From an archaeon (lineage in GTDB: Archaea > B1Sed10-29 > WALL01): a stretch of DNA of 64,000 nucleotides. How positions within the stretch are numbered: the first letter of the stretch is position 1; each line of letters opens with the position of its first letter. The stretch lies in assembly GCA_042584585.1 (NCBI GenBank), contig JBHOSQ010000002.1, forward strand, positions 1 to 64,000, read 5' to 3'. The position numbers and the translations under genes were made by a program. The notes below the pieces were generated by a model that was not told where the DNA came from, made no database searches, and was given only the letters and a program-made list of their open reading frames with translations. Positions 1 through 64,000 of this stretch are shown in pieces.

Positions 1-1
1 C

Positions 2-769
2 GGCTACTGGGGCGACCACGACCCGAAATCAATAAAATTCAAAGAAGGCAACCCGTTCCGGAATGCGATTGTTGACTACTACAGATACATCGACGGGAAA
101 ATCGGGGAAGTGCTTGAGGCCATAGACGAAGAGACCGCGGTAATGATTGTCTCTGACCATGGTGCCCAGCGCGTCGACGGCTGCATAGTGATAAACGAGT
201 GGCTCGCCAAAGAAGGCTACCTCACGGTTAAAAGCGAGACAGACGGCATTAAGGACATTACCCTGGCGGATGTGGATTGGAAGCACACCAAAGCATGGGC
301 GTGGGGCGGATACTACTCGTCAGTATTCCTGAATGTTTTGGGCCGGGAAGAAAACGGAGTCATCCCCCCCGAAGACTACGAGAAAGTGCGGGACGAACTG
401 GCGGAAAAGCTCAGGAACATTGCGGACGACAAAGGCAACGCAATGAAAAACACCGTGATAAAGCCAGACCAGTACTATCGAAACTGCGAAAGAACCCCCC
501 CGGACCTGATAGCGTGCTTTGGAGACCTTCACTGGGAGCCAATCTCCACAATGGGTCACAACAAGACGCACCTTGTCGACCCATCACTCACCGACGAAGC
601 AAATCACGCGTGGCAAGGCGTGTTCCTTTTGTACGACCCCACAAGCCAAACAGAAAAAGCGCTTGGCGAGATAAGCATCTACGACGTGGCGCCCACCATC
701 CTCGGTGTGATGGGGCTAGAAACTCCCGCTACCCTGAAAGGAGAAAACCTAGCTGAAAATAAGGGCTGA
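2..769 (+). CDS. Alkaline phosphatase superfamily protein (nucleotide pyrophosphatase/phosphodiesterase-like), 5'-truncated by window edge
   Basis: Frame is open from base 2 (GYWGDHDP...DYYRYIDGKIGEVL); motifs VMIVSDHG, NHAWQGVF, IYDVAPTIL typical of AlkP/phosphodiesterase family. Confidence 0.85.
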   Translation, partial: GYWGDHDPKSIKFKEGNPFRNAIVDYYRYIDGKIGEVLEAIDEETAVMIVSDHGAQRVDGCIVINEWLAKEGYLTVKSETDGIKDITLADVDWKHTKAWAWGGYYSSVFLNVLGREENGVIPPEDYEKVRDELAEKLRNIADDKGNAMKNTVIKPDQYYRNCERTPPDLIACFGDLHWEPISTMGHNKTHLVDPSLTDEANHAWQGVFLLYDPTSQTEKALGEISIYDVAPTILGVMGLETPATLKGENLAENKG

Positions 770-904
770 TTTACCGTATTGTGTACTAAGGAGATACTGA
801 TGGAGCAATATTGGGTGCATTAACAAGGATTATTAGCCTCATGAGATAATAGGCTGGGAAAGCTTTTTAAATGAGGACGAGGATAATAACGCAAGGGATT
901 GAAA

Positions 905-1060
905 ATGGCGAAATGGTACACCTGTCCCAAATGTGGCAAGACCTTCAAGCAAGACGGAAGGTGCAGCTGCGGCTCAGCCACACAGCAGTGGATGAGGGTT
1001 TGCGGAGAGGCTTTTCCCGTGAGCATGCTTGAGCAAAACGGCCCCACACCTAGCTTTTGA
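905..1060 (+). CDS. Small CPxCG-type zinc-finger protein (51 aa; not in ORF track)
   Basis: Manual translation MAKWYTCPKCGKTFKQDGRCSCGSATQQWMRVCGEAFPVSMLEQNGPTPSF*; CPKCG and CSCG pairs; TTTTTAAAT TATA-like element ~35 nt upstream. Confidence 0.6.
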   Translation: MAKWYTCPKCGKTFKQDGRCSCGSATQQWMRVCGEAFPVSMLEQNGPTPSF

Positions 1061-1128
1061 GGCGATTTAAGACCAATGGGCAAAAACTACTTTAATTGGC
1101 TTTAATTAAATATAATTACGGTGAGTTC

Positions 1129-1344
1129 ATGTCCAATTATACCACGGTCTCAATCCCAACCGAGCTGGCAGATAAAGTGAAGGACAGGATTGCGGGGACT
1201 GGATTTCGTTCGATGAGCGAGTACACCACTTATGTCTTGAGGCAGATTGTTTCTTCTGCCGAGATGCGCGAGGATACCAAGGCATTCACAAAAGAGGACA
1301 AGGAAGAGATAAAGCACAGGCTGAAGGCGCTTGGCTACATTTGA
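1129..1344 (+). CDS. CopG/ribbon-helix-helix transcriptional regulator
   Basis: YTTVSIPTELADKVKDRI-GTGFRSMSEYTTYVLRQ RHH pattern; GGTGA SD before ATG 1129; C-terminal RLKALGYI. Confidence 0.8.
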   Translation: MSNYTTVSIPTELADKVKDRIAGTGFRSMSEYTTYVLRQIVSSAEMREDTKAFTKEDKEEIKHRLKALGYI

Positions 1345-1354
1345 GGTGTTGGGA

Positions 1355-2116
1355 ATGACAAAACTTTTGGTTATTGGAGTGGACGGTGCGACATGGAAAG
1401 TCATCAAGCCCAACCTCGATTCTCTGCCAAACCTCAAGAAAATGATTGAGGAAGGCGCATCCGGGACAATTGTTCTGCCGGAAGGAGAAGCAGTTATTTC
1501 GCCCGCGATCTGGACCACAATGTTTTCCGGCGTGCCCGGCAGCCAGCACGGCCACGAAAAGTACGTCAAGAACGGCGAGCTGCAGAAGCGCGAGGACATT
1601 CCTGTTAAGTTCTGCTGGGACTTGCTGCCCGACAAGATTGTGGCGCTGCAGGTGCCATTCATAATCCCGCCGTACAACTGGAACTGCGACTACATGCCCC
1701 CCGGGTTCGGTGCGTCCAAAGAGGAGGGGGAGCTGCACCAAGACGTGGCAGGGATTACTGCAAAGGCAAAAGAAATTCTCGCCGCCAACCCCGAGTGCGC
1801 CATCGTGTGCTACAACCACCTAGATCGCGTCCAGCACTTCCACTGGGGAGAAGGCGAATACATACTGGAATGGTACAAGCTCATCGACGAGCAGATTGGA
1901 CAACTCATCGGCAAGGCGGAAAAAACCATTATCATTTCTGACCACGGGTTCTGTGGCGTCGGCGAGGCGAGGACAAACACCTTGCCCAAAGTGGCTGCGG
2001 ACGGGCAGCACCTCAAAGGCGACCACCACGAGGAAGCCATCATAATCACAAAAGGCATCGGCCACGAGATCACGCACCCGGCCGATGTCTTCAAGACTAT
2101 AATGGAGATGTTTTGA
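1355..2116 (+). CDS. Alkaline phosphatase superfamily protein
   Basis: LLVIGVDGAT, ISPAIWTTMFSG, LDRVQHFHW, IISDHGF, GDHH metal-ligand motifs; GAGGTG SD before ATG 1355. Confidence 0.85.
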   Translation: MTKLLVIGVDGATWKVIKPNLDSLPNLKKMIEEGASGTIVLPEGEAVISPAIWTTMFSGVPGSQHGHEKYVKNGELQKREDIPVKFCWDLLPDKIVALQVPFIIPPYNWNCDYMPPGFGASKEEGELHQDVAGITAKAKEILAANPECAIVCYNHLDRVQHFHWGEGEYILEWYKLIDEQIGQLIGKAEKTIIISDHGFCGVGEARTNTLPKVAADGQHLKGDHHEEAIIITKGIGHEITHPADVFKTIMEMF

Positions 2117-2920
2117 ATGGACCACTTGGACAATCTGGAAAGCAAGAGCATTTACATAATTCGGGAGGCATACAAGCAATTCCACAACGTGGGACTGCTA
2201 TGGAGCATCGGCAAGGACTCGACCACGCTGCTATGGCTCTGCCGCAAGGCGTTCTACGGGAAAATCCCGTTCCCGACCGTGCACATCGACACGGGATACA
2301 AATTCAAGGAAATTTACGATTACAGGGACAGTTACGCCAAAGAATGGGAGCTCGACCTGATTGTCGGCAGGAACGATGAAGCGCTCGCCGCGGGCATGGG
2401 CCCGGGCAAGGGCTCGAAGCTCGACTGCTGCAACCAGCTCAAGACAGACGCACTCAAAATGACGCTCAAGGCACACAACCTCGACGCCGTGCTGCTTGGA
2501 ATCCGAAGGGACGAGCACGGAATACGCGCGAAGGAACGGGTCTTTTCCCCTCGGAACCAAGACTTCAAGTGGAACTACAAGAACCAGCCCACCGAGATGT
2601 GGGACCAATACAAGACAGAAGTCAACAGCGAAGACCACATCCGCGTACACCCCTTGCTCCATTGGACTGAAGTGGACATTTGGGAATACATCAAGCGCGA
2701 GAACATACCCATTATTGACTTGTATTTCGCAAAAGACGGAAAGCGGTACCGCAGCATCGGCTGCCACACATGCTGCAACCCCGTCGACTCGACCGCCAGC
2801 ACGGTCGACGAAATCATTGAAGAATTGAAGACCACGAACACTTCGGAGCGAGCTGGAAGGGCGCAAGACAAAGAGTCTGCGTACATCATGCAAAAGCTTC
2901 GCGCGTTGGGGTACATGTGA
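2117..2920 (+). CDS. cysD: Sulfate adenylyltransferase subunit 2
   Basis: [10 protein letters not shown]-loop, [39 protein letters not shown]; adjacent to cysN. Confidence 0.93.
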
Positions 2921-2921
2921 G

Positions 2922-4166
2922 ATGAATCAAATGGAAAAAGAAGACCTTAACATTGTTTTCGTCGGGCATATCGACCACGGGAAATCCACGCTGATTGGCA
3001 GATTGTTCTACGACACCAAGTCCCTGCCACAGGGAAAAATGGAAGAAATCCAGGCATTGTGTGACAAGATGGGCCAGGAAGTAGAGTTCGCGTATTTGCT
3101 GGACCACCTTCAGGAAGAGCGCGAGCAGAACATCACCATCGACACGACCCAAATGTTTTTCGAGGACGAGAAGAGGAAGTACGTGATTATCGACGCGCCC
3201 GGCCACAAAGAATTCTTGAAGAACATGATTACCGGCGCGTCACAAGCCGAAGCCGCCGTGCTCATCGTCGACACCGAAGAAGGCGTGAAGGAACAGACCA
3301 AGCGGCACGCCTATATCCTGCACTTACTGGGCATAAGCCAGGTCATGGTCGTGCTCAACAAGATGGACAAAGTCGAGTGGAGCCAGGAAAAGTACGAGAC
3401 AGTTAAGAAAGAGCTCAGTGAATTCCTTGGAGAGCTCGGCGTCAAGCCAAACTACTACATCCCGATTTCGGCAAAGCAAGGCGACAACGTGGCCAATAAG
3501 TCCGAGAACATGGCGTGGTACGATGGGGCCACGGTGATGGGTGCATTGGACTCCTTCACGCCCAACCCCGCACCGGTCGAGCAGGACTTGCGCTTCCCAA
3601 TCCAGGACGCTTACAAGATTGACGGCAAGCGGATTTTTGTTGGCCGCGTTGAAGAAGGGCTGCTGAAGCAGGGGGACGCAGTTGTTGTCCTGCCCAGCAA
3701 AGAAAAGACAAAGATAAAAAGCGTCGAGGTTTGGCAGGAACAGAAAGAACAGGCTGAGGCCGGCGAAAGCATCGGAGTCACGACCGAGGACGCGCTGTTC
3801 ATTGAAAGGGGAAACGTATTAGTGCACGAGGGCAAGGAAGCGCCAACTACGAAAGAATTCCACGCAAACATTTTCTGGATTTCGAAGAAGCCGATGCAGA
3901 ACGGAGAGCGGCTGAAGCTCAAGTGCTCGACACAAGAAGTGATGTGCACCGTGGACGTGCTGAAGCGCATGAACTCGTCAAGCCTTGACATCAATGCCGA
4001 CGGCGTGGACGTGATTGAAGAGACGGAAGTCGCGGAAGCAGTTATAAAGTCGGACAGTGAACTAGTCGTGGAAAGGTTCGAGGAGACGCCGGGACTCGGC
4101 AGGTTTGTTCTCGAGCGCGGGATGGACGTCGTCGGGAGCGGCATCATAACCGAGGTAAAGGCATGA
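2922..4166 (+). CDS. cysN: Sulfate adenylyltransferase subunit 1 (GTPase)
   Basis: [46 protein letters not shown]; immediately follows cysD. Confidence 0.9.
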
Positions 4167-4699
4167 AACACGAAATCCGCAAAGAAGCGCTCTGCAGGCG
4201 GGAAGGCGGGCACGACCCCACTGGCAAGAGCAGCGAGATTGCGGAAAGGCTGTTCGAGCAGCCCGAGTACAAACAAGCGAAAAAGATTTTGCTCTACTTC
4301 TCGATTGGCAGCGAGGTCGACACCTGCCGCATACTCAAAGACGCGCTGGAGACCAAAGAAGTTTATTTGCCGTACGTCGACGGCGACCGCATGGGATTCA
4401 GCAGAGTAAAGTCACTGCGTGATTTGGAGCCGGGCGAGTACGGGATTCCGGAGCCAGTGAACAAGGAAGAGAACAACCCCGAGATAATTGATTTGGTCAT
4501 CGTGCCGGGAATCGCTTTTGATGAAACCGGTCACCGCGTCGGGTACGGCGGTGGTTACTATGACCGGTTCTTGCCGATGGCCAAAGCCAATACCATTGCG
4601 CTGGCCTACGACGTTCAAGTGATAAAAGACATCCCTGCCGAGCACCACGACCAGCCAGTCAAAAAAATAGTCACTGAAAAAAGAGTAATCACTTGCTAA
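4163..4699 (+). CDS. 5-formyltetrahydrofolate cyclo-ligase
   Basis: [35 protein letters not shown] motifs. Confidence 0.9.
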
Positions 4700-5081
4700 G
4701 CCAAGCCTCAACTTCCTTGATCTGCTTCGCGAGCTTCTTGTCCTTCGTCATCTTTGCCACAGCACGCGCGGTCTCAAGCTGGAGAGGAACCAAGTACTTT
4801 TTCTCTTTTTCGATTGGCTCGGTAAAAGCAACGTTCCGCGAAATACTCTGTCGCGTGTCGTTTTTCCACAAGCCCATCTTGTCCCACACATAGCCAATCG
4901 CGAGAGCCATTATGAGTGAAAGCACGCCCAAGAGAATGGAAAGCTCCCACTTGTTCATCGGCACCACAATCTGCACCAGCGGCACCCAAATACCCACGAG
5001 CATAGCTACCCAAAAAAACAGGGAAAGGATGTTCCTCGCCTGGTTGACACGCCAATACTGCTTAAACAGCCATTCTCGCAT
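4689..5081 (-). CDS. Hypothetical membrane protein (two TM helices)
   Basis: 130-aa ORF with two hydrophobic segments and charged C-terminus; divergent TATA-rich spacer upstream. Confidence 0.6.
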   Translation of the reverse strand: MREWLFKQYWRVNQARNILSLFFWVAMLVGIWVPLVQIVVPMNKWELSILLGVLSLIMALAIGYVWDKMGLWKNDTRQSISRNVAFTEPIEKEKKYLVPLQLETARAVAKMTKDKKLAKQIKEVEAWLSK

Positions 5082-5150
5082 GGATTAATACATATAACAC
5101 GAGGTTTATAAGGCATAGCTTTAAAAATGCAAAAAAGATTAAATAACCCA

Positions 5151-6032
5151 ATGGTTGACCTTGTAGTGGTAGGGCTCGTCGCGTTCGACGACGTCTCAAC
5201 CCCCGCAGGCAGCGTCGAGAAGGCTATGGGCGGCGCAGGATGCTACTCTAGCGTAGCAGCGAGCTTGTTCTGCAAAGCAGGGCTCGTCGGCGTCGCAGGA
5301 GCGGACTTTCCGGCGGAGTATACTAGGGTGTTAGAAAACAAGGGCGTGGATCTTACCGGGCTGCAGCGCGTCGAAGAAAAGACGTTCCACTGGAAAGGCA
5401 AATACGAAGGCGACATGAACACAGCGCAGACTATCTTCACGCACCTCAACTCGCTCACAAAGTTTCAGGCAGTGATTCCGGAAGAGTACAAGAAATCGGG
5501 ATACTTGCTGCTCACCAACCTTGACCCCGAGATGCAGATTGAACTGATGAAGCAAACCAACGCGGTTGTCGCGATGGACACCATGAATTATTGGATAGAC
5601 AGCAAAAAAGAAAAGCTGCTGGAAGCAATTGCCGCTAGTGACATACTGTTCATCAATGACGCCGAGGCACTGCAACTGACTGGCGCGCAAGGCCTCAAAG
5701 ATGCGGGCGCAGAGCTCTTGAACATGGGGCCAAAACAAGTAATAATCAAGCGTGGGGCGAACGGCGCGATGCTGTTCGAAGGTGGCGACATCTTTTCGTG
5801 CCCTGCGTATCCACTGGAACAAGTCGTGGATCCAACTGGGTGCGGCGACTCGTTCGCTGGGGGCGTCATGGGCTGCCTCGCCGCGGGCAAAACGATGCGC
5901 GAGGCCATTGCCTACGGAAGCGCCGTAGCGTCATTCAACGCCGAGGGATTCAGCCTCGACAGGCTCAAGGAAGTCACGCTAGACAACACCCGGCATAGGT
6001 GCGAAGCTATACAAGAACTGCCCTCTTTCTGA
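5151..6032 (+). CDS. PfkB/ribokinase-family kinase (possible adenosine/nucleoside kinase)
   Basis: MGGAGCY, VDPTGCGDSFAGG PfkB signature; precedes ahcY. Confidence 0.85.
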   Translation: MVDLVVVGLVAFDDVSTPAGSVEKAMGGAGCYSSVAASLFCKAGLVGVAGADFPAEYTRVLENKGVDLTGLQRVEEKTFHWKGKYEGDMNTAQTIFTHLNSLTKFQAVIPEEYKKSGYLLLTNLDPEMQIELMKQTNAVVAMDTMNYWIDSKKEKLLEAIAASDILFINDAEALQLTGAQGLKDAGAELLNMGPKQVIIKRGANGAMLFEGGDIFSCPAYPLEQVVDPTGCGDSFAGGVMGCLAAGKTMREAIAYGSAVASFNAEGFSLDRLKEVTLDNTRHRCEAIQELPSF

Positions 6033-6069
6033 AAAGCATTTTAAATGAAAAGAGCCCCAAGTGAGGACT

Positions 6070-7317
6070 ATGAGTGAAATAAAGGACTCCAGCCTCGCCG
6101 AGCAGGGGAAAAACAACCTGAAACTGGCAGAGTCCCAGATGCCCGGTCTAATGAAAATTCGGGAGAGGTTTGCCAGGGAAAAGCCGCTCGAGGGCCAGCG
6201 CATTGGCATGGCACTGCACGTCACCAAAGAAACCGGTGTTTTGGTACGGACGCTTATTGCAGGAGGCGCTACTGTTGCGATTGCATCGTGCAACCCACTG
6301 AGCACGCAGGACGACGTTGCCGCCGCGCTCGCTGAAGAAGGCGTCGAAGTATACGCCAAGAAAGGCGAGACCAACGAAGAGTATTATGATTACATAAACA
6401 AAGTCCTCGACATGAAGCCGACCATCACGATTGACGACGGCATGGACCTTGTGACGATTATTCACACGAAGCGGCCGGACTTGCTCGAGAACGTAATCGG
6501 CGGCGCCGAGGAAACGACGACCGGCATCATCAGGCTCAAGGCAATGCACAAGCAGGGCGAGCTCAAGATGCCAATCATCAACATCAACGACCAGGACACC
6601 AAGCACCTGCTCGACAATTACTACGGCACCGGGCAGTCGACAATGGACGGCGTGATTCGCGCGACGAACGTGCTGATTGCCGGGAAAAACTTTGTGGTCA
6701 GTGGATACGGAGACTGTGGCAAAGGCCTCGCAATGCGCGCCAAGGGAATGGGCGCAAACGTCATCGTGGCCGAAGTGTCCCCGTTCCGCGCGCTGCAGGC
6801 GCACTTCGACGGGTTCCGCGTGATGCCCATTGCCGAGTCCGCGAAGATTGGCGACATTTTTGTCACGGTCACGGGCGACAAGCACGTGATTAACCTGGAC
6901 AACATGAAGTCCATGAAGAACGGCGCAATCGTCGCGAACTCGGGGCACTTCCACAACGAGTTCGACCTCGACGGGCTGAAGGGCGCGGCGTCGTCATCGA
7001 AGCGGATAAGACCGTTCATGGACGAGTACTTGCTTGACGGCAAGCGGATTTACGTGCTTGGCGAGGGGCGCTTGATTAACCTGGCGGCGGCCGAGGGCCA
7101 CCCATCGGAAGTCATGAACTTCAGCTTCTGCAACCAGTCCCTTGCGATGGAATACATCGCCAAGAACTTCAAGGGCAAAGAGCCCGGCGTTTATTCGCTG
7201 CCCAAAGAATTGGACGACGACGTCGCACGCCTTTATCTGGACTCTGTCGGCATCAAGTTCGACACCCTCACGGAGGAGCAGAAAAAGTACCTCTCCTCGT
7301 GGAGGGAAGGGACTTGA
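6070..7317 (+). CDS. ahcY: S-adenosylhomocysteine hydrolase
   Basis: SCNPLSTQD, EETTTG, GYGDCGKG, GRLINLAAAEGHPSEVM. Confidence 0.96.
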   Translation: MSEIKDSSLAEQGKNNLKLAESQMPGLMKIRERFAREKPLEGQRIGMALHVTKETGVLVRTLIAGGATVAIASCNPLSTQDDVAAALAEEGVEVYAKKGETNEEYYDYINKVLDMKPTITIDDGMDLVTIIHTKRPDLLENVIGGAEETTTGIIRLKAMHKQGELKMPIININDQDTKHLLDNYYGTGQSTMDGVIRATNVLIAGKNFVVSGYGDCGKGLAMRAKGMGANVIVAEVSPFRALQAHFDGFRVMPIAESAKIGDIFVTVTGDKHVINLDNMKSMKNGAIVANSGHFHNEFDLDGLKGAASSSKRIRPFMDEYLLDGKRIYVLGEGRLINLAAAEGHPSEVMNFSFCNQSLAMEYIAKNFKGKEPGVYSLPKELDDDVARLYLDSVGIKFDTLTEEQKKYLSSWREGT

Positions 7318-7679
7318 GGATAACTGAAGTCAAGTCTAGGTGGGAGCACCCAAGCGGCGCACGCGCGTACATGAAGATTGGCGAGTGCATCCACGAAAAT
7401 AAACCAGTCAACCAAGCAAACCTACATGTGCGTGTGCCCGAAGAACACCAAGGGAAAGGCATAGGCAAGGAACTGCTGGAAACAGCGGTCTCCGATTTGG
7501 AAAATGCGAACACACGGCTTGAGGCGAAGGACCGTATCCACAACGCGTACGTGACCCTGAACGTGTCACGAGAGGGCATGGCCGCAGCGAAAGCGACTTA
7601 CCAAGGCGCGGGCTTTCAGGTCATGGGCAACGACGGGCTAAGCCTTTTGCTCAGGATAAACCTCGCGAACTACGAGTGA
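7314..7679 (+). CDS. GNAT-family N-acetyltransferase (divergent)
   Basis: VRVPEEHQGKGIGKELL acetyl-CoA motif, YQGAGF; TTG start overlaps ahcY stop (start uncertain). Confidence 0.65.
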   Translation: MRITEVKSRWEHPSGARAYMKIGECIHENKPVNQANLHVRVPEEHQGKGIGKELLETAVSDLENANTRLEAKDRIHNAYVTLNVSREGMAAAKATYQGAGFQVMGNDGLSLLLRINLANYE

Positions 7680-7683
7680 AATT

Positions 7684-8409
7684 ATGAAAGCAATTATCAT
7701 GGCAGGCGGCTACGCCAAAAGGCTTTGGCCGCTGACAAAAGACAAGGCAAAGCCCTTGCTCCCCGTCGGGGGGAAGCCGATGATTGACTACATCTGGGGC
7801 GAGATGAAGGGCCTGGATTTGGAGACGATTTATGTCTCGACCAACGAATTGTTCGCGCAGCAGTTCCAGGAATGGATTGACTCGAAAAACGATTCTCGGC
7901 TAGTGCTGGCTGTGGAAAAAACACTGAGCGAAGAAGAAAAGCTCGGCGCAATCGGCGCCATTGACCTGCTTATTGAAACGTACGGAATCGACGACGACTT
8001 GATGATAGTCGCCGGCGACAACCTCACAGAAATGAAGTTCAGCGGGTTTGTTGGCTCCTTTGACAGCCGGCCGCTCGTCGCGCTTTACGATTTGGGAGAC
8101 AAATCAAAAGCAGCGAACAAGTACGGCGTCGTCGAAACAAACGGCGACTTGGTTGTCGGGTTCGAGGAAAAGCCGGCGGAACCGAAGACGTCACTCATTT
8201 CTTCTGGTTTCTATGTCTACCCCAAGGAAACTCTTCCGATGTTCAAGGAGTATCTCGCCGAAGGGAATTCAAAAGACGCGCCCGGTTTCTTCTTGGCGTG
8301 GCTCCACAAAAAAACAGATGTCAAGGCCTACGTGTTCAGCGACTTGTGGTACGACATCGGCGACCTCGAGAGCTACGAGAAAGCCAATCAGATCTTTTCT
8401 GGTAACTAA
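7684..8409 (+). CDS. Sugar-phosphate nucleotidyltransferase (NDP-sugar synthase family)
   Basis: IMAGGYAKRLWPLT-KAKPLLPVGGKP, AGDNL, FEEKP, WYDIG. Confidence 0.9.
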   Translation: MKAIIMAGGYAKRLWPLTKDKAKPLLPVGGKPMIDYIWGEMKGLDLETIYVSTNELFAQQFQEWIDSKNDSRLVLAVEKTLSEEEKLGAIGAIDLLIETYGIDDDLMIVAGDNLTEMKFSGFVGSFDSRPLVALYDLGDKSKAANKYGVVETNGDLVVGFEEKPAEPKTSLISSGFYVYPKETLPMFKEYLAEGNSKDAPGFFLAWLHKKTDVKAYVFSDLWYDIGDLESYEKANQIFSGN

Positions 8410-8417
8410 ACTAACTA

Positions 8418-8441
8418 GGGGGGCATCAATTGATGCCCCCC
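8418..8441. repeat. 24-bp perfect palindrome between convergent genes (copy 1 of a dispersed element; possible bidirectional terminator)
   Basis: GGGGGGCATCAATTGATGCCCCCC, preceded by AACTA. Confidence 0.8.
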
Positions 8442-8449
8442 AACGTTGT

Positions 8450-9376
8450 TTACAGCTTATCCAACAGGAACAGCATCAGCGCGTTCTGCGCCCACATCCG
8501 GTTCTCGGCCTCGTCAAACACGACGCTCTGCGGGCCGTCAATTACTTCCGCGGACTGCTCTTTTTCGCGCATTGCAGGCAGGCAATTCATGAAAATGGCG
8601 TCAGGCTTTGCGTGACTCATGGCCTCGGCGTTGACCTGGTAAGGCATCAAGACTTTTTCTCGCGCCTCCATCTCTTCCAGCGGCACGCCGTAGTTCACCC
8701 ACGTGTCGGTATAGACCACATCCGCGTCCTTCGCGGCTTCCGCCGCGTCGTGCGTCACCACAACTTTGCCGGGATAGTTGGCGCACTCGTCGATGACTCG
8801 CTGGGGCACGTTGAACTCCTCGCCGTCAGGGCAGCCAACGTGACACGTCGCGCCGAGCAAGGCGCACGCGCGCATCAAGTCAAACGTGACGTTGTTGTTG
8901 CCGTTGCCGAGATAACAGAACTTCATGTTCTCAATGGCCTTGCCTTTTTCCTTCATTGTCTGGAGGTCGGCGAGGATTTGGCAAGGGTGTGCGTTGTCCG
9001 ACAAGGCGTCGATGACCGGGACACGGGAATTGTCGGCGAACTCACGGATTTGCTGTTGGGAATAGGCGCGAACCATGACGATGTCGACGTAGCGCGTGCC
9101 TGCTTTCGCGGTGTCGGAGATGGACTCCTTTTTCCCCAGGGGTGAGTCCTTGAACGAGTAGAAAATGGCGTGGCCGCCAAGCTTTGTCATGCCGGTCTCG
9201 AACGACACGCGGGTGCGAAGGCTCGGCTTCTCGAACATCATCAGGAGTGTTTTGCCGCCGAGCGCCTGAGCGTATTTTTCTGGGTTGGCCTTGATTTCGA
9301 TAGCCTTGTCCACGAGCATTAGGACTTCGTCTTTCGAAAGGTCGTCGATATTCATTACATGTTTCACAGCAGACAC
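8450..9376 (-). CDS. argF: Ornithine carbamoyltransferase (probably catabolic)
   Basis: FEKPSLRTRVSFE, HPCQILAD, VVYTDTWV, FMNCLPA, EAENR. Confidence 0.9.
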   Translation of the reverse strand: MSAVKHVMNIDDLSKDEVLMLVDKAIEIKANPEKYAQALGGKTLLMMFEKPSLRTRVSFETGMTKLGGHAIFYSFKDSPLGKKESISDTAKAGTRYVDIVMVRAYSQQQIREFADNSRVPVIDALSDNAHPCQILADLQTMKEKGKAIENMKFCYLGNGNNNVTFDLMRACALLGATCHVGCPDGEEFNVPQRVIDECANYPGKVVVTHDAAEAAKDADVVYTDTWVNYGVPLEEMEAREKVLMPYQVNAEAMSHAKPDAIFMNCLPAMREKEQSAEVIDGPQSVVFDEAENRMWAQNALMLFLLDKL

Positions 9377-9532
9377 CTCGCTGACAGTAACGGAGAAGAA
9401 GTATAAAAACGATTGTCAAACTAAAGCTACAGCGCCTTGTTTAAAAACTATATAAATGTCCACCTAACCCATTAAATAGTATAAAGGTGTCTAATTATCG
9501 GCGTGGTATTTATACTGCGTGAGGTGACTAGT

Positions 9533-12139
9533 ATGGGGAGAGGAATTGCGGTAGCAATATTCATAACAATGTTCATAGGGTCAGCCCTTGCCTTGGGCGG
9601 GCCACACCAAGAAACGTTGACGTATAGTTCAGCGACTTATTCGACGGTCACTTACACTTGCGACACTAGTGACGACAGATGCAGCTGGAGCATAGGTTGC
9701 GGATGTTCCTCACAACAAGCAGCGTTCGACAAGAACTTTGGCTCGGCAACGAACGTACAAACAAACGGGAACGGCCAAGTAAAATTGTATAGTTATGTAA
9801 ATCTAAGTTGGCCGTTGAAGGGTGACACGCAGAACGTGACAGAAGTCTTTTTTGAGGCCCGTACCCAATACATGAGTTCCTCAACAGGCGGAGGAGGCTC
9901 TGCAGGTGTTTGGAACTACGATAGTAGCACGTACCAAGGGGCAGTAAGCGTCGCCTCAACGGTTGCACGAGTAACCAACACCAACACAATCACGGGAGCC
10001 ACGGCAAACAACATCATAAACAAAACTAACGGGAAAATGAGACTCTCAGCATATGTTTATGTGCAGCGAGGATGGACTGCAGGACCAGATATCTACGAAA
10101 TCCGGGCAACGAACATGACCTACTCCTACAACTACCTCCCCGTGATTGAGTCGTTCACTGGGCCTTCGGGCGACAAGAAGCCGGGCAACTCAGTCACGTT
10201 CACGGTGAGCGACTGGAATGACACTGACGGGGACTACGGGAAAGTCCGCGTGTGCAAGACCGGCTCGATAGACGGCGGGAACTGCAGCGACGGAGACTGG
10301 TGCACCACGACTGGATGGGTAACGGCGCCAGGCGAAATGAGCTGCTCGTACACCGTCGACGGCACTGAAAACGAGACCAACGAATACCACGTCTTTGTCT
10401 GCGACGACTACGACTGGTCCTGCTCCCAAGCAGAGCAAGGCAACTTCAGCATGGTGTTCGGGCCATACGCCGAAAGCGTTGCCATTAGCCCGGAAGTGGC
10501 GTACCGGAACAGCAACCTCACGGGGTCAGGGAACTACGGCGACGTGAACAACAACACGCAAAACGGCTCGGTGCGGACATGGTGGGTTAACGGCGCCATG
10601 GTGAAAAACGAGTCCCTGCCGGCCGGAGACAGCTATAACTCGTCCACGCTCACTGCCGCGGAAGGCGGGTACAACGTCGGCGACAACGTCAAGTTCGGGT
10701 TCAAGGCATGCAACAACATCAGTGAATGCGCGCCAATGAAAAACGCCACCATCGAAATCATAAACGCGGTGCCCGTGGTCGAGACGACCGAAGAAGACAA
10801 GTACTACCTGAACCAAGACATCGCGATTGGCGCGAACATTTACAGCCCCGACGAAGACGCGCTGAACGTCACGTGGGAGTGGTGGCTCAACGGAAACTCC
10901 ACAGCCGGGAACGTCTCGACACTCACGCAAGACAATAATTACACCCGGGGGGACAACGTAACTTACCAGGTGAGTGCGACCGACGGCGCCGACACCACCA
11001 ACTCCACCAGCACAATCACAATCGCAAACTACGAGCCCCAGTTCCAGAGCCACGCCATAACCAACCCAGCGTATAGGGGCACGGACTTGTCTTGCACATG
11101 GATAGTCACCGACATCGAGGAAAACAACTTCACTGTCACGGCCAAGTGGTACAAAAATTCGGTGCACACAGGCGAATGGGACTGCTCAGTAAGCTGCCTC
11201 AACAACACGCCATGCAGCGCGAGCATCACAGTCCCCGGCGCCAACGTATCGTTCGGCGACGAGTTCATCTGCGAGGCCAGTGCAAGCGACGGGATTGACT
11301 CCACCAGCAGCAATGCCACGCGAAGCGCCGAGGCGAAGTGCGGGGACGGCATAATCGAAGGAGGGGAAAGCTGTGAAGGCGTGGACCTCAATGGCCAGAC
11401 CTGTGGAGGGCTGGGATACGCAAGCGGCACGCTATCATGCAGCGGCTCGTGCACGTTCGACACCTCGAAATGCAGCAGCGGAGGCAGTGGTGACCCAGGT
11501 GGGCCAGGCGGCAGCAGCGGAAGCAGCGACACAGGCGGCGGAGCCCCACCCACCGTACAAAACACTACTGCCGAGCCACTGGAAGAACTACTAATCGAGA
11601 TAGAGCTCCCGATGATAGAAGAAGAAGAGCCCGTGCAAGAGCCAATGGCAACCCCAACAGGGGAGCCGTCAATGGACGGCCCCCCCAGTTCGCCTGGGAA
11701 AACACCTAATCCCAAGACAGAAAAAGCGGACTTCACCGGCTTAGTGGCATTTGCCACCGGGCCATTCGCGTGGGGCGCGCTGCTGTTCCTCGTGGCGGCA
11801 CTGTTTTATGTAAAGCGGGGGGCAATCACGGCTGCAGTGCCGAAGGTTCCAGTGAAGCCAGCCGCCAAGACCCCTATGCCAATACTGCCGCGCAAGTTCC
11901 CGGCCAGCCCAAAGCGCAGGGCAGACCTCGTCAAGGGAATCGCGAACTCGCTCCAGGGAAGAAACGGCAAGTTCCACGCCGCCGGAATCTGGCGTGAGCT
12001 CCACAGCGCCTACGGCGACACAGTCGTGCGGGACCGCATCTACATCGAAAAAGAAATCGGTGAGTGGCTCAAAGACAACGCCGACTTCACCGAGTCTTAC
12101 CGAAACGCCAAGTATTACAAGTTCAAGCCAAGCAACTGA
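9533..12139 (+). CDS. Cys-rich membrane-anchored surface (glyco)protein with Ig-like modules and cytoplasmic tail
   Basis: Signal peptide after GAGGTGA SD; many N-x-S/T sequons; CGDGIIEGGESCEG...C Cys repeat; Gly/Ser and Pro/Glu linker; TM GPFAWGALLFLVAALFYV; ~105-aa basic tail. Confidence 0.8.
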   Translation: MGRGIAVAIFITMFIGSALALGGPHQETLTYSSATYSTVTYTCDTSDDRCSWSIGCGCSSQQAAFDKNFGSATNVQTNGNGQVKLYSYVNLSWPLKGDTQNVTEVFFEARTQYMSSSTGGGGSAGVWNYDSSTYQGAVSVASTVARVTNTNTITGATANNIINKTNGKMRLSAYVYVQRGWTAGPDIYEIRATNMTYSYNYLPVIESFTGPSGDKKPGNSVTFTVSDWNDTDGDYGKVRVCKTGSIDGGNCSDGDWCTTTGWVTAPGEMSCSYTVDGTENETNEYHVFVCDDYDWSCSQAEQGNFSMVFGPYAESVAISPEVAYRNSNLTGSGNYGDVNNNTQNGSVRTWWVNGAMVKNESLPAGDSYNSSTLTAAEGGYNVGDNVKFGFKACNNISECAPMKNATIEIINAVPVVETTEEDKYYLNQDIAIGANIYSPDEDALNVTWEWWLNGNSTAGNVSTLTQDNNYTRGDNVTYQVSATDGADTTNSTSTITIANYEPQFQSHAITNPAYRGTDLSCTWIVTDIEENNFTVTAKWYKNSVHTGEWDCSVSCLNNTPCSASITVPGANVSFGDEFICEASASDGIDSTSSNATRSAEAKCGDGIIEGGESCEGVDLNGQTCGGLGYASGTLSCSGSCTFDTSKCSSGGSGDPGGPGGSSGSSDTGGGAPPTVQNTTAEPLEELLIEIELPMIEEEEPVQEPMATPTGEPSMDGPPSSPGKTPNPKTEKADFTGLVAFATGPFAWGALLFLVAALFYVKRGAITAAVPKVPVKPAAKTPMPILPRKFPASPKRRADLVKGIANSLQGRNGKFHAAGIWRELHSAYGDTVVRDRIYIEKEIGEWLKDNADFTESYRNAKYYKFKPSN

Positions 12140-12381
12140 ACACGCTCGAAAACAGGGAAAAAGGCGAGCATGTATCCAATATTTCCTTATTTGGCTTGGT
12201 TTTCTGAGGTTTTTTGTCAATAGGCTGTAGTATACAACATAAAATAAGCATATGGCATGTTAATCAACTCCCAACAGCAGAAACACAGCATACATGCCTC
12301 TGATTATTGGAATAAGCCTGTATGTAGCTCTAAACGCCAATCGGAAGCCATATAAAGGAGTTTGAACAACAACTTATCAGT

Positions 12382-12446
12382 GGGGTTGTTTGGGGAGAGG
12401 CAACCCCCGGGCCCTGTTCCTTTTGGGGAGGGGAGAACAGGGCCCG
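12382..12446. other. Two adjacent GC-rich stem-loops with similar loop sequence upstream of TA pair
   Basis: GGGGTTG/CAACCCC (12382-12407) and CGGGCCCTGTTC/GAACAGGGCCCG (12408-12446); both enclose TTTGGGGAG. Confidence 0.65.
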
Positions 12447-12457
12447 AAACAAATAAA

Positions 12458-12481
12458 TAAGATAAGTCTTACAAATCTTAC
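12458..12481 (+). promoter_or_regulatory. Putative antitoxin operator
   Basis: TAAGA...TCTTAC-AAA-TCTTAC inverted/direct repeats just upstream of the AbrB gene. Confidence 0.4.
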
Positions 12482-12497
12482 CGGTGTTAGTTTGAAC

Positions 12498-12764
12498 ATG
12501 GATGTTGTTCGCTTGTCAAGCAAGGGCCAATTGGTCATCCCACAGGAGATGAGGGCAGACCTTGAACTAAAGGCAGGAGAGAAACTCGTCATAATAGGCG
12601 GCAAGGATGGCCTCGTGCTGAAGCCGCTGAAGCGGCTTAGTGGGGAGCTGCTGCAGGAGCTCGCGGACGCGAAGCTCGCTGCAGATTCCTGGAAAGAGAT
12701 GGACAAGGGAAAAGCACTCAAATTCAGCAAAAACCGGTTCCGTAAGGAGCTAGAGTCGTGGTAA
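12498..12764 (+). CDS. AbrB/MazE/SpoVT-family antitoxin
   Basis: VVRLSSKGQLVIPQEMRADLELKAGEKL swapped-hairpin signature. Confidence 0.9.
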   Translation: MDVVRLSSKGQLVIPQEMRADLELKAGEKLVIIGGKDGLVLKPLKRLSGELLQELADAKLAADSWKEMDKGKALKFSKNRFRKELESW

Positions 12765-13018
12765 AAAATATAATTGTAAACCCAAGGCTGAAAAAGAAGC
12801 TGGAAAAACTCGCTGACAAAAAGACGAAGGAACGGATAAAAAAGAAGATTCTTGAGATAGCGACACGCCCCCAGCTAGGTAAGCCATTAAGATTTTCATT
12901 GAGGGGTGACCGCGTGGTGCGAATTCCACCGTTCAGACTTATTTACTCGGTGAAAGGTGACACCCTTTACTTACACGGCTTCAGCCACCGAAAACACGCT
13001 TACTCCAAAGCGGCATAG
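12758..13018 (+). CDS. RelE/ParE-family toxin
   Basis: Basic 86 aa; GKPLRFSLRGDRVVRIPPFRLIYSV...HRKHAY; overlaps antitoxin stop. Confidence 0.85.
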   Translation: MVKNIIVNPRLKKKLEKLADKKTKERIKKKILEIATRPQLGKPLRFSLRGDRVVRIPPFRLIYSVKGDTLYLHGFSHRKHAYSKAA

Positions 13019-14109
13019 AGCTTGTCGTATCCCCGTGCCGTGTGGTCCCAGGTGAAGTTTTCCTTGACCCGCTTTCTGCCGGCGCGGCCCATGCGCTTTG
13101 CCTTGTCGGGAGTGGAGAGAATGGAGTTGACTGCTTCTGCCAGTGCGGCTGGGTCCCGGGGCTGGACGAGGCTGCCGACTTCTGGAGTGACCACTTCGGG
13201 GACACCGCCGACACTCGTGCCAATCACCGGAGTCTCCATGGCCATTGCCTCCACAAGGGCCATGCCGAACGGCTCGTACAACGAGGGTAATACGAATGCT
13301 TTGGCGGCGCCGTATAGGCACGCCAGCTTCTGCTCGCTCACAGGCTTCGTGATGAACGTCACGTTGTCCGGCGCAAGCTTCGCCAATTTTTCCTTCTGCT
13401 TGCCACGGCCCAAAATAACAAGGCGGGCGTCGATGTTGCTCGCCGCCTCCAGCAAATACTTGAAGCCCTTCTGCTCCACAAACCGGCCGTTCGAAAACAC
13501 GAAGTCGCCGAACTCCGAGAGTGTCGGGGAGCAGTCCATCTTGGGGTCGTAGTCCTCAAGGTTCACGCCGTTGTAGACGACCGACGCCTTGTCCCAATAC
13601 TCCTCGGGAAGCGTGGTCTCGAGAGTGTTTTTGGACACCGCTGCGATGCGGTCGCACTGGCCGAAAATCTTTTCGCCGAAGAAGTCGTCGTAAAACGAGC
13701 CCGCCGCGTCTGTAATCGGGTCGATGCCCTGCGGCCGCGCATTGTGCAGTGTGAGGCAAACGTGCTTCCCCCTCTTCTTCAGGGCCTTGAAGCTGTTCAC
13801 CGAATAAGTGAAGCGGTTGTGGAAATGGAACAAGTCGTTGTACTTCGCCTGCTTGCGGATGACCGCGTCCCCGTGAGGGGCCAAAGGCATCGGCGGCGGC
13901 AGCGGATGGGGGAGATATGTTAGTACAAGGGCTCGGGCGCGGATTATTTCCATGCCCTCAATGACTTCGCGGCGCGGTGCTTTTGGATAGCGGTACGTGA
14001 GCACGGTCACGTGGTGCTTTTTGGCCAGCCTTCGGCCGACCTCGAAAATGTGCTTCTCGGTCCCCCCCATGTACGGGAAAAAGAACGGGTTGACCATACA
14101 TATGTTCAT
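13000..14109 (-). CDS. Glycosyltransferase family 4
   Basis: FFPYMGGTEKH, VYNGV, GRFVEQKG, VLPSLYEPFGMALVEAMA. Confidence 0.93.
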   Translation of the reverse strand: MNICMVNPFFFPYMGGTEKHIFEVGRRLAKKHHVTVLTYRYPKAPRREVIEGMEIIRARALVLTYLPHPLPPPMPLAPHGDAVIRKQAKYNDLFHFHNRFTYSVNSFKALKKRGKHVCLTLHNARPQGIDPITDAAGSFYDDFFGEKIFGQCDRIAAVSKNTLETTLPEEYWDKASVVYNGVNLEDYDPKMDCSPTLSEFGDFVFSNGRFVEQKGFKYLLEAASNIDARLVILGRGKQKEKLAKLAPDNVTFITKPVSEQKLACLYGAAKAFVLPSLYEPFGMALVEAMAMETPVIGTSVGGVPEVVTPEVGSLVQPRDPAALAEAVNSILSTPDKAKRMGRAGRKRVKENFTWDHTARGYDKLYAALE

Positions 14110-14160
14110 CCCACTCTTTTTGGCGATGATATTTAAATACGTAAAGCCAAAGGAAGAGTG

Positions 14161-15498
14161 ATGTTCCCGAGCCACATCTTCAGGGCCTACGATATACGGG
14201 GCAAATACGGCGAAGACCTCACCGAAGAAATAATGGAAAACATCGGCAAAAGCCTCGGCACAATGGTTCTCGAGCGCGGGCTCAAGAGCGTGGTAGTCGG
14301 CAGGGACACACGATGGACCTCACCCCCAATGGCAGAAGCGCTAAAGAAAGGCCTCTTGCAGGCACCCGTCGAAGTATTCGACTGCGGGGAAACAAGCTTC
14401 GGCGCCGCAGTGTACTGCGCCCAGCACCACGGGAAAGACATTTGCGCGTACGTGACCCCGTCTCACCTGCCAGCAGACCACAACGGCCTCAAAGTGTTTT
14501 ATGGAACGGGATTGTCGTTCATGTCGAAAGACATTGCCGAACTCGGGAAAAGGACAAAATCACAGGAATGGACATTGGGCGAGGGAAAAGACGGTGGGGA
14601 GCTGGACCCAAAAGCGCCGTACATGGACCTGGTCAAAACAAACTTTGACTGTGCCGGAGTGAAGTGTGTGCTGGACTGCGGGGGCGGGGCAACGACCACA
14701 ACACACCCCGAGCTTTTCAAGGCATTGGGCATGGAAGTCACGGAACTGTTCTGCGAGAAAGACCCACAGCTAAAAGTCAGGGACCCCAAGCCAAGCGAGG
14801 AAACGATTGGGGCATTGATTGCGAAGACACGGGAGTTGGCGGAGGGATTCGGAGTCGCGTTCGACGCGGACGGCGACCGCGCGGTGCTGGTGGACGAGCA
14901 AGGCAAGGTTTTGTCCGCGGACCAGTGCGCGGGAATAGTGGTGAAGCGATTGCTGGCGAAAGAAAAAGGCGCGGTGATCGCCACGGTCGAGTGCTCGATG
15001 GTCGCCGAAGACTACTTGAGGCCAATGGGCGCCGAAGTGGTGCGGGTGCCGGTGGGGCACACGTTCATCATGGAAGCAGGAAAAAAGTATAACGCTTTAC
15101 TGGGGTACGAGGACAGCGGGCACATGGCCATGCCACGGATTGCATTGTTCGACGACCCCGTGTTTGTCGTGCTGTCGATTGCCGAGGCAATGAAAAACGA
15201 GGGGAAAAAGCTGAGTGAGCTTGCTTCCGAGGTGCCGACTTACCCGAGGAAGCGCGTCACGATTGAAGTGGGGGACGACAAGAAATTCGCGCTCATCGAA
15301 AGCCTGAAGCAAAAAATGGCCGGCGACAACGTGAACACCATGGACGGAGTGCGCGTTGAGTTTGACGACGGGTGGGTGTTGATTCGCGCGTCGAACACAG
15401 AGCCCATTGTGCGGCTGACTGTTGAAGCCAAGACGCAGGCTCGCGTGGACGAGCTCGCCGAAGAGTTCTCGAAAGTGCTCGAGGAAGCGGCCGGATGA
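14161..15498 (+). CDS. Phosphoglucomutase/phosphomannomutase family
   Basis: IFRAYDIRG, TPSHLP phospho-Ser loop, FDADGDR, YEDSGH, RASNTEP. Confidence 0.92.
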   Translation: MFPSHIFRAYDIRGKYGEDLTEEIMENIGKSLGTMVLERGLKSVVVGRDTRWTSPPMAEALKKGLLQAPVEVFDCGETSFGAAVYCAQHHGKDICAYVTPSHLPADHNGLKVFYGTGLSFMSKDIAELGKRTKSQEWTLGEGKDGGELDPKAPYMDLVKTNFDCAGVKCVLDCGGGATTTTHPELFKALGMEVTELFCEKDPQLKVRDPKPSEETIGALIAKTRELAEGFGVAFDADGDRAVLVDEQGKVLSADQCAGIVVKRLLAKEKGAVIATVECSMVAEDYLRPMGAEVVRVPVGHTFIMEAGKKYNALLGYEDSGHMAMPRIALFDDPVFVVLSIAEAMKNEGKKLSELASEVPTYPRKRVTIEVGDDKKFALIESLKQKMAGDNVNTMDGVRVEFDDGWVLIRASNTEPIVRLTVEAKTQARVDELAEEFSKVLEEAAG

Positions 15499-16556
15499 TA
15501 GTCGTCGGCGCCGGGCCAGCCGGACTGCTCTGCGCAAAAGAAGCCGCGTCACTCGGCGCGAAAGTAACTGTTTATGAAGAGCACAAGGAAGTCGGGGAGC
15601 CCGTGAAATGCACCGGCTTGATTTCCAAAAAAGGGCTGGACAAGCTCGCCGTCGGCTACGAAGACTCGGTCTTGAACGAGTGCCGCGGAGCGCGCTTCTA
15701 CTCGCCCAACGGCACGGAGCTCGAGGTAAAAAAAAGCGGGCCAGTCGCGCTTGTTGTGGACCGCGCCGTGCTCGACAAAGCCATTGCCGAAGAAGCACAG
15801 TCAGAAGGCGTGGAAATAATCACCGGGAAAAAATGGGAAGGCAAATGTGACGTCGCGGCAGACGGGCCGCTGAGTAAGTGGGGGCCGAAGAGGCAATACG
15901 TTCATGCGTACCAAGTCACCGCGGACCTGGAAAAAGAAACCGACTTTGTCGAAATCCACTGGACCCCAGAATTCTTTGCGTGGGTCGTGCCCGTAAACAA
16001 CAAGGAATGCAGGGTCGGAATCGGGGTACGAACTGGGCGTTGGCCGGAGGGCAACGCCATGGCCCCGGGCAACCCCAAAGAGGCATTGATGAAGTGGCTG
16101 CACTCCAAAAAAATGGAGCTGGAATACGACAACGAAGCGAGCGCCTTAATCCCGTTGTTCGACAATTCTCCTGCGGTGGTGGACGGCACCTGCCTCGTGG
16201 GCGACGCGGCCGCGCACGTCAAGGCAACCACGGGAGGCGGCGTGGCAATCGGCGGGTTCAACGCCAGGATTTGCGGCGCGGTGCTTGGGGAGAACAGAAA
16301 ACCGGCGGACTACGAGGCGCTGTGGCGCGAGGAATATGGCAAGGACCTGGGCATGCACCGCAGGATAAGAAACATGCTCGACAAAATCCCGCCAAGCGAA
16401 ATGGACGGCTTGTTTGAGTTGGCCAACTCGGAGGGCCTGGCGAAGACAATCGAAAGGCACGGCGACATGGAACGCCCGTGGCCGCTGCTGAACGCATTGA
16501 TGCAGAAGCCGGGGCTCGCCATGAAAATGATGAAGTACGCGAAGTACCTTCAATAG
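15495..16556 (+). CDS. Geranylgeranyl reductase family (digeranylgeranylglycerophospholipid reductase-like)
   Basis: VVGAGPAG, EPVKCTGLIS, FAWVVP, VGDAAAHVKATTGGG. Confidence 0.85.
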   Translation: MIVVGAGPAGLLCAKEAASLGAKVTVYEEHKEVGEPVKCTGLISKKGLDKLAVGYEDSVLNECRGARFYSPNGTELEVKKSGPVALVVDRAVLDKAIAEEAQSEGVEIITGKKWEGKCDVAADGPLSKWGPKRQYVHAYQVTADLEKETDFVEIHWTPEFFAWVVPVNNKECRVGIGVRTGRWPEGNAMAPGNPKEALMKWLHSKKMELEYDNEASALIPLFDNSPAVVDGTCLVGDAAAHVKATTGGGVAIGGFNARICGAVLGENRKPADYEALWREEYGKDLGMHRRIRNMLDKIPPSEMDGLFELANSEGLAKTIERHGDMERPWPLLNALMQKPGLAMKMMKYAKYLQ

Positions 16557-17671
16557 TGCTTCTTGATTATTCCGACCGCGTGGTCCATCTGTTCTTTTGT
16601 CACGTCCAGTGCCGGGTATAGGACCATGCGGCTGTCCATCACAGACGTAATCAGCCGGTCACCCAAGCACTTGTCCCAAATCTGCTTATTCTTCACGCCG
16701 AAGCCGATGCACAAGCCCTTTCCAGAGGGCTCGCAGAACTCGGACAGTTGCTTCATCAAGTAGTCGCCGCTTTCCGCCGAGCGCTGCACCAAGTTGTTCT
16801 TCTCGATGTAATTGATGTTGGCAAGCGTGGCCTCGACACTGACTGGGAGCCAGCCGAAAGTAGAGTAGTTGCTGAACTCGAAGCGCATGGTCTCCGCGAC
16901 CTCGGGCGTCGCAATGGCCGCGCCGATTCCCGCGTAGCCAGACGAAAAGCCCTTGGCTACCGTCATCACGTCGGGGCTAAGGTTGTAATGTTCTGTCGCG
17001 AACCACTTGCCCGTACGGCCGAAGCCGGTGGCGACCTCATCCATAATGAACACGGTGTTGGTTTCCTTGCACGCCTCCTGGACCGCATCGAAAAAGGATT
17101 GCGGCGGGAGGACGACGCCAAGGTTGCAGATGATTGGCTCGGAAATGAACGCGGAAATTGTCTCTGTCTTGATTTCCTTGACCGCTTTTTCAGTGGTGGC
17201 CTCCCAGTCGTCAACTGTGAGGCGGATGGTCGGGGGATACGGGCCGAACTTTTCCTCGTGCGTGCCCACCAAAGACAGGCAGGAAAAAGACTGGCCGTGG
17301 TAAGCGCCATCGAACGCCATGAACTTCTCGCGGCGGTTGAACGCACGGGAAATCTTCATCGCGAGCTCGACCGCTTCTGTGCCGCCGGTCGCGCGGAAGC
17401 TCTTCTGGAGCTTGCCCGGAGTGAGCTTAGCCAAGCGCTTGGCGAGTGCGTCCCAGGGCAAATAAGTCGCGCGGGGAATCACGTAATTGGGCCCCTTGAA
17501 CTCGCGGACGGCTCGGTTGATTTCTTTCTTGTTCCAGCCCGCGTTGCCAACACACCAGCCCATGATAAAGTCCAGGAACTTGATTGGGCCAGCCTTTAGG
17601 TAGCTGCCCTCCGAGCCCGTGATTGGCACTGGGGAGTCCAGCTTGTCCCTGAACAAGTACTCGTCAAACAT
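16550..17671 (-). CDS. Class III PLP aminotransferase (ArgD/ornithine aminotransferase-like)
   Basis: GGTEAVE, AYHG, FISEPI, MDEVATGFGRTG, VAKGFSSG. Confidence 0.85.
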   Translation of the reverse strand: MFDEYLFRDKLDSPVPITGSEGSYLKAGPIKFLDFIMGWCVGNAGWNKKEINRAVREFKGPNYVIPRATYLPWDALAKRLAKLTPGKLQKSFRATGGTEAVELAMKISRAFNRREKFMAFDGAYHGQSFSCLSLVGTHEEKFGPYPPTIRLTVDDWEATTEKAVKEIKTETISAFISEPIICNLGVVLPPQSFFDAVQEACKETNTVFIMDEVATGFGRTGKWFATEHYNLSPDVMTVAKGFSSGYAGIGAAIATPEVAETMRFEFSNYSTFGWLPVSVEATLANINYIEKNNLVQRSAESGDYLMKQLSEFCEPSGKGLCIGFGVKNKQIWDKCLGDRLITSVMDSRMVLYPALDVTKEQMDHAVGIIKKHY

Positions 17672-17675
17672 GCAA

Positions 17676-18881
17676 TCACTCTTTTAGGCGCCTCACGGCT
17701 TCCTCGACGTCCTCGCGGTGGCCGAACGCGCTGAACCGCAGGAAACCCTCGCCCGCCGGGCCGAACCCCGAGCCGGGAGTCGTCACGACGTGCTTCTTTT
17801 CCAGCAACTCCTCGAACGCGTCCCACGAAGACTTGTTTGGGATGCGGGCCCAGATGTAAGGCGAGTTGACCCCGCCATAATTCTCGTAGCCAATGGACGT
17901 CACGGCCTCCTTAATCAGCCGCGCGTTTTCCATGTAAAAGCCAATCGTTTCATTCATCTCGCGGAGGCCCTGCTCGGTCAACGCGTTGCACACGCCGGCC
18001 TGCACAATGTTGGACGCTCCGTTGAAAATCGTGGTCATCACCCGGTTCCAGTCCTTGATGACAGGGTGGCCGTCGTCGAACTTCAATTCACTTGGGACGA
18101 CCGTCCAGCCGAGCCGGACGCCCGTAAAGCCAAGCGGCTTCGAGAACGAGCCAACCTCGATGGCGACCTCACGCGCGCCGACGACCTCGAAAATCGAGCG
18201 CGGCAAGTCCTTGTCGCGGATGAAGTCGCGGTACGCGGAATCGAAAATGATTATTGATTTGTTTTTCTTTGCGAACTCGACCAGCTCGGTTAATTGGTCC
18301 TTCGTAGAGACCGCGCCCGTCGGGTTGTTCGGAGAACAAAAGTAGATTAAGTCTGTTCGCGGAGTGTTTTCCAGGTCCGGGAAAAAATCGTTTTCGGGAT
18401 TGCACGTCATGTAAGTGATGCCGTCGAAATGCTTTTGGGCCTGGCTGTAATCACCGGTCTGCCCCATCATCACGCTGCCGTCGACGTAAACCGGGTAAGC
18501 CGGGTCCTGGACCGCAACCGTTGCCGAGCTGCCGAACATCAGCTGTATGCGGCCGATGTCGCACTTCGCGCCGTCCGAGACAAAGACTTCTTCCGCAGAC
18601 GCAAGATTGGGGTAAAAAGTCTTGGCGATTTTCCCGCGCAGCGCGGTAAGGCCCTGCTCGTCGCCATAGCCTGAATAGCCCTCGTGCGTGCCCAATCCCT
18701 CGGCCGCCTCGCGAAGCGCATTGGTGATGCACGGCGACAAAGGCTCCGTGGTGTTGCCGATGCCAAGGCTGATTACCTTTGCGTTCGGGCTCTTTTCCAG
18801 CAACGCGTTCTTCCGCCTGTTGATTTCCGGGAACAAATATCCCGCCTGAAGCTTTGCAATGTCCTTGTTTCGCTCGACCAT
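17676..18881 (-). CDS. dapL: LL-diaminopimelate aminotransferase
   Basis: GYLFPEI, ISLGIGNTTEP, SDGAKCD, DPAYPVY, CSPNNPTG, SFSKPLGFTGVRLGW, TPGSGFG; in dap operon. Confidence 0.93.
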   Translation of the reverse strand: MVERNKDIAKLQAGYLFPEINRRKNALLEKSPNAKVISLGIGNTTEPLSPCITNALREAAEGLGTHEGYSGYGDEQGLTALRGKIAKTFYPNLASAEEVFVSDGAKCDIGRIQLMFGSSATVAVQDPAYPVYVDGSVMMGQTGDYSQAQKHFDGITYMTCNPENDFFPDLENTPRTDLIYFCSPNNPTGAVSTKDQLTELVEFAKKNKSIIIFDSAYRDFIRDKDLPRSIFEVVGAREVAIEVGSFSKPLGFTGVRLGWTVVPSELKFDDGHPVIKDWNRVMTTIFNGASNIVQAGVCNALTEQGLREMNETIGFYMENARLIKEAVTSIGYENYGGVNSPYIWARIPNKSSWDAFEELLEKKHVVTTPGSGFGPAGEGFLRFSAFGHREDVEEAVRRLKE

Positions 18882-19684
18882 CAAATCACCCCATCAAACA
18901 CGAACTCGGCAGAGCCGGTCATGTAAACATGATTGTCCTCCGACCACTCAATGCCAAGGTCGCCCCCGGCCAAGTGGACCGTTATGCCGCGGTTGGTCTT
19001 GTTGTTCAAGACACACGCCACCCCCACCGCAGAAGCCCCTGTGCCACACGCCAAAGTCTCCCCCGCACCGCGCTCCCACACGCGAACCTCCACCTCATCC
19101 TCGTTAAGCACCTTCACGAACTCCGTGTTGATGCGGTTGGGAAAAGATGAATGGTTCTCGAAAAGGGGCCCGAGCACAGGCAGGTCAAAGCCCAAGTCGT
19201 CCGCAAACACGACGCAGTGCGGGTTGCCCATCGAAACCAAAGTGACCTTGAACGGCCTTTCGCCGACGTTCAATTCGTGGGCAATGACCTTGTCCATTCC
19301 GAAGTTCCAGTTCTTGGACTGCAATCGCGGCTCGCCCATGTCCACCTTCACGCGGTCGCCCACGATTTCCGGCTTGATAATGCCCCCGAGTGTCTCGACG
19401 GTTATTTTCTTCTTGTCCGTGAGCCCACGCTCGTGGGCAAAGCGCGCGAGGCAGCGGATTCCGTTGCCGCACATCTCTACTTCGCCCCCGTCATGGTTCA
19501 AGATGCGCATCTTGAAGTCCGCGGAATCACTTTTGTCAATGAGCAGTATCTGGTCGCAGCCAACCCCAAAGTGGCGGTCCGCTATTTTTTTGGCGAACGC
19601 GTTAAGATCCGCCGGAAGGGTTTCCTCCATCGCGTTGATGACCACAAAATCGTTTCCGGCCCCGTGCATCTTCGTGAACTTCAC
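18881..19684 (-). CDS. dapF: Diaminopimelate epimerase
   Basis: KMHGAGNDF, EMCGNGIRC, SMGNPH, ERGAGETLACGTGA. Confidence 0.96.
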   Translation of the reverse strand: MKFTKMHGAGNDFVVINAMEETLPADLNAFAKKIADRHFGVGCDQILLIDKSDSADFKMRILNHDGGEVEMCGNGIRCLARFAHERGLTDKKKITVETLGGIIKPEIVGDRVKVDMGEPRLQSKNWNFGMDKVIAHELNVGERPFKVTLVSMGNPHCVVFADDLGFDLPVLGPLFENHSSFPNRINTEFVKVLNEDEVEVRVWERGAGETLACGTGASAVGVACVLNNKTNRGITVHLAGGDLGIEWSEDNHVYMTGSAEFVFDGVI

Positions 19685-20895
19685 TGTGACTCACCAAGGA
19701 CTTGGTTGATTAATTCGCCGTTGGACAAGCGGCGGCGGGACAGCCGGGCGTCGCCGTTGAACACAAATATCTCGGCCGGCATCGGGCGAAGGTTGTACAC
19801 CCCACCCATTGAATAACAATAAGCGCCAGCGTTTTCTATCACCAGGAAATCCCCTTCCCGGATTTCCCGCAGCTCACGGTCCGACGCGAACACGTCGCCC
19901 GTCTCACAAATGTTGCCGGCAACATCATACCTCTTGAAGCCGCCGTCCGGATTTGAGGCATTGACAATCTTGTGGTAAGCGTCATAAAACACCGGGCGAA
20001 TCAGCTGCGGGAAGCCCGAGTTCGTGCCGGCGATTAAGCGGCCGTTGTTGTTCTTCAAAGTGTTCACCTGGACGACCAGGTAGCCGGACTCGGCGACAAT
20101 GTACTTGCCAGGCTCGAAGCACATCTCGATCTCGCGGCCGTACTCATTGCAGAACTCGGAAAAAATCTCGGTGATTCTCCTGCCGAAAGCAACGTAATCA
20201 ATGCGCTTTTCGTCCTCCTTGTAAGGCACCTTGAACCCTCCGCCGAAGTCGATGAAGCGCAGGTCAGGAAAGTCCTCGCGCTTCGCGATTGCCAGCAAGT
20301 TGCCCATGCTCTGGTAGACCTTGTCTGTTTCGGCTATCCCCGAGCCGGTGTGCTCGTGCAAGCCAACCACGCGAAGGCCGTGGCGCGCGACTATCTCCTT
20401 TACCTTCAGGACGTCCTGCCGAAGAATCCCGAACTTGGTCAAGTCACCGCCGGTTTGTACAAATTCGAACTCACCGGCGACAACGTCCGGGTTGAACCGC
20501 AGGCAAACCTCGGTGTTTGGAAACGCCGCGCCGTACTTCTCGAGGCGGGACAAAGAGCCGATGTTGAACAAGACACCAAGCCCGGCGACCTCATGCATTT
20601 CTTGCTCGGTCAGGTTGTTCGCGGTGTACAGAATCCGTTCTTTGGGGAAGCCGAGCCTCAATGCCATCTGCACTTCCGCGGGGCTCACCGCGTCGACAAA
20701 CGCGCCGTTCTCGGCCAGCGTCTTGAGGATGGATGGGTTGTAGTTCGCCTTCATCGCGTAATAAATCTTTAGCTTCGGCCAGTTGATGAACTCGTGCAGC
20801 TCGATGTAGCGCTGCAGCACCATGTCGCCGTCGTACACGTACAGCGGAGAGCCATACTCCTGGGCCAAGGAAATTAATTTGTTGTGGTCAATCAC
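19681..20895 (-). CDS. lysA: Diaminopimelate decarboxylase
   Basis: YGSPLYVYD, YAMKAN PLP lysine, HEHTGSG, DFGGGF, EPGKYIVAE, GNICETGD; GTG 20895 overlaps asd stop (true start, not 21267). Confidence 0.94.
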   Translation of the reverse strand: MIDHNKLISLAQEYGSPLYVYDGDMVLQRYIELHEFINWPKLKIYYAMKANYNPSILKTLAENGAFVDAVSPAEVQMALRLGFPKERILYTANNLTEQEMHEVAGLGVLFNIGSLSRLEKYGAAFPNTEVCLRFNPDVVAGEFEFVQTGGDLTKFGILRQDVLKVKEIVARHGLRVVGLHEHTGSGIAETDKVYQSMGNLLAIAKREDFPDLRFIDFGGGFKVPYKEDEKRIDYVAFGRRITEIFSEFCNEYGREIEMCFEPGKYIVAESGYLVVQVNTLKNNNGRLIAGTNSGFPQLIRPVFYDAYHKIVNASNPDGGFKRYDVAGNICETGDVFASDRELREIREGDFLVIENAGAYCYSMGGVYNLRPMPAEIFVFNGDARLSRRRLSNGELINQVLGESQ

Positions 20896-21905
20896 TTGAA
20901 AACACCTTTTTCGATTAAAGCTTCCGCGATTTGCACCGCGTTCAAAGTCGCGCCCTTCAAGAGCTGGTCGCCGCACACGAAAAACTCGATTCCGTGGTCG
21001 CCGAACACGAGGTTGCGGCGGACCCTTCCGACTTCGACGTCGTAATTGTTGGACGCCGTGAGGGGCATTGGGTAAACATTTTCTGCCGGAGAGTCCTTCA
21101 GCACGATGCCTGGAGTATTGGCGAACAAATCGCGCACCTCCTCGGGCGAGGCTGGCTTTTCTGTTTCGACAACAATGCTCTCGGCGTGCGCGCGGAAAGT
21201 TGGGATGCGCACGCAAGTGCAGCTGATTGGGATGTCCACGCCGCCGAAGATTTTCCTCGTCTCCCACACAACCTTCATCTCCTCGCGCGTGTACCCGTTC
21301 TCCCCGAACGAGTCAATGTGCGGAATCACGTTGAACGCGATGGGGTGCTGGAAAGCCTCGTGGGACGGGGGTTTTCCGTCCAAGTGGTTGCGCGTTTCCG
21401 TTTCTAGTTCTTGCATGCCCTTGGCGCCCGCGCCGCTCGTGGATTGATAGGTGGAAATGAATACTTTCTTTAGGCCGTACTTTTGGTGGAGCTGCCACAA
21501 AGGAATTGCCGCGATTGCGGTCGTGCAGTTCGGGTTAGCGATTAAGTGGGAGTCACCGATTGCGTCTGCGTTTATTTCGGGGACCACGAGGGGGACGTTG
21601 TCGTCGTAGCGGAAGGCCGACGAGTTATCGATTACATAGCACCCCGCAGCAATGGCCTGGGGCGCTTTTTCCTTGGGCCAGCCCCCGCCGATTGCGAAAA
21701 ACGCCAGGCCGATTCCCGAGAAGTCCGTGGAATTGGCGTCCTCGATGGTGATGTTTCCGAAAGGAGTTTCAACTGCTTTGCCGGCCGAGCGCTCCGAGGC
21801 GAACAGGCGCAGCGAGCCCACCGGGAACTTACGGTCCGCTAGGACCTTAATCAATTCCTGGCCGACGCTGCCCGTCGCCCCGAAGACACCGACCGTGACG
21901 CCCAT
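20892..21905 (-). CDS. asd: Aspartate-semialdehyde dehydrogenase
   Basis: GATGSVG, DNSSAFR, PLVVPEIN, ANPNCTT, YQSTSGAG, KGATLNAVQ. Confidence 0.96.
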   Translation of the reverse strand: MGVTVGVFGATGSVGQELIKVLADRKFPVGSLRLFASERSAGKAVETPFGNITIEDANSTDFSGIGLAFFAIGGGWPKEKAPQAIAAGCYVIDNSSAFRYDDNVPLVVPEINADAIGDSHLIANPNCTTAIAAIPLWQLHQKYGLKKVFISTYQSTSGAGAKGMQELETETRNHLDGKPPSHEAFQHPIAFNVIPHIDSFGENGYTREEMKVVWETRKIFGGVDIPISCTCVRIPTFRAHAESIVVETEKPASPEEVRDLFANTPGIVLKDSPAENVYPMPLTASNNYDVEVGRVRRNLVFGDHGIEFFVCGDQLLKGATLNAVQIAEALIEKGVFK

Positions 21906-22792
21906 TAAACCAGTCCCAGTTCCTTGAGCGCCGCGTCGACCGTTTGCTTGCTAGAGTCCTGCATCTCGCACATCGGCATGCGGTAAGCGCCGCCAGCCAA
22001 GCCCATCTTGGTGCAGATGTACTTGATGGGAATTGGGTTGGTCTCGATGAACGCGATGCGCGCCATCGGTACGATGACGTCGTAGTGCATTTTTCGGGCT
22101 GACTCGAAGTCGCCCTTCAGCCCGTAGTTCACGAACTCGACCACCTTGTCAGGGATTGCGTTGCTGATTACCGAGACAACGCCCTTTCCGCCAAGAGACA
22201 GGATTGGGAGCACCATGCCGTCGTCGCCGCTGAGGACCGTGAAGTCCTGCTTGTTCGCAACCTGGTCAATCACGTCGCCCATCTGGTTGATGTTGCCCGA
22301 CGCCTCCTTGACCGCGACAATGTTGTCGATTTGCGCGAGGCGCTTGAGGATAGGCGTCTCGATGTTCTTGCCTGTGCGGCCCTGGATGTTGTACACCATT
22401 ATGGGAATGTCCACCGATTCTGCGACGGCCTTGAAGTGGCGGTAAATGCCTTCCGGGGTGGGCTTGTTGTAGTACGGCGTGACTACCAATGCCACGTCGG
22501 CGCCGAGCTCCGCGGCGTGCTTCGTGTTCTCGATGGCCTTGGCCGTGTTGTTGGTTCCGGTGCCGACCATAACGAACGCGCCGCCCTTTTCCTCGATAGT
22601 AATCTGGATTATTTTTTCCTGCTCCTCTGCGGAGAGGGTTGGAGTCTCGCCAGTCGTGCCGAGCGCGAGCAAGCCGTTTATCCCGTTCTTCACCTGGTTC
22701 TGGACGTTCGACCTGACTCCGTCGTAGTCAACCTCTCCGTTGTCGAGGAAAGGCGTTATCAATGCAGTTGTAGCTCCTTCAAACATTTTCAT
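21905..22792 (-). CDS. dapA: 4-hydroxy-tetrahydrodipicolinate synthase
   Basis: TALITPF, GTTGE, PYYNKP, YNIQGRTG, VKEASG, ETNPIPIK. Confidence 0.96.
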   Translation of the reverse strand: MKMFEGATTALITPFLDNGEVDYDGVRSNVQNQVKNGINGLLALGTTGETPTLSAEEQEKIIQITIEEKGGAFVMVGTGTNNTAKAIENTKHAAELGADVALVVTPYYNKPTPEGIYRHFKAVAESVDIPIMVYNIQGRTGKNIETPILKRLAQIDNIVAVKEASGNINQMGDVIDQVANKQDFTVLSGDDGMVLPILSLGGKGVVSVISNAIPDKVVEFVNYGLKGDFESARKMHYDVIVPMARIAFIETNPIPIKYICTKMGLAGGAYRMPMCEMQDSSKQTVDAALKELGLV

Positions 22793-23529
22793 TCACCCAA
22801 TAAAGAATTCATTAAATCGTCTATAGTGTAAAACCCGTTTTTTCCGCTGACGAACTCCGCGGCAAGCACCGCCCCGAGGGCGAATCCGCTGCGGTTCCGC
22901 GCCGTGTGCTTAAGCTCGATTGAGTCGGCGCCGCTGTCGAAGCCTACAACATGGGTCCCGGGAATGTTGCCGGCGCGAGTGCTGCTCACATGGATTTCGC
23001 CGGGCTCGATTTTGCGGGACAGCTTGTCGTAGACCAGCTTGTCTTTTCTGTCGATGTTCTTGAGCAGGATCTGGCCAATCATCTCGGCCGTGCCGCTCGG
23101 GCTGTCGGCCTTGCGGTTGTGGTGGAGCTCGTGCAGGAACACGTCATAGTCCAGCACATTGTTCACCACCTTGGAGGCGGACTCGACCATCCGGAAAAAC
23201 ATGTTCACGCCGATGGAAAAGTTGCCCGACCAAATGAACCCGATGCCGGAATCTGCGACGAGCTTTTTGGCGTCGTCCATTTTCCCGTACCAGCCGGTCG
23301 TCCCCATGACAGCGTTTGTCTTCAGTTCCGCGTACTTCTGGAGGTTGGGAATCGCTGTGTCGGGGTGTGTAAAGTCCACCGCCACGTCCACGCCCTCGAG
23401 GGCACCCGCGGTTATTTCCTTGAAGTCGCCTTCCTCCGGGTCAATGGTGACAAAGCCTATTCCACGGGCCTTCGCCACGGAAGCGATTTCGTGGCCCATG
23501 CGGCCGTACCCAACAATAGCTATTTTCAT
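22789..23529 (-). CDS. dapB: 4-hydroxy-tetrahydrodipicolinate reductase
   Basis: IVGYGRMG, VDFT, GTTGW, NFSIGVN, ELHHNRKADSPSGTA. Confidence 0.95.
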   Translation of the reverse strand: MKIAIVGYGRMGHEIASVAKARGIGFVTIDPEEGDFKEITAGALEGVDVAVDFTHPDTAIPNLQKYAELKTNAVMGTTGWYGKMDDAKKLVADSGIGFIWSGNFSIGVNMFFRMVESASKVVNNVLDYDVFLHELHHNRKADSPSGTAEMIGQILLKNIDRKDKLVYDKLSRKIEPGEIHVSSTRAGNIPGTHVVGFDSGADSIELKHTARNRSGFALGAVLAAEFVSGKNGFYTIDDLMNSLLGE

Positions 23530-24830
23530 TCGAACAACTCCTTGTGCAATACCTTCACGCACTTCTCCAGGTCATCGCCAGGGACAACAAAAGACAAGTT
23601 GATTCTGGACGCGCCCAAAGAAATCATTTTGATTGGGATTTGGCTGTCGCCGCAAATCGAAAAAATCCTTCCCGAAGTGCCTGTCTTGTGCCTGCCGACG
23701 ACGCACACCACGGCCATGCCGTCCTTGACCTCGACCGTGCCGTACTGCTCCAGCTCAGCAATCGCGGCGTCAAGGTTTTCGGTGTTGTCCAGCGTCATCG
23801 AGACACTGACCTCCGAAGTCGAGACCAAGTCCACCGAAATCGCGTGCTTCTCGAACGCCTCGAAAATCTTGGCGAGGAACCCATGGGCCAAAAGCATTCG
23901 CGTCGAAGCGATTCGCACCACTGTGACGCCGCGCTTGAACGCAATCGCCGTGAACTCGCGCTCCGCCTTTGCCTCCGGCAGGATGGCCGTGCCCGGATTC
24001 GATGGGTTGAACGTGTTCAGCACCCTCACAGGAATGCTCTTCTTGACCGCCGGCCAAATGCTCTTGGGGTGCAGCACCCGCGCGCCGAAATAAGACAATT
24101 CCGAAGCCTCGTCAAACCCAATGGCATCAAGGCGCTTCGCCGCCCCCACAAGCCGCGGGTCCGTCGTGAGCACTCCGTCCACATCAGTCCAAATCTGGAT
24201 TTCTTCCGCGCCGAGCGCAGAGCCGATTATCGCGGCAGTATAGTCGCTGCCGCCCCGGCCGAGCGTCGTTATCTCGCCGGACGCGCTTTTGGCGATGAAC
24301 CCGGTGACCACCGGGACTGCGCCGGTTGGGAGCGTGATGCCGCTGTACGTCTCGGGCAAGACCTCGGCACACGTGTGGCTGGAGTCTGTGACAAGCCCGG
24401 CGTCCCAGCCCATGACCGCAGTGGAAGAAGTGCCCTGGGCGGTGAAAAAGGCTGCCACTGTCTTCGCGGAAAAGCGCTCGCCGAACGACATCGCGTAATC
24501 ACTGGTGCGCGGCGACAACTCGCCGAGCAAGTGAATGCCATGGAACACTTCACGCAGCTCGCTGAACTCCGCGTCGAGGAGATTGGCGTCAAGCCCGAGG
24601 GCCGTGAGCAATTCAGTGTGGGGCTTGGTAATGGAATCGACCAACGCGTCCACGCCGTTCTGTCTGGACACGGCTTTCCGCGCGCTGGACAGCAACAAGT
24701 CGGTGACGCCTGCCGCGGCGCTGACGACTATGATTGGGCTCTTGTCCAGGCGCTCGGCCACAATGCCATGGGCTCGCCTGATGCAATCCGCGTCCCCCAC
24801 GGACGAGCCACCGAACTTCATCACAATCAT
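23526..24830 (-). CDS. lysC: Aspartate kinase
   Basis: MKFGGSSV, GERFS, TTLGRGGSDYTA, WTDVDG, GARVLHP, two ACT domains. Confidence 0.95.
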   Translation of the reverse strand: MIVMKFGGSSVGDADCIRRAHGIVAERLDKSPIIVVSAAAGVTDLLLSSARKAVSRQNGVDALVDSITKPHTELLTALGLDANLLDAEFSELREVFHGIHLLGELSPRTSDYAMSFGERFSAKTVAAFFTAQGTSSTAVMGWDAGLVTDSSHTCAEVLPETYSGITLPTGAVPVVTGFIAKSASGEITTLGRGGSDYTAAIIGSALGAEEIQIWTDVDGVLTTDPRLVGAAKRLDAIGFDEASELSYFGARVLHPKSIWPAVKKSIPVRVLNTFNPSNPGTAILPEAKAEREFTAIAFKRGVTVVRIASTRMLLAHGFLAKIFEAFEKHAISVDLVSTSEVSVSMTLDNTENLDAAIAELEQYGTVEVKDGMAVVCVVGRHKTGTSGRIFSICGDSQIPIKMISLGASRINLSFVVPGDDLEKCVKVLHKELFE

Positions 24831-24834
24831 GGTT

Positions 24835-25707
24835 TTATCCCTTGTAAATCCTTGTGCCGGCTTTGCCGGCGAGCGCGGGGCCGAGCTGGTCAAGCGCGCA
24901 AACGAATGCCTTGCCTCCCGCCTCTGCGAATGAGATGCACGCCTCTACCTTGGGCCGCATCGAGCCCTCTGCCAATGACGGCAGCAGCGCGCGGGCATCC
25001 GTGGTTGTAAGCTCGCGCAAGAGCTCCTGGCCATCGGAGCCAAAACTTTTGTAGACGCCTTCGACGTCAGTGAGTATCACGAGGCGGTCGGCGCCCAAGT
25101 CGCGGGCGAGCAAATCGGCGCAGCGGTCCTTGTCAATAACCGCCTCGACGCCGTCGTAGGTGTCGCCGTTCTTGACCACGGGGATTCCGCCGCCGCCGCA
25201 CGTGATGGCCACGGCTTTTTCGCACATGGCCTTGATTGCGTTGATTTCCAGTATTTGCTTCGGCATCGGCGAGGGGACTACTTTGCGGTAGCCGCGGCCG
25301 GAGTCCTCGACCATTCCCGGCTGCGGGGAGTCGTAGAACGGGCCGACGGGCTTTGAGGGGTGTGTGAACGCGGGGTCGCCCTGGTCCACAAGGACCTGGG
25401 TGACTACGGTTGCTGCCTCGATGCCGTAGTTAAGCAGTGTTTTTTGGAGTATGTACCCAATCAGGCCCTGGGACTCGGCGCCGCAGACATTAAGGGGCAT
25501 TGCAGGGGTCTCGGGCCACTGCTGCTGCAGGAGGATGATGCCGACCTGGGGGCCGTTGCCGTGCGTGAGCACGACTTTTTCGCCGCCTGCCACCAGCTTG
25601 GCGACGGGCTTCATGGCCTTTTCGGCGTTGTGGATCTGCTCCTTTAAAGTGCCTTTTTCTCCGGGCTGGAGCAGGGCATTGCCCCCAAGGGCTATGACAG
25701 TGAGCAT
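24835..25707 (-). CDS. arcC: Carbamate kinase
   Basis: IALGGNAL, THGNGPQVG, PSKPVGPFY, GGGGIPV, EAVIDKD, GSMRPK. Confidence 0.94.
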   Translation of the reverse strand: MLTVIALGGNALLQPGEKGTLKEQIHNAEKAMKPVAKLVAGGEKVVLTHGNGPQVGIILLQQQWPETPAMPLNVCGAESQGLIGYILQKTLLNYGIEAATVVTQVLVDQGDPAFTHPSKPVGPFYDSPQPGMVEDSGRGYRKVVPSPMPKQILEINAIKAMCEKAVAITCGGGGIPVVKNGDTYDGVEAVIDKDRCADLLARDLGADRLVILTDVEGVYKSFGSDGQELLRELTTTDARALLPSLAEGSMRPKVEACISFAEAGGKAFVCALDQLGPALAGKAGTRIYKG

Positions 25708-25730
25708 TACCACGGTTATGAAAAAAGGGC

Positions 25731-25738
25731 TTTTTATA
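25731..25738 (-). promoter_or_regulatory. Putative TATA box of the arcC-lysC-dap operon
   Basis: TATAAAAA on minus strand ~25 nt upstream of arcC start. Confidence 0.5.
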
Positions 25739-25739
25739 G

Positions 25740-26411
25740 CTACTTCCCGAAGCGGCGGTCCCTAAGGGAATACGACGAGATGGCGTCGTCAAAATCAGGT
25801 TTTTCGAAATCGGGCCACAATTTCTTGGAGAAGTACAGTTCGCTGTACGCCGACTGCCACGGCATGAACCCCGAAAGGCGCTGGGTGTCGCCCGTCCGCA
25901 CGATTAAATCGGGCTCGGTGGAGGTGTAGAGGGAGTTGGAAATGTTTTCTTCGGTCACCGGAAGGCCTGCCGCCACCACGGATTGGATCGCGTCGACGAG
26001 CTCCTGCCTGCCGCCATAGCCAATCGCAAGGTTTAATGCCCTCCCAGTGTTTTCCGCGGTTGCGCGCATCAGTTCGACTGCTGCCTCCTGCACGTAATAC
26101 GGAAGCATTTCGAGGCGGCCGATGACGCTTACCTTGACGTCGTTGTCCGTGATGAGCGGGTCGTTCTTGGCCTCGACGAGCTTGCGGTTCAGCAGGCGGG
26201 TGAAGACCGATAATTCTACGCCGGTGCGGGACAGGTTTTCTGTCGAGATGGTCCACATGGTCAGCTCGTTCAGCTTGGGGACCTCGAGGCACCACTCGAA
26301 GACCTGCCGTGTCTTCTCGAAGCCCACGGAGTAAGCCTTTGCGAAGTTTACGCCGTTCTTTAGGGCGTAGCGCCGGTTGCCGTCTGGAATAAACGCGATT
26401 GAGCTCAGCAT
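25740..26411 (-). CDS. uppS: cis-prenyltransferase (undecaprenyl/dolichyl diphosphate synthase)
   Basis: FIPDGNRRYA, STEN, AIGYGGRQE, PDLIVRTG, RLSGFMPWQSAYSE. Confidence 0.93.
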   Translation of the reverse strand: MLSSIAFIPDGNRRYALKNGVNFAKAYSVGFEKTRQVFEWCLEVPKLNELTMWTISTENLSRTGVELSVFTRLLNRKLVEAKNDPLITDNDVKVSVIGRLEMLPYYVQEAAVELMRATAENTGRALNLAIGYGGRQELVDAIQSVVAAGLPVTEENISNSLYTSTEPDLIVRTGDTQRLSGFMPWQSAYSELYFSKKLWPDFEKPDFDDAISSYSLRDRRFGK

Positions 26412-26477
26412 GCAAAAACCTTTAAATAGGGTAGGTGCTCTATTATTCCCTTGCGCCGAATAAAAGGGTTTTGGTAA

Positions 26478-27173
26478 ATGGACGTCTCCGTGATTATCCC
26501 AACGCTCAACGAAGAGAAGTATCTAGCGCCATGCCTCGAAAGCCTAAGCAGCCAAAGATTCAGCGGCAGCTACGAAATCATTGTTGGGGACGGGTGCTCC
26601 ACGGACAAGACCGAAAAGATTTGCGGCGAATACGGCGCCAAATTCGTGGTCGAGCCCAAGCCAACCATTGCCGCGGGCAGGCAAAAGGCGTGCGACAAGG
26701 CAAAAGGCAGGATTATCGTCTCGACGGACGCGGACATACACGCGCCGGCCGAATGGCTGGATAGCATCGCCACGCAGTTCAACGGCAACGTCGGGCTTTA
26801 CGGAAACATCGTGCCGTACGACGGCTCGGCGGCAGAGGCGTGGGTCTGCAAGAACGTGATGTCCAAGTACATGCACTTGATGGACGTGCTCGGGAAGCCC
26901 GTTCCGGCGGGGTCGAATTTGTCGTTCACGCGCAAGGCGTTCAAGGAAGTCGGCGGGTTCAACACCGAATTGGTGACCGCGGAGGACCTTGACCTGACGC
27001 ACAAGCTCATGGGCGTGGGAAAAGTCGCTTATAACCCAAAAGGAGTTGTGTATGTTTCGCTCCGCCGCGTCAAGGGATGGGGCTACGGCAACTACATCAA
27101 ATTCCACGTCACTAACGCCATAAAGTACCACACCACCGGCAAAAGCCACGACTCGTACGAGCCCATCAGGTGA
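26478..27173 (+). CDS. Glycosyltransferase family 2
   Basis: VSVIIPTLNEE, DGCSTD, TDAD, GGFN-AEDLDL. Confidence 0.92.
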   Translation: MDVSVIIPTLNEEKYLAPCLESLSSQRFSGSYEIIVGDGCSTDKTEKICGEYGAKFVVEPKPTIAAGRQKACDKAKGRIIVSTDADIHAPAEWLDSIATQFNGNVGLYGNIVPYDGSAAEAWVCKNVMSKYMHLMDVLGKPVPAGSNLSFTRKAFKEVGGFNTELVTAEDLDLTHKLMGVGKVAYNPKGVVYVSLRRVKGWGYGNYIKFHVTNAIKYHTTGKSHDSYEPIR

Positions 27174-27190
27174 ACCCCAGGAAACAGTGT

Positions 27191-27236
27191 TTACGGCGGC
27201 CTAGGGCTGGTTTTACGCCGTAATAACCTTTAAAAA
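27191..27236 (+). promoter_or_regulatory. Putative promoter of pilus operon with upstream 8-bp inverted repeat
   Basis: TTACGGCG(27191)...CGCCGTAA(27223) followed by TTTAAAAA (27229-27236). Confidence 0.45.
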
Positions 27237-27273
27237 GGCTTGTTGTGTTATTCCGCTCGGAATAGTGGATACC

Positions 27274-27861
27274 ATGATGAAAGGTGTAAGCCCCGCTGTA
27301 TCGTACGTTTTGCTTCTGGCCGTAGTAGTTGTGATGTCCGTGGCCGCTTATTTGTGGGGCACTTACGAGATACAGCGCCTCGAAGACCTGCCCGTGGCGC
27401 ACAACATCGAGTCACAAATGATTTCTGTCGACCAACTGGTCCAGGCGGTGAGCCACGGCGACACCAACTTCACGACAACGATGAATTTGTACTACAGGAA
27501 GGGCGTGATACAAGTCGACGAAAGCGATGGCTGGATTAAGTACACCGCGCAATTGAACGCTGACGTCTACGAGCGGCTGGAGGAGACCGCGAACTCCACA
27601 TGCAACTCCACAACCATCGTCATCCAGGACGACGCGACCGGAATAAAGATGTCACGGATGCCGTACACGAACGTGTTCCGCGGCAGCACGGGCGGCGACG
27701 AAGCGCAGGTAATCGAAATAGTTGCGTGCTACGACGACATTCAAATAGAGGAAAGCACGGTGTGCAAGGGGCGGAGCGGCCCGCGCGCGCAGCTCACCGC
27801 AAAAAAAACCGGGTACAACGCGACGTCAAGCAAGCCCATTGTTGAGGTGAGGGTCTGCTGA
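27274..27861 (+). CDS. Archaeal type IV pilin (class III signal peptide)
   Basis: MMKG/VSPAVSYVLLLAVVVVMS N-terminus. Confidence 0.85.
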   Translation: MMKGVSPAVSYVLLLAVVVVMSVAAYLWGTYEIQRLEDLPVAHNIESQMISVDQLVQAVSHGDTNFTTTMNLYYRKGVIQVDESDGWIKYTAQLNADVYERLEETANSTCNSTTIVIQDDATGIKMSRMPYTNVFRGSTGGDEAQVIEIVACYDDIQIEESTVCKGRSGPRAQLTAKKTGYNATSSKPIVEVRVC

Positions 27862-28307
27862 AAGGCCAGTTCAGCGTCTCGTTCGTCGCGCGCATCGCGC
27901 TTGGCCTGCTGATGGTCGTGGCGATTGCGTACGCCACGCTCGCGCTCGAAGACTCGATAAAGCGGGAGTCACAAAAGCAGACGCTCGTGAACGTCGGGGA
28001 ATACGTCGGGCGCAACGTGGTCACGATCATGCAGTACCTCGACCCCGGCCAGTCCGGAAACCAAACATTCCGAATCCCACTCTCAAAAGACTACTACGCG
28101 GGCCAATACACGGTAAAGCTGGAGGACATTGACGACGTGGTGTACATAACAGTAACGTCGCTCAAGTGGTCGGACATGTCCGCGAGGCAGCCCCTGTACC
28201 TGAACGCCAGCAAGGTCGACATCAACACGGCCCCCGCCTTCCCGCCCGCGGTGTGCGCAACAGCAAGCCGCAACACAACACATTACCAATTGTCATTGAA
28301 CTGCTGA
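27858..28307 (+). CDS. Pilin-like protein, probable CTG start
   Basis: In-frame KGQ/FSVSFVARIALGLLMV lies upstream of ATG 27912; in-frame stop at 27843; GAGGTGA SD 7 nt before CTG 27858, which overlaps the previous TGA. Confidence 0.7.
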   Translation: MKGQFSVSFVARIALGLLMVVAIAYATLALEDSIKRESQKQTLVNVGEYVGRNVVTIMQYLDPGQSGNQTFRIPLSKDYYAGQYTVKLEDIDDVVYITVTSLKWSDMSARQPLYLNASKVDINTAPAFPPAVCATASRNTTHYQLSLNC

Positions 28308-28317
28308 GGTTGAAAAA

Positions 28318-30282
28318 ATGCCCCTGTCCAAAAAGCTCCTCGAAAGGACCGCGAACAAAATCCGCAAGAAGCGGGCTGAAGACGAGCCCGAGGAAAAAGA
28401 GGAAGAGCTCACGCTCCCCGAAATCAGGGACATTGGGGACGACCTTCAGGTGGCGGACATGGGCGAAACGCTCGGCAGGATGAAGACCGAAGAAACCGCA
28501 GACGACCAGGAAGAGCAAGTCGAAGAGCTAAAGAAAATCAAGGAAGAGTTCGAGACCGGGCAGAAGGCCGAGGACACGGAGGGAGAAAACATTCCGCACG
28601 CGGTCGACTTTTCCGCCATCCGCGCAGGCAAAAAAGTCCAGCCAACCGAAGTCAAGATTTCTGTTCAGGACTACGCCAAGATGAAGCAAAAAATCGAGAG
28701 CATCGAAAAAGAAAGCAAGATGAAGAACATCCCGCTCAAGGCACACAAAATCCCGACGCAGTACCTCAAAAAAATGGGGGTGGCGTGGAAGCCCCCGGAA
28801 TTCACCGAAGTAAACCAAATCTATTCGCTCGTCAAGCCGTTCGCGTTCGCCAACCTGTTCTGGGACAAGAACGAGAGCAGGCTTTCGTACTACATACTCG
28901 AGCCGCACCTCACCAAAGAGCAGCAGCGCACCCTCCAAATGATAAAAGAGATTGTCGTGGACCTGCTCGACGTCAACCTCTTCGAAATAAAGAGCACGAC
29001 CTCTGTCAGGGACATACTCAAGGAAAAGGTCGACAAGGTAATCCGCGACTACGGAATGGCCGTCACCGAGCACGAGTACCAAAAAATCCTGTACTACATG
29101 TACCGCGACTTCCTGGGGTTGGGAATAATTGAGGGGCTCATGCACGACCCCAACATTGAGGACATCTCGTGCGACGGCGTCAAGATACCTCTGTACATTT
29201 ACCACCGCAAGTACGCAAGCATCCCCAGCAACCTCATGTTCCACAACGAAGAAACGCTGAACAAGTTCATCATCCGCATGGCACAGCGCTGCGGCAAGCA
29301 CATCTCGGTCGCAGAGCCGCTCCTGGACGGTGCGCTGCCCGACGGAAGCCGCCTTCAGGCCACTTTCTCGTCACACAAAGACATTGCTATGCAGGGCTCG
29401 ACATTCACAATCCGGAAGTTCACCAAGGACCCGCTGACGATTACGGACCTGCTGAACTTCGGGACGCTCCCCGAAATGATTGGGGCGTACCTATGGGTCG
29501 CGATGGAATACAGGAAGTCAATACTGTACGCCGGCGGGACCGCGACCGGCAAGACGTCTTTCCTGAACGCCATGAGCATGTTCCTCCCGGCCGAAATGAA
29601 GATTATCTCGATAGAGGACACGCCCGAAGTAAGGCTGCCGCACGAGCACTGGCTGCAAAAAGTCGTGCGCACGGGGTTCGGCCGCGCGGACTTAACTGGC
29701 CGCAAGTCCGGCGAGATAAGCATGTACGACCTGCTTCGTGCCGCGCTTCGTGAGAGGCCCGACGAAATTATTGTGGGAGAAGTTCGTGGCAAGGAAGCGT
29801 ACGTACTGTTCCAAGGTATGGCGACGGGACACGCAGGCATGGCGACAATCCACGGCGACTCCGTAGACGCGGTGATGCACCGTCTTCAGACGCCACCGAT
29901 TAACCTATCGGCCGGGCTTCTGCAGCACTTGAACATCATCATCATCCTGACGAAGGCGCGCATCAAGGGAATCGAGGTCCGCCGCATCAAGGAAGTCGTC
30001 GAAGTCCTGGGGCTGACAAAGGAACAGGAGCCAATCATCAACACACTGTTCAGGTGGAACCCCGCGACCGACACGTTCGAGTTCTCGAGCGACAAGAGCT
30101 ATGTGTTCCAGCGCATCATCGAGGACAAGGGAATCGAAGAAAAAGACATTTGGGAAGAAGTCCAGCGCCGCCGCCAAATCCTGAAGTGGATGAAAGAAAA
30201 CAACATCAGGTACTACATTGACGTCGGCAAAATCATCCAAAAATATTATTCCGCCCCGGAAGAGGTGCTCAAGAACATATGA
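28318..30282 (+). CDS. Type II/IV secretion (pilus assembly) ATPase, ArlI/TadA-like, with acidic N-terminal extension
   Basis: DPNIEDISCDG, TIRKF, Walker A GGTATGKTS, IEDTPE, RPDEIIVGEVRG, TGHAGMATIH. Confidence 0.93.
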   Translation: MPLSKKLLERTANKIRKKRAEDEPEEKEEELTLPEIRDIGDDLQVADMGETLGRMKTEETADDQEEQVEELKKIKEEFETGQKAEDTEGENIPHAVDFSAIRAGKKVQPTEVKISVQDYAKMKQKIESIEKESKMKNIPLKAHKIPTQYLKKMGVAWKPPEFTEVNQIYSLVKPFAFANLFWDKNESRLSYYILEPHLTKEQQRTLQMIKEIVVDLLDVNLFEIKSTTSVRDILKEKVDKVIRDYGMAVTEHEYQKILYYMYRDFLGLGIIEGLMHDPNIEDISCDGVKIPLYIYHRKYASIPSNLMFHNEETLNKFIIRMAQRCGKHISVAEPLLDGALPDGSRLQATFSSHKDIAMQGSTFTIRKFTKDPLTITDLLNFGTLPEMIGAYLWVAMEYRKSILYAGGTATGKTSFLNAMSMFLPAEMKIISIEDTPEVRLPHEHWLQKVVRTGFGRADLTGRKSGEISMYDLLRAALRERPDEIIVGEVRGKEAYVLFQGMATGHAGMATIHGDSVDAVMHRLQTPPINLSAGLLQHLNIIIILTKARIKGIEVRRIKEVVEVLGLTKEQEPIINTLFRWNPATDTFEFSSDKSYVFQRIIEDKGIEEKDIWEEVQRRRQILKWMKENNIRYYIDVGKIIQKYYSAPEEVLKNI

Positions 30283-31160
30283 TAGCAACGAAAAAGTACT
30301 CGCTCCTCGCGTACTCGCTGCTCAAGGGCCAGGTCAGGTACCTGCTGCCGTACTTCGAAAGCCTTAAGGTCACCATTCAAAAGGCAGACCTAGGGGTCGC
30401 GCTCGACGAATACATCGCGTCGTACATCCTGTCCAACCTCATCGCGCTGCCCGCGGCATTCGTGATTATCTGGGTGTGGATTGCCACGTTCCTCAATGGG
30501 GGAATACTCGAAATACTCATATCGGAGCTCGTCGGGCTCTCGCTTGTGTCCGGCATGGTCGTCCTGATTTACATGATTTACCCACAGTACCGCGTCAACA
30601 CACTCAAGAACGCACTCGACAAGCACGTCGCATTCGCCGCCACACACATGGCCACGATTGCTGGAACCGGCGTGCCGCCCCACGTGATATTCCAAATGAT
30701 GGGGCAGTTCGACGACTACGGAGAAATCGCGAAAGAATGCAGGAGCATCTCGCAAAACATCGTGGTGTTCGGGTACGACACACTGTCCGCAATCTCGGAC
30801 GTCGCGCAGCGCACACCGTCACACAAGTTCAAAGACCTGCTGTGGTCGATTGTCGCGACCATCCGCACGGGCGGGGACCTGCGCCAAATGCTTGTCTCCA
30901 AGTCAAAAGCACTCATGGAAGAGCAAAGGCGGATTGAAGGCAAATACATCGAGACCCTATCCATGTTCGCCGAAATCTACTCCACGGTCTTCGTCGCAGG
31001 AATAGTCATGGTGTTCGTGCTGCTGTCAATCATGGGAATACTCGGCGGGCTGCCCGTCCCAGTAAAGCTCGTGCTCCAACTGACCACCTACCTCGGGCTG
31101 CCGCTAGCCGCAATCGGGTTTATCGTACTAATCGAAACCAGCAAACCATCAGGAATATGA
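30279..31160 (+). CDS. Type II secretion F-domain platform protein (ArlJ/TadC-like)
   Basis: TM helices, YGEIAKE, RTPSHKFKDLL, RTGGDL; follows ATPase. Confidence 0.88.
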   Translation: MIATKKYSLLAYSLLKGQVRYLLPYFESLKVTIQKADLGVALDEYIASYILSNLIALPAAFVIIWVWIATFLNGGILEILISELVGLSLVSGMVVLIYMIYPQYRVNTLKNALDKHVAFAATHMATIAGTGVPPHVIFQMMGQFDDYGEIAKECRSISQNIVVFGYDTLSAISDVAQRTPSHKFKDLLWSIVATIRTGGDLRQMLVSKSKALMEEQRRIEGKYIETLSMFAEIYSTVFVAGIVMVFVLLSIMGILGGLPVPVKLVLQLTTYLGLPLAAIGFIVLIETSKPSGI

Positions 31161-31164
31161 TTCA

Positions 31165-32376
31165 ATGGCAAGAGAAGTGAACAGGGCAATCACCGAAGTC
31201 CGCGACCAATTGAGGAAAATCAAAAAGCGCTGGAAAGTGCTTTGGTTACTCTCCCTAATCGCATTCGCCATGGTACTCTTCAGCCTAATCTTCCAGCCCG
31301 AAAACTTCAACCTATGGACCCTCGGCGGATTCTTCATCATGAGCGTTCCGTTCTCGTTCTACATCTACGTCGAGCACAGCCGCCTCGCCAGCATAGAGGA
31401 GCACTTCCCCGACTTCCTTAGGGACATCGCCGAATTCAAGCGAAGCGGCGTCACACTCGCAAAAGCAATACAGAACGCGTCATCCAACGACTACGGCAAC
31501 CTCTCCCCCGAAGTCAAAAAAATTGCGCTGGAACTGTCGTGGGGAGTAAGCTTCGAAGAAGCCATGCAGCTCCTGCTGGGCCGCGTGGAAAGCCCCATGA
31601 TAGACCGCGCCATCTCAATCATCACCGCCGCGCAATCGGCAGGCGGCGAAGTAACCACCATCCTCGAAACCGTTTCCGCGGACCTAAGAAAGCTCAAAGA
31701 GCTCGAGGCCGAAAGAAAATCCAAACTGTCAGTCTACACCATGACAATCTACGCGATTTACCTGCTGCTGCTGTTCATCATTATTGTCTTGACAGAGTCA
31801 TTGGTCCCCGCAATCCCCAAAATGCAGGCAGCCGGCGAATTCCTCGGAGGCTCGGTCGGGTCAATCTCGGAATTCGAGTTCAGGGAACTCTTGTTCCAGG
31901 TCACCGTGCTCGAGGCACTGTTCGCGGGCCTGATTTCGGGACAAATGGGCGAAGGCAAAGTCACGGCCGGCATCAAGCACTCAATCATCCTCGTGATAAT
32001 CACGCTCCTGGCGTTCCAGCTCGTGCCCCCCGCGACCATCGCGGAAAAAATCGGGGAAACCATCCTCGACATCCCACCCGCCTCAGGCGTTACCACGCGG
32101 TCCATTGAAGGCGTCGGAGAGCTCACGGAAAGCTTTGACTCAAACGACGTGGCGACCGAAGTAAAAGCGCTCGCCAAAGAACGCAACCGAAACCAATACA
32201 AAGCATTTAGCGGCAGCCAAATCGAATTTATATCATTCGGCTGCACGCCATGCACCAGCGGGGAACTCACAATCGAAAGCGGCGAAGTTACAGTCCTACA
32301 GCCAACCATGATACGATACAGCGTGAAGTACGCAGGCGACAGGTACCAGGTGGCATTCAGTGACGCAAACATCTAA
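31165..32376 (+). CDS. Type II secretion F-domain platform protein with C-terminal soluble extension
   Basis: IEEHFPDFLRDIAE, DYGNLSPEV, LSWGVSFEEA, GLISGQMGEG-GIKH; extra ~115 aa after last TM. Confidence 0.88.
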   Translation: MAREVNRAITEVRDQLRKIKKRWKVLWLLSLIAFAMVLFSLIFQPENFNLWTLGGFFIMSVPFSFYIYVEHSRLASIEEHFPDFLRDIAEFKRSGVTLAKAIQNASSNDYGNLSPEVKKIALELSWGVSFEEAMQLLLGRVESPMIDRAISIITAAQSAGGEVTTILETVSADLRKLKELEAERKSKLSVYTMTIYAIYLLLLFIIIVLTESLVPAIPKMQAAGEFLGGSVGSISEFEFRELLFQVTVLEALFAGLISGQMGEGKVTAGIKHSIILVIITLLAFQLVPPATIAEKIGETILDIPPASGVTTRSIEGVGELTESFDSNDVATEVKALAKERNRNQYKAFSGSQIEFISFGCTPCTSGELTIESGEVTVLQPTMIRYSVKYAGDRYQVAFSDANI

Positions 32377-32839
32377 AGGGTCAATCGGAATAGAATTCGT
32401 CGTAGCCACCGCCCTCTTCCTGGTCGCGTTCTGGTTCATCTACTTCCAAAGCGCACTCATGCTCACGCCCCAAATGCAGAGGAGCGACGTCCGCGAAATC
32501 GCGGTAGAATTCTACTCCAGCACACTGATTGCCAGCCCCGGCGAGCCGGAAAACTGGGCCGCCAGCCCCACGCAACTAGGGTTCGCGGACATGGTGAGCG
32601 GCTCGTCAACCCCAGGAGTGCTTAACAAGACCAAGCTTGATTGGGCGGACGGCCAAGACTGCGATAGTTACAACACTACCATGGCCGGAATGGAATTCGC
32701 GTGGAAGGTCACCACGTCAGTGGCCACGTGGGAATGCAACACCGACATACCCAAAGTCGGAGTAATCAAGCGGCCGGTAATCGTGTACTGGAGCGGATGG
32801 GCTTACCGCGCCGGCACAATGGAGGTGTGGGCGGCATGA
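32360..32839 (+). CDS. Minor pilin-like protein
   Basis: SKG/SIGIEFVVATALFLV class III signal; GEPENW-LGF motif. Confidence 0.75.
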   Translation: MTQTSKGSIGIEFVVATALFLVAFWFIYFQSALMLTPQMQRSDVREIAVEFYSSTLIASPGEPENWAASPTQLGFADMVSGSSTPGVLNKTKLDWADGQDCDSYNTTMAGMEFAWKVTTSVATWECNTDIPKVGVIKRPVIVYWSGWAYRAGTMEVWAA

Positions 32840-33240
32840 AGAAAGGGTTCATGCGCATCCTCGAGGTCCTGATAGTGATAATGCTGCTGTTTACATTGAT
32901 GACAGCGGTGGTGAAGCAAAACCCCCCCACGTCAATGGCGACGAACCTTCGGGTGCTGCAAAGGCACGCGACAGACTCGTCCAACATGATGTGCAACTGC
33001 GACAGGGCAGTAGCGATTTTCATGAGCGCGGCGTCCATGAACTGGGTTACCAGCACAATGACCTACGCCCTTCCCGAAGACATTCAATATAGCTTAATAG
33101 TAGTAAATATAACCTCCGGCGATATAATTAAGTCGTCCGGCGGAAACCTGCCTGAGACGGGCGATATCGCGACGGCAAGCTGCTCAGTCACGCGCTGGGG
33201 CCTGCCGCCAAGACAAGTAGTGGTGAGAACATGGAGATAG
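32836..33240 (+). CDS. Minor pilin-like protein
   Basis: MKKG/FMRILEVLIVIMLLF; ATGA overlap; GGAGGTG SD. Confidence 0.75.
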   Translation: MKKGFMRILEVLIVIMLLFTLMTAVVKQNPPTSMATNLRVLQRHATDSSNMMCNCDRAVAIFMSAASMNWVTSTMTYALPEDIQYSLIVVNITSGDIIKSSGGNLPETGDIATASCSVTRWGLPPRQVVVRTWR

Positions 33241-34448
33241 GAACAAAAGGACAATTCTATATTTTGATTCTGGTGTTTATGATCTCGGTAGTCGTGGGGG
33301 TTGCTTACTTCACGACCGAGTCAAAACAACTGGAACAAGAAACGGACATCGAGCAGGAGCCAATGCTGCAGACGATTATGGACGGCTACGAGTCAGAGCT
33401 GAAGGCATCCATCGAAGGCGGGCTCTACAGCGGAAACCCCGCGTTCTACCAAGAGGTAGAGGCCAAGCTCACCACCCAAGCCGCCCAAAAAGGCTACGGG
33501 TTTACTTCTGACTGCACTCGGACCCCAATCAATAGCTACAGCGAGCAAATCGACTGTGACATCGAGCTCTCGGTGGGCGAGAACGTTTTGACGACGAGCT
33601 TTTCCCACACCTATGCCGTGGAATTCGGGATAGAGCTGTACGCGGACGAGGACTACACCCACAAAACCACTTACTACGCGCCCGGCGACACGATTTATTA
33701 CCGCGTGACGTCGCCCGCGCCCAGCGACACCAACGTGACCATCAACTACCCGGACGACCAGGAAAAAGAGAAGCAGGAAAAAAGCGGCACAGGCTTCGCG
33801 AACTTCGCTACGTTCGGAACCATTGACGTGGACGAGACCACGGGCGAGTGGGAAATATCGCTGGACAGCTCGGCCGACTCCATGAGCACAGCGTTTTACG
33901 TCCAGGAGTCCGTCGTCGACATCACCACGTACGACTCAAGCTGGATTCCCCAGGACACGTTCAACCGCGGCGAAGAAGTCAAGTACCGCATCGTCGTGTC
34001 GCCTTCCGCGAACGTTTACATGGACGTCACCGCCGGCGGGCAGGACAGGGACTACGACTGGTGGAGCGATGCCCCATCAACGCTGCACGAGTCCAGCTTT
34101 GTGGTGAGCTCGGTGGAGAGCTCGGGCACCGTTTTGACTTTGACGGCGATTGAGGACGGCTACTTCGGCGAGGCGTCGGTGAACATCACTGTTTTGTACG
34201 TGCCGTACGGCGCGTTCATTCCAGTGGACCTGGAGTACGAGCACGTTCCGTTTGACGCGTTCAAGACCTCGTGTGGGTACGAGGAGTGGTACGCCGGAAC
34301 CACGACTAACAACAGCGGCGTGCCGTTCGACTGCGTGCCGACGGGCGACGCGGTGGTGCGCGTTGCGAACGAAGTCGAAGTGATTAGTGTTCCACACGTT
34401 TACGCAGACAAACTCCATATTCTTAGCTCGAGGTGTGACGATTGCTGA
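33231..34448 (+). CDS. Large pilin-like protein with C-terminal Ig-like domains
   Basis: TKGQ/FYILILVFMISVVV; two related Ig-like segments (YAPGDTIYYRV, FNRGEEVKYRI). Confidence 0.75.
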   Translation: MEIGTKGQFYILILVFMISVVVGVAYFTTESKQLEQETDIEQEPMLQTIMDGYESELKASIEGGLYSGNPAFYQEVEAKLTTQAAQKGYGFTSDCTRTPINSYSEQIDCDIELSVGENVLTTSFSHTYAVEFGIELYADEDYTHKTTYYAPGDTIYYRVTSPAPSDTNVTINYPDDQEKEKQEKSGTGFANFATFGTIDVDETTGEWEISLDSSADSMSTAFYVQESVVDITTYDSSWIPQDTFNRGEEVKYRIVVSPSANVYMDVTAGGQDRDYDWWSDAPSTLHESSFVVSSVESSGTVLTLTAIEDGYFGEASVNITVLYVPYGAFIPVDLEYEHVPFDAFKTSCGYEEWYAGTTTNNSGVPFDCVPTGDAVVRVANEVEVISVPHVYADKLHILSSRCDDC

Positions 34449-34825
34449 AAGTAATTAGTGTATTGTTATTGGCAGCCCTTTTGGTTGGCTGTACAAACAC
34501 GGAGGAAGCCCCGGAGCCGACGGCAACGCTGGAGCCATTCGTGTCCCCCACGCCAGGGACATCAACAGCCACGGCAACACCAACAGCCACACCCGAGCCA
34601 ACGCCAATTCCCATTCCAACTAAAACATTCACCACGCAGTACGAAGTCTGTGAAGACCTTACTGAAACATGGTACTGCCTCACCGACAACGGCCTTGTGA
34701 CGTGCACGCTCACGGGCATCAACGCGCCGAGCTACACGCCCAGCGAAATCACAGTTACGTGCTTCAACTTCGACTCACTCGAAGAAACAGAAGAATTCGT
34801 TATACGTGTAGGTGATTCCCAATGA
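34442..34825 (+). CDS. Lipoprotein with Pro/Thr stalk
   Basis: Lipobox LLVGC; PT-rich linker; 4-Cys C-terminal domain. Confidence 0.75.
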   Translation: MLKVISVLLLAALLVGCTNTEEAPEPTATLEPFVSPTPGTSTATATPTATPEPTPIPIPTKTFTTQYEVCEDLTETWYCLTDNGLVTCTLTGINAPSYTPSEITVTCFNFDSLEETEEFVIRVGDSQ

Positions 34826-37800
34826 AATGGCTCTTTGTTTTTGTTATAGCACTGCTATTGGTGACTGTGACAGTCGAGGCACTGGGCACGGAAATAACGC
34901 TCAAAACCAGCTACGCCAGCGCCGACTCGCCCGGGGGCGGCCCAGGCGCGAAAAACGTGTGGCGGGACCGCGATGGATTCTACCACATTATTTTCCATGA
35001 TGGCACGAACGACAAGCTCTACTATACTTACAGCACTTCAACCGAGCCGACGAGCGCGGCCCACTTCATTACGCCGGTAATCATCTTTAATAGCGCGGAG
35101 AGGGGCTCGATGTGGCTCGACGTCTCGAGTGGCATCATCCACCTCGCTTATGCCGAAGTAGACGCGAGCCCGAGGCTAGTCTACGCAAAATGCGACACTG
35201 ACGTCGGGTGCACTAGTGGCTGGACCTCGGTCGGCACAATTTACAACGGCCAGACCTATGGCTTGGCGAGCATCGTGTACCAGCAGTACACCGACATGGT
35301 AACGCACTACATAACGCACTTCGTCTACGTAAAAGACACACTGCGGTACCGGGTTTACTACCGGGATTACGACACCGCTAGAATCTCGCCGTACTGGGGC
35401 ACCGAGCAGATAGTCGACAACCTCCCGAGCGGCACCACGCAGCGCTACGTCCACCCCAGCATCGACAGGGACACCAGCGGAAGGATACACTTAGTCACCC
35501 GGACGTGGGTTGACGGCGGTGCACTCAGCACCAGAAAATGCTTGTACACCGCATCGACGGACGCCGGCCAGACCTGGAAAAACCTTGCCGGGTCAGTCGG
35601 GTACAACGACCTGCTCAGCAGCAACTACGTAGAAGCCTGCTCCATAAATGTCCCATCCCCCGCCAAAAGCTCGAGCTACCAAGTGCCACACGTCGCGATT
35701 GAAGGGGCCAGCAGCCACACCCAGTGGCACACGAAAGGAAGCGCGCTGACCGGAGGCACGTGGAGCACCCCATGGAGCTACTACACCAGCTATGCGAACT
35801 GGGGGAACCTAGGGAGCGACATCAACGGCAACACGTTTTATAGTTATTCTAGACGGAACGGCGTCGTCGGCTATGTCTACGCCAGGCAGCGAAACAACGC
35901 GGGGGCCTGGCAGACCCAAGACACACTACACGCCAGCGGCAACAGCGCGCACCAAGTGATGGAGGCGCACGCGCCGCTCTGCAGCCGGGGCGACATCGGC
36001 GTGCTCTACGGAGCCACGGGAACCAGCACCCTTTACTTCCGCACGATAGACGGCGCGTACAGCGAATGCAACACCCCGCCCACGCTCAGCAGTGTCACGG
36101 TCTCAACAGACCCAATCCAGGGTGGGGGCGAACAAACAGTGACTCCAAGCGGCCAAGGCGACGCGGACTCTGACCCGCTGAAGTTTGTATGCTGCATCGG
36201 AGAAGGAGCGTCATGCACGCCCACGACCGGGAACACCGTCTGTAATGAAGGGCAGACCACGTACTCATCCCCGTACTCGTCCATGACGTGCACGTACGAC
36301 GCTACTGCCGGGGCAACCCAAAGTGAAGCCGCGTACTGCCGCACGTACGACGGCACTGAATACCACATGGAAGTTGGTGGCGCAAACGACGCTTATGACG
36401 TTGACTCAGACGCGCCAGTGACGACTGACAACGGGGTCGCCGACAACTGTTACGGTGGGGACTGGAGCTTAACTCTCTCACCGACCGACGCTGGTGCCGC
36501 AAGCGTTGACTGGACCAAGTACTGCGTCGACGATGTGTCCAACGACTGCACGCCAAGCACGACTGGGACTTCGGTGCCAACTGACTGTGGCGCCGGCAAC
36601 GCGTGTGACGTCTACGTGCGCTACCAATCACAGGACACGGTCGGCAACCTTGAGAGCGTGAAGTCCAGTGGAAACATTAGCATCGACCGCGCGCCCCCGA
36701 ACCCGTCAAGCATCACTGGCATAGTGCCAAGCGCGGGCCAGCTCGCCGTTACCGCGTCGCAGGTTACGGACGTTGGGTGCTGGGGCGACAACTGGTACTA
36801 CTTTACTTGTGCATCCGGCGCGTGCAACGACCGGACATGGACACTGAACGACTGGACCCACACCGACGTGGGGCTCGCCCCAGCAACGGAATTCTGTTAC
36901 ACCATTACAGTGAGAGACGGCGCGACCAACACAGGCAGCGCGTCTTCACAAGTGTGTGGCATCACGCCCGGGAACCAGCCAACGAGCATGTCGGCGACTG
37001 CGTCCATAGCCGCGCCGCTTAACTCGGAAAGAGGCAACGTTGACTTGTCGTGGAGCGCGAACAGCAACCCCGGCGGAACTATATACTCAATAGAGCGCGA
37101 CCAGGCCTGGATTGCAAACACGACGAGCACGACGTATACTGACACGGCCGGCAGCGACAACACGGAGTACTGCTACCGCGTGCGCGCGGCGCACCCGAGT
37201 GGCTCATACGGAAGCTACAGCACGGAAGAGTGCGCGATGACCGCTGACCGCACTTCCCCCGCGACGCCCAGTCTGACTGCGGCCGCGGACAACGTGCTGA
37301 ACCAAGTAAACTTGAGTTGGGACCAGGGCGACGACAACTTGGTCGGCTACTGGCCGTTCGAGGAAGGCAGTGGCTCATCAACTGATGACTGGAGCCCGGC
37401 CGGCGGCGACGGCACGCTGCAGGGCCCGGACTGGATTAGTGGGCAATACGGGCGGGCGCTGGACTTCGTGCTCGCAAACACGGATTACGTTGACGTGCCT
37501 TCGGGGGCGTTGCTGGACCTAAGCGCCGGGACCAACAGCTTCACAATAGTCGGGTGGATAAATCCGGACCTGTCGCAAGACGTTGGGCCGATTATTTCCA
37601 CGAGGGACGTGATAAACGGCGTGGTGACCAAGGGCTACGGATTCGAGACCAACATAAACACCGCGAACGGCATGAAGGTGAACAGCCTACGGCTGGTGCT
37701 CGGCACTCCAGCGTGGAAGTGGAACGTGTGGGGCTCGGAAACAAACAGCCTCGTGCCGGGGTCGTGGCAGCACGTCGCGGTTGTGGTGACCGGCACTAAT

Positions 37801-40800
37801 ACGGCGTCGAAGACAGTGCAGTTCTACATCGACGGCGTCGAGTCCAATACATATTACTGGACAGCAAGCACAGAAACAGATGTATTGCTTTGGGGTGACA
37901 ATCCGTTGTCGAACCGCATCGGCGGGTACTATCCCGCGACTTACCCACCGTATGGCGTCGGCTACTTCGACGGAAGCATTGACGAGTTAAGGGTTTATGC
38001 CGGCAAAGCGTTCACGCAAGAAGAAATATTCAACGACATGGAGTCAGGGCTAATCACGCACGGCGTGCACAGGGGCGCGACTTCCTGGGAGTACGGGCCG
38101 GCCGACGGGCTAGCCGACAACTTCAGCGACGGAGACTACACAAATGACCCCACGTGGACCGTGCCCGTTGGCACCTGGGCCGTGAGCTCGGAAAAACTGA
38201 CACAATCATTCACGGGCGGCGGCTGGACAAAGATAACCGCCGGGAGCTCCAGTTGGGACGACTACGTGTTTTCTGTCAAAGTAAAGCCAACCACCATCAC
38301 TGAGACGTATCCAAACGTTGGTCTCATGTTGAGGGCGCAGAACTCTAACACGTACTACGGTATCTTCCACCACCAAGACGACAACACGTGGAGAGTTTAT
38401 GACTACCAAGATGCCGCGTACATATTCACGTCAAGCGCAATGAGCCTAGCCATGAACGAATGGCACGAGCTGAAGGCAAAAGTAGTGGGAGACAACCTCA
38501 AGTTCTATGTCGACGGAGTGCTGGTCGCGGACCTAACGGACAGCACAATGTCCACAGGGTACATCGGCCTGCTGACGCTGTACACCGCCGCAGAATTTGA
38601 CGACATCAAAGTAACACCGCTCATCGCTGACGACGAGTACGGGGACAGCGGCGCGGCAGATACCACTGCACCGAACAACGGCGCGACGCCCACGATTGAC
38701 CAAATCGCGATTAACAGCATGCGCGTGAACTGGGGCACGTCCGCGGACAACGGCAACACCTGGTACCACTACATCACGGCCTTCGACGACGAAGGCAACG
38801 AAGACAACATTTTCCACGACGGGGGATGCGAGAAGGGCACGAACCCATGCTACTTCAAGGCTGGGAGCCTCGTCAGCAGCGGGTACACAGTGGACAGCTC
38901 TGTCGCGTACACTGGTGGATACTCTGTCCGGCAGGACACCTCCTCAAGCACCAAGTACTTCGGCTCGGACTTCATCATAGGCACTGACATTGAGCCGAAC
39001 ACAGACTACATCGCAGAGTGCATGGTGAAGACTGCTTTGTCCGCGGGATACGCGAGGATATACCCAGAGCACCAGTTTACGACCCTGCACTTCAACAGTG
39101 TGAGCGGCACAACAGACTGGACGAGGATACACACGTCATTCACCTCCGGTGCCTCGGGCGACGTGCGCCTCCTCCGGTACACAATGGGGACCGCCACCGG
39201 CCAAACGTGGTGGGACGACTGCACGCTCCACAAGCTCACTGAGACCACAGTTACTACCGGCGTTGGCTCGGACGACTATTATGTCTACAACACAGTCGGC
39301 AGCGGCGATGGTGGGACGAACAGTAGTTGGCAGGCGACCCCCTACACCGACACCAGTCTGTCGGCTAACACTCAATACTGTTACAAGGTCCGCGCAAGAG
39401 ACAATGCGGGAACGCCGAATGTCGGCGACTTCGGCTCGCAGACGTGCAAATGGACCCTCCCGGAAGACCCTGACGCCATCTGCACGTCCGGCCACGTGGC
39501 TGGCACATGGAGCAGCAACAACGACCCCTCCTTCACCATCGACGGCGATGCAAACGCGTACCACTACGATTGGAACGGCGCGTCAAGCGACACGATTACC
39601 ACCGGTGACTCGACAATCACAAGCCCACACACGTTCACGGACACCGCGGACGGCACTTGGTACCTGCACCTCATAAGCGCGAACCCAGACGGCGCAGTCA
39701 ACCCCGGGGGCACGCAAACATTCTCGGTCGGCGGGTGGAAGATAGACGCCACTGCGCCGACATCAGTCAGCACAAGCGGGGGCACGGCGGGCTGGCAGAA
39801 CACCGCCGCAAGCGCGGGCGTCTCGTGCAGCGACGCGACCAGCGGGTGCGACACAAGCACTTATAGAGTATACAACCGCGGGAGCGCGGGGGCGTGTGAC
39901 ACCAACTACGCAACTTACACGCAAACAGTGCCGTACTCCGTCACGAGCCAGCAGTGGATATGCGCCGCGGCAAAAGACAACGCGGGCAACGTAAAGTACC
40001 AAGGCACCGCAACCGAGTTCCAGGTCGACATGCTTGACCCCACCACGAGCGACAACGCGGACACGGTGACGTGCCACAACATCGACCAAACAGTGACGCT
40101 GACTCCAGGAGACACCGGCGGGTCAGGGCTCGCGGACACTGATTACTGCGTTGACACCGGGAACTCTTGCACCCCGACCACAAGTGGCACAAGCGCGAGC
40201 GTCACGTGCGCCGACGGCGGCTATTGCCAGCAGTACGTGAGGTACTTCTCTACTGACACAGCGGGCAACACCGAGACAGTGAACTCCGTGGGCACCATAA
40301 AAATCGACAAGGCTCCGCCGAGCACGCCGAGCATCACCGTGATAACGCCCGGCAGCCAGCAAATTGCGCTCACGTCAAGCGTTGTGAGTGACGTTGGCTG
40401 TGAAGGCGGAGTACAGTACTACTTTGACTGCGTGTCCGGTGCTTGTAACGACCGGACCTGGGCGTCCGGGAACACTTACACCGACACTGGCTTGGCCGAT
40501 AATACTTACTACTGCTACAAAGTCAAGGCAAAAGACGCGAACAACAAAGAGACTGTGCTGTCCGCCCAACAATGCGCGTGGACCACCACTCCCGCGCCGA
40601 CGCTGGACTCCGTGACTGCGGAGGAGGACGGCCTGCTAGTCGCACAGAAGGACAGCCTTCTTATTGACTGGACAGGCAACGGCGCCACTTCGTACGACCT
40701 CGAGAGGACGACAGACACCACGACCGTTTACTCAGGCGGCAACACGGACTACACAGACCTAAACCTCGACGACAACAGCGAGTACTGCTACCACGTGCGG

Positions 40801-43800
40801 GGCGTTGACGGCGGAGGCACGCCAGGCAGCTGGTCAAGCACAGTGTGCGGGATTAATGCCGACCGCACCGGGCCCACGAGCCCGGTCTACAACGCGACCG
40901 GAACACAGGGCAATCCGGCGACTGACTGCGTGCACATTCTTGAAGAAAGGGGAGCGGTGGCGAGCGGCGTGTACTGGATTGACCCACTGCAGGACGGCGG
41001 GGGATTCGAAGTATACTGTGACATGCTTACTGACGGCGGCGGCTGGACGCTCGTGGACAACGACGCGGTCAACGCAGAAGTATTCCTTTCCCGTGAGCCA
41101 ATAGCGAACACCGACCCCGGAATAACAGCTGGCAAGTATTTGCAGGAGTGGGCGTGGGGCCCACAGCCAAGGCTCATGGTCAAGAGCTCAGTGTACAATG
41201 GAGACTTGAACTGGGTTACGTTGATTCCGTTGACTGCGTTTGCCAACGAGTACCCGACCGTGACCACTCAGCCGACCAGCGAGCCAGACGCGTGGGCGGC
41301 GGACAAGCTGAACGGCAACATGTGGAACGACGGCGGCTCCTGGATTTACTCCGGGTCAGGAAGGTTTGGCTCGGTGTGGATTGGGAACGGCGGCGCGCCC
41401 ACCGCAGCGTGCAACTACGCAAGCACGAAAGTGAGTGGGCTCGGCACGTACGCCAACGGTGACGTCTCGACGTGCTCTACTTGGGTGCGGCCGCGTGACC
41501 CACCAGTGCCCGCGAACAGTGTTTCGTTCGAGTGGACCCAGGGCGACTCGAACCTAGTGCTTTACATGCCGTTCGAGGAAGGCACTGGAGCGGCGACGGA
41601 CGACTGGAGTTCCAGCGAAAACGACGGCACGAAGATTGGGACCTGGACAACAGGGAATACAGACACATACACTGGAGGCGCACTGAACTTTGGCGGCAGT
41701 AGCGAGTATGTAAATATTCCGTACGACGCGAGCCTTGCACCCGACCAGCTGACGGTCATGGCGTGGTTCAACGCGGACGCCTTTGTCAACAACCAGAGAA
41801 TAGTCTCGAAGACAGAGGGTGGCGGATACCAGTTAAGCATTAACGAAGCGGCCTGCCCCGGAGAAGTATGCATGCTCGTCCATACTGGGAGCTATCACGT
41901 TGTCAGCTACGCACATTCAAACTTGAACACTGGCCAATGGCATCACATGACAGGAACATACGACGGCAGTACCGCGAAGCTGTACATAGACGGCGTTGAA
42001 GTAGACTCCAACTCAAACCCCAGCGGCAACATTGTGTACAACGCGAACAACCCCTTGTGCGTCGGGGCTGAAGCCACTTCAAACAGCTGCGGCGGCGGGT
42101 ACCAATTCCTTGGAGAAGTCGACGAAGTCCGCGTGTACGACACGGCACTCACGCAGCGCGAGATAATCGATGCGATGCAGTCGGGTGTAATAGGCCACGG
42201 AGTGCTGCGGGCCGACAACAATGCAGGAGGCGCCACGTACACGCCTGTCGGCGGGCTGATTAGCGCCACCAGCGGCACACTCGCGCCAGAAGACTATGTT
42301 CAAGACTTCTGGCTGGAGTTCGACTCCATGGAAGACGTGAGCGGCGGCGAGGCGTGGGAAGTGCAGTTCAAGGACGGTGGCGCCTTTGAGTACATTGTCG
42401 ACAGGACATCGCTCACCAATGTGCGGCTGCAGAACACTGCTTGCGGCGGCACGCAGCAATCATTCACCGCGCCAATCGGCCAAGGAGTGTGGGAAAACAT
42501 AGACATAATCAAGCACGGCGCCGACATTATGATTTATCAGGACAACGTATTCGTCGGCGAGACGACCCTCCAGTCCTGCAACGACCCATTCGACACAATC
42601 ACAATCAGCGGCGAAGGAATGAAGAACATCAGGCTCGTGCCGTTCAACTACGACAACGAGATTACCGACACGGTTGCAAAGGACGAGACCGGGCCCAACA
42701 CGCCAAGCGCGCCGACTGTCACGGCGGTGTCAACCAGCAGCCTGAGTGTTGATTGGACTGAGGTCACGGACAACGGCGACGACTGGTTCCACGTTGTTAC
42801 TGCATGGGACGACAACGGGAACGACGACAACATACTCAACAACTGGCCCAGCATCAAGGAGTACTACGGGCTTGCGGGATATCCCTTCTGGAGCGACGCC
42901 ACGCTCCGCAGCAGCGGGCGCGTTGAGCCCGGTGAAAGGATAATGATACAGTTCTACGAAAAGCTCCACCCCCTCTCGGCCGCGGACAGTGACTGGGTGA
43001 GCTGCTACATATATGAAACCGGGCCATGGGCAAACTCGTGCAGCGACTCAAGCGCCGCCACAACATGGGACTGGGGACAGTGCAACCGCATCGTGGGCAC
43101 TGGCGGCACGGACTACGTGGTCGGCTGCTACCACGGGCCCAACAACGAGCACACCGCAGACGGCGCATATGTGCGGGACCTACGGCTCCGCAAAGTCCAC
43201 GAGGAAACCGTCATCACAAACACAAAAGACTACTACGTCGCCGGGACGAGCCTGAACGCGTGGTACACGAGCGGCGCGCAGGCCGCGGGCAGCCTCTCGA
43301 GCAACACGCAGTACTGTTACACTGTCAAGGCGCGGGACAACGGGCTCAACGAGGGAACGGCGAGCGGCTCCGGGTGCAAGTACACCTTGCCGGTCGACCC
43401 GACGTTCTCGGTGAGCCACACCGCGAGCCAATGGAGCGCGGACGACACCGTGGAATTCACGGTCAGCAACTCGGACGGCGCTACTTACTACTACGTTTGG
43501 GACCAGAACCCGGGGACAAACCCAACCGGTGGGACCACGTGGGACGGGACACTGCTCACCAAGACCGCGACTGCGGACGGCAACAACTGGTACCTCCACG
43601 TTGTGGCGGAAAACCCGGACAACGCCCAAAACCCGAATGGCGCAGAGCACCTCGGGCCGTACTTCATTGACACGACCGGGCCGTCGAGTGTTAGTACAAC
43701 TGGCGCCCCGGCGGGATGGCAGAACACTGACGCCAGTGCGAGTGTTTCGTGCAGCGACGCGAGCAGCTTGTGCGACTCGGCGACTTACAGGGTTTACAAC

Positions 43801-44328
43801 CGCGGGTCGGCGGGGGCGTGCTCGACGACGTACGGCGACTACACGCAGACAGTGGCGTATTCAGTAACAAGCCAGCAATGGATTTGCGCGGCCGCGAAGG
43901 ACAACGTGGGCAACACCGCGTACCAGGCGACTGCCACGGAATTCATGGTCGACAAGACCGCGCCCGGCGCGCCTGCATTGACAGTGGTGCAGTACACCAG
44001 CGCGACGTGCCCAACGTTCCAGTGGGACGAGGCAGTCGACACCGGTGGCTCAGGAATAAAGGACTACGAGCTTGAGGTCGCGAGGGACAATAATACTTGG
44101 GTGACAGACCCGGTGGGGCTTGACAACGACGGGTTCGACACCGGGTGGATTGCGCAGGCGACGTACTGCAATGGTGTCTCGTGCTCGTACACCCCAAGCA
44201 CAACACACGAGTGCTCAGCAGGCATGTACGGCGGGGGGACTGCTTGCTTATGCCAGGGCGCATGGTACTGGAGAGTGAGGGCAAGGGACGCGTCACAAAA
44301 CGAGGGGCCTTGGGCAGAAGAAGAGTGA
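34822..44328 (+). CDS. Giant secreted adhesin A (3168 aa): Asp-box beta-propeller, FN3/Ig-like, 2 LamG, fibrinogen-like, CBM-like domains
   Basis: Signal peptide; STDAGQTW Asp-box; LVGYWPFEEG...FDGSIDELRVY LamG; YCDMLTDGGGW; repeated YTD-L--NT-YCY-V-ARD FN3 motifs; no C-terminal TM. Confidence 0.88.
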   Translation: MKWLFVFVIALLLVTVTVEALGTEITLKTSYASADSPGGGPGAKNVWRDRDGFYHIIFHDGTNDKLYYTYSTSTEPTSAAHFITPVIIFNSAERGSMWLDVSSGIIHLAYAEVDASPRLVYAKCDTDVGCTSGWTSVGTIYNGQTYGLASIVYQQYTDMVTHYITHFVYVKDTLRYRVYYRDYDTARISPYWGTEQIVDNLPSGTTQRYVHPSIDRDTSGRIHLVTRTWVDGGALSTRKCLYTASTDAGQTWKNLAGSVGYNDLLSSNYVEACSINVPSPAKSSSYQVPHVAIEGASSHTQWHTKGSALTGGTWSTPWSYYTSYANWGNLGSDINGNTFYSYSRRNGVVGYVYARQRNNAGAWQTQDTLHASGNSAHQVMEAHAPLCSRGDIGVLYGATGTSTLYFRTIDGAYSECNTPPTLSSVTVSTDPIQGGGEQTVTPSGQGDADSDPLKFVCCIGEGASCTPTTGNTVCNEGQTTYSSPYSSMTCTYDATAGATQSEAAYCRTYDGTEYHMEVGGANDAYDVDSDAPVTTDNGVADNCYGGDWSLTLSPTDAGAASVDWTKYCVDDVSNDCTPSTTGTSVPTDCGAGNACDVYVRYQSQDTVGNLESVKSSGNISIDRAPPNPSSITGIVPSAGQLAVTASQVTDVGCWGDNWYYFTCASGACNDRTWTLNDWTHTDVGLAPATEFCYTITVRDGATNTGSASSQVCGITPGNQPTSMSATASIAAPLNSERGNVDLSWSANSNPGGTIYSIERDQAWIANTTSTTYTDTAGSDNTEYCYRVRAAHPSGSYGSYSTEECAMTADRTSPATPSLTAAADNVLNQVNLSWDQGDDNLVGYWPFEEGSGSSTDDWSPAGGDGTLQGPDWISGQYGRALDFVLANTDYVDVPSGALLDLSAGTNSFTIVGWINPDLSQDVGPIISTRDVINGVVTKGYGFETNINTANGMKVNSLRLVLGTPAWKWNVWGSETNSLVPGSWQHVAVVVTGTNTASKTVQFYIDGVESNTYYWTASTETDVLLWGDNPLSNRIGGYYPATYPPYGVGYFDGSIDELRVYAGKAFTQEEIFNDMESGLITHGVHRGATSWEYGPADGLADNFSDGDYTNDPTWTVPVGTWAVSSEKLTQSFTGGGWTKITAGSSSWDDYVFSVKVKPTTITETYPNVGLMLRAQNSNTYYGIFHHQDDNTWRVYDYQDAAYIFTSSAMSLAMNEWHELKAKVVGDNLKFYVDGVLVADLTDSTMSTGYIGLLTLYTAAEFDDIKVTPLIADDEYGDSGAADTTAPNNGATPTIDQIAINSMRVNWGTSADNGNTWYHYITAFDDEGNEDNIFHDGGCEKGTNPCYFKAGSLVSSGYTVDSSVAYTGGYSVRQDTSSSTKYFGSDFIIGTDIEPNTDYIAECMVKTALSAGYARIYPEHQFTTLHFNSVSGTTDWTRIHTSFTSGASGDVRLLRYTMGTATGQTWWDDCTLHKLTETTVTTGVGSDDYYVYNTVGSGDGGTNSSWQATPYTDTSLSANTQYCYKVRARDNAGTPNVGDFGSQTCKWTLPEDPDAICTSGHVAGTWSSNNDPSFTIDGDANAYHYDWNGASSDTITTGDSTITSPHTFTDTADGTWYLHLISANPDGAVNPGGTQTFSVGGWKIDATAPTSVSTSGGTAGWQNTAASAGVSCSDATSGCDTSTYRVYNRGSAGACDTNYATYTQTVPYSVTSQQWICAAAKDNAGNVKYQGTATEFQVDMLDPTTSDNADTVTCHNIDQTVTLTPGDTGGSGLADTDYCVDTGNSCTPTTSGTSASVTCADGGYCQQYVRYFSTDTAGNTETVNSVGTIKIDKAPPSTPSITVITPGSQQIALTSSVVSDVGCEGGVQYYFDCVSGACNDRTWASGNTYTDTGLADNTYYCYKVKAKDANNKETVLSAQQCAWTTTPAPTLDSVTAEEDGLLVAQKDSLLIDWTGNGATSYDLERTTDTTTVYSGGNTDYTDLNLDDNSEYCYHVRGVDGGGTPGSWSSTVCGINADRTGPTSPVYNATGTQGNPATDCVHILEERGAVASGVYWIDPLQDGGGFEVYCDMLTDGGGWTLVDNDAVNAEVFLSREPIANTDPGITAGKYLQEWAWGPQPRLMVKSSVYNGDLNWVTLIPLTAFANEYPTVTTQPTSEPDAWAADKLNGNMWNDGGSWIYSGSGRFGSVWIGNGGAPTAACNYASTKVSGLGTYANGDVSTCSTWVRPRDPPVPANSVSFEWTQGDSNLVLYMPFEEGTGAATDDWSSSENDGTKIGTWTTGNTDTYTGGALNFGGSSEYVNIPYDASLAPDQLTVMAWFNADAFVNNQRIVSKTEGGGYQLSINEAACPGEVCMLVHTGSYHVVSYAHSNLNTGQWHHMTGTYDGSTAKLYIDGVEVDSNSNPSGNIVYNANNPLCVGAEATSNSCGGGYQFLGEVDEVRVYDTALTQREIIDAMQSGVIGHGVLRADNNAGGATYTPVGGLISATSGTLAPEDYVQDFWLEFDSMEDVSGGEAWEVQFKDGGAFEYIVDRTSLTNVRLQNTACGGTQQSFTAPIGQGVWENIDIIKHGADIMIYQDNVFVGETTLQSCNDPFDTITISGEGMKNIRLVPFNYDNEITDTVAKDETGPNTPSAPTVTAVSTSSLSVDWTEVTDNGDDWFHVVTAWDDNGNDDNILNNWPSIKEYYGLAGYPFWSDATLRSSGRVEPGERIMIQFYEKLHPLSAADSDWVSCYIYETGPWANSCSDSSAATTWDWGQCNRIVGTGGTDYVVGCYHGPNNEHTADGAYVRDLRLRKVHEETVITNTKDYYVAGTSLNAWYTSGAQAAGSLSSNTQYCYTVKARDNGLNEGTASGSGCKYTLPVDPTFSVSHTASQWSADDTVEFTVSNSDGATYYYVWDQNPGTNPTGGTTWDGTLLTKTATADGNNWYLHVVAENPDNAQNPNGAEHLGPYFIDTTGPSSVSTTGAPAGWQNTDASASVSCSDASSLCDSATYRVYNRGSAGACSTTYGDYTQTVAYSVTSQQWICAAAKDNVGNTAYQATATEFMVDKTAPGAPALTVVQYTSATCPTFQWDEAVDTGGSGIKDYELEVARDNNTWVTDPVGLDNDGFDTGWIAQATYCNGVSCSYTPSTTHECSAGMYGGGTACLCQGAWYWRVRARDASQNEGPWAEEE
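39742..43953 (+). repeat. Intragenic duplicated ~95-aa module (about 39742-40029 and 43669-43953) closing two tandem super-repeats
   Basis: GWQNT-ASA-VSCSDA-S-CD--TYRVYNRGSAGAC---Y--YTQTV-YSVTSQQWICAAAKDN-GN--YQ-TATEF-VD in both copies. Confidence 0.85.
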
Positions 44329-44332
44329 TACA

Positions 44333-44893
44333 ATGGCTAAGAAGAAAAAGATCAAGGTCGACCCCAAAGTTTGGTGGGTGGTCGGAGGAATAATAGTGGT
44401 TGCAGTCATAGCAGCGGCATTCCTCATGGCCAGCGACCAGGGAATAATCAAGCCAATCACGATTCCGGGGCTGCCCGCGGGCCCGGAGCAGCCAATAAAG
44501 CTGTGCGACTACAACGGCGTCTGTGACGGCGTGGAGACGCGCGAGTCGTGCCCCGAGGACTGCATCGAGCCGCAAGCGCTTTCAGTGGAACGGGACGAAG
44601 AGTCCCCTGTGACTGACTCGACGCCAACAGTCGAGATACTCATGGAAAGCGGGACCGGCGTCGCGTCTTGTGGGACGGGCACAAACGACGCCACGCAGTG
44701 GGAATGCGTTGTGGAGGAGCCGGGCGCAATCAGCACAATGGTGCGGTGCACGCTACTGAATTATCATTTTGACGGCAAGTACATGCTTGCCTTGCGGTGC
44801 AAGGACAACAACGGCGCTGACTTGCCCATGCAGCTCATTGACGACACAACGGTTTGTGCGGACCCCGTAACCGGATGCGGGAGGTGGCTCTAA
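44333..44893 (+). CDS. Single-pass membrane protein with Cys-rich extracellular domain
   Basis: KKKK then TM helix; CDYNGVCDGVETRESCPEDC motif; between the two giant genes. Confidence 0.75.
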   Translation: MAKKKKIKVDPKVWWVVGGIIVVAVIAAAFLMASDQGIIKPITIPGLPAGPEQPIKLCDYNGVCDGVETRESCPEDCIEPQALSVERDEESPVTDSTPTVEILMESGTGVASCGTGTNDATQWECVVEEPGAISTMVRCTLLNYHFDGKYMLALRCKDNNGADLPMQLIDDTTVCADPVTGCGRWL

Positions 44894-47800
44894 ATGAAGT
44901 ACGCCGCATTGTTCGCGCTGCTTTTGATGGTCAGCACAGCCTTTGGCTTATTGATAGTTGACTGGAGCCCGCCGGACGGGACCATAACGCTGTACGACAC
45001 ATGGAACCAAGATGTTAGCTACGGCAGGGGATGCAACAGCCCAATTTGTGATAACTACCCCCCGGGCGTGGACGGGCAGGTCACCGTGAACTTCACGAAC
45101 GTGACTGATGCATACGAAGGGCAAGCAGTCGCCGTGGCCGGACTGGAGAATTGTTGGATAACCGACTGTGAATTGCTGGACAAGACCGGCTGCCCGGCGT
45201 GCCCGTACGTGAGCTGCGAGGCGTATAGCCCGGACAACGCATTCTTTAACTACGGCGACCCCGTGGACGGGTCAAGCGTCGACTGGACCACCATTGAGGG
45301 CACCGGCGACCAATACGACACCCACTTGGCACACGAGCTTTGGACCGAGGGGCCCGGCACCGACTGGTCGCCATCATGGCCCACACTCCTCCCGCAACCG
45401 AACGAAGGCGTTAGGACGATTAAAGCAATTTGCGCAGACAAGGCGGGCAACATTGCCATCCAAATGCAAGACGACATTTATGGTGACTTTGTGGACCCAT
45501 ACGCCACGATTAGTTACAGCGGCGGATACCAATCAAGCACCAGCATAAGCATCACACAGACTGCCTCGGACCAAGGCAGGAGCCCACCACCGGACCCAAT
45601 AACACATGACACGCAACGGGACCGCGCCGTGATGGCGGACGGAGTGCTGGGAGCGTGGGAAGGCTGGTCCACCATTGACACCAGCGGCACGAACTTCAAT
45701 TGGGACGGGCCGGACTGCTACGGAGTCAAGCTCAGGTACCGCAGCCACGACGTTGCGGACAGGTATAGTGATTGGGAAGACCCAAGTATTACAGTATATA
45801 TAGATACTAACACCCCTGGTGCAGTTGGGTCGCTCACCTCGACCTCGCACCCCCTTGGCACCACTGCGTACGCGAACCAGACCGCGACATTCACGTGGAG
45901 CGACCCGCAGCCGTGCAGCGGGACGCAGTACTACGCGACCGCGGTGACGCAGAGCTCGTCGCACTCGTGGACTGGGACCGAGCCGACGTCGGCCGGCACG
46001 AGCAACGTGACGACCGGGTTGGCCGAAGGGACTTGGTACTTCCACATCCGGTCGCGGAACAACGCTGGCACGTGGGGGACCGCGGACTCGTTCATGATTA
46101 ACGTTGACTTGGGGGCGCCGACGCCGAACCCCGCGACGGTTGCGAGTGTGGTCGTGGACTCGGACACACAGGTGACTGTCACCGCGACCACGGCGACTGA
46201 TGCGTTCGCCCCGATTTATTACCGCGCGAACGAGACGACTGGAAACAGCGGCGGCACGAACTTCACGTGGCAGACAGGCACGTCGTTTGTTGACGGCGGG
46301 CTCGCAATAAGCACGCAGTACTGTTACATTGTCCAGTACAAGGACAAGTGGGACAACGAGGGCGCGTGGACCACGACACCAGTGTGTGACTACAGCAATG
46401 CAGCGGTGCCCGGGGCGCCGACAGTGACTCTCTTGCCAGAGAGCAGCCCATTGAACAGCGGGCTCACGATGGCGAACATCGTTATCGACGAGAACGGGAA
46501 CCCGGCCACAGTGCTCTACAACATAAAAGACGTGGCCACCGGACTCCACGTACAGGCGGACGGAACGCTTGGAGCCAGCGCAGCATGGATGAGTTATGTA
46601 AACTGGGGCGGCTCGAGCGGGATTGACGTAACGCTCGAGGACGATTTTGTGTACTCATTCGCTGTAAAGGCGAATGGGGGCGGAGGGGACTTCAGTGCTT
46701 ACGGACCGGCGATTACTGTGACAGCATTGGACAGAACCGGACCGTCGCCAGTGGACTTGACCGCGACAGCGGACATCGCAAACAACCGTGTCAACTTGAC
46801 GTGGCCGTGGGCAAGCGATGAGATAGCACCGGATATTGACTCCGGATTGGTTGGGCACTGGGAGCTGGAGGACAACACGCTTGACAGCTCAGGCAACGGG
46901 CACGATGGAACCAACCCACTGGGCATTTCATGGGTGGACGGGATACAGGGACAGGCGGGCCACTTCGTAAACGGCCGGACGGCGACGGACATAACCACTA
47001 ACTACTTGCCCTTGACGGTGAGTTTTTGGGTCAAGGAAGACGCAAACACATGGGAGTCCTCCGCCGCAATCGGAAAGCGCGACGGGTCTAGCGGGTGGAT
47101 GTTTTACCGCAATCCCACGTGGGGAGACGGCAACCTTGGGCTCTTGACCTATTACGTAAACACTGACCCCATCACCACAAGCTACATCAACTACGTTTAT
47201 GGGCTCAACGACGGCAATTGGCACCACATCGCGTTCACCATTGAGAACGGCGTGACGACGACTTACAAGGATGGCGTGCTGAACGAGCGGTACGTCATGC
47301 CTAACTTCGACTACTGGCTCAACAACTCCCAGGGCATAAGTCTTGGCTCCGAAAAGGCGGGTAGTGCGAGCTGGAACTTCGACGGGTACTTGGACGACAT
47401 GCGCGTGTACGACCGCTTGCTCACGGAAGACGAAATAAAGGCTTTGACACTCGTGGGGCAGTGGCACTTCGATGAAGGCACTGGCACGGACGCGTTCGAC
47501 GCGAGTGGGTTCGGAAACGATGGGACGATAACTGGAGCCACGTGGGCTGACGGCGTGCACGGCAGCGCGCTTGACTTTGACGGGGCTGGCGACTACATCG
47601 ACGCTGGCACCGGGAACGGCTTTAAGATGGAGGACGGCGCCTTCACGTTTGAGGCAATGGTCAAAAGCGATGGGGGGATTGAAGCTTCTCCAGTCATTAT
47701 GCAAAGAATGTATAACGGAGACTGCGGCGGCTCATCCAATAGCGATGCCATGCGGCTTGGGACCACCCACACAGCCGGCTCTGGCAACCCCGAGTACCCA

Positions 47801-50800
47801 CTGTTCTGGGTCAGGGACAAAAACGGCAACTCGGCGACCGCCACCTCAACCGTCGACATAAACGACGGCAAGTGGCACCACGTGGCAGGCGTGAGGACTT
47901 CTTCAACAATATACATTTACGTTGATGGAGTTGAGACAGGCACTGCCTCCGCAAGCAGCATCGGGGAGATCTGCCCAACAAACCCGTTTGTAATCGGCAG
48001 GCACAGCAGCTCAGCCCAGCGCTTCAACGGAAAAATTGATGAGGCACGCGTGTGGCGCAGGGCGTTGACAGCGTCGGAGCTGCAGTCGCGCGCTTGGTAC
48101 ATGCCGTTCAGGTCTGCGATGCTTGAAGCGAACTATGATGCAATCAAGGGCGCGGCCGACGACTTCAGTGACGGGGATTACACGAGCAATCCTGTGTGGA
48201 CGCCGGGCATCGGTGGGAGCACATGGGGCGTCGAGAATGGGCAAGTGTTTACACAAAGCACGACCGCCTCTGAAAGCTCGCTCACGCTCACAGAAAACAT
48301 CGCGGCGGGCGAGCCGTTCGTGATGACCGTGGACAAGGTCACTGACTGGGCTGAAACCGGAATCCATGGCGGAGGACATTACATACGGCAATACACCGCA
48401 GGCAATTACCAAGTCTCGGGAGTGACCATACCCCACGCCTATGCCCAGCACTGGCGGCTAGAGTTCGACGGCACGACGTACAGGTTCTACTTGAACGACG
48501 AATTAATCCGCGAGTGGGCAGGCAGCAGTAACGGAATATTCGACCTTTATGACGACAGGAACGCTGCGAGTGGCAAAGTGTACTACGACAACGTCAAGGT
48601 TTATTCGCTGCAGGGCAACAGCTACGAGGACACTGACGCAAGCGACACCGAAGCGCCCGACACGCCAGGCGCGCCGACGCTCACCGCGTACAGCACTTCC
48701 ATACTAGGAGTCGCGTGGACAGGTGTGAGTGACACCGGCAACGACTGGTTCCACTTTGTCAAGGCGTTTGACACAACTGGGAACGAAGACAATTACCACC
48801 CGAGCAACGGGCTGGTCAGCTACTGGCCGCTCGGCGACGGGAGCACGGGCAGCGCAGACGGCGCGGTGACGCTGAACCGCGAGAGCACGGACCACGGAAC
48901 TGTGTACGGCGCGACGTGGGTCGATGGCGAGTACGGTAGTGCATTGGACTTCGACGGCGCCGACGACTACGTCACCATCGCCAACACGCACGCATTCGCG
49001 AACGACGACTTTAGTTATACCTTGTGGTTCAAGGCGGACACGCCGCAGGACAACTGGCAGGGCATTATGCTCCAGAACAACTACCACACCGGCGCGCCGA
49101 ACACGTTCTTCGTAGCCGCAATCAGGGGCACGAACGACCCGCCGAACCAGGACAAGGTGCAGGTGTACGACAGGTACAACGGCATCAACGTCGCCGACTA
49201 CTCGGACGGGCTTTACACCGACGGCGAGTGGCACCACTTGGCGGTCACTTATGACCGTGACGGCATGAGGCGGTTCTACATAGACGGCGCGTTCCAAAAA
49301 GAGACAGACATAAGCCCGCACATCGCCATCGCGTTCCAGACCGCGCCGCTGCAATTGGGGCGGGACCTCACTGGCGCACAAGGCGGAACCACCGGTGGAG
49401 TATACGCGTACGATGGCTCGCTCGACGAGATATTGATGTACAGCCGCGTCTTAACACCTGAAGAAGTCGCGGGCATCTACCACCGCGGCTTGATACAGCA
49501 AAGCACGGTCACGACCGGGATTAATGACTACTACGTGAACGGCACCTCACTGGACCAGTGGTACACCACATCACCGCAGAACGCGACCAGCCTCGGTACG
49601 AACACGCGGCACTGCTACAACATAACGGCGAGGGACAACGCGCTTAACGTCGGCAACGTGGGCGGCACGCAGTGCAACTACACGCTCGCGGTCAAGCCAA
49701 GCATCCTGGCTGGGTCCATGGTCTGCGACGGCAACACCAGCAGCGGGTACAAGTGTGACGTTCCCTTCAGTATGGGCGACAACCCGCTTTATACAGAGTA
49801 TTATATAACCGCGACGAGCACCGACGGCGGAACAGGATTCACGGACTCTGGGTGGATTACGGTAAGGGAGACCTATGTTGATACGGGCCTCGACCCGCAC
49901 AAGACGTACTGCTACAAAATCAACGCGAGAAACGGCGACGGAACACTCACCGGCCAGTACACCCAGGTGTGCAAGACCGTAGCCAACAACGTGCCAACGC
50001 TGGGGAGCGCGACCGGCAACACGGATCCAATCAAGGGTACGGCCCAGCAGACGCTTACAATCGGCGGGGTTGACGACCTGGACCAGGAATTGCTATACAT
50101 CCACTGCTGTACGGACGAGGCCAACACGTGCACGCCAACTAACATCAACGACGTGTGCAGCAGCAACGATGCCCATCCATACTCGTCGCTGTCTTGCTCG
50201 TATGCCACTGGTGGCGTGACGACTCGGACCGAATACGTGCGGTGCGTCACAAACGACACTCATGACGTTTCCACGCCGGTGACGAGCGACTCTTACCTCG
50301 TTGACTCGGTTGCGCCGACGACGACGGACAACCACAGCGCTGGCAGCTGCAACGCCGTCGACCAAGTCGTGAGCCTTTCTGCTGGCGACGATGTTGGAGG
50401 AGTCGGCGTGGACTCGACGCTGTACTGCGTGGACACGGCAAACACTTGCAACCCTGTGACAAGCTATTCGGCTCCGGTGACAGTGACTTGCTCGGCAGGC
50501 ACCGCGTGCACCAAGTACTTGAGGTACAACTCAAGTGACGTGGTGGACAACCAGGAAACGGTCAACAGCGCTGCCGTCCAAATCGACAAGTCCAATCCAG
50601 ACGACGGCGTGATAGCGAACATTGTGTCGCTCGGCACGGACAGCCTTAGGGTCACGGCCACCGCGGGCACAGACGACGGGTGCGGAAACTCGAGCCTGCA
50701 GTACTACTTCACCTGCCAATCCGGCGCGTGCAACGATGGCACGTGGCAAAGCGGATTGGTTTATGACGACAGTGGGCTGTCGCCGGCGACTGAGTATTGT

Positions 50801-53800
50801 TACAGTGTCAAGGTCCGGGACGACGCCGGCAACGAAGGCGCGGACTCCGCGGACACGTGTGCGTACACCGACGCGAGCGTGCCGACGATGGACTCCATCA
50901 CGGCAGAGGGCACGCCGCTTAACTCTGGAATCGGGCGAGTGGAAGTCAACTGGAGTGGCAACCCAGCCGGAACTGACTACGAAGTGCAGCGCGACAAGTT
51001 CTTGACGAGGTACAGCGGAACAAACACGGCTTATACTGACACTGGACTGGACAACACATGGTACTGCTACCGCGTGCGGGCCCAGCCGTCGGGAGGCTCG
51101 TGGAGCGGCTGGAGCAACGAATTGTGCACGGTTACTTTGGACAGGACTGGGCCGTCGCCGCCGAACTTGACTGCGACGCCGGACAACGTGAACAACCGCG
51201 TTGACTTGGACTGGACGTGGGCGAACGACGAAATCGCGCCGGACATTGACAGCGGAATGGTCGGGCACTGGAGGTTCGAGGAGGGCAGCGGCATAGCGAC
51301 ATATGACTCATCAGGAAGCAACATCGATGGGACTATAGTCGGCACCCCACAATGGGTTACAGGCCTAGCAGGCAACGCAGTCCAGCTGGACAACAGCTAC
51401 ATCAATCTCGGGGACGCTCCAACACTAGACATAGCTACTGAACTCACTTTATCCATGTGGGTGAAGCCAGATGCGTTTGTTGTGGACAAGTTCCTGTTCG
51501 GCGGCTCATGGAGTTACCACGGCTATTCCCTGCGCTTCGATGATGCCGATAACTCGCAGCTGGAATGGTATGTTGGTGACGGAAGCGCGTATCATTTCTT
51601 CACCTACCCCCACGGCATGGTAACAGGAAAGTGGTACAATATCGTATGCACTTATGACGGAACCGAAGGCAAGGTGTTCGTGAACGGGAACCTGATTGGC
51701 TCAAGAATCGAGCCGTTCATACCGGACGGCGCGTACATACAGGACCACGTGATTGGCACGGACGGAAGCAAGGCAAAACACTTCACTGGAACCATGGACG
51801 ACGTTCGCGTGTACAACCGCGCGCTCACCGACGAAGAGGTGAAGTGGCTGACTCTCGTCGGCCAATGGCACTTCGATGAAGGCACTGGCACGGACGCGTT
51901 CGACGCGACTGGGTTCGGAAACGACGGATCGTTTGTTGGTGACCCCGCGTGGACTGATGGCGTGCACAACACGGCGCTTGAGTTCGACGGAAGCAACTAC
52001 GTCAGCGCTGGAAGCAGCGAAGCCTTGAACCCGAGACAGCAGGGGTGGACCGCAGAAATGATGGTCAAGTCAACCCAGAAGAGCGGGGGCAACGGCGGCT
52101 ACATACGTGTCATGGGAAGGTACGAAGCAGGAGACTACTGGCTGCTCAGGACCCACACGAGCAGTGGTGACTACCCTGTGTTCCAGATAACTGATGGGAG
52201 TAACTCTGCCGGTGTCGCGGGCACTACAACCGTCACCGACGGCGTGTGGCACCACCTAGCGTTTGTGTATGACTACGACGACTCAAGGACATACATCTAC
52301 ATAGACGGAGTTGAAGACGCGGCCAACGATTGGACTGGAACCTCAATGGGGGACATCAACCCAAGCACTGCCCTCCAAATTGGTCAATCACAAGCAGCCA
52401 ATGAAGGATACAGCGGCAAAATCGACGAAGTCCGCGTGTGGAGAAGGGCATTGACCGCGGCAGAGATACAGGCACGGGCGAAGTACGGGCTGTATCGGGC
52501 TGCGGCGCTTGACGGGGCATACGAGCCAGTTGACGGGCTGTGGGATGACTTCGATGGCGCGGCTGTGGACACGGCTACGTGGACCGAACTAACTACCAAC
52601 GACGCATCCATAACAGTGTCCAACAGCGAAGTAACACTCGACGACAATACGGGGATAGCCCACCTAACCACACAAGAAAACTTTGGGGTGTATGGAACAC
52701 TTGAGTTCGACCTCAAGGCAAACACTCCCGAGCCGGGGTCCACTTGGTACAGAATAGCCAAAGTCCCAAACACGTTCTATGTCGACGCCGGCAACATTTT
52801 CTCTATATGGATGACCGGTGGAGTTCAGCTTGGCATAGTAAACGACTACGAATTCCATAACTGGAAGTTCACTTTGGACGGGACGCACATACGGGTTGTC
52901 TACGACGGCAACGTGATATACACGGCGGACCAGGCCAGCAGCCTGGGGACCATCCGCTTGGGCAACGACTTCAGTACCGAACACGGGAACATGGTGTTCA
53001 AAAACGTTAAGTTCACGCCGCTGATTAGCACGAACACATACCAAGACACTGGCGCGAGCGACACGGCAGGGCCGAACACTCCTGCAGCGCCGACTGTATT
53101 GCCCATCAACAGCACCGCAATGCAGGCCTCGTGGAGTGGAGTGGGAGACGTCGGCACCGGGTGGTGGCACTACGTCAAGGCGTTTGACTCGGAAGGCAAC
53201 GAAGACAATTATCACGACAGCAGCGAGCTCATTGGCTACTGGCCGTTCAGTGAAGGCAGCACGGGAAGCGCGGACGGAGTGACGACGTATGACTCCGTTG
53301 GCACCAACGAGGGCACGGTAAGCGGTGCGGCGTGGGCAACAGGCGCTTACGGCACAGCACTTGATTTCACTGGCGGAAACACAGACAAAGTAGCACTGGC
53401 CACTCCCCTCACCCAAACAGTGTGGAGCACGACCTTCTGGGCGCGGCAAGACGCCGGGGCAGACATCAAGGGAATGATAATGGGCGACACCAGCAACACA
53501 ATCAGCTTCATATGGTTCTGGGAAGGCAGCTACTTCAGGTTCAGGTCCAACAGTGGCACTCTCGACTGGCCAGAGCTGACCGACTTCACGACGATGGCCC
53601 ATTATGCACTCGTGAGCGACGGCGTTAGTGTAACGCTGTACAAGAACGGCGTGCAAGTCGGCAGCCCCCAGACGCCGGCATCAACAGAATTCACGGTAAA
53701 TGCGATTGGACAGGGGTACAACAACATTGACTATTCGTTTGACGGCGTGATTGACGAAGTGATGGTATACGACCGCGTGCTCACCGACGATGAAGTGGTA

Positions 53801-56800
53801 AGCAACTACAAGCGTGGCGCGGCCAAGTTCTCGACAGTTGTTACTGGCCTGCAGGACTATTACGTCAACGAGACCACTGGCAACGGCACCGGCGGGGCGG
53901 CGGCAGTGGCGGCGTACAACGACACCAGCCTGACGCCGAACGGATACGCGTGCTACGAAGTGCGGGCAAGGGACAACGCCAACAACTGGGGATTGTTCTC
54001 GAGCCCGACGTGCAACTACACGCTCGCGGTGACACCCGGGGCAAGCGTCACGTGCAGCCGAAACCCAGACCACTGCAACGTCACGATTTCACCGAACGGC
54101 AACGCGGCGGGCACAGAATACAACGTCAACAACACCCAGGGCGGAACCGACAGCGGGTGGATAACCGCGTCGTACTACGACGACACCAGCGTAAGCGGCC
54201 AACAAATGTGCTACAAGGTCAGGGCCCGCAACGCCAACGGAATCGAGACCAACGAGTCCACCGAAGTGTGCGACAACATGCCCAACACCGCGCCGACCAC
54301 GCCAGTGCTTGTGTCACCGACCAACGGCGCGATTGTCTCGACGCTGACGCCGACGCTTGATTGGCAGGACAGCAGTGACAACGAAAACGACAGCATTAAC
54401 TACGAAGTGTTGCTGTGGGGCGACACGCCACCAAGCTTCACGATAACCAACTTCAACAACGGCGCGAAGACCAACACCACGACCGACGCGGACAGGTACG
54501 GCCAGGGCAGTGGGCTGGAGCTGGACATGCCTTACGCGGCCAAGGACGCGAACCTCGTGTCGTACTGGAGGATGGAAGGCGACGCGGTGGACGAGGCCGG
54601 GCCAAACCACGGCACAATCACTGAAGCCACGCCAGACGCCGGAAAGTTCGGCAGTGGCCTGCACTTCGACGGGTCAAACGACAAGGTGACCATACAGAAT
54701 GACCCCTCGCTGAACCCGGCGCAGATAACAGTCGCGAGCTGGTTCAACCCGGACGTTGGAGGCATAGGAGAGCAAAAAACATTGCTGATGAAGGCCTTCA
54801 CGTCACACACCACGCCGCACTACCAGTACACGCTTACAATCATAGACAAGGTGGACTACGAAAAGAAGCTTGCGTTTTACGCGGCGGTTGGAGGGGTGCT
54901 TTACGACACGGGAGCGGGGTCACTCAACTACGACTACGGCGAATGGCACCTCGCAACCGGCACGTACGACGGCGGAACCATGCGCCTGTACCTGGATGAC
55001 CAAGAAGTGGCATTCAGCGATGCGCCCAGTGGACCACTGAACTCGTTCGACACAGAACTAGCGTTCGCAGACTACCCCAACCTCGGCGACACCTCGAGTT
55101 ACCAATACGGTGGGGTGCTTGACGAGATGAAGATTTACGACCGCCCGTTGACAGGGCCGGAAGTGACAGAGCTGTTCAACAACGGAAACCAGTACAAGGC
55201 ATACGGCTACTGGGAAAGCGAGACCATTGTCCCGCAGGGCGTGCCCAACAAGCTGAGCATAACCCACTCCGGGTTGAGCACGAGCTCTTACATAGACAAG
55301 GTCGAGTGGCTGGTAAGCGGGCAGGTCAAGGCAACGTACGGCACCGACGTGACAAGTGGGTCGCTCACAGAGATAACCACGCCGACAAGCGGGAGCTTCG
55401 ACGACGTAGACAGCGACTACAAGATACGGATTTACCTTGCCGGCGACGGGACCGCCACGCCAACGCTCACGCAGCTAACCGGCGAATACACCAGCCTGCA
55501 CAAGACCGGGCTGGGAAGCAGCCAATACATAATCCAGGCAAGTGAACAGTTGGTGGGCGGGAACTACAGCTGGAAAGTCAAGGCACACGACAGCTGGGCG
55601 TCGTCTGGCTGGAGCAGCACGTGGACGTTCCAGGTCCAGACCAACGACCCCGTGCTCAGCAGCGTGCAAGTCACGCCGGCGCACCCAACAGTAGTGGACG
55701 GCCTCGGGTGCTCGTGGGTGATTACAGACGTTGACTTCAACGACACTTTGACCGCGGACGTCACCTGGAAAAAGAACGGCGCGCCAATCGCCACGTGGGA
55801 CATCACGGGCATGGCCTGCCAGAACGGGCAGGTGTGCACCGCCACCAGCGCACCCACGTCCAGCGACATCGCGGCAGGCGAAGTGTGGACGTGTGTGGTG
55901 ACGGCAAAGGACGCGGCACAGCTCACAGACGAAAAGAACGACACGGCAACAATACTCAAGGCCCTTACGGTGTGGTACACGGACGGGACATACGACACGT
56001 TCGCGTACACCCCCGAGGCATGGGACGTGTTCAGCGCAAACATGGAGAGCACTTTCCAGGGCTCGTGCGGCGGGTTCGCGCCGAACTGGTGGAACACCAA
56101 CTGGCCGCTCAGGATACCCGTGGACGTCACAGAAAACACTGATGGCATGAGCCAATACCAAGTCAAGGTCGAGCTGGACGCTGGGTTCAACTACGGCGCC
56201 ACCGAGACAGGTGGGAGCGACATACGGTTCGCCGACGACGCCAAGGTGCCACTGCCGTACTGGATAGAGACGTGGAACCCGGGCGGGACGAGCGTGATTT
56301 GGGTCAAAGCCGACTTGGCTAGCGGGCCCAACCCATTGTGGATGTACTACGGCAACGCTGGAGAGCCGAGTGAGAGTGACGGGACCGCGGTGTTCATTTC
56401 GTTCGACGACGGCGAGGCCGGAAACTTGGTGCTCAACCCCGCGGGAGCGGGAAGCATCGAGCGCGTTGGCGGAAGGATCTACGGGGAATCAGTGGCGGCC
56501 GCGGACGGCTGGCTAATCGGGACAATCCTGTCCGGCGAGCCGTTCATCGCCAAGGCGAAGCTTGAGAGCGGCGCGACTGGCAACGGCGGCATCGAGGCAC
56601 TGGCCTTAAGCAACTGGGCGGCAGTGCCTGTTCCGATGATTAACACTGCGTTCAACCCCAACGCACGGTTCGGCATCAAGCGCTACCTGGACGACCACAC
56701 CTTGTACGTGCACTACATGGACAACGCGGGCAGCGGGTGGTACTACGACGCGGTGAACAACGTGTGGGCCGACAGCCCGACTAACTGGAAGGTTGCTGGG

Positions 56801-57199
56801 CCGGGCGAGTACACGCTGATGGTCTGGGACGACGGAATCAACTACAACGCGGACATTATCGAGGAAGGCGCCGGAAGCGTGTTCACTGTCCCGCCGTCGA
56901 TACCGAAGTCACAGGTCAAGGACTTCCAGGACGGGATTGCCATCGTGGCGGGCGAGCCGTACACCAGCCACTATTACGGCCAGCAGTACGTCGACGACTG
57001 GAGGATTCGGAAGCACGTGGACACAGACCCGAGCGTTGTCCCGGGCGGCGAAGAAAGCGGCGGAAGTGGCCCGGGGCCGGGCAGCAAGTACGTGTTCTAC
57101 TCGATGAAGGACATTGACGAGACCAAGATAGTCGACGAGGTTTGGTTCGCGACAAAGGACAAGTGGCAGGTCAACGCCATAACGGTCGAGAGGGCATGA
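44894..57199 (+). CDS. Giant secreted adhesin B (4101 aa): FN3/Ig-like, 7 LamG, C-terminal DUF2341-like domain
   Basis: Signal peptide; seven (L/M)(V/I)(G/S)xWx(F/L/M)...(I/L/M)D(D/E) LamG units; WWNTNWPLRIPV...SDIRF...LPYWIETW...IWVK...WMYYGN DUF2341 pattern; no C-terminal TM. Confidence 0.88.
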   Translation: MKYAALFALLLMVSTAFGLLIVDWSPPDGTITLYDTWNQDVSYGRGCNSPICDNYPPGVDGQVTVNFTNVTDAYEGQAVAVAGLENCWITDCELLDKTGCPACPYVSCEAYSPDNAFFNYGDPVDGSSVDWTTIEGTGDQYDTHLAHELWTEGPGTDWSPSWPTLLPQPNEGVRTIKAICADKAGNIAIQMQDDIYGDFVDPYATISYSGGYQSSTSISITQTASDQGRSPPPDPITHDTQRDRAVMADGVLGAWEGWSTIDTSGTNFNWDGPDCYGVKLRYRSHDVADRYSDWEDPSITVYIDTNTPGAVGSLTSTSHPLGTTAYANQTATFTWSDPQPCSGTQYYATAVTQSSSHSWTGTEPTSAGTSNVTTGLAEGTWYFHIRSRNNAGTWGTADSFMINVDLGAPTPNPATVASVVVDSDTQVTVTATTATDAFAPIYYRANETTGNSGGTNFTWQTGTSFVDGGLAISTQYCYIVQYKDKWDNEGAWTTTPVCDYSNAAVPGAPTVTLLPESSPLNSGLTMANIVIDENGNPATVLYNIKDVATGLHVQADGTLGASAAWMSYVNWGGSSGIDVTLEDDFVYSFAVKANGGGGDFSAYGPAITVTALDRTGPSPVDLTATADIANNRVNLTWPWASDEIAPDIDSGLVGHWELEDNTLDSSGNGHDGTNPLGISWVDGIQGQAGHFVNGRTATDITTNYLPLTVSFWVKEDANTWESSAAIGKRDGSSGWMFYRNPTWGDGNLGLLTYYVNTDPITTSYINYVYGLNDGNWHHIAFTIENGVTTTYKDGVLNERYVMPNFDYWLNNSQGISLGSEKAGSASWNFDGYLDDMRVYDRLLTEDEIKALTLVGQWHFDEGTGTDAFDASGFGNDGTITGATWADGVHGSALDFDGAGDYIDAGTGNGFKMEDGAFTFEAMVKSDGGIEASPVIMQRMYNGDCGGSSNSDAMRLGTTHTAGSGNPEYPLFWVRDKNGNSATATSTVDINDGKWHHVAGVRTSSTIYIYVDGVETGTASASSIGEICPTNPFVIGRHSSSAQRFNGKIDEARVWRRALTASELQSRAWYMPFRSAMLEANYDAIKGAADDFSDGDYTSNPVWTPGIGGSTWGVENGQVFTQSTTASESSLTLTENIAAGEPFVMTVDKVTDWAETGIHGGGHYIRQYTAGNYQVSGVTIPHAYAQHWRLEFDGTTYRFYLNDELIREWAGSSNGIFDLYDDRNAASGKVYYDNVKVYSLQGNSYEDTDASDTEAPDTPGAPTLTAYSTSILGVAWTGVSDTGNDWFHFVKAFDTTGNEDNYHPSNGLVSYWPLGDGSTGSADGAVTLNRESTDHGTVYGATWVDGEYGSALDFDGADDYVTIANTHAFANDDFSYTLWFKADTPQDNWQGIMLQNNYHTGAPNTFFVAAIRGTNDPPNQDKVQVYDRYNGINVADYSDGLYTDGEWHHLAVTYDRDGMRRFYIDGAFQKETDISPHIAIAFQTAPLQLGRDLTGAQGGTTGGVYAYDGSLDEILMYSRVLTPEEVAGIYHRGLIQQSTVTTGINDYYVNGTSLDQWYTTSPQNATSLGTNTRHCYNITARDNALNVGNVGGTQCNYTLAVKPSILAGSMVCDGNTSSGYKCDVPFSMGDNPLYTEYYITATSTDGGTGFTDSGWITVRETYVDTGLDPHKTYCYKINARNGDGTLTGQYTQVCKTVANNVPTLGSATGNTDPIKGTAQQTLTIGGVDDLDQELLYIHCCTDEANTCTPTNINDVCSSNDAHPYSSLSCSYATGGVTTRTEYVRCVTNDTHDVSTPVTSDSYLVDSVAPTTTDNHSAGSCNAVDQVVSLSAGDDVGGVGVDSTLYCVDTANTCNPVTSYSAPVTVTCSAGTACTKYLRYNSSDVVDNQETVNSAAVQIDKSNPDDGVIANIVSLGTDSLRVTATAGTDDGCGNSSLQYYFTCQSGACNDGTWQSGLVYDDSGLSPATEYCYSVKVRDDAGNEGADSADTCAYTDASVPTMDSITAEGTPLNSGIGRVEVNWSGNPAGTDYEVQRDKFLTRYSGTNTAYTDTGLDNTWYCYRVRAQPSGGSWSGWSNELCTVTLDRTGPSPPNLTATPDNVNNRVDLDWTWANDEIAPDIDSGMVGHWRFEEGSGIATYDSSGSNIDGTIVGTPQWVTGLAGNAVQLDNSYINLGDAPTLDIATELTLSMWVKPDAFVVDKFLFGGSWSYHGYSLRFDDADNSQLEWYVGDGSAYHFFTYPHGMVTGKWYNIVCTYDGTEGKVFVNGNLIGSRIEPFIPDGAYIQDHVIGTDGSKAKHFTGTMDDVRVYNRALTDEEVKWLTLVGQWHFDEGTGTDAFDATGFGNDGSFVGDPAWTDGVHNTALEFDGSNYVSAGSSEALNPRQQGWTAEMMVKSTQKSGGNGGYIRVMGRYEAGDYWLLRTHTSSGDYPVFQITDGSNSAGVAGTTTVTDGVWHHLAFVYDYDDSRTYIYIDGVEDAANDWTGTSMGDINPSTALQIGQSQAANEGYSGKIDEVRVWRRALTAAEIQARAKYGLYRAAALDGAYEPVDGLWDDFDGAAVDTATWTELTTNDASITVSNSEVTLDDNTGIAHLTTQENFGVYGTLEFDLKANTPEPGSTWYRIAKVPNTFYVDAGNIFSIWMTGGVQLGIVNDYEFHNWKFTLDGTHIRVVYDGNVIYTADQASSLGTIRLGNDFSTEHGNMVFKNVKFTPLISTNTYQDTGASDTAGPNTPAAPTVLPINSTAMQASWSGVGDVGTGWWHYVKAFDSEGNEDNYHDSSELIGYWPFSEGSTGSADGVTTYDSVGTNEGTVSGAAWATGAYGTALDFTGGNTDKVALATPLTQTVWSTTFWARQDAGADIKGMIMGDTSNTISFIWFWEGSYFRFRSNSGTLDWPELTDFTTMAHYALVSDGVSVTLYKNGVQVGSPQTPASTEFTVNAIGQGYNNIDYSFDGVIDEVMVYDRVLTDDEVVSNYKRGAAKFSTVVTGLQDYYVNETTGNGTGGAAAVAAYNDTSLTPNGYACYEVRARDNANNWGLFSSPTCNYTLAVTPGASVTCSRNPDHCNVTISPNGNAAGTEYNVNNTQGGTDSGWITASYYDDTSVSGQQMCYKVRARNANGIETNESTEVCDNMPNTAPTTPVLVSPTNGAIVSTLTPTLDWQDSSDNENDSINYEVLLWGDTPPSFTITNFNNGAKTNTTTDADRYGQGSGLELDMPYAAKDANLVSYWRMEGDAVDEAGPNHGTITEATPDAGKFGSGLHFDGSNDKVTIQNDPSLNPAQITVASWFNPDVGGIGEQKTLLMKAFTSHTTPHYQYTLTIIDKVDYEKKLAFYAAVGGVLYDTGAGSLNYDYGEWHLATGTYDGGTMRLYLDDQEVAFSDAPSGPLNSFDTELAFADYPNLGDTSSYQYGGVLDEMKIYDRPLTGPEVTELFNNGNQYKAYGYWESETIVPQGVPNKLSITHSGLSTSSYIDKVEWLVSGQVKATYGTDVTSGSLTEITTPTSGSFDDVDSDYKIRIYLAGDGTATPTLTQLTGEYTSLHKTGLGSSQYIIQASEQLVGGNYSWKVKAHDSWASSGWSSTWTFQVQTNDPVLSSVQVTPAHPTVVDGLGCSWVITDVDFNDTLTADVTWKKNGAPIATWDITGMACQNGQVCTATSAPTSSDIAAGEVWTCVVTAKDAAQLTDEKNDTATILKALTVWYTDGTYDTFAYTPEAWDVFSANMESTFQGSCGGFAPNWWNTNWPLRIPVDVTENTDGMSQYQVKVELDAGFNYGATETGGSDIRFADDAKVPLPYWIETWNPGGTSVIWVKADLASGPNPLWMYYGNAGEPSESDGTAVFISFDDGEAGNLVLNPAGAGSIERVGGRIYGESVAAADGWLIGTILSGEPFIAKAKLESGATGNGGIEALALSNWAAVPVPMINTAFNPNARFGIKRYLDDHTLYVHYMDNAGSGWYYDAVNNVWADSPTNWKVAGPGEYTLMVWDDGINYNADIIEEGAGSVFTVPPSIPKSQVKDFQDGIAIVAGEPYTSHYYGQQYVDDWRIRKHVDTDPSVVPGGEESGGSGPGPGSKYVFYSMKDIDETKIVDEVWFATKDKWQVNAITVERA
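47462..51924 (+). repeat. 59-nt near-identical direct repeat (47462-47520 and 51866-51924)
   Basis: TGGCACTTCGATGAAGGCACTGGCACGGACGCGTTCGACGCGA(G/C)TGGGTTCGGAAACGA; 58/59 identical. Confidence 0.9.
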
Positions 57200-57501
57200 A
57201 AGTCGAGTGGGCGACCACGCCGTGGCAGAAGTTCCTGGGGCTCATGTTCCGGAAAGAAGTAAAGAAGCCACTAGTGCTTGTGCTGGGAAAAGAGTCACGA
57301 ATGGGCGCGAGCATCCACATGATGTTCATGCGGTTCCCGATTGACGCCGTTTTTCTTGACACGGAAAGGAAGGTGGTTGACACAGCCACCCTGCGGCCGT
57401 GGGCGCTTAACTACACCCCCAAGAAGCCCGCGAAGTACGTGGTCGAGATGAAGGCCGGGACTGCAAACCACAAGTTGGGAGCCACGGTGAAACTGGAGTA
57501 A
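57196..57501 (+). CDS. DUF192 family protein
   Basis: ATTPWQKFLGLMFR, IHMMFMRFPIDAVFLD, AKYVVEMKAG; ATGA overlap with adhesin B stop. Confidence 0.88.
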   Translation: MKVEWATTPWQKFLGLMFRKEVKKPLVLVLGKESRMGASIHMMFMRFPIDAVFLDTERKVVDTATLRPWALNYTPKKPAKYVVEMKAGTANHKLGATVKLE

Positions 57502-57515
57502 GTATTTTATTCTTC
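57497..57515 (+). promoter_or_regulatory. Putative BRE/TATA promoter of the ferredoxin-ATPase module
   Basis: AGTAAGTATTTTATTCTTC; 18/19 identical to 61898-61916. Confidence 0.55.
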
Positions 57516-57562
57516 AAGCGCATAACCCAATGCGAGAGGAGTCTTAATGGGGGAGAGGGAGA

Positions 57563-59212
57563 ATGAGGTTAGTAGTTGACGAGTGCAGCCACTGCAACGC
57601 ATGCGTAGAGACATGCCCGCACAAGGCAAACTTTGAGTGCAGGCAATGCCTTGAGCCGGAATGCGTGAAGGCCTGCCCGCACGGGGCTTTTTACGAGGCA
57701 GCCACCGGCGTGTGGGGCATTGACGAAGAAAAGTGTGATGGGTGCGGGCTCTGTGCCATGACGTGCCCGTACAACGCAATTTATGTGGACGGGTACGCCC
57801 GGAAATGCGACTTGTGCGGCGGGGACCCGAAGTGCGCGAAGGTGTGTGTGAAAGGATTGCGGCTCGATGCCACGGAAGAAGAAAATGAAGAGACGCGGAG
57901 GATACTCGGCTGGGAAAAAATGGGTGGGGAGTATGACACTGGAGTCTATTTCCCAAGCTGCCAGGAAGCGCGATTGGTTGAGGGGGTGGTCAAGGCATTC
58001 CGCGAGGCAGCCAAGCAGGAGGATACAGACGTAGAAGAAGTATTCGAGGAATACTGTGAGGCGCAGGGGCTGGTTTTGGACGAAGGGCAGCACGAGGACT
58101 TGCTGCGGCTCATGAAGTACGAGGTGCACGGCTTTTCTGTGCTCGAGCCACTGCTGGCGGACGAGTCGCTCGAGGAGATTACTGTGAATGGGATAGGGGA
58201 GCCGATAAGAGTATACCGCCGCGGCGTCGGTTGGCTCGAAGCAGACGTCGCTTTCCTCGACGCGAAAAAAGTCGTTGGCGTTATCAACCGGATTGCGCGG
58301 TCGCTGGGGAGGAGGATTACTCTGCAGAAGCCGAGGATAAACGCGTGCCTGCCGAACGGGTCGCGACTGCACGCCGCGATTCCGCCGGTGACGAAGCAGC
58401 CCTGCCTGACGATAAGGAAGTTCACCGAAAAGCCACTGTCGCCGAGGCAGTTGATTGACAACGAGACAATCAGCGCGGAAGCCATGGCGTTTTTGTGGAT
58501 GGCCATGCAGTGCGACCTGAATATCTTGGTGGCCGGGTCGACCGGGTCGGGCAAGACGACGACGCTGAATTGCCTGAGCGCGTTTATCCCGCTGACCGAG
58601 CGCGTGATCATCGTGGAAGAGACACCGGAAATAAGCATCCCCCACGAGCACAGCGTGCGGCTTACCGTGAACCACGAGCTAGGGATAAAAATGGGTGATT
58701 TGGTGAGGGACACGCTGAGGATGAGGCCGGACAGGATTGTTGTGGGCGAGGTGCGGAGTGCTGGCGAGGCAAAGGCATTGATGGACACCATGCTCGCCGG
58801 GCAGGGAAAGGGAAGCGTGGCGACTTTTCATGCGCTGAGCACCCGGGAGGCAATCAACCGCCTGAAGGCGCTGGGAATAAGCGACCATGACCTGCCCACC
58901 ATTGACTTGATTGTCGTGCAGAAGCGGTGGGACCGGTACGACCCGGAGGAAAAGCGGACGGAAGAATTGCGGAGGGTCATGGAAATAAGCGAAGTGACGG
59001 CCAACGGGGCAAAGCCCTTGTTCGACTACGACACGGCAAAGGGAAAGCTAGTAAGGGTTGGGAGTGGCCAGGTGGGGAAAAAGATTATGAAGGCGTTTTC
59101 GCTGGACGAGCTGGACGGGGAATGGGCGAAGCGCGAGAAAGCGCTTACGGATTCTTCCGAAGACTTCACAGAGGCGGTGAGGCAGGTAAATGAAACTGTT
59201 TTCGGGGCTTGA
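57563..59212 (+). CDS. Fusion: N-terminal 16-Cys polyferredoxin (predicted 4x[4Fe-4S]) + CpaF/TadA-type secretion ATPase
   Basis: CSHCNACVETCP, CRQCLEPECVKACP, CDGCGLCAMTCP, CDLCGGDPKCAKVC, then LEEITVNG, TIRKF, Walker A GSTGSGKTT, EETPE, RMRPDRIVVGEVR, ATFHA in one frame. Confidence 0.9.
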   Translation: MRLVVDECSHCNACVETCPHKANFECRQCLEPECVKACPHGAFYEAATGVWGIDEEKCDGCGLCAMTCPYNAIYVDGYARKCDLCGGDPKCAKVCVKGLRLDATEEENEETRRILGWEKMGGEYDTGVYFPSCQEARLVEGVVKAFREAAKQEDTDVEEVFEEYCEAQGLVLDEGQHEDLLRLMKYEVHGFSVLEPLLADESLEEITVNGIGEPIRVYRRGVGWLEADVAFLDAKKVVGVINRIARSLGRRITLQKPRINACLPNGSRLHAAIPPVTKQPCLTIRKFTEKPLSPRQLIDNETISAEAMAFLWMAMQCDLNILVAGSTGSGKTTTLNCLSAFIPLTERVIIVEETPEISIPHEHSVRLTVNHELGIKMGDLVRDTLRMRPDRIVVGEVRSAGEAKALMDTMLAGQGKGSVATFHALSTREAINRLKALGISDHDLPTIDLIVVQKRWDRYDPEEKRTEELRRVMEISEVTANGAKPLFDYDTAKGKLVRVGSGQVGKKIMKAFSLDELDGEWAKREKALTDSSEDFTEAVRQVNETVFGA

Positions 59213-59930
59213 GAAAGACCTGCGGCTCGCAGAGATGGGACAGGACAGGGAAAAGTGGCTGAAGTACTGCGCGGCTTCTGCCGGAGCGGGGTTCATGGCA
59301 ATGCTTGCCGCCTGGCCAACAGCCGCGCCGGTCGTGGCGGGGATTGTATTTGCTGCCGTGTACAAAATCCCGTGGTACAGGAAGAAGTCATTGGCTGGAA
59401 AAGCCGAGAAGGAGTTGCCGCTCGTGCTGAGGTCAATGGCCACGCTGGTATCGGTCGGGCTTCCGTTCGAGGAAGCTCTGCGGCAGAGCTGCGGCGACTC
59501 CGTGCTGGCGAGGCACGTGCATATTGCGTTGGGCGAAGTGAAATTGGGGGCGCCGGTGCCACAGGCACTTAACTCGATGGCGGAAAGGATTGACTCGAAG
59601 CAAATGCAGAAGGCGGTGATGCAGCTCAACACGATTTACGCCAAGAAAGGCGGCGTGTCCGCACTGAAAAAAATGAGCGCGGAAATCGCTGCCGCGCAAA
59701 AAGCGGCGTTGCGCGAGTACGCGGGAAAGCTCGCGGTGTACTCGCTCGTCTTCATCGCGTTGTCCGCGGTGCTGCCGGCACTGTTCCAGGCGTACGTTAT
59801 TGTGGGGTCCGCGTTCATGAGCGTGAAGCTGACGCCAAGCGACGCTTTTTGGGTTCCGGTGGTCGCTTTTCCAGTGATTGACTGCGCGATGCTCGCCATC
59901 ATAAAGCTGAGGAGGCCATTCTTCGCATGA
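59190..59930 (+). CDS. TadB/TadC-like type II secretion F-domain protein
   Basis: EKELPLVLRSMATLVSVGLPFEEAL, GAPVPQAL, LREYAGKL; TM helices. Confidence 0.85.
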   Translation: MKLFSGLEKDLRLAEMGQDREKWLKYCAASAGAGFMAMLAAWPTAAPVVAGIVFAAVYKIPWYRKKSLAGKAEKELPLVLRSMATLVSVGLPFEEALRQSCGDSVLARHVHIALGEVKLGAPVPQALNSMAERIDSKQMQKAVMQLNTIYAKKGGVSALKKMSAEIAAAQKAALREYAGKLAVYSLVFIALSAVLPALFQAYVIVGSAFMSVKLTPSDAFWVPVVAFPVIDCAMLAIIKLRRPFFA

Positions 59931-60784
59931 TGGACAGGTTGTTGTTTGGGGTGCAGAAGGCAATGACCGGCCTGGGGTGGGGAGACGCCAGGCAGTGGCT
60001 GGGGCGCGCCATGTGGGCAGGGGCGGCAGTATTGGTGTTGGGAGTTGCATTGCACGAGTGGCTCGTTTGTACGATTTCGCTGCTTCCGCTGGCCGCGATG
60101 TATGCGGTGCCGACGTATTTCTGGGCAAGGAAGCAAAGGCTCATGGAAGAAGAGCTGCCGCAAGCGCTTTACCGCGCCGCCTCCAGCACAATAAGGCCCA
60201 TGGAAGAGTTGGTTGGTGAGCTGGCCGAGGGGGGCACGCCATTGGCCGGGGAATTCGCGAAAGCGAACAGGCAGGTGGCGAACGGCGTCGCGGTCGACGA
60301 CGCACTCGAGGCCATGGTGGAGTGCAACGACTCCCAACTGCTGAAACGCGCGATTGGGCTGGTTTTGCAGGGCTACCGCACGGGCGCGGACATGGGCGAC
60401 TCGCTGCGGGAGACGGCCGAGGAAATCAGCGGCGCCGCAGAAGTGGTGCGGGAGCAGGCCGCGACCACCGCGATAGAGAAGTATACCTTATTGCTTGCTG
60501 GGGGTGTGATTGTGCCACTCGTTCTCGGGGCATTGGTGTCGATGGTGTCGACGCTGAACTTCACGGGCCTCGCCGAAATAGGGTTCGGGCCCGCCGACCC
60601 GAAGGCGATGCTGGCGAGCGCGCTGCTCGGGAGCCAGATTTACATCCTTGAGTACGCGGTGATTGCGTCCGTGTTCGTCGCCTACCAGGAAAACAACATT
60701 GAGAAGGCGTTTGTCTACGCGGCGGTGCTGGTGCCGTTGTCAATGGCATTGTTCTTGGCCGCAAAAGCGGCGATGGTCGTATGA
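59927..60784 (+). CDS. TadC-like type II secretion F-domain protein
   Basis: EEELPQALY, PLAGEF, GVAVDDAL, GYRTGADM, IEKYTLL; TM helices. Confidence 0.85.
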   Translation: MMDRLLFGVQKAMTGLGWGDARQWLGRAMWAGAAVLVLGVALHEWLVCTISLLPLAAMYAVPTYFWARKQRLMEEELPQALYRAASSTIRPMEELVGELAEGGTPLAGEFAKANRQVANGVAVDDALEAMVECNDSQLLKRAIGLVLQGYRTGADMGDSLRETAEEISGAAEVVREQAATTAIEKYTLLLAGGVIVPLVLGALVSMVSTLNFTGLAEIGFGPADPKAMLASALLGSQIYILEYAVIASVFVAYQENNIEKAFVYAAVLVPLSMALFLAAKAAMVV

Positions 60785-61039
60785 GACACCCCCCTACCAC
60801 CTATTGCAATTACTATTCAGAGATAATGGGGATTAACGAATAGCCCGGAAAGGAGGGTATACAGAGGATACACTCGACTGCGTGGGCGGGCAACGTTCTG
60901 GTGCGCTTCAGGGTCAAGGACAGGGGATACTGCCGGCTCAAGGCGCAGCAGATTGGCGCCGTGATTGACGTGCGGCTCGCCACGCTGAGCGCGAAAACAT
61001 TCCGCTAGCTTTTTAAACCGCTAGCGAATAATGGGTTTT

Positions 61040-61792
61040 ATGGCAGAGAAGGAGCAAGTCGTGAAAATAGTCCAGACCCACCCCCAAAAGGTCGAGGGCT
61101 ATACTTTGGTGGAGGGATTCCCAGGCATTGGCCTAATCGGCACGATTGCCGTGGGCTATTTGGCGGAAAAGCAGAAGACCGAGCCCGTCGGCTACATAAT
61201 GTCCCGGCAGTTCCCCCCGATGGCGTCCATCCACAAGGGCGAGCCCCTTTTCCCCGCACGGATTTACGTCGACCACAAGCACAAGCTTGTGCTGTTGTTC
61301 TCCGAATTCGTCGTGCCAGCGAGCACGGTCTATGACATCGCCGACCAAATAATCGCGTGGGCCCAGGAAAACAAAATCAAGCGGATTATTTCACTGGCGG
61401 GAATGACTTCCCGGGAAAAGGCGGGCGAGTCCGAGATTTATGGGATTGCCTCGACCGATGGCATGATAAAAGACCTCGAGAAGCACAAAGTAAAGGTAAT
61501 CACAGAAGGCGTGACGACCGGAGTGTCGGGAATACTCATGGCCAAGTGCAACGCCATCAAGTTCCCCGCGCTTAGCCTCTTGATTGAGACGGAGCACGGC
61601 TACCCAGACCCCGGTGCCGCGGCGGAGCTCTTGGAGCGGCTCGAAAAGTTCCTCGGCTACGACATAAAGACCGCGGACCTGTTGGGCGAGGCCAAGGAAA
61701 TCGAGGGCAAGATGAAGAAAATGCTCACCCAAATCAAGCTCGGGAAGATGAAGTACCAAGAAGCGGAAGAAAAAACGCCTATGTACGGCTAA
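61040..61792 (+). CDS. PAC2-family proteasome assembly chaperone
   Basis: LVEGFPGIGLIGTIA, YPDPGAAA, LLGEAKEIE (alternative start 61031). Confidence 0.9.
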   Translation: MAEKEQVVKIVQTHPQKVEGYTLVEGFPGIGLIGTIAVGYLAEKQKTEPVGYIMSRQFPPMASIHKGEPLFPARIYVDHKHKLVLLFSEFVVPASTVYDIADQIIAWAQENKIKRIISLAGMTSREKAGESEIYGIASTDGMIKDLEKHKVKVITEGVTTGVSGILMAKCNAIKFPALSLLIETEHGYPDPGAAAELLERLEKFLGYDIKTADLLGEAKEIEGKMKKMLTQIKLGKMKYQEAEEKTPMYG

Positions 61793-61830
61793 GGCTTCTG
61801 CAAACCGATTTGGGAATCCACACTGAACTA

Positions 61831-61854
61831 GGGGGATGCCAATTGGCATCCCCC
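61831..61854. repeat. 24-bp perfect palindrome (copy 2 of dispersed element)
   Basis: GGGGGATGCCAATTGGCATCCCCC preceded by AACTA, followed by CTAG. Confidence 0.8.
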
Positions 61855-61897
61855 CTAGGCCGGCGGCAATTGTCACTCCCTGCGTTCTCAGCCCCCC

Positions 61898-61916
61898 AGT
61901 AAGTATTTTATACTTC
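61898..61916 (+). promoter_or_regulatory. Putative BRE/TATA promoter of flavin reductase-like gene
   Basis: AGTAAGTATTTTATACTTC, TATA ~24 nt before GTG 61935 (leaderless spacing). Confidence 0.6.
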
Positions 61917-61934
61917 CGAGGCTTAACTAGGCTC

Positions 61935-62471
61935 GTGAGGCTCCAGGACTACTACCGGCTAATGTCACCCAAGCTAACCGTGCTAGTCACAACCATTGAC
62001 GAAAAAGGCAGGACCGACGTGTCCCCGTTTTCGTTCGTTTCGCCGGTCTCGTTCGAGCCCCCCCTCGTGATGCTTAGCGTGGGGCTGAACAAGCACTCTT
62101 ACTGGGCAATGACCCGCGTCAAAGAGTTCGTGATTAATGTTCCGACCGAAAAAATCCTGGACAAGCTCTGGATTGCCGGCGGAAAATGGGACCCCAACGA
62201 GAGCAAGATAGACAAAGCGAAGCTGAAAACGGAGCCAGCCGAAAAAGTGAGGCCACCCCGGCTCTCGGAGTGCGTTGCGCACATCGAGTGCTACGAAGAG
62301 TTCTCGAAAAAGGCGGGGGACCACATCATGGTCGTCGGAAAAGTCGTCGCCGTGTCCGCGAACGAGGAATACCTCGACGAAAACAACAATCTGAAGGTTG
62401 ATGACGCCCGGCCGCCGCTGCATATAGCAGACAATTTGTTCGCTTTCCCGTATGTAACAAAAAGCTTGTGA
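61935..62471 (+). CDS. Flavin reductase-like (FMN-binding split barrel, flavoredoxin-like) protein
   Basis: LVTTID, SPVSFEPPLV, EFVINVP, VRPPRLSECVAHIEC, GDHIMVVGKV. Confidence 0.88.
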   Translation: MRLQDYYRLMSPKLTVLVTTIDEKGRTDVSPFSFVSPVSFEPPLVMLSVGLNKHSYWAMTRVKEFVINVPTEKILDKLWIAGGKWDPNESKIDKAKLKTEPAEKVRPPRLSECVAHIECYEEFSKKAGDHIMVVGKVVAVSANEEYLDENNNLKVDDARPPLHIADNLFAFPYVTKSL

Positions 62472-62474
62472 AAA

Positions 62475-63398
62475 CTATTTCTTTAGGGCACTCACGAGGA
62501 GCGGCAGCAGTATTGTCGCGTCGCCCTCGACAGTGACGTACTTGGCGTCTTCCTTTACCTTGCCCCACGAGACTGCCTCGCGGACCCTGGCGCCGGAAAG
62601 CGAGCCGTCCCACTCCGCCGCAGTCGTCATGCCAATCGCGTAATCCAAGCCCCCGCGGAACTGGTTCCACCAAATCACGTGGTGCTTGCTGATGCCGCCG
62701 CCAACCATCAAGGCACCGGTGTTCTTCGCATCGAAGACTATTTCGCTAAGTGCCTGCTCGTCCTCGAACAGGTTTACCTTGAAGTCCTTGTGGCTGTCCT
62801 GCCAGTACATCCAAAGCTGTGAGCCCCACGCGCCGTCCATCGGGCCCGGCAGGAAAACCGGGACCTTGTTTTTCCACGCCCAGTACGCAATGGACTCTTC
62901 CGCCTTTTCCTCGTCCTTGATTGCCTCGCCAAAGGCCCAGACCAGGTCGCGCGTGGACCACTCGGATTTCTTTTTGTGCAGCTTCGGGAGGATTTCCTGC
63001 ATTTTCTGCTCCAGAATAACGCCGTATGAATCGTTGGGGACGAAGACGTTCCCAAGCCGGTTAATGCCCTTCTTGTACAGCTCGGCGTCGTCCGCCTGGA
63101 AAGAGCCGTGGTAGTAATCCCTCCACAAGCGCGCGAGGTCATGGTCCATCGTGCCACACGTCGTTATGACGACGTCTGCCATTTTTTCCTTTACCATCTC
63201 CTTGATGATGCCGCGCGTCCCGGTGGCGATAATGCACGCGGGAAACGACAAGAACTTTGTGCAGTCCCCGTCGAGCATGCGCTTGTAAATGTCCGTGGCT
63301 ACCCCCAACTTTTTTGCCGTGAAGCCACCGGAGCCAAGGTACTGGCTCATCAGCTCTTCGACGCTTTCAGTTGCATGAATATCCCTAACAGGTTCCAT
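62475..63398 (-). CDS. dys: Deoxyhypusine synthase
   Basis: GGFTAKKL, VITTCG, INRLGN, VGGGISKHH, WDGSLSGA, EAVSWGK, GDATI. Confidence 0.94.
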   Translation of the reverse strand: MEPVRDIHATESVEELMSQYLGSGGFTAKKLGVATDIYKRMLDGDCTKFLSFPACIIATGTRGIIKEMVKEKMADVVITTCGTMDHDLARLWRDYYHGSFQADDAELYKKGINRLGNVFVPNDSYGVILEQKMQEILPKLHKKKSEWSTRDLVWAFGEAIKDEEKAEESIAYWAWKNKVPVFLPGPMDGAWGSQLWMYWQDSHKDFKVNLFEDEQALSEIVFDAKNTGALMVGGGISKHHVIWWNQFRGGLDYAIGMTTAAEWDGSLSGARVREAVSWGKVKEDAKYVTVEGDATILLPLLVSALKK

Positions 63399-63411
63399 AG
63401 AAAAACACCCC

Positions 63412-63999
63412 TTAAGTCTTGCGGTAAATGAAGTACATTCCCGCGAACAAGAAAAGCAGGTACATGAACAGCTCGGCACCCTCGCCGCGGAGCGGAACCG
63501 CCGGCGGGGTGATGTCCTCGCCCTCGTATTCCCTGACTTCGCTGCGCACGCTGCTCGGCTGCAGCAGCGGCGGGTCAGTGCGGCCGGTGATTGGGTTGAA
63601 GCCGTTGAGCTTGAAGTCGTTGTTCAGCTCGACCGGCTGGCCGTTCACGAATATGTAGTTGTTGTTGTCCGCGTCGTAGCGGATGGCGCCGCCGGTCCCC
63701 TTCAGATAAGTGACGAGCGCTTCCTCGAGCAATATGTTGCCTTTGCCGTCGTTTATCGTCAAAAGCGTCCGGCCAAGCGAGTCTACCTTGGTCTGGATTT
63801 CGCGGAGCAGGTTGGCCTCGACGTGTGGCTGGTCCTTCTCGTACACCAGTATGTCGCCGGTCGCCTCGTCAATCTCGACTTGGTCCGCGTCGTAAATCTC
63901 TTTTTCCCCGTTGTAGAACAACTCGAACTTGGTCTCGTTGTCCTCGTCGGTGAAGAACCTCCAGCCCGCCTTCTCCTCGTCCTGGACCTCTCCGTCTCC
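63412..63999 (-). CDS. C-terminal part of a membrane-anchored surface protein (5'-truncated)
   Basis: Frame open to window end; acidic beta-rich sequence ending PAVP + TM + RKT. Confidence 0.7.
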   Translation of the reverse strand, partial: GDGEVQDEEKAGWRFFTDEDNETKFELFYNGEKEIYDADQVEIDEATGDILVYEKDQPHVEANLLREIQTKVDSLGRTLLTINDGKGNILLEEALVTYLKGTGGAIRYDADNNNYIFVNGQPVELNNDFKLNGFNPITGRTDPPLLQPSSVRSEVREYEGEDITPPAVPLRGEGAELFMYLLFLFAGMYFIYRKT

Positions 64000-64000
64000 G

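Follow-up and report, generated by a model that had tools for sequence, protein, structure and literature searches.

Little is understood, to our knowledge, of the way in which DPANN archaea reach their hosts and hold on to them, and a locus in the genome of one such archaeon (Iainarchaeum-type) raises the question of how two giant secreted proteins encoded among pilus genes could be held at the cell surface without a membrane anchor. The window analyzed here is a stretch of 64,000 nucleotides (contig JBHOSQ010000002.1 of assembly GCA_042584585.1, positions 1 to 64,000). An initial annotation had described its positions 27274–57501 as a pilus operon of 13 co-oriented genes that overlap or lie at most 10 nt apart, and had proposed that both giants are displayed on the pilus tip in analogy to PilY1 or are tethered by small membrane proteins encoded directly upstream.

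All 13 open reading frames were confirmed on the plus strand (Table 1), and the junctions computed from their coordinates bear out the tight packing: overlaps were found for pil1/pil2, ATPase/platform 1a (4 nt), platform 1b/pil3 (17 nt), pil3/pil4 (4 nt), pil4/pil5 (10 nt), pil5/lipoprotein (7 nt), lipoprotein/giant 1 (4 nt) and giant 2/DUF192 (4 nt, ATGA), and gaps for pil2/ATPase (10 nt), platform 1a/1b (4 nt), giant 1/smallTM (4 nt) and smallTM/giant 2 (0 nt). The gene content, with five pilin-like genes, a T2SSE ATPase, two half-size platform genes, a lipoprotein, a 3168-aa giant, a small transmembrane protein (smallTM), a 4101-aa giant and a DUF192 protein, is as first listed; the boundary, however, is not, as the conserved unit continues by synteny past 57501 to 60784 with an Fe-S ATPase and two further platform genes, which follow DUF192 after a gap of 61 nt. 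The TATA-box-like element upstream of pil1 is a putative promoter element; a bacterial promoter and terminator scan, which is ill-suited to archaea, returned sites no more frequently than in shuffled sequences. A search for sequencing runs containing positions 43001–53000 of the window, RNA data sets included, returned no entry.

Table 1. Coordinates of the features of the locus within the window, with the evidence for each.
Feature	Position	Strand	Evidence or remark
TATA-box-like archaeal element TTTAAAAA	27229..27236	+	direct reading; ~30–40 nt 5' of pil1 start
pil1, pilin-like (MMKG/VSPAVSYVLLLAVVVV...)	27274..27861	+	orthologues 5' of ATPase in relatives; no Pfam family
pil2, pilin-like (LLKG/QFSVSF...)	27855..28307	+	CTG where relatives have ATG
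Assembly ATPase 1 (T2SSE; weak PilB3_C tail)	28318..30282	+	PF00437, E 6.3e-33
Platform half-protein 1a (T2SSF), 293 aa	30279..31160	+	Pfam PF00482
Platform half-protein 1b (T2SSF), 403 aa	31165..32376	+	Pfam PF00482
pil3, pilin-like (SKG/SIGIEF...)	32360..32839	+	weak DUF7287 match
pil4, pilin-like (MKKG/FMRILEVLIV...)	32836..33240	+	N-terminal sequence
pil5, large minor-pilin-like	33231..34448	+	predicted fold (pLDDT 67.7), Foldseek, alignment
Small lipoprotein (lipobox LLVGC), N1-module partner	34442..34825	+	sequence; family upstream of N1 genes
Giant 1, 3168 aa	34822..44328	+	Sec-type signal (residues 1–22), N1 module with BNR-like match, LamG and FN3-like arrays, C1 module
Last FN3-like domain of giant 1, cut before final strand	43990..44325	+	profile positions 5–78 of 95
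Small type II membrane protein (smallTM), 186 aa, 10 Cys	44333..44893	+	adjoins N2-bearing genes only
Giant 2, 4101 aa	44894..57199	+	Sec-type signal (residues 1–18), N2 module, 7 LamG stretches, split CTD
First 9 residues of mature giant 2 (LLIVDWSPP)	44948..44974	+	6.2 bits vs profile positions 81–89
CTD first half, giant 2	55955..56074	+	profile positions 6–45, E 5.8e-8
Insertion of ~334 aa within giant 2 CTD (DUF2341 included)	56075..57076	+	Pfam, CTD profile
CTD second half, giant 2, with conserved terminal strand-like motif	57077..57196	+	CTD profile, E 3.8e-4
DUF192 protein, no signal peptide	57196..57501	+	Pfam 2e-17; after slot in 10/18 genomes examined
Second set: ferredoxin-fused T2SSE ATPase and 2 T2SSF half-platform genes	57563..60784	+	syntenic with first set in relatives

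Direct reading of the five pilin-like proteins revealed a short basic stretch, the residues KG and about 20 hydrophobic residues at each N-terminus, and their Pfam matches were limited to weak ones below the cut-off (DUF7287, 17.5 bits vs 27). In pil2, no ATG, GTG or TTG lies upstream of the KGQF motif and the frame opens at CTG 27855/27858. Two A24 prepilin peptidases (PF01478, above cut-off), as expected of a class III signal peptidase, are encoded outside the locus on contigs C5 and C3. Together with the T2SSE ATPase, whose best matches across the class share 47–79% identity, and the two T2SSF platform proteins (E 8e-15 and 2e-18 in Pfam), these N-termini and peptidases point to an operon for an archaeal type IV filament, built to the Epd/Tad-like "system 1" plan, a term that we take from passages of PMC13705601. 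The same passages report system 1, the Epd pilus of Methanococcus maripaludis and relatives, from methanogens and DPANN, and describe an ordered locus as rare in the latter. The secretion ATPase, the two separate platform genes, the several candidate pilins with putative class III signals and the adhesin-like proteins within the locus are shared with system 1 as characterized there. In contrast to system 1, the signal peptidase lies outside the present locus, genes for a second ATPase, fused to a ferredoxin, and for two further platform proteins are syntenic with it, and a Sec-dependent protein bearing an order-specific C-terminal domain (CTD) is encoded at a fixed position; and unlike the DPANN loci in those passages, this one is ordered across a class.

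The initial annotation had credited both giants with Sec-like signals and with no transmembrane helix, lipobox or PGF/PEF-type anchor, and on this point a Kyte-Doolittle scan and a motif scan agree with it. The only hydrophobic segment of either protein is N-terminal, the highest 19-residue mean beyond residue 40 amounts to 1.0 in giant 1 and 1.14 in giant 2, and the sequence scan found no PGF/PEF motif, C-terminal hydrophobic segment or lipobox in either, nor a transmembrane or sortase-type anchor in giant 2. The search for an archaeosortase in the genome gave a single sub-threshold exosortase-like match (C2:76645, 22.8 vs 25.7 bits) with a family that is a poor probe, as its control missed Haloferax. 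The giants are thus free of a membrane anchor, as claimed, but not of attachment modules: giant 2 carries the CTD, and giant 1 a truncated terminal domain.

The origin of giant 2 becomes apparent from related genomes, in which one protein with a Sec signal occupies the position after the pilin genes, hereafter the slot. Among 18 class genomes with the locus examined, nine encode on one contig a Sec-signal protein of at least 770 aa between the pilin genes and the DUF192/second-ATPase set, three further genomes agree with this arrangement if contig breaks are bridged, and in another one such a gene runs off the end of its contig. In four loci (G010, G013, G015, G021) the slot is empty and the pilus genes are apparently intact, which implies that the filament can do without the slot protein. 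The slot proteins combine a Sec signal and a variable payload with a conserved C-terminal tag, the CTD of about 90 aa. Its profile matched 10 of 31 class genomes, all of them among the 13 genomes of the order and none among the 18 others, each time in a single gene per genome that lies directly upstream of the DUF192/second-ATPase set (10/10); in seven of the 10, a single contig carries pil5, this gene and that set in succession. G002 and G003 encode homologues of both giants at the location that these have in the window genome (G000), and the proposed linkage of large secreted proteins and pilus genes is retained in relatives. Among 5.8 billion proteins, the profile had only 6 clear matches. 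The CTD was modeled as a small five-strand domain with a highly conserved C-terminal segment that has no confident fold of its own, and the model had no match among PDB structures at E 0.001 or better. Keyword searches of the literature, which were not exhaustive, returned no paper on the CTD, on DUF192 in pilus loci or on split-domain giants in Iainarchaeota. In giant 2, which also contains seven Laminin_G_3 stretches (Pfam, E 1.9e-149), the CTD is split by an insertion, in contrast to uninterrupted forms such as that in the 799-aa protein of G004, and, judged by sequence, giant 2 is the slot protein of relatives in enlarged form.

In bacterial type IVa pili, PilY1/PilC proteins are tip-associated adhesins that have a Sec signal and no pilin N-terminus, are encoded after the minor pilins and combine a conserved C-terminus with a variable N-terminal payload. 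The slot protein is alike in its Sec signal, in the position of its gene after minor-pilin-like genes and in the distribution of conserved C-terminus and variable N-terminal payload, so that the layout underlying the PilY1 analogy of the initial annotation stood, while its domain did not: no PilY1 or Neisseria_PilC domain was present among the Pfam matches of both giants and four slot proteins of relatives, and the CTD differs from PilY1/PilC as a small five-strand domain with no structural match. A PilY-like archaeal family, arCOG03511, is mentioned in passages of PMC13705601. By analogy, display of the giants at the pilus tip in a PilY1-like layout is plausible. A possible receptor is pil5, whose model shows a helix at the N-terminus and two Ig sandwiches of macroglobulin-like type, and whose conserved last 80 aa have no confident fold alone. 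G010, in which pil5 is shortened and the slot gene missing, was considered as evidence of a coupling between pil5 and CTD and dropped, as a single contiguous deletion accounts for both.

Giant 1, in contrast, is present in only 3 of the 31 class genomes and is a lineage-specific add-on, and the picture of two equal units, each with its own tether, had to be given up in favor of an enlarged ancestral slot protein and a later addition. Its N1 module has no PDB sequence match and scores 30.0 bits against BNR_2, just below the cut-off of 31.4; three Laminin_G_3 stretches follow (Pfam, E 1.8e-44). Its C-terminal C1 module closes with an FN3-like domain that lacks the final strand. In all five C1 proteins this terminal domain ends at profile positions 78–80 of 95, at most 2 residues from the end of the protein, compared with 594 of 697 hits of the same domain profile that reach position 90 or beyond. 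The matching donor strand opens mature giant 2: all seven mature N2 starts score 6.2–15.6 bits on profile positions 81–89, each within the top 0.15% of 37,339 null 9-mers (99.9th percentile, 7.1 bits), and V4, D5 and P9 of this head belong to just 12 invariant columns. Since the strand missing from the end of giant 1 is the one with which mature giant 2 opens, the two are most likely joined head to tail, and giant 2 is a more likely support for giant 1 than either the pilus or the membrane. Within C1, the last FN3-like domain also carries a Cys-rich insertion of about 36 residues, which could cap the open edge in cis.

The same modules recur in a fixed grammar. In the window genome the order is N1..C1, smallTM, N2..CTD, and in G002 it is N1..C1, smallTM, N2-C1 (527 aa), smallTM, N2..CTD. 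Three metagenome proteins follow the same scheme, namely P0006 (N2-C1), P0017 (N2..CTD) and P0019 (N2-like..C1); as the longest contig for each measures 31,248 bases, they are probably neighbours in the metagenome, where the context of P0006 itself is confined to a 1.1-kb fragment. Two proteins of 527 aa and 546 aa consist of the head and tail modules and nothing else, and G002 and P0006 supply the candidates for such linkers. Complex prediction of C1 with N2 gave an ipSAE of 0.60 (runs 0.60, 0.62 and 0.55; best of three controls, 0.01), a score reported without a contact map and graded "weak support" by the tool, with at least 98% of contacts common to the runs and partner pLDDT of at least 74. 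When the tool was calibrated, 116 of 157 solved complexes came up to the mark, as did 2 of 215 mismatched pairs; the passes at 0.60 or under comprised 18 of the solved complexes and both mismatches, and a pass of this grade is, according to the tool, more often wrong than right unless the prior is good. The predicted contact between giant 1 and giant 2 is thus weakly supported by modeling.

Giants and small partners were found in only 3 of the 31 class genomes. The lipoprotein family precedes all three N1 genes, with a transmembrane helix in place of the lipobox in the G003 orthologue, and smallTM precedes all three N2 genes with available context. Relatives of smallTM occur among the 31 class genomes in G000 and G002 only; the scan of metagenome contigs and the search for a paralogue in its own genome yielded none, and its model in the protein atlas (pLDDT 0.49) had no usable match. 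Outside two genera, slot proteins of relatives have no small partner. In Pfam, smallTM matched no family, the lipoprotein matched DUF3558 far below the cut-off (17.5 bits vs 34.1), and neither resembled PapD, DUF916 or WxL. Two further ideas on these proteins were discarded: a common family for lipoprotein and smallTM was rejected (BLASTP E 0.37, hhalign probability 2%), and a placeholder strand within smallTM found no support, as its best 9-mers reached 5.9–8.3 bits against a 95th percentile of the null maximum of 9.2 and the site is not conserved.

The Elr/WxL pilus of Enterococcus faecalis (10.64898/2026.10.17.759780) and the Pam pili of CPR bacteria (PMC13278184) are described in sections of these reports as usher-less, chaperone-guided donor-strand pili with membrane-anchored chaperones, in which the tip adhesin has a C-terminal Ig-like domain minus its last strand and no donor strand, the middle subunits have both and the base has the donor strand only. 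The strand-less end of giant 1, the donor-strand start of giant 2 and the small membrane-anchored genes beside the subunits resemble this layout as given in those sections. The likeness favors a rather unlikely, yet serious alternative, in which the giants form a self-contained donor-strand fibre off the pilus, with giant 1 as tip and giant 2 as base, fixed either to the membrane through the small membrane proteins or to the cell envelope through the CTD, and in which the pilus genes are merely co-transcribed neighbours; the bacterial pili indeed need no type IV machine, and the small membrane proteins are as numerous as the junctions (one in G000, two in G002). However, the CTD gene predates the giants and, in all 10 genomes that have it, occupies the slot of the pilus operon, mostly without a partner gene or strand-less domain, smallTM and the lipoprotein lack PapD, DUF916 and WxL matches, and giant 2 lacks the transmembrane or sortase-type anchor of a base. 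Unlike the bacterial pili, the present set has an FN3-like repeat as acceptor (no WxL or Pam pilin domain was among the Pfam matches of the giants), comprises two or three giants instead of a polymer of small pilins, has helpers without sequence likeness to PapD or DUF916 and a base with a CTD in place of a TM/LPXTG anchor, and is embedded in an archaeal type IV filament operon.

An improbable alternative denies the joint any function: a longer ancestral gene would have been split by the smallTM gene and a new signal peptide, leaving the open domain and the strand as relics and the giants as separate, Sec-secreted lectin-like proteins of the surface or matrix. The break does fall exactly within a tandem-domain array, as fission would leave it, and the weak complex support would fit as well, but both supposed relics are kept in every copy seen (5/5 tails, 7/7 heads) at an overall identity of about 40%, with V4, D5 and P9 invariant, and the 527-aa and 546-aa head-and-tail-only proteins make little sense unless function resides in these very modules. 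Least of all do we favor a type II secretion-like use, in which a short pseudopilus would push Sec-exported, CTD-tagged proteins through the surface layer, with the CTD as the tag that is recognized, and the giants would be released or loosely attached, for although the Sec signal, conserved tag and variable payload of the slot proteins would fit and a supercluster with two ATPase/platform sets might suit a dedicated exporter by analogy to bacterial systems, there is a single substrate per genome where exporters usually serve several, an end-to-end joint of the giants suggests that the fibre is retained and not released, and we know of no such export in archaea.

We therefore regard as the best explanation overall, at somewhat short of an even chance, a slot-protein pilus operon whose giants are joined by a donor strand and docked on the filament machine by the CTD. 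The last structural position of the operon would be a slot for a Sec-exported surface protein without membrane anchor, which across the order would combine a variable binding payload with the shared CTD at its end. Giant 2 would be this protein grown about five-fold by extra LamG and FN3-like modules, and giant 1, with its BNR-propeller-like start and open FN3-like end, a later distal adhesin; donor-strand complementation most likely links the two into a single lectin-rich fibre, about 7,200 residues long. The base of this fibre would be the CTD, which would dock most likely on pil5, as PilY1 does on bacterial minor pilins. The lipoprotein and smallTM would be helpers held in the membrane, each of them dedicated to the N-terminal module of the giant whose gene follows, and each may function as a holdase or chaperone or, during export, as a tether. 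A bolder version, which we consider unlikely, is a hybrid organelle in which a type IV filament bears, via the CTD on its large minor pilin, a donor-strand chain of giants extensible by the head-plus-tail linkers, with the small proteins as a new kind of membrane-anchored chaperone.

Large LamG proteins beside pili genes were known before, without a mechanism. Passages of PMC5498576 on the small DPANN genome of "Ca. Mancarchaeum" Mia14 describe Concanavalin/LamG-rich secreted proteins beside type IV pili genes and propose them for host contact; the LamG-rich secreted giants adjoin such genes here as well, while a conserved C-terminal module, a split domain and partner genes are not part of the description in those passages. 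Archaeal donor-strand filaments, namely Sulfolobus threads, Pyrobaculum AbpA and cannulae, are presented in part of PMC12518558 as homopolymers of small TasA-like subunits. The fibre proposed here would share with them Sec export to the archaeal surface and strand complementation, and differs from that account in being a heteromeric chain of giants with an unrelated domain. The present locus supplies concrete parts: a conserved docking-type CTD that occurs as a single copy in a genome, each time within the pilus operon, an FN3-like domain whose split would permit end-to-end chaining of giants and lengthening by linker subunits, and putative membrane helpers, each matched to one module. Should the joint prove real, assembly by donor strands, recently demonstrated in Gram-positive and CPR bacteria, would extend to heteromeric giant adhesins in archaea and be tied to a type IV filament machine, and a fibre of linked giants may be how such small symbiont-type cells reach and hold their host.

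Open reading frames for all 13 co-oriented genes named in the initial annotation were found on the forward strand, overlapping or separated by at most 10 nt, and the Pfam assignments for the filament machinery are listed in the table. At the N-terminus, five of the encoded proteins carry a few basic residues, followed by KG and about 20 hydrophobic residues; by sequence these N-termini look like archaeal class III signal peptides, and the only Pfam matches of the five pilin-like proteins were to DUF7287, DUF7285 and DUF7289, all under the cut-off. The available text of PMC13705601 describes the archaeal type IV filament 'system 1' (Epd-like) as an ATPase, two platform genes and class-III-type pilins, and we are nearly certain that the operon encodes such a system. 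According to the same text, ordered loci are rarely seen in DPANN archaea, whereas the locus here is ordered. The second ATPase/platform set comes without pilin genes of its own. Its synteny with the first set holds in at least 12 relatives, making it possible that two motors serve one filament machine. Genes for two A24 prepilin peptidases lie at other places in the genome.

Coordinates of features in the window
Feature	Position	Strand	Basis or remark
Lysine-branch genes (diaminopimelate decarboxylase-like, DHDPS, aspartate kinase with ACT domains)	19681-25713		
Family 2 glycosyltransferase	26478-27173		between undecaprenyl-diphosphate-synthase-like gene and pil1
T2SSE ATPase (ATPase 1)	28318-30282	+	Pfam, E 6e-33
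Platform protein, single-domain T2SSF	30279-31160	+	Pfam
Second platform protein, single-domain T2SSF	31165-32376	+	Pfam
Giant 1 (3168 aa)	34822-44328	+	
Giant 2 (4101 aa)	44894-57199	+	
DUF192 protein	57196-57501	+	Pfam
T2SSE ATPase 2 with N-terminal 4Fe-4S ferredoxin module, and two T2SSF genes	57563-60784	+	61 nt past DUF192

The genome (~1.02 Mb, 32 contigs) belongs to a DPANN archaeon, as 'Candidatus Iainarchaeum' MAGs are the named relatives closest to it. Ten of its frames exceed 2000 aa, both giants counted (contigs C1, C2, also beyond the window, C4, C11 and C17), and three proteins of 1214-1572 aa on contigs C3, C7 and C9 have pilin-type N-termini; surface giants take up a large share of this tiny genome. 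The lysine-branch genes represent more biosynthesis than in many DPANN genomes. At C2:76645-76992, 12.6 kb past the window, a 192-aa frame gave a weak exosortase/archaeosortase-like match (22.8 bits, under the cut-off of 25.7).

Gene order in related MAGs, which the initial annotation had put forward as a check, was compared at the locus in 18 of the 31 class genomes and recurs from the family to the class level: pil1, pil2, ATPase 1, platforms 1a and 1b, pil3, pil4, (pil5), a variable slot and DUF192, followed by Fe-S ATPase 2, platforms 2a and 2b and a conserved 245-aa gene. The slot is filled on one contig at nine loci, seven of which (G004, G007, G008, G009, G011, G019, G020) carry a Sec-signal protein of 770-1556 aa, while the genome under study (G000) and its sister species G002 carry giants. 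The arrangement fits across contig breaks in G001, G003 and G006, the contig of G018 stops within a slot-type gene, nothing occupies the slot in G010, G013, G015 and G021, and the G005 locus is rearranged. In loci of other DPANN archaea and of Bathyarchaeia, the large protein past the platform genes is often itself pilin-like, with a class-III-type N-terminus and 946-1337 aa.

Payloads of the slot proteins vary (Pfam: LamG in G004, FG-GAP in G008, no recognisable payload domain in G009 and G011), yet their C-terminal ends are alike. A profile of this ~90-aa C-terminal domain (CTD) matched a single gene in each of 10 of the 31 genomes, 10/13 within the order and 0/18 beyond it; all ten genes immediately precede DUF192 or ATPase 2. 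A ~334-aa insertion containing DUF2341 interrupts the CTD in G000 and G002, and the presence of this split CTD in the slot position leads us to regard giant 2 as an enlarged ancestral slot protein. Relatives are rare, with only six clear ones among 5.8 billion proteins searched. The AlphaFold2 model (11 sequences, pLDDT 75.5) comprises five strands and had no Foldseek match at E 0.001 or better; the terminal motif 'QITAIT.EK', the most conserved part, is unpaired in it. Pil5 was modelled (7 sequences, pLDDT 67.7) as a long N-terminal helix, a pilin-like head and two macroglobulin-like sandwiches, and its residues 325-405 contain invariant positions and fold poorly in isolation. This conserved region and the unpaired CTD terminus would make pil5 the obvious candidate dock, and docking of the slot adhesin on the pilus is proposed tentatively.

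Laminin_G_3 occurs in three stretches of giant 1 and seven of giant 2 (Pfam), besides lectin-type, FN3-type and DUF2341 matches. As initially annotated, neither giant has a membrane anchor, each showing one N-terminal Sec-type hydrophobic segment and no other anchor-like feature. Giant 1 is built as N1...C1 and giant 2 as N2...CTD, N1 and N2 being N-terminal modules and C1 the giant 1-type C-terminal module. The G002 slot reads lipoprotein, N1...C1 (3596 aa), smallTM (the small membrane protein), N2-C1 only (527 aa), smallTM, N2...CTD (1094 aa). Further members, from among 1.84 billion representative proteins searched, are P0006 (N2-C1, 546 aa), P0017 (N2...CTD, 2399 aa, CTD intact), P0019 (N2-like...C1, 1570 aa) and P0086, a fragment; for each of the first three the longest contig measures 31,248 bases, and on that basis they are probably neighbours.

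In a 95-position FN3-like repeat profile built from 232 copies, 594 of 697 domain matches extend at least to position 90 (a few proteins are duplicated in the set searched). The terminal FN3-like domain of all five C1 proteins ends at positions 78-80, at most two residues from the stop codon, and therefore misses the last strand ('SFTVDTTAP' in the consensus). The first nine residues past the predicted signal cleavage of the mature N2 proteins score 6.2-15.6 bits on positions 81-89, where the missing strand would lie (7/7), each in the top 0.15% of 37,339 null 9-mers from the long frames of the G000 genome, although the seven scores are not independent because the N2 proteins are related. WA(E/Q)E(E/I) tails precede VDW heads in two of two adjacent pairs seen and a TSTT tail precedes a VDF head in one of one, which hints, in a tiny sample, at cognate pairing.

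Complex prediction of giant 1 residues 2950-3168 with giant 2 residues 19-310 (alignments of 5 and 7 rows) gave an ipSAE of 0.60 (runs 0.60, 0.62, 0.55; best control 0.01) and the verdict 'weak support', the mark being passed by 116/157 solved complexes and 2/215 mismatches, of which only 18 of the solved complexes and both mismatches passed at 0.60 or below. At least 98% of contacts agreed between runs and partner pLDDT was at least 74; a passing score for split-domain halves may also stem from likeness to solved folds. Overall, we consider an end-to-end joint between the giants, of the donor-strand kind, fairly probable.

A small membrane-held protein does directly precede each giant, the lipoprotein before giant 1 and smallTM before giant 2. 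Within the class, each of the three genes with an N1 module (G000, G002, G003) has a member of the lipoprotein family immediately before it; in G003 a TM helix replaces the lipobox, so that membrane tethering is retained under a different anchor type. SmallTM, found in only 2/31 genomes, directly precedes 3/3 N2-bearing genes with available context. Neither has a Pfam family at or near the cut-off, and treating them as one family was rejected, the families being unrelated. Slot proteins in other genera have no small partner gene. Tether, holdase and strand-donating chaperone are candidate roles.

Several neighbouring oddities were recorded. Pil2 has no canonical start codon: five other genera carry ATG (MLKGQ...) where the window reads CTG (27855-27861), and the pil1 stop overlaps this codon as CTGCTGA. 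The same junction occurs in G002 (locus L094), suggesting a non-canonical start or termination-reinitiation. ATPase 1 carries a ~440-aa insertion after residue 503 in five relatives (G002, G003, G006, G016, G027), in G002 (L094:14644-17928, minus strand) an intein with a LAGLIDADG domain (Pfam); the window's own copy is intein-free. The glycosyltransferase upstream of pil1 is shared with G002 and G004 and absent from this place in other relatives; N-glycosylation sequons number 32 in giant 2 and 7 in giant 1. In G008 an RRXRR/HNH endonuclease gene (L098:7081-8511) is inserted between pil4 and pil5, and in G002 and G006 the CTD gene is separated from ATPase 2 by small genes whose products may have PIN-like N-termini.

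For DPANN archaea, LamG proteins were tied to type IV pili loci in 2017 (available text of PMC5498576), and archaeal T4F loci contain adhesin-like genes, one of them PilY-like (PMC13705601, likewise). As far as their accessible texts describe them, the Elr/WxL pilus (10.64898/2026.10.17.759780) and Pam pili (PMC13278184) follow the same tip/linker/base logic, with C-terminal domains that lack a strand and chaperones anchored in the membrane; here, in contrast, the domains are different, the subunits giant, the host archaeal and the genes within a type IV filament operon. The earlier proposal of a host-attachment apparatus, with both giants displayed on the pilus tip or tethered by their small partners, is supported in part: it agrees with the preserved slot order of the pilus operon, but the giants are not equivalent, giant 2 being an enlarged slot protein and giant 1 an add-on. 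Giant 2 would be a PilY1-like slot adhesin docked through its CTD, and giant 1 a tip giant, strand-linked to giant 2 and extending it; this whole chain is our best reading, at slightly under even chances.
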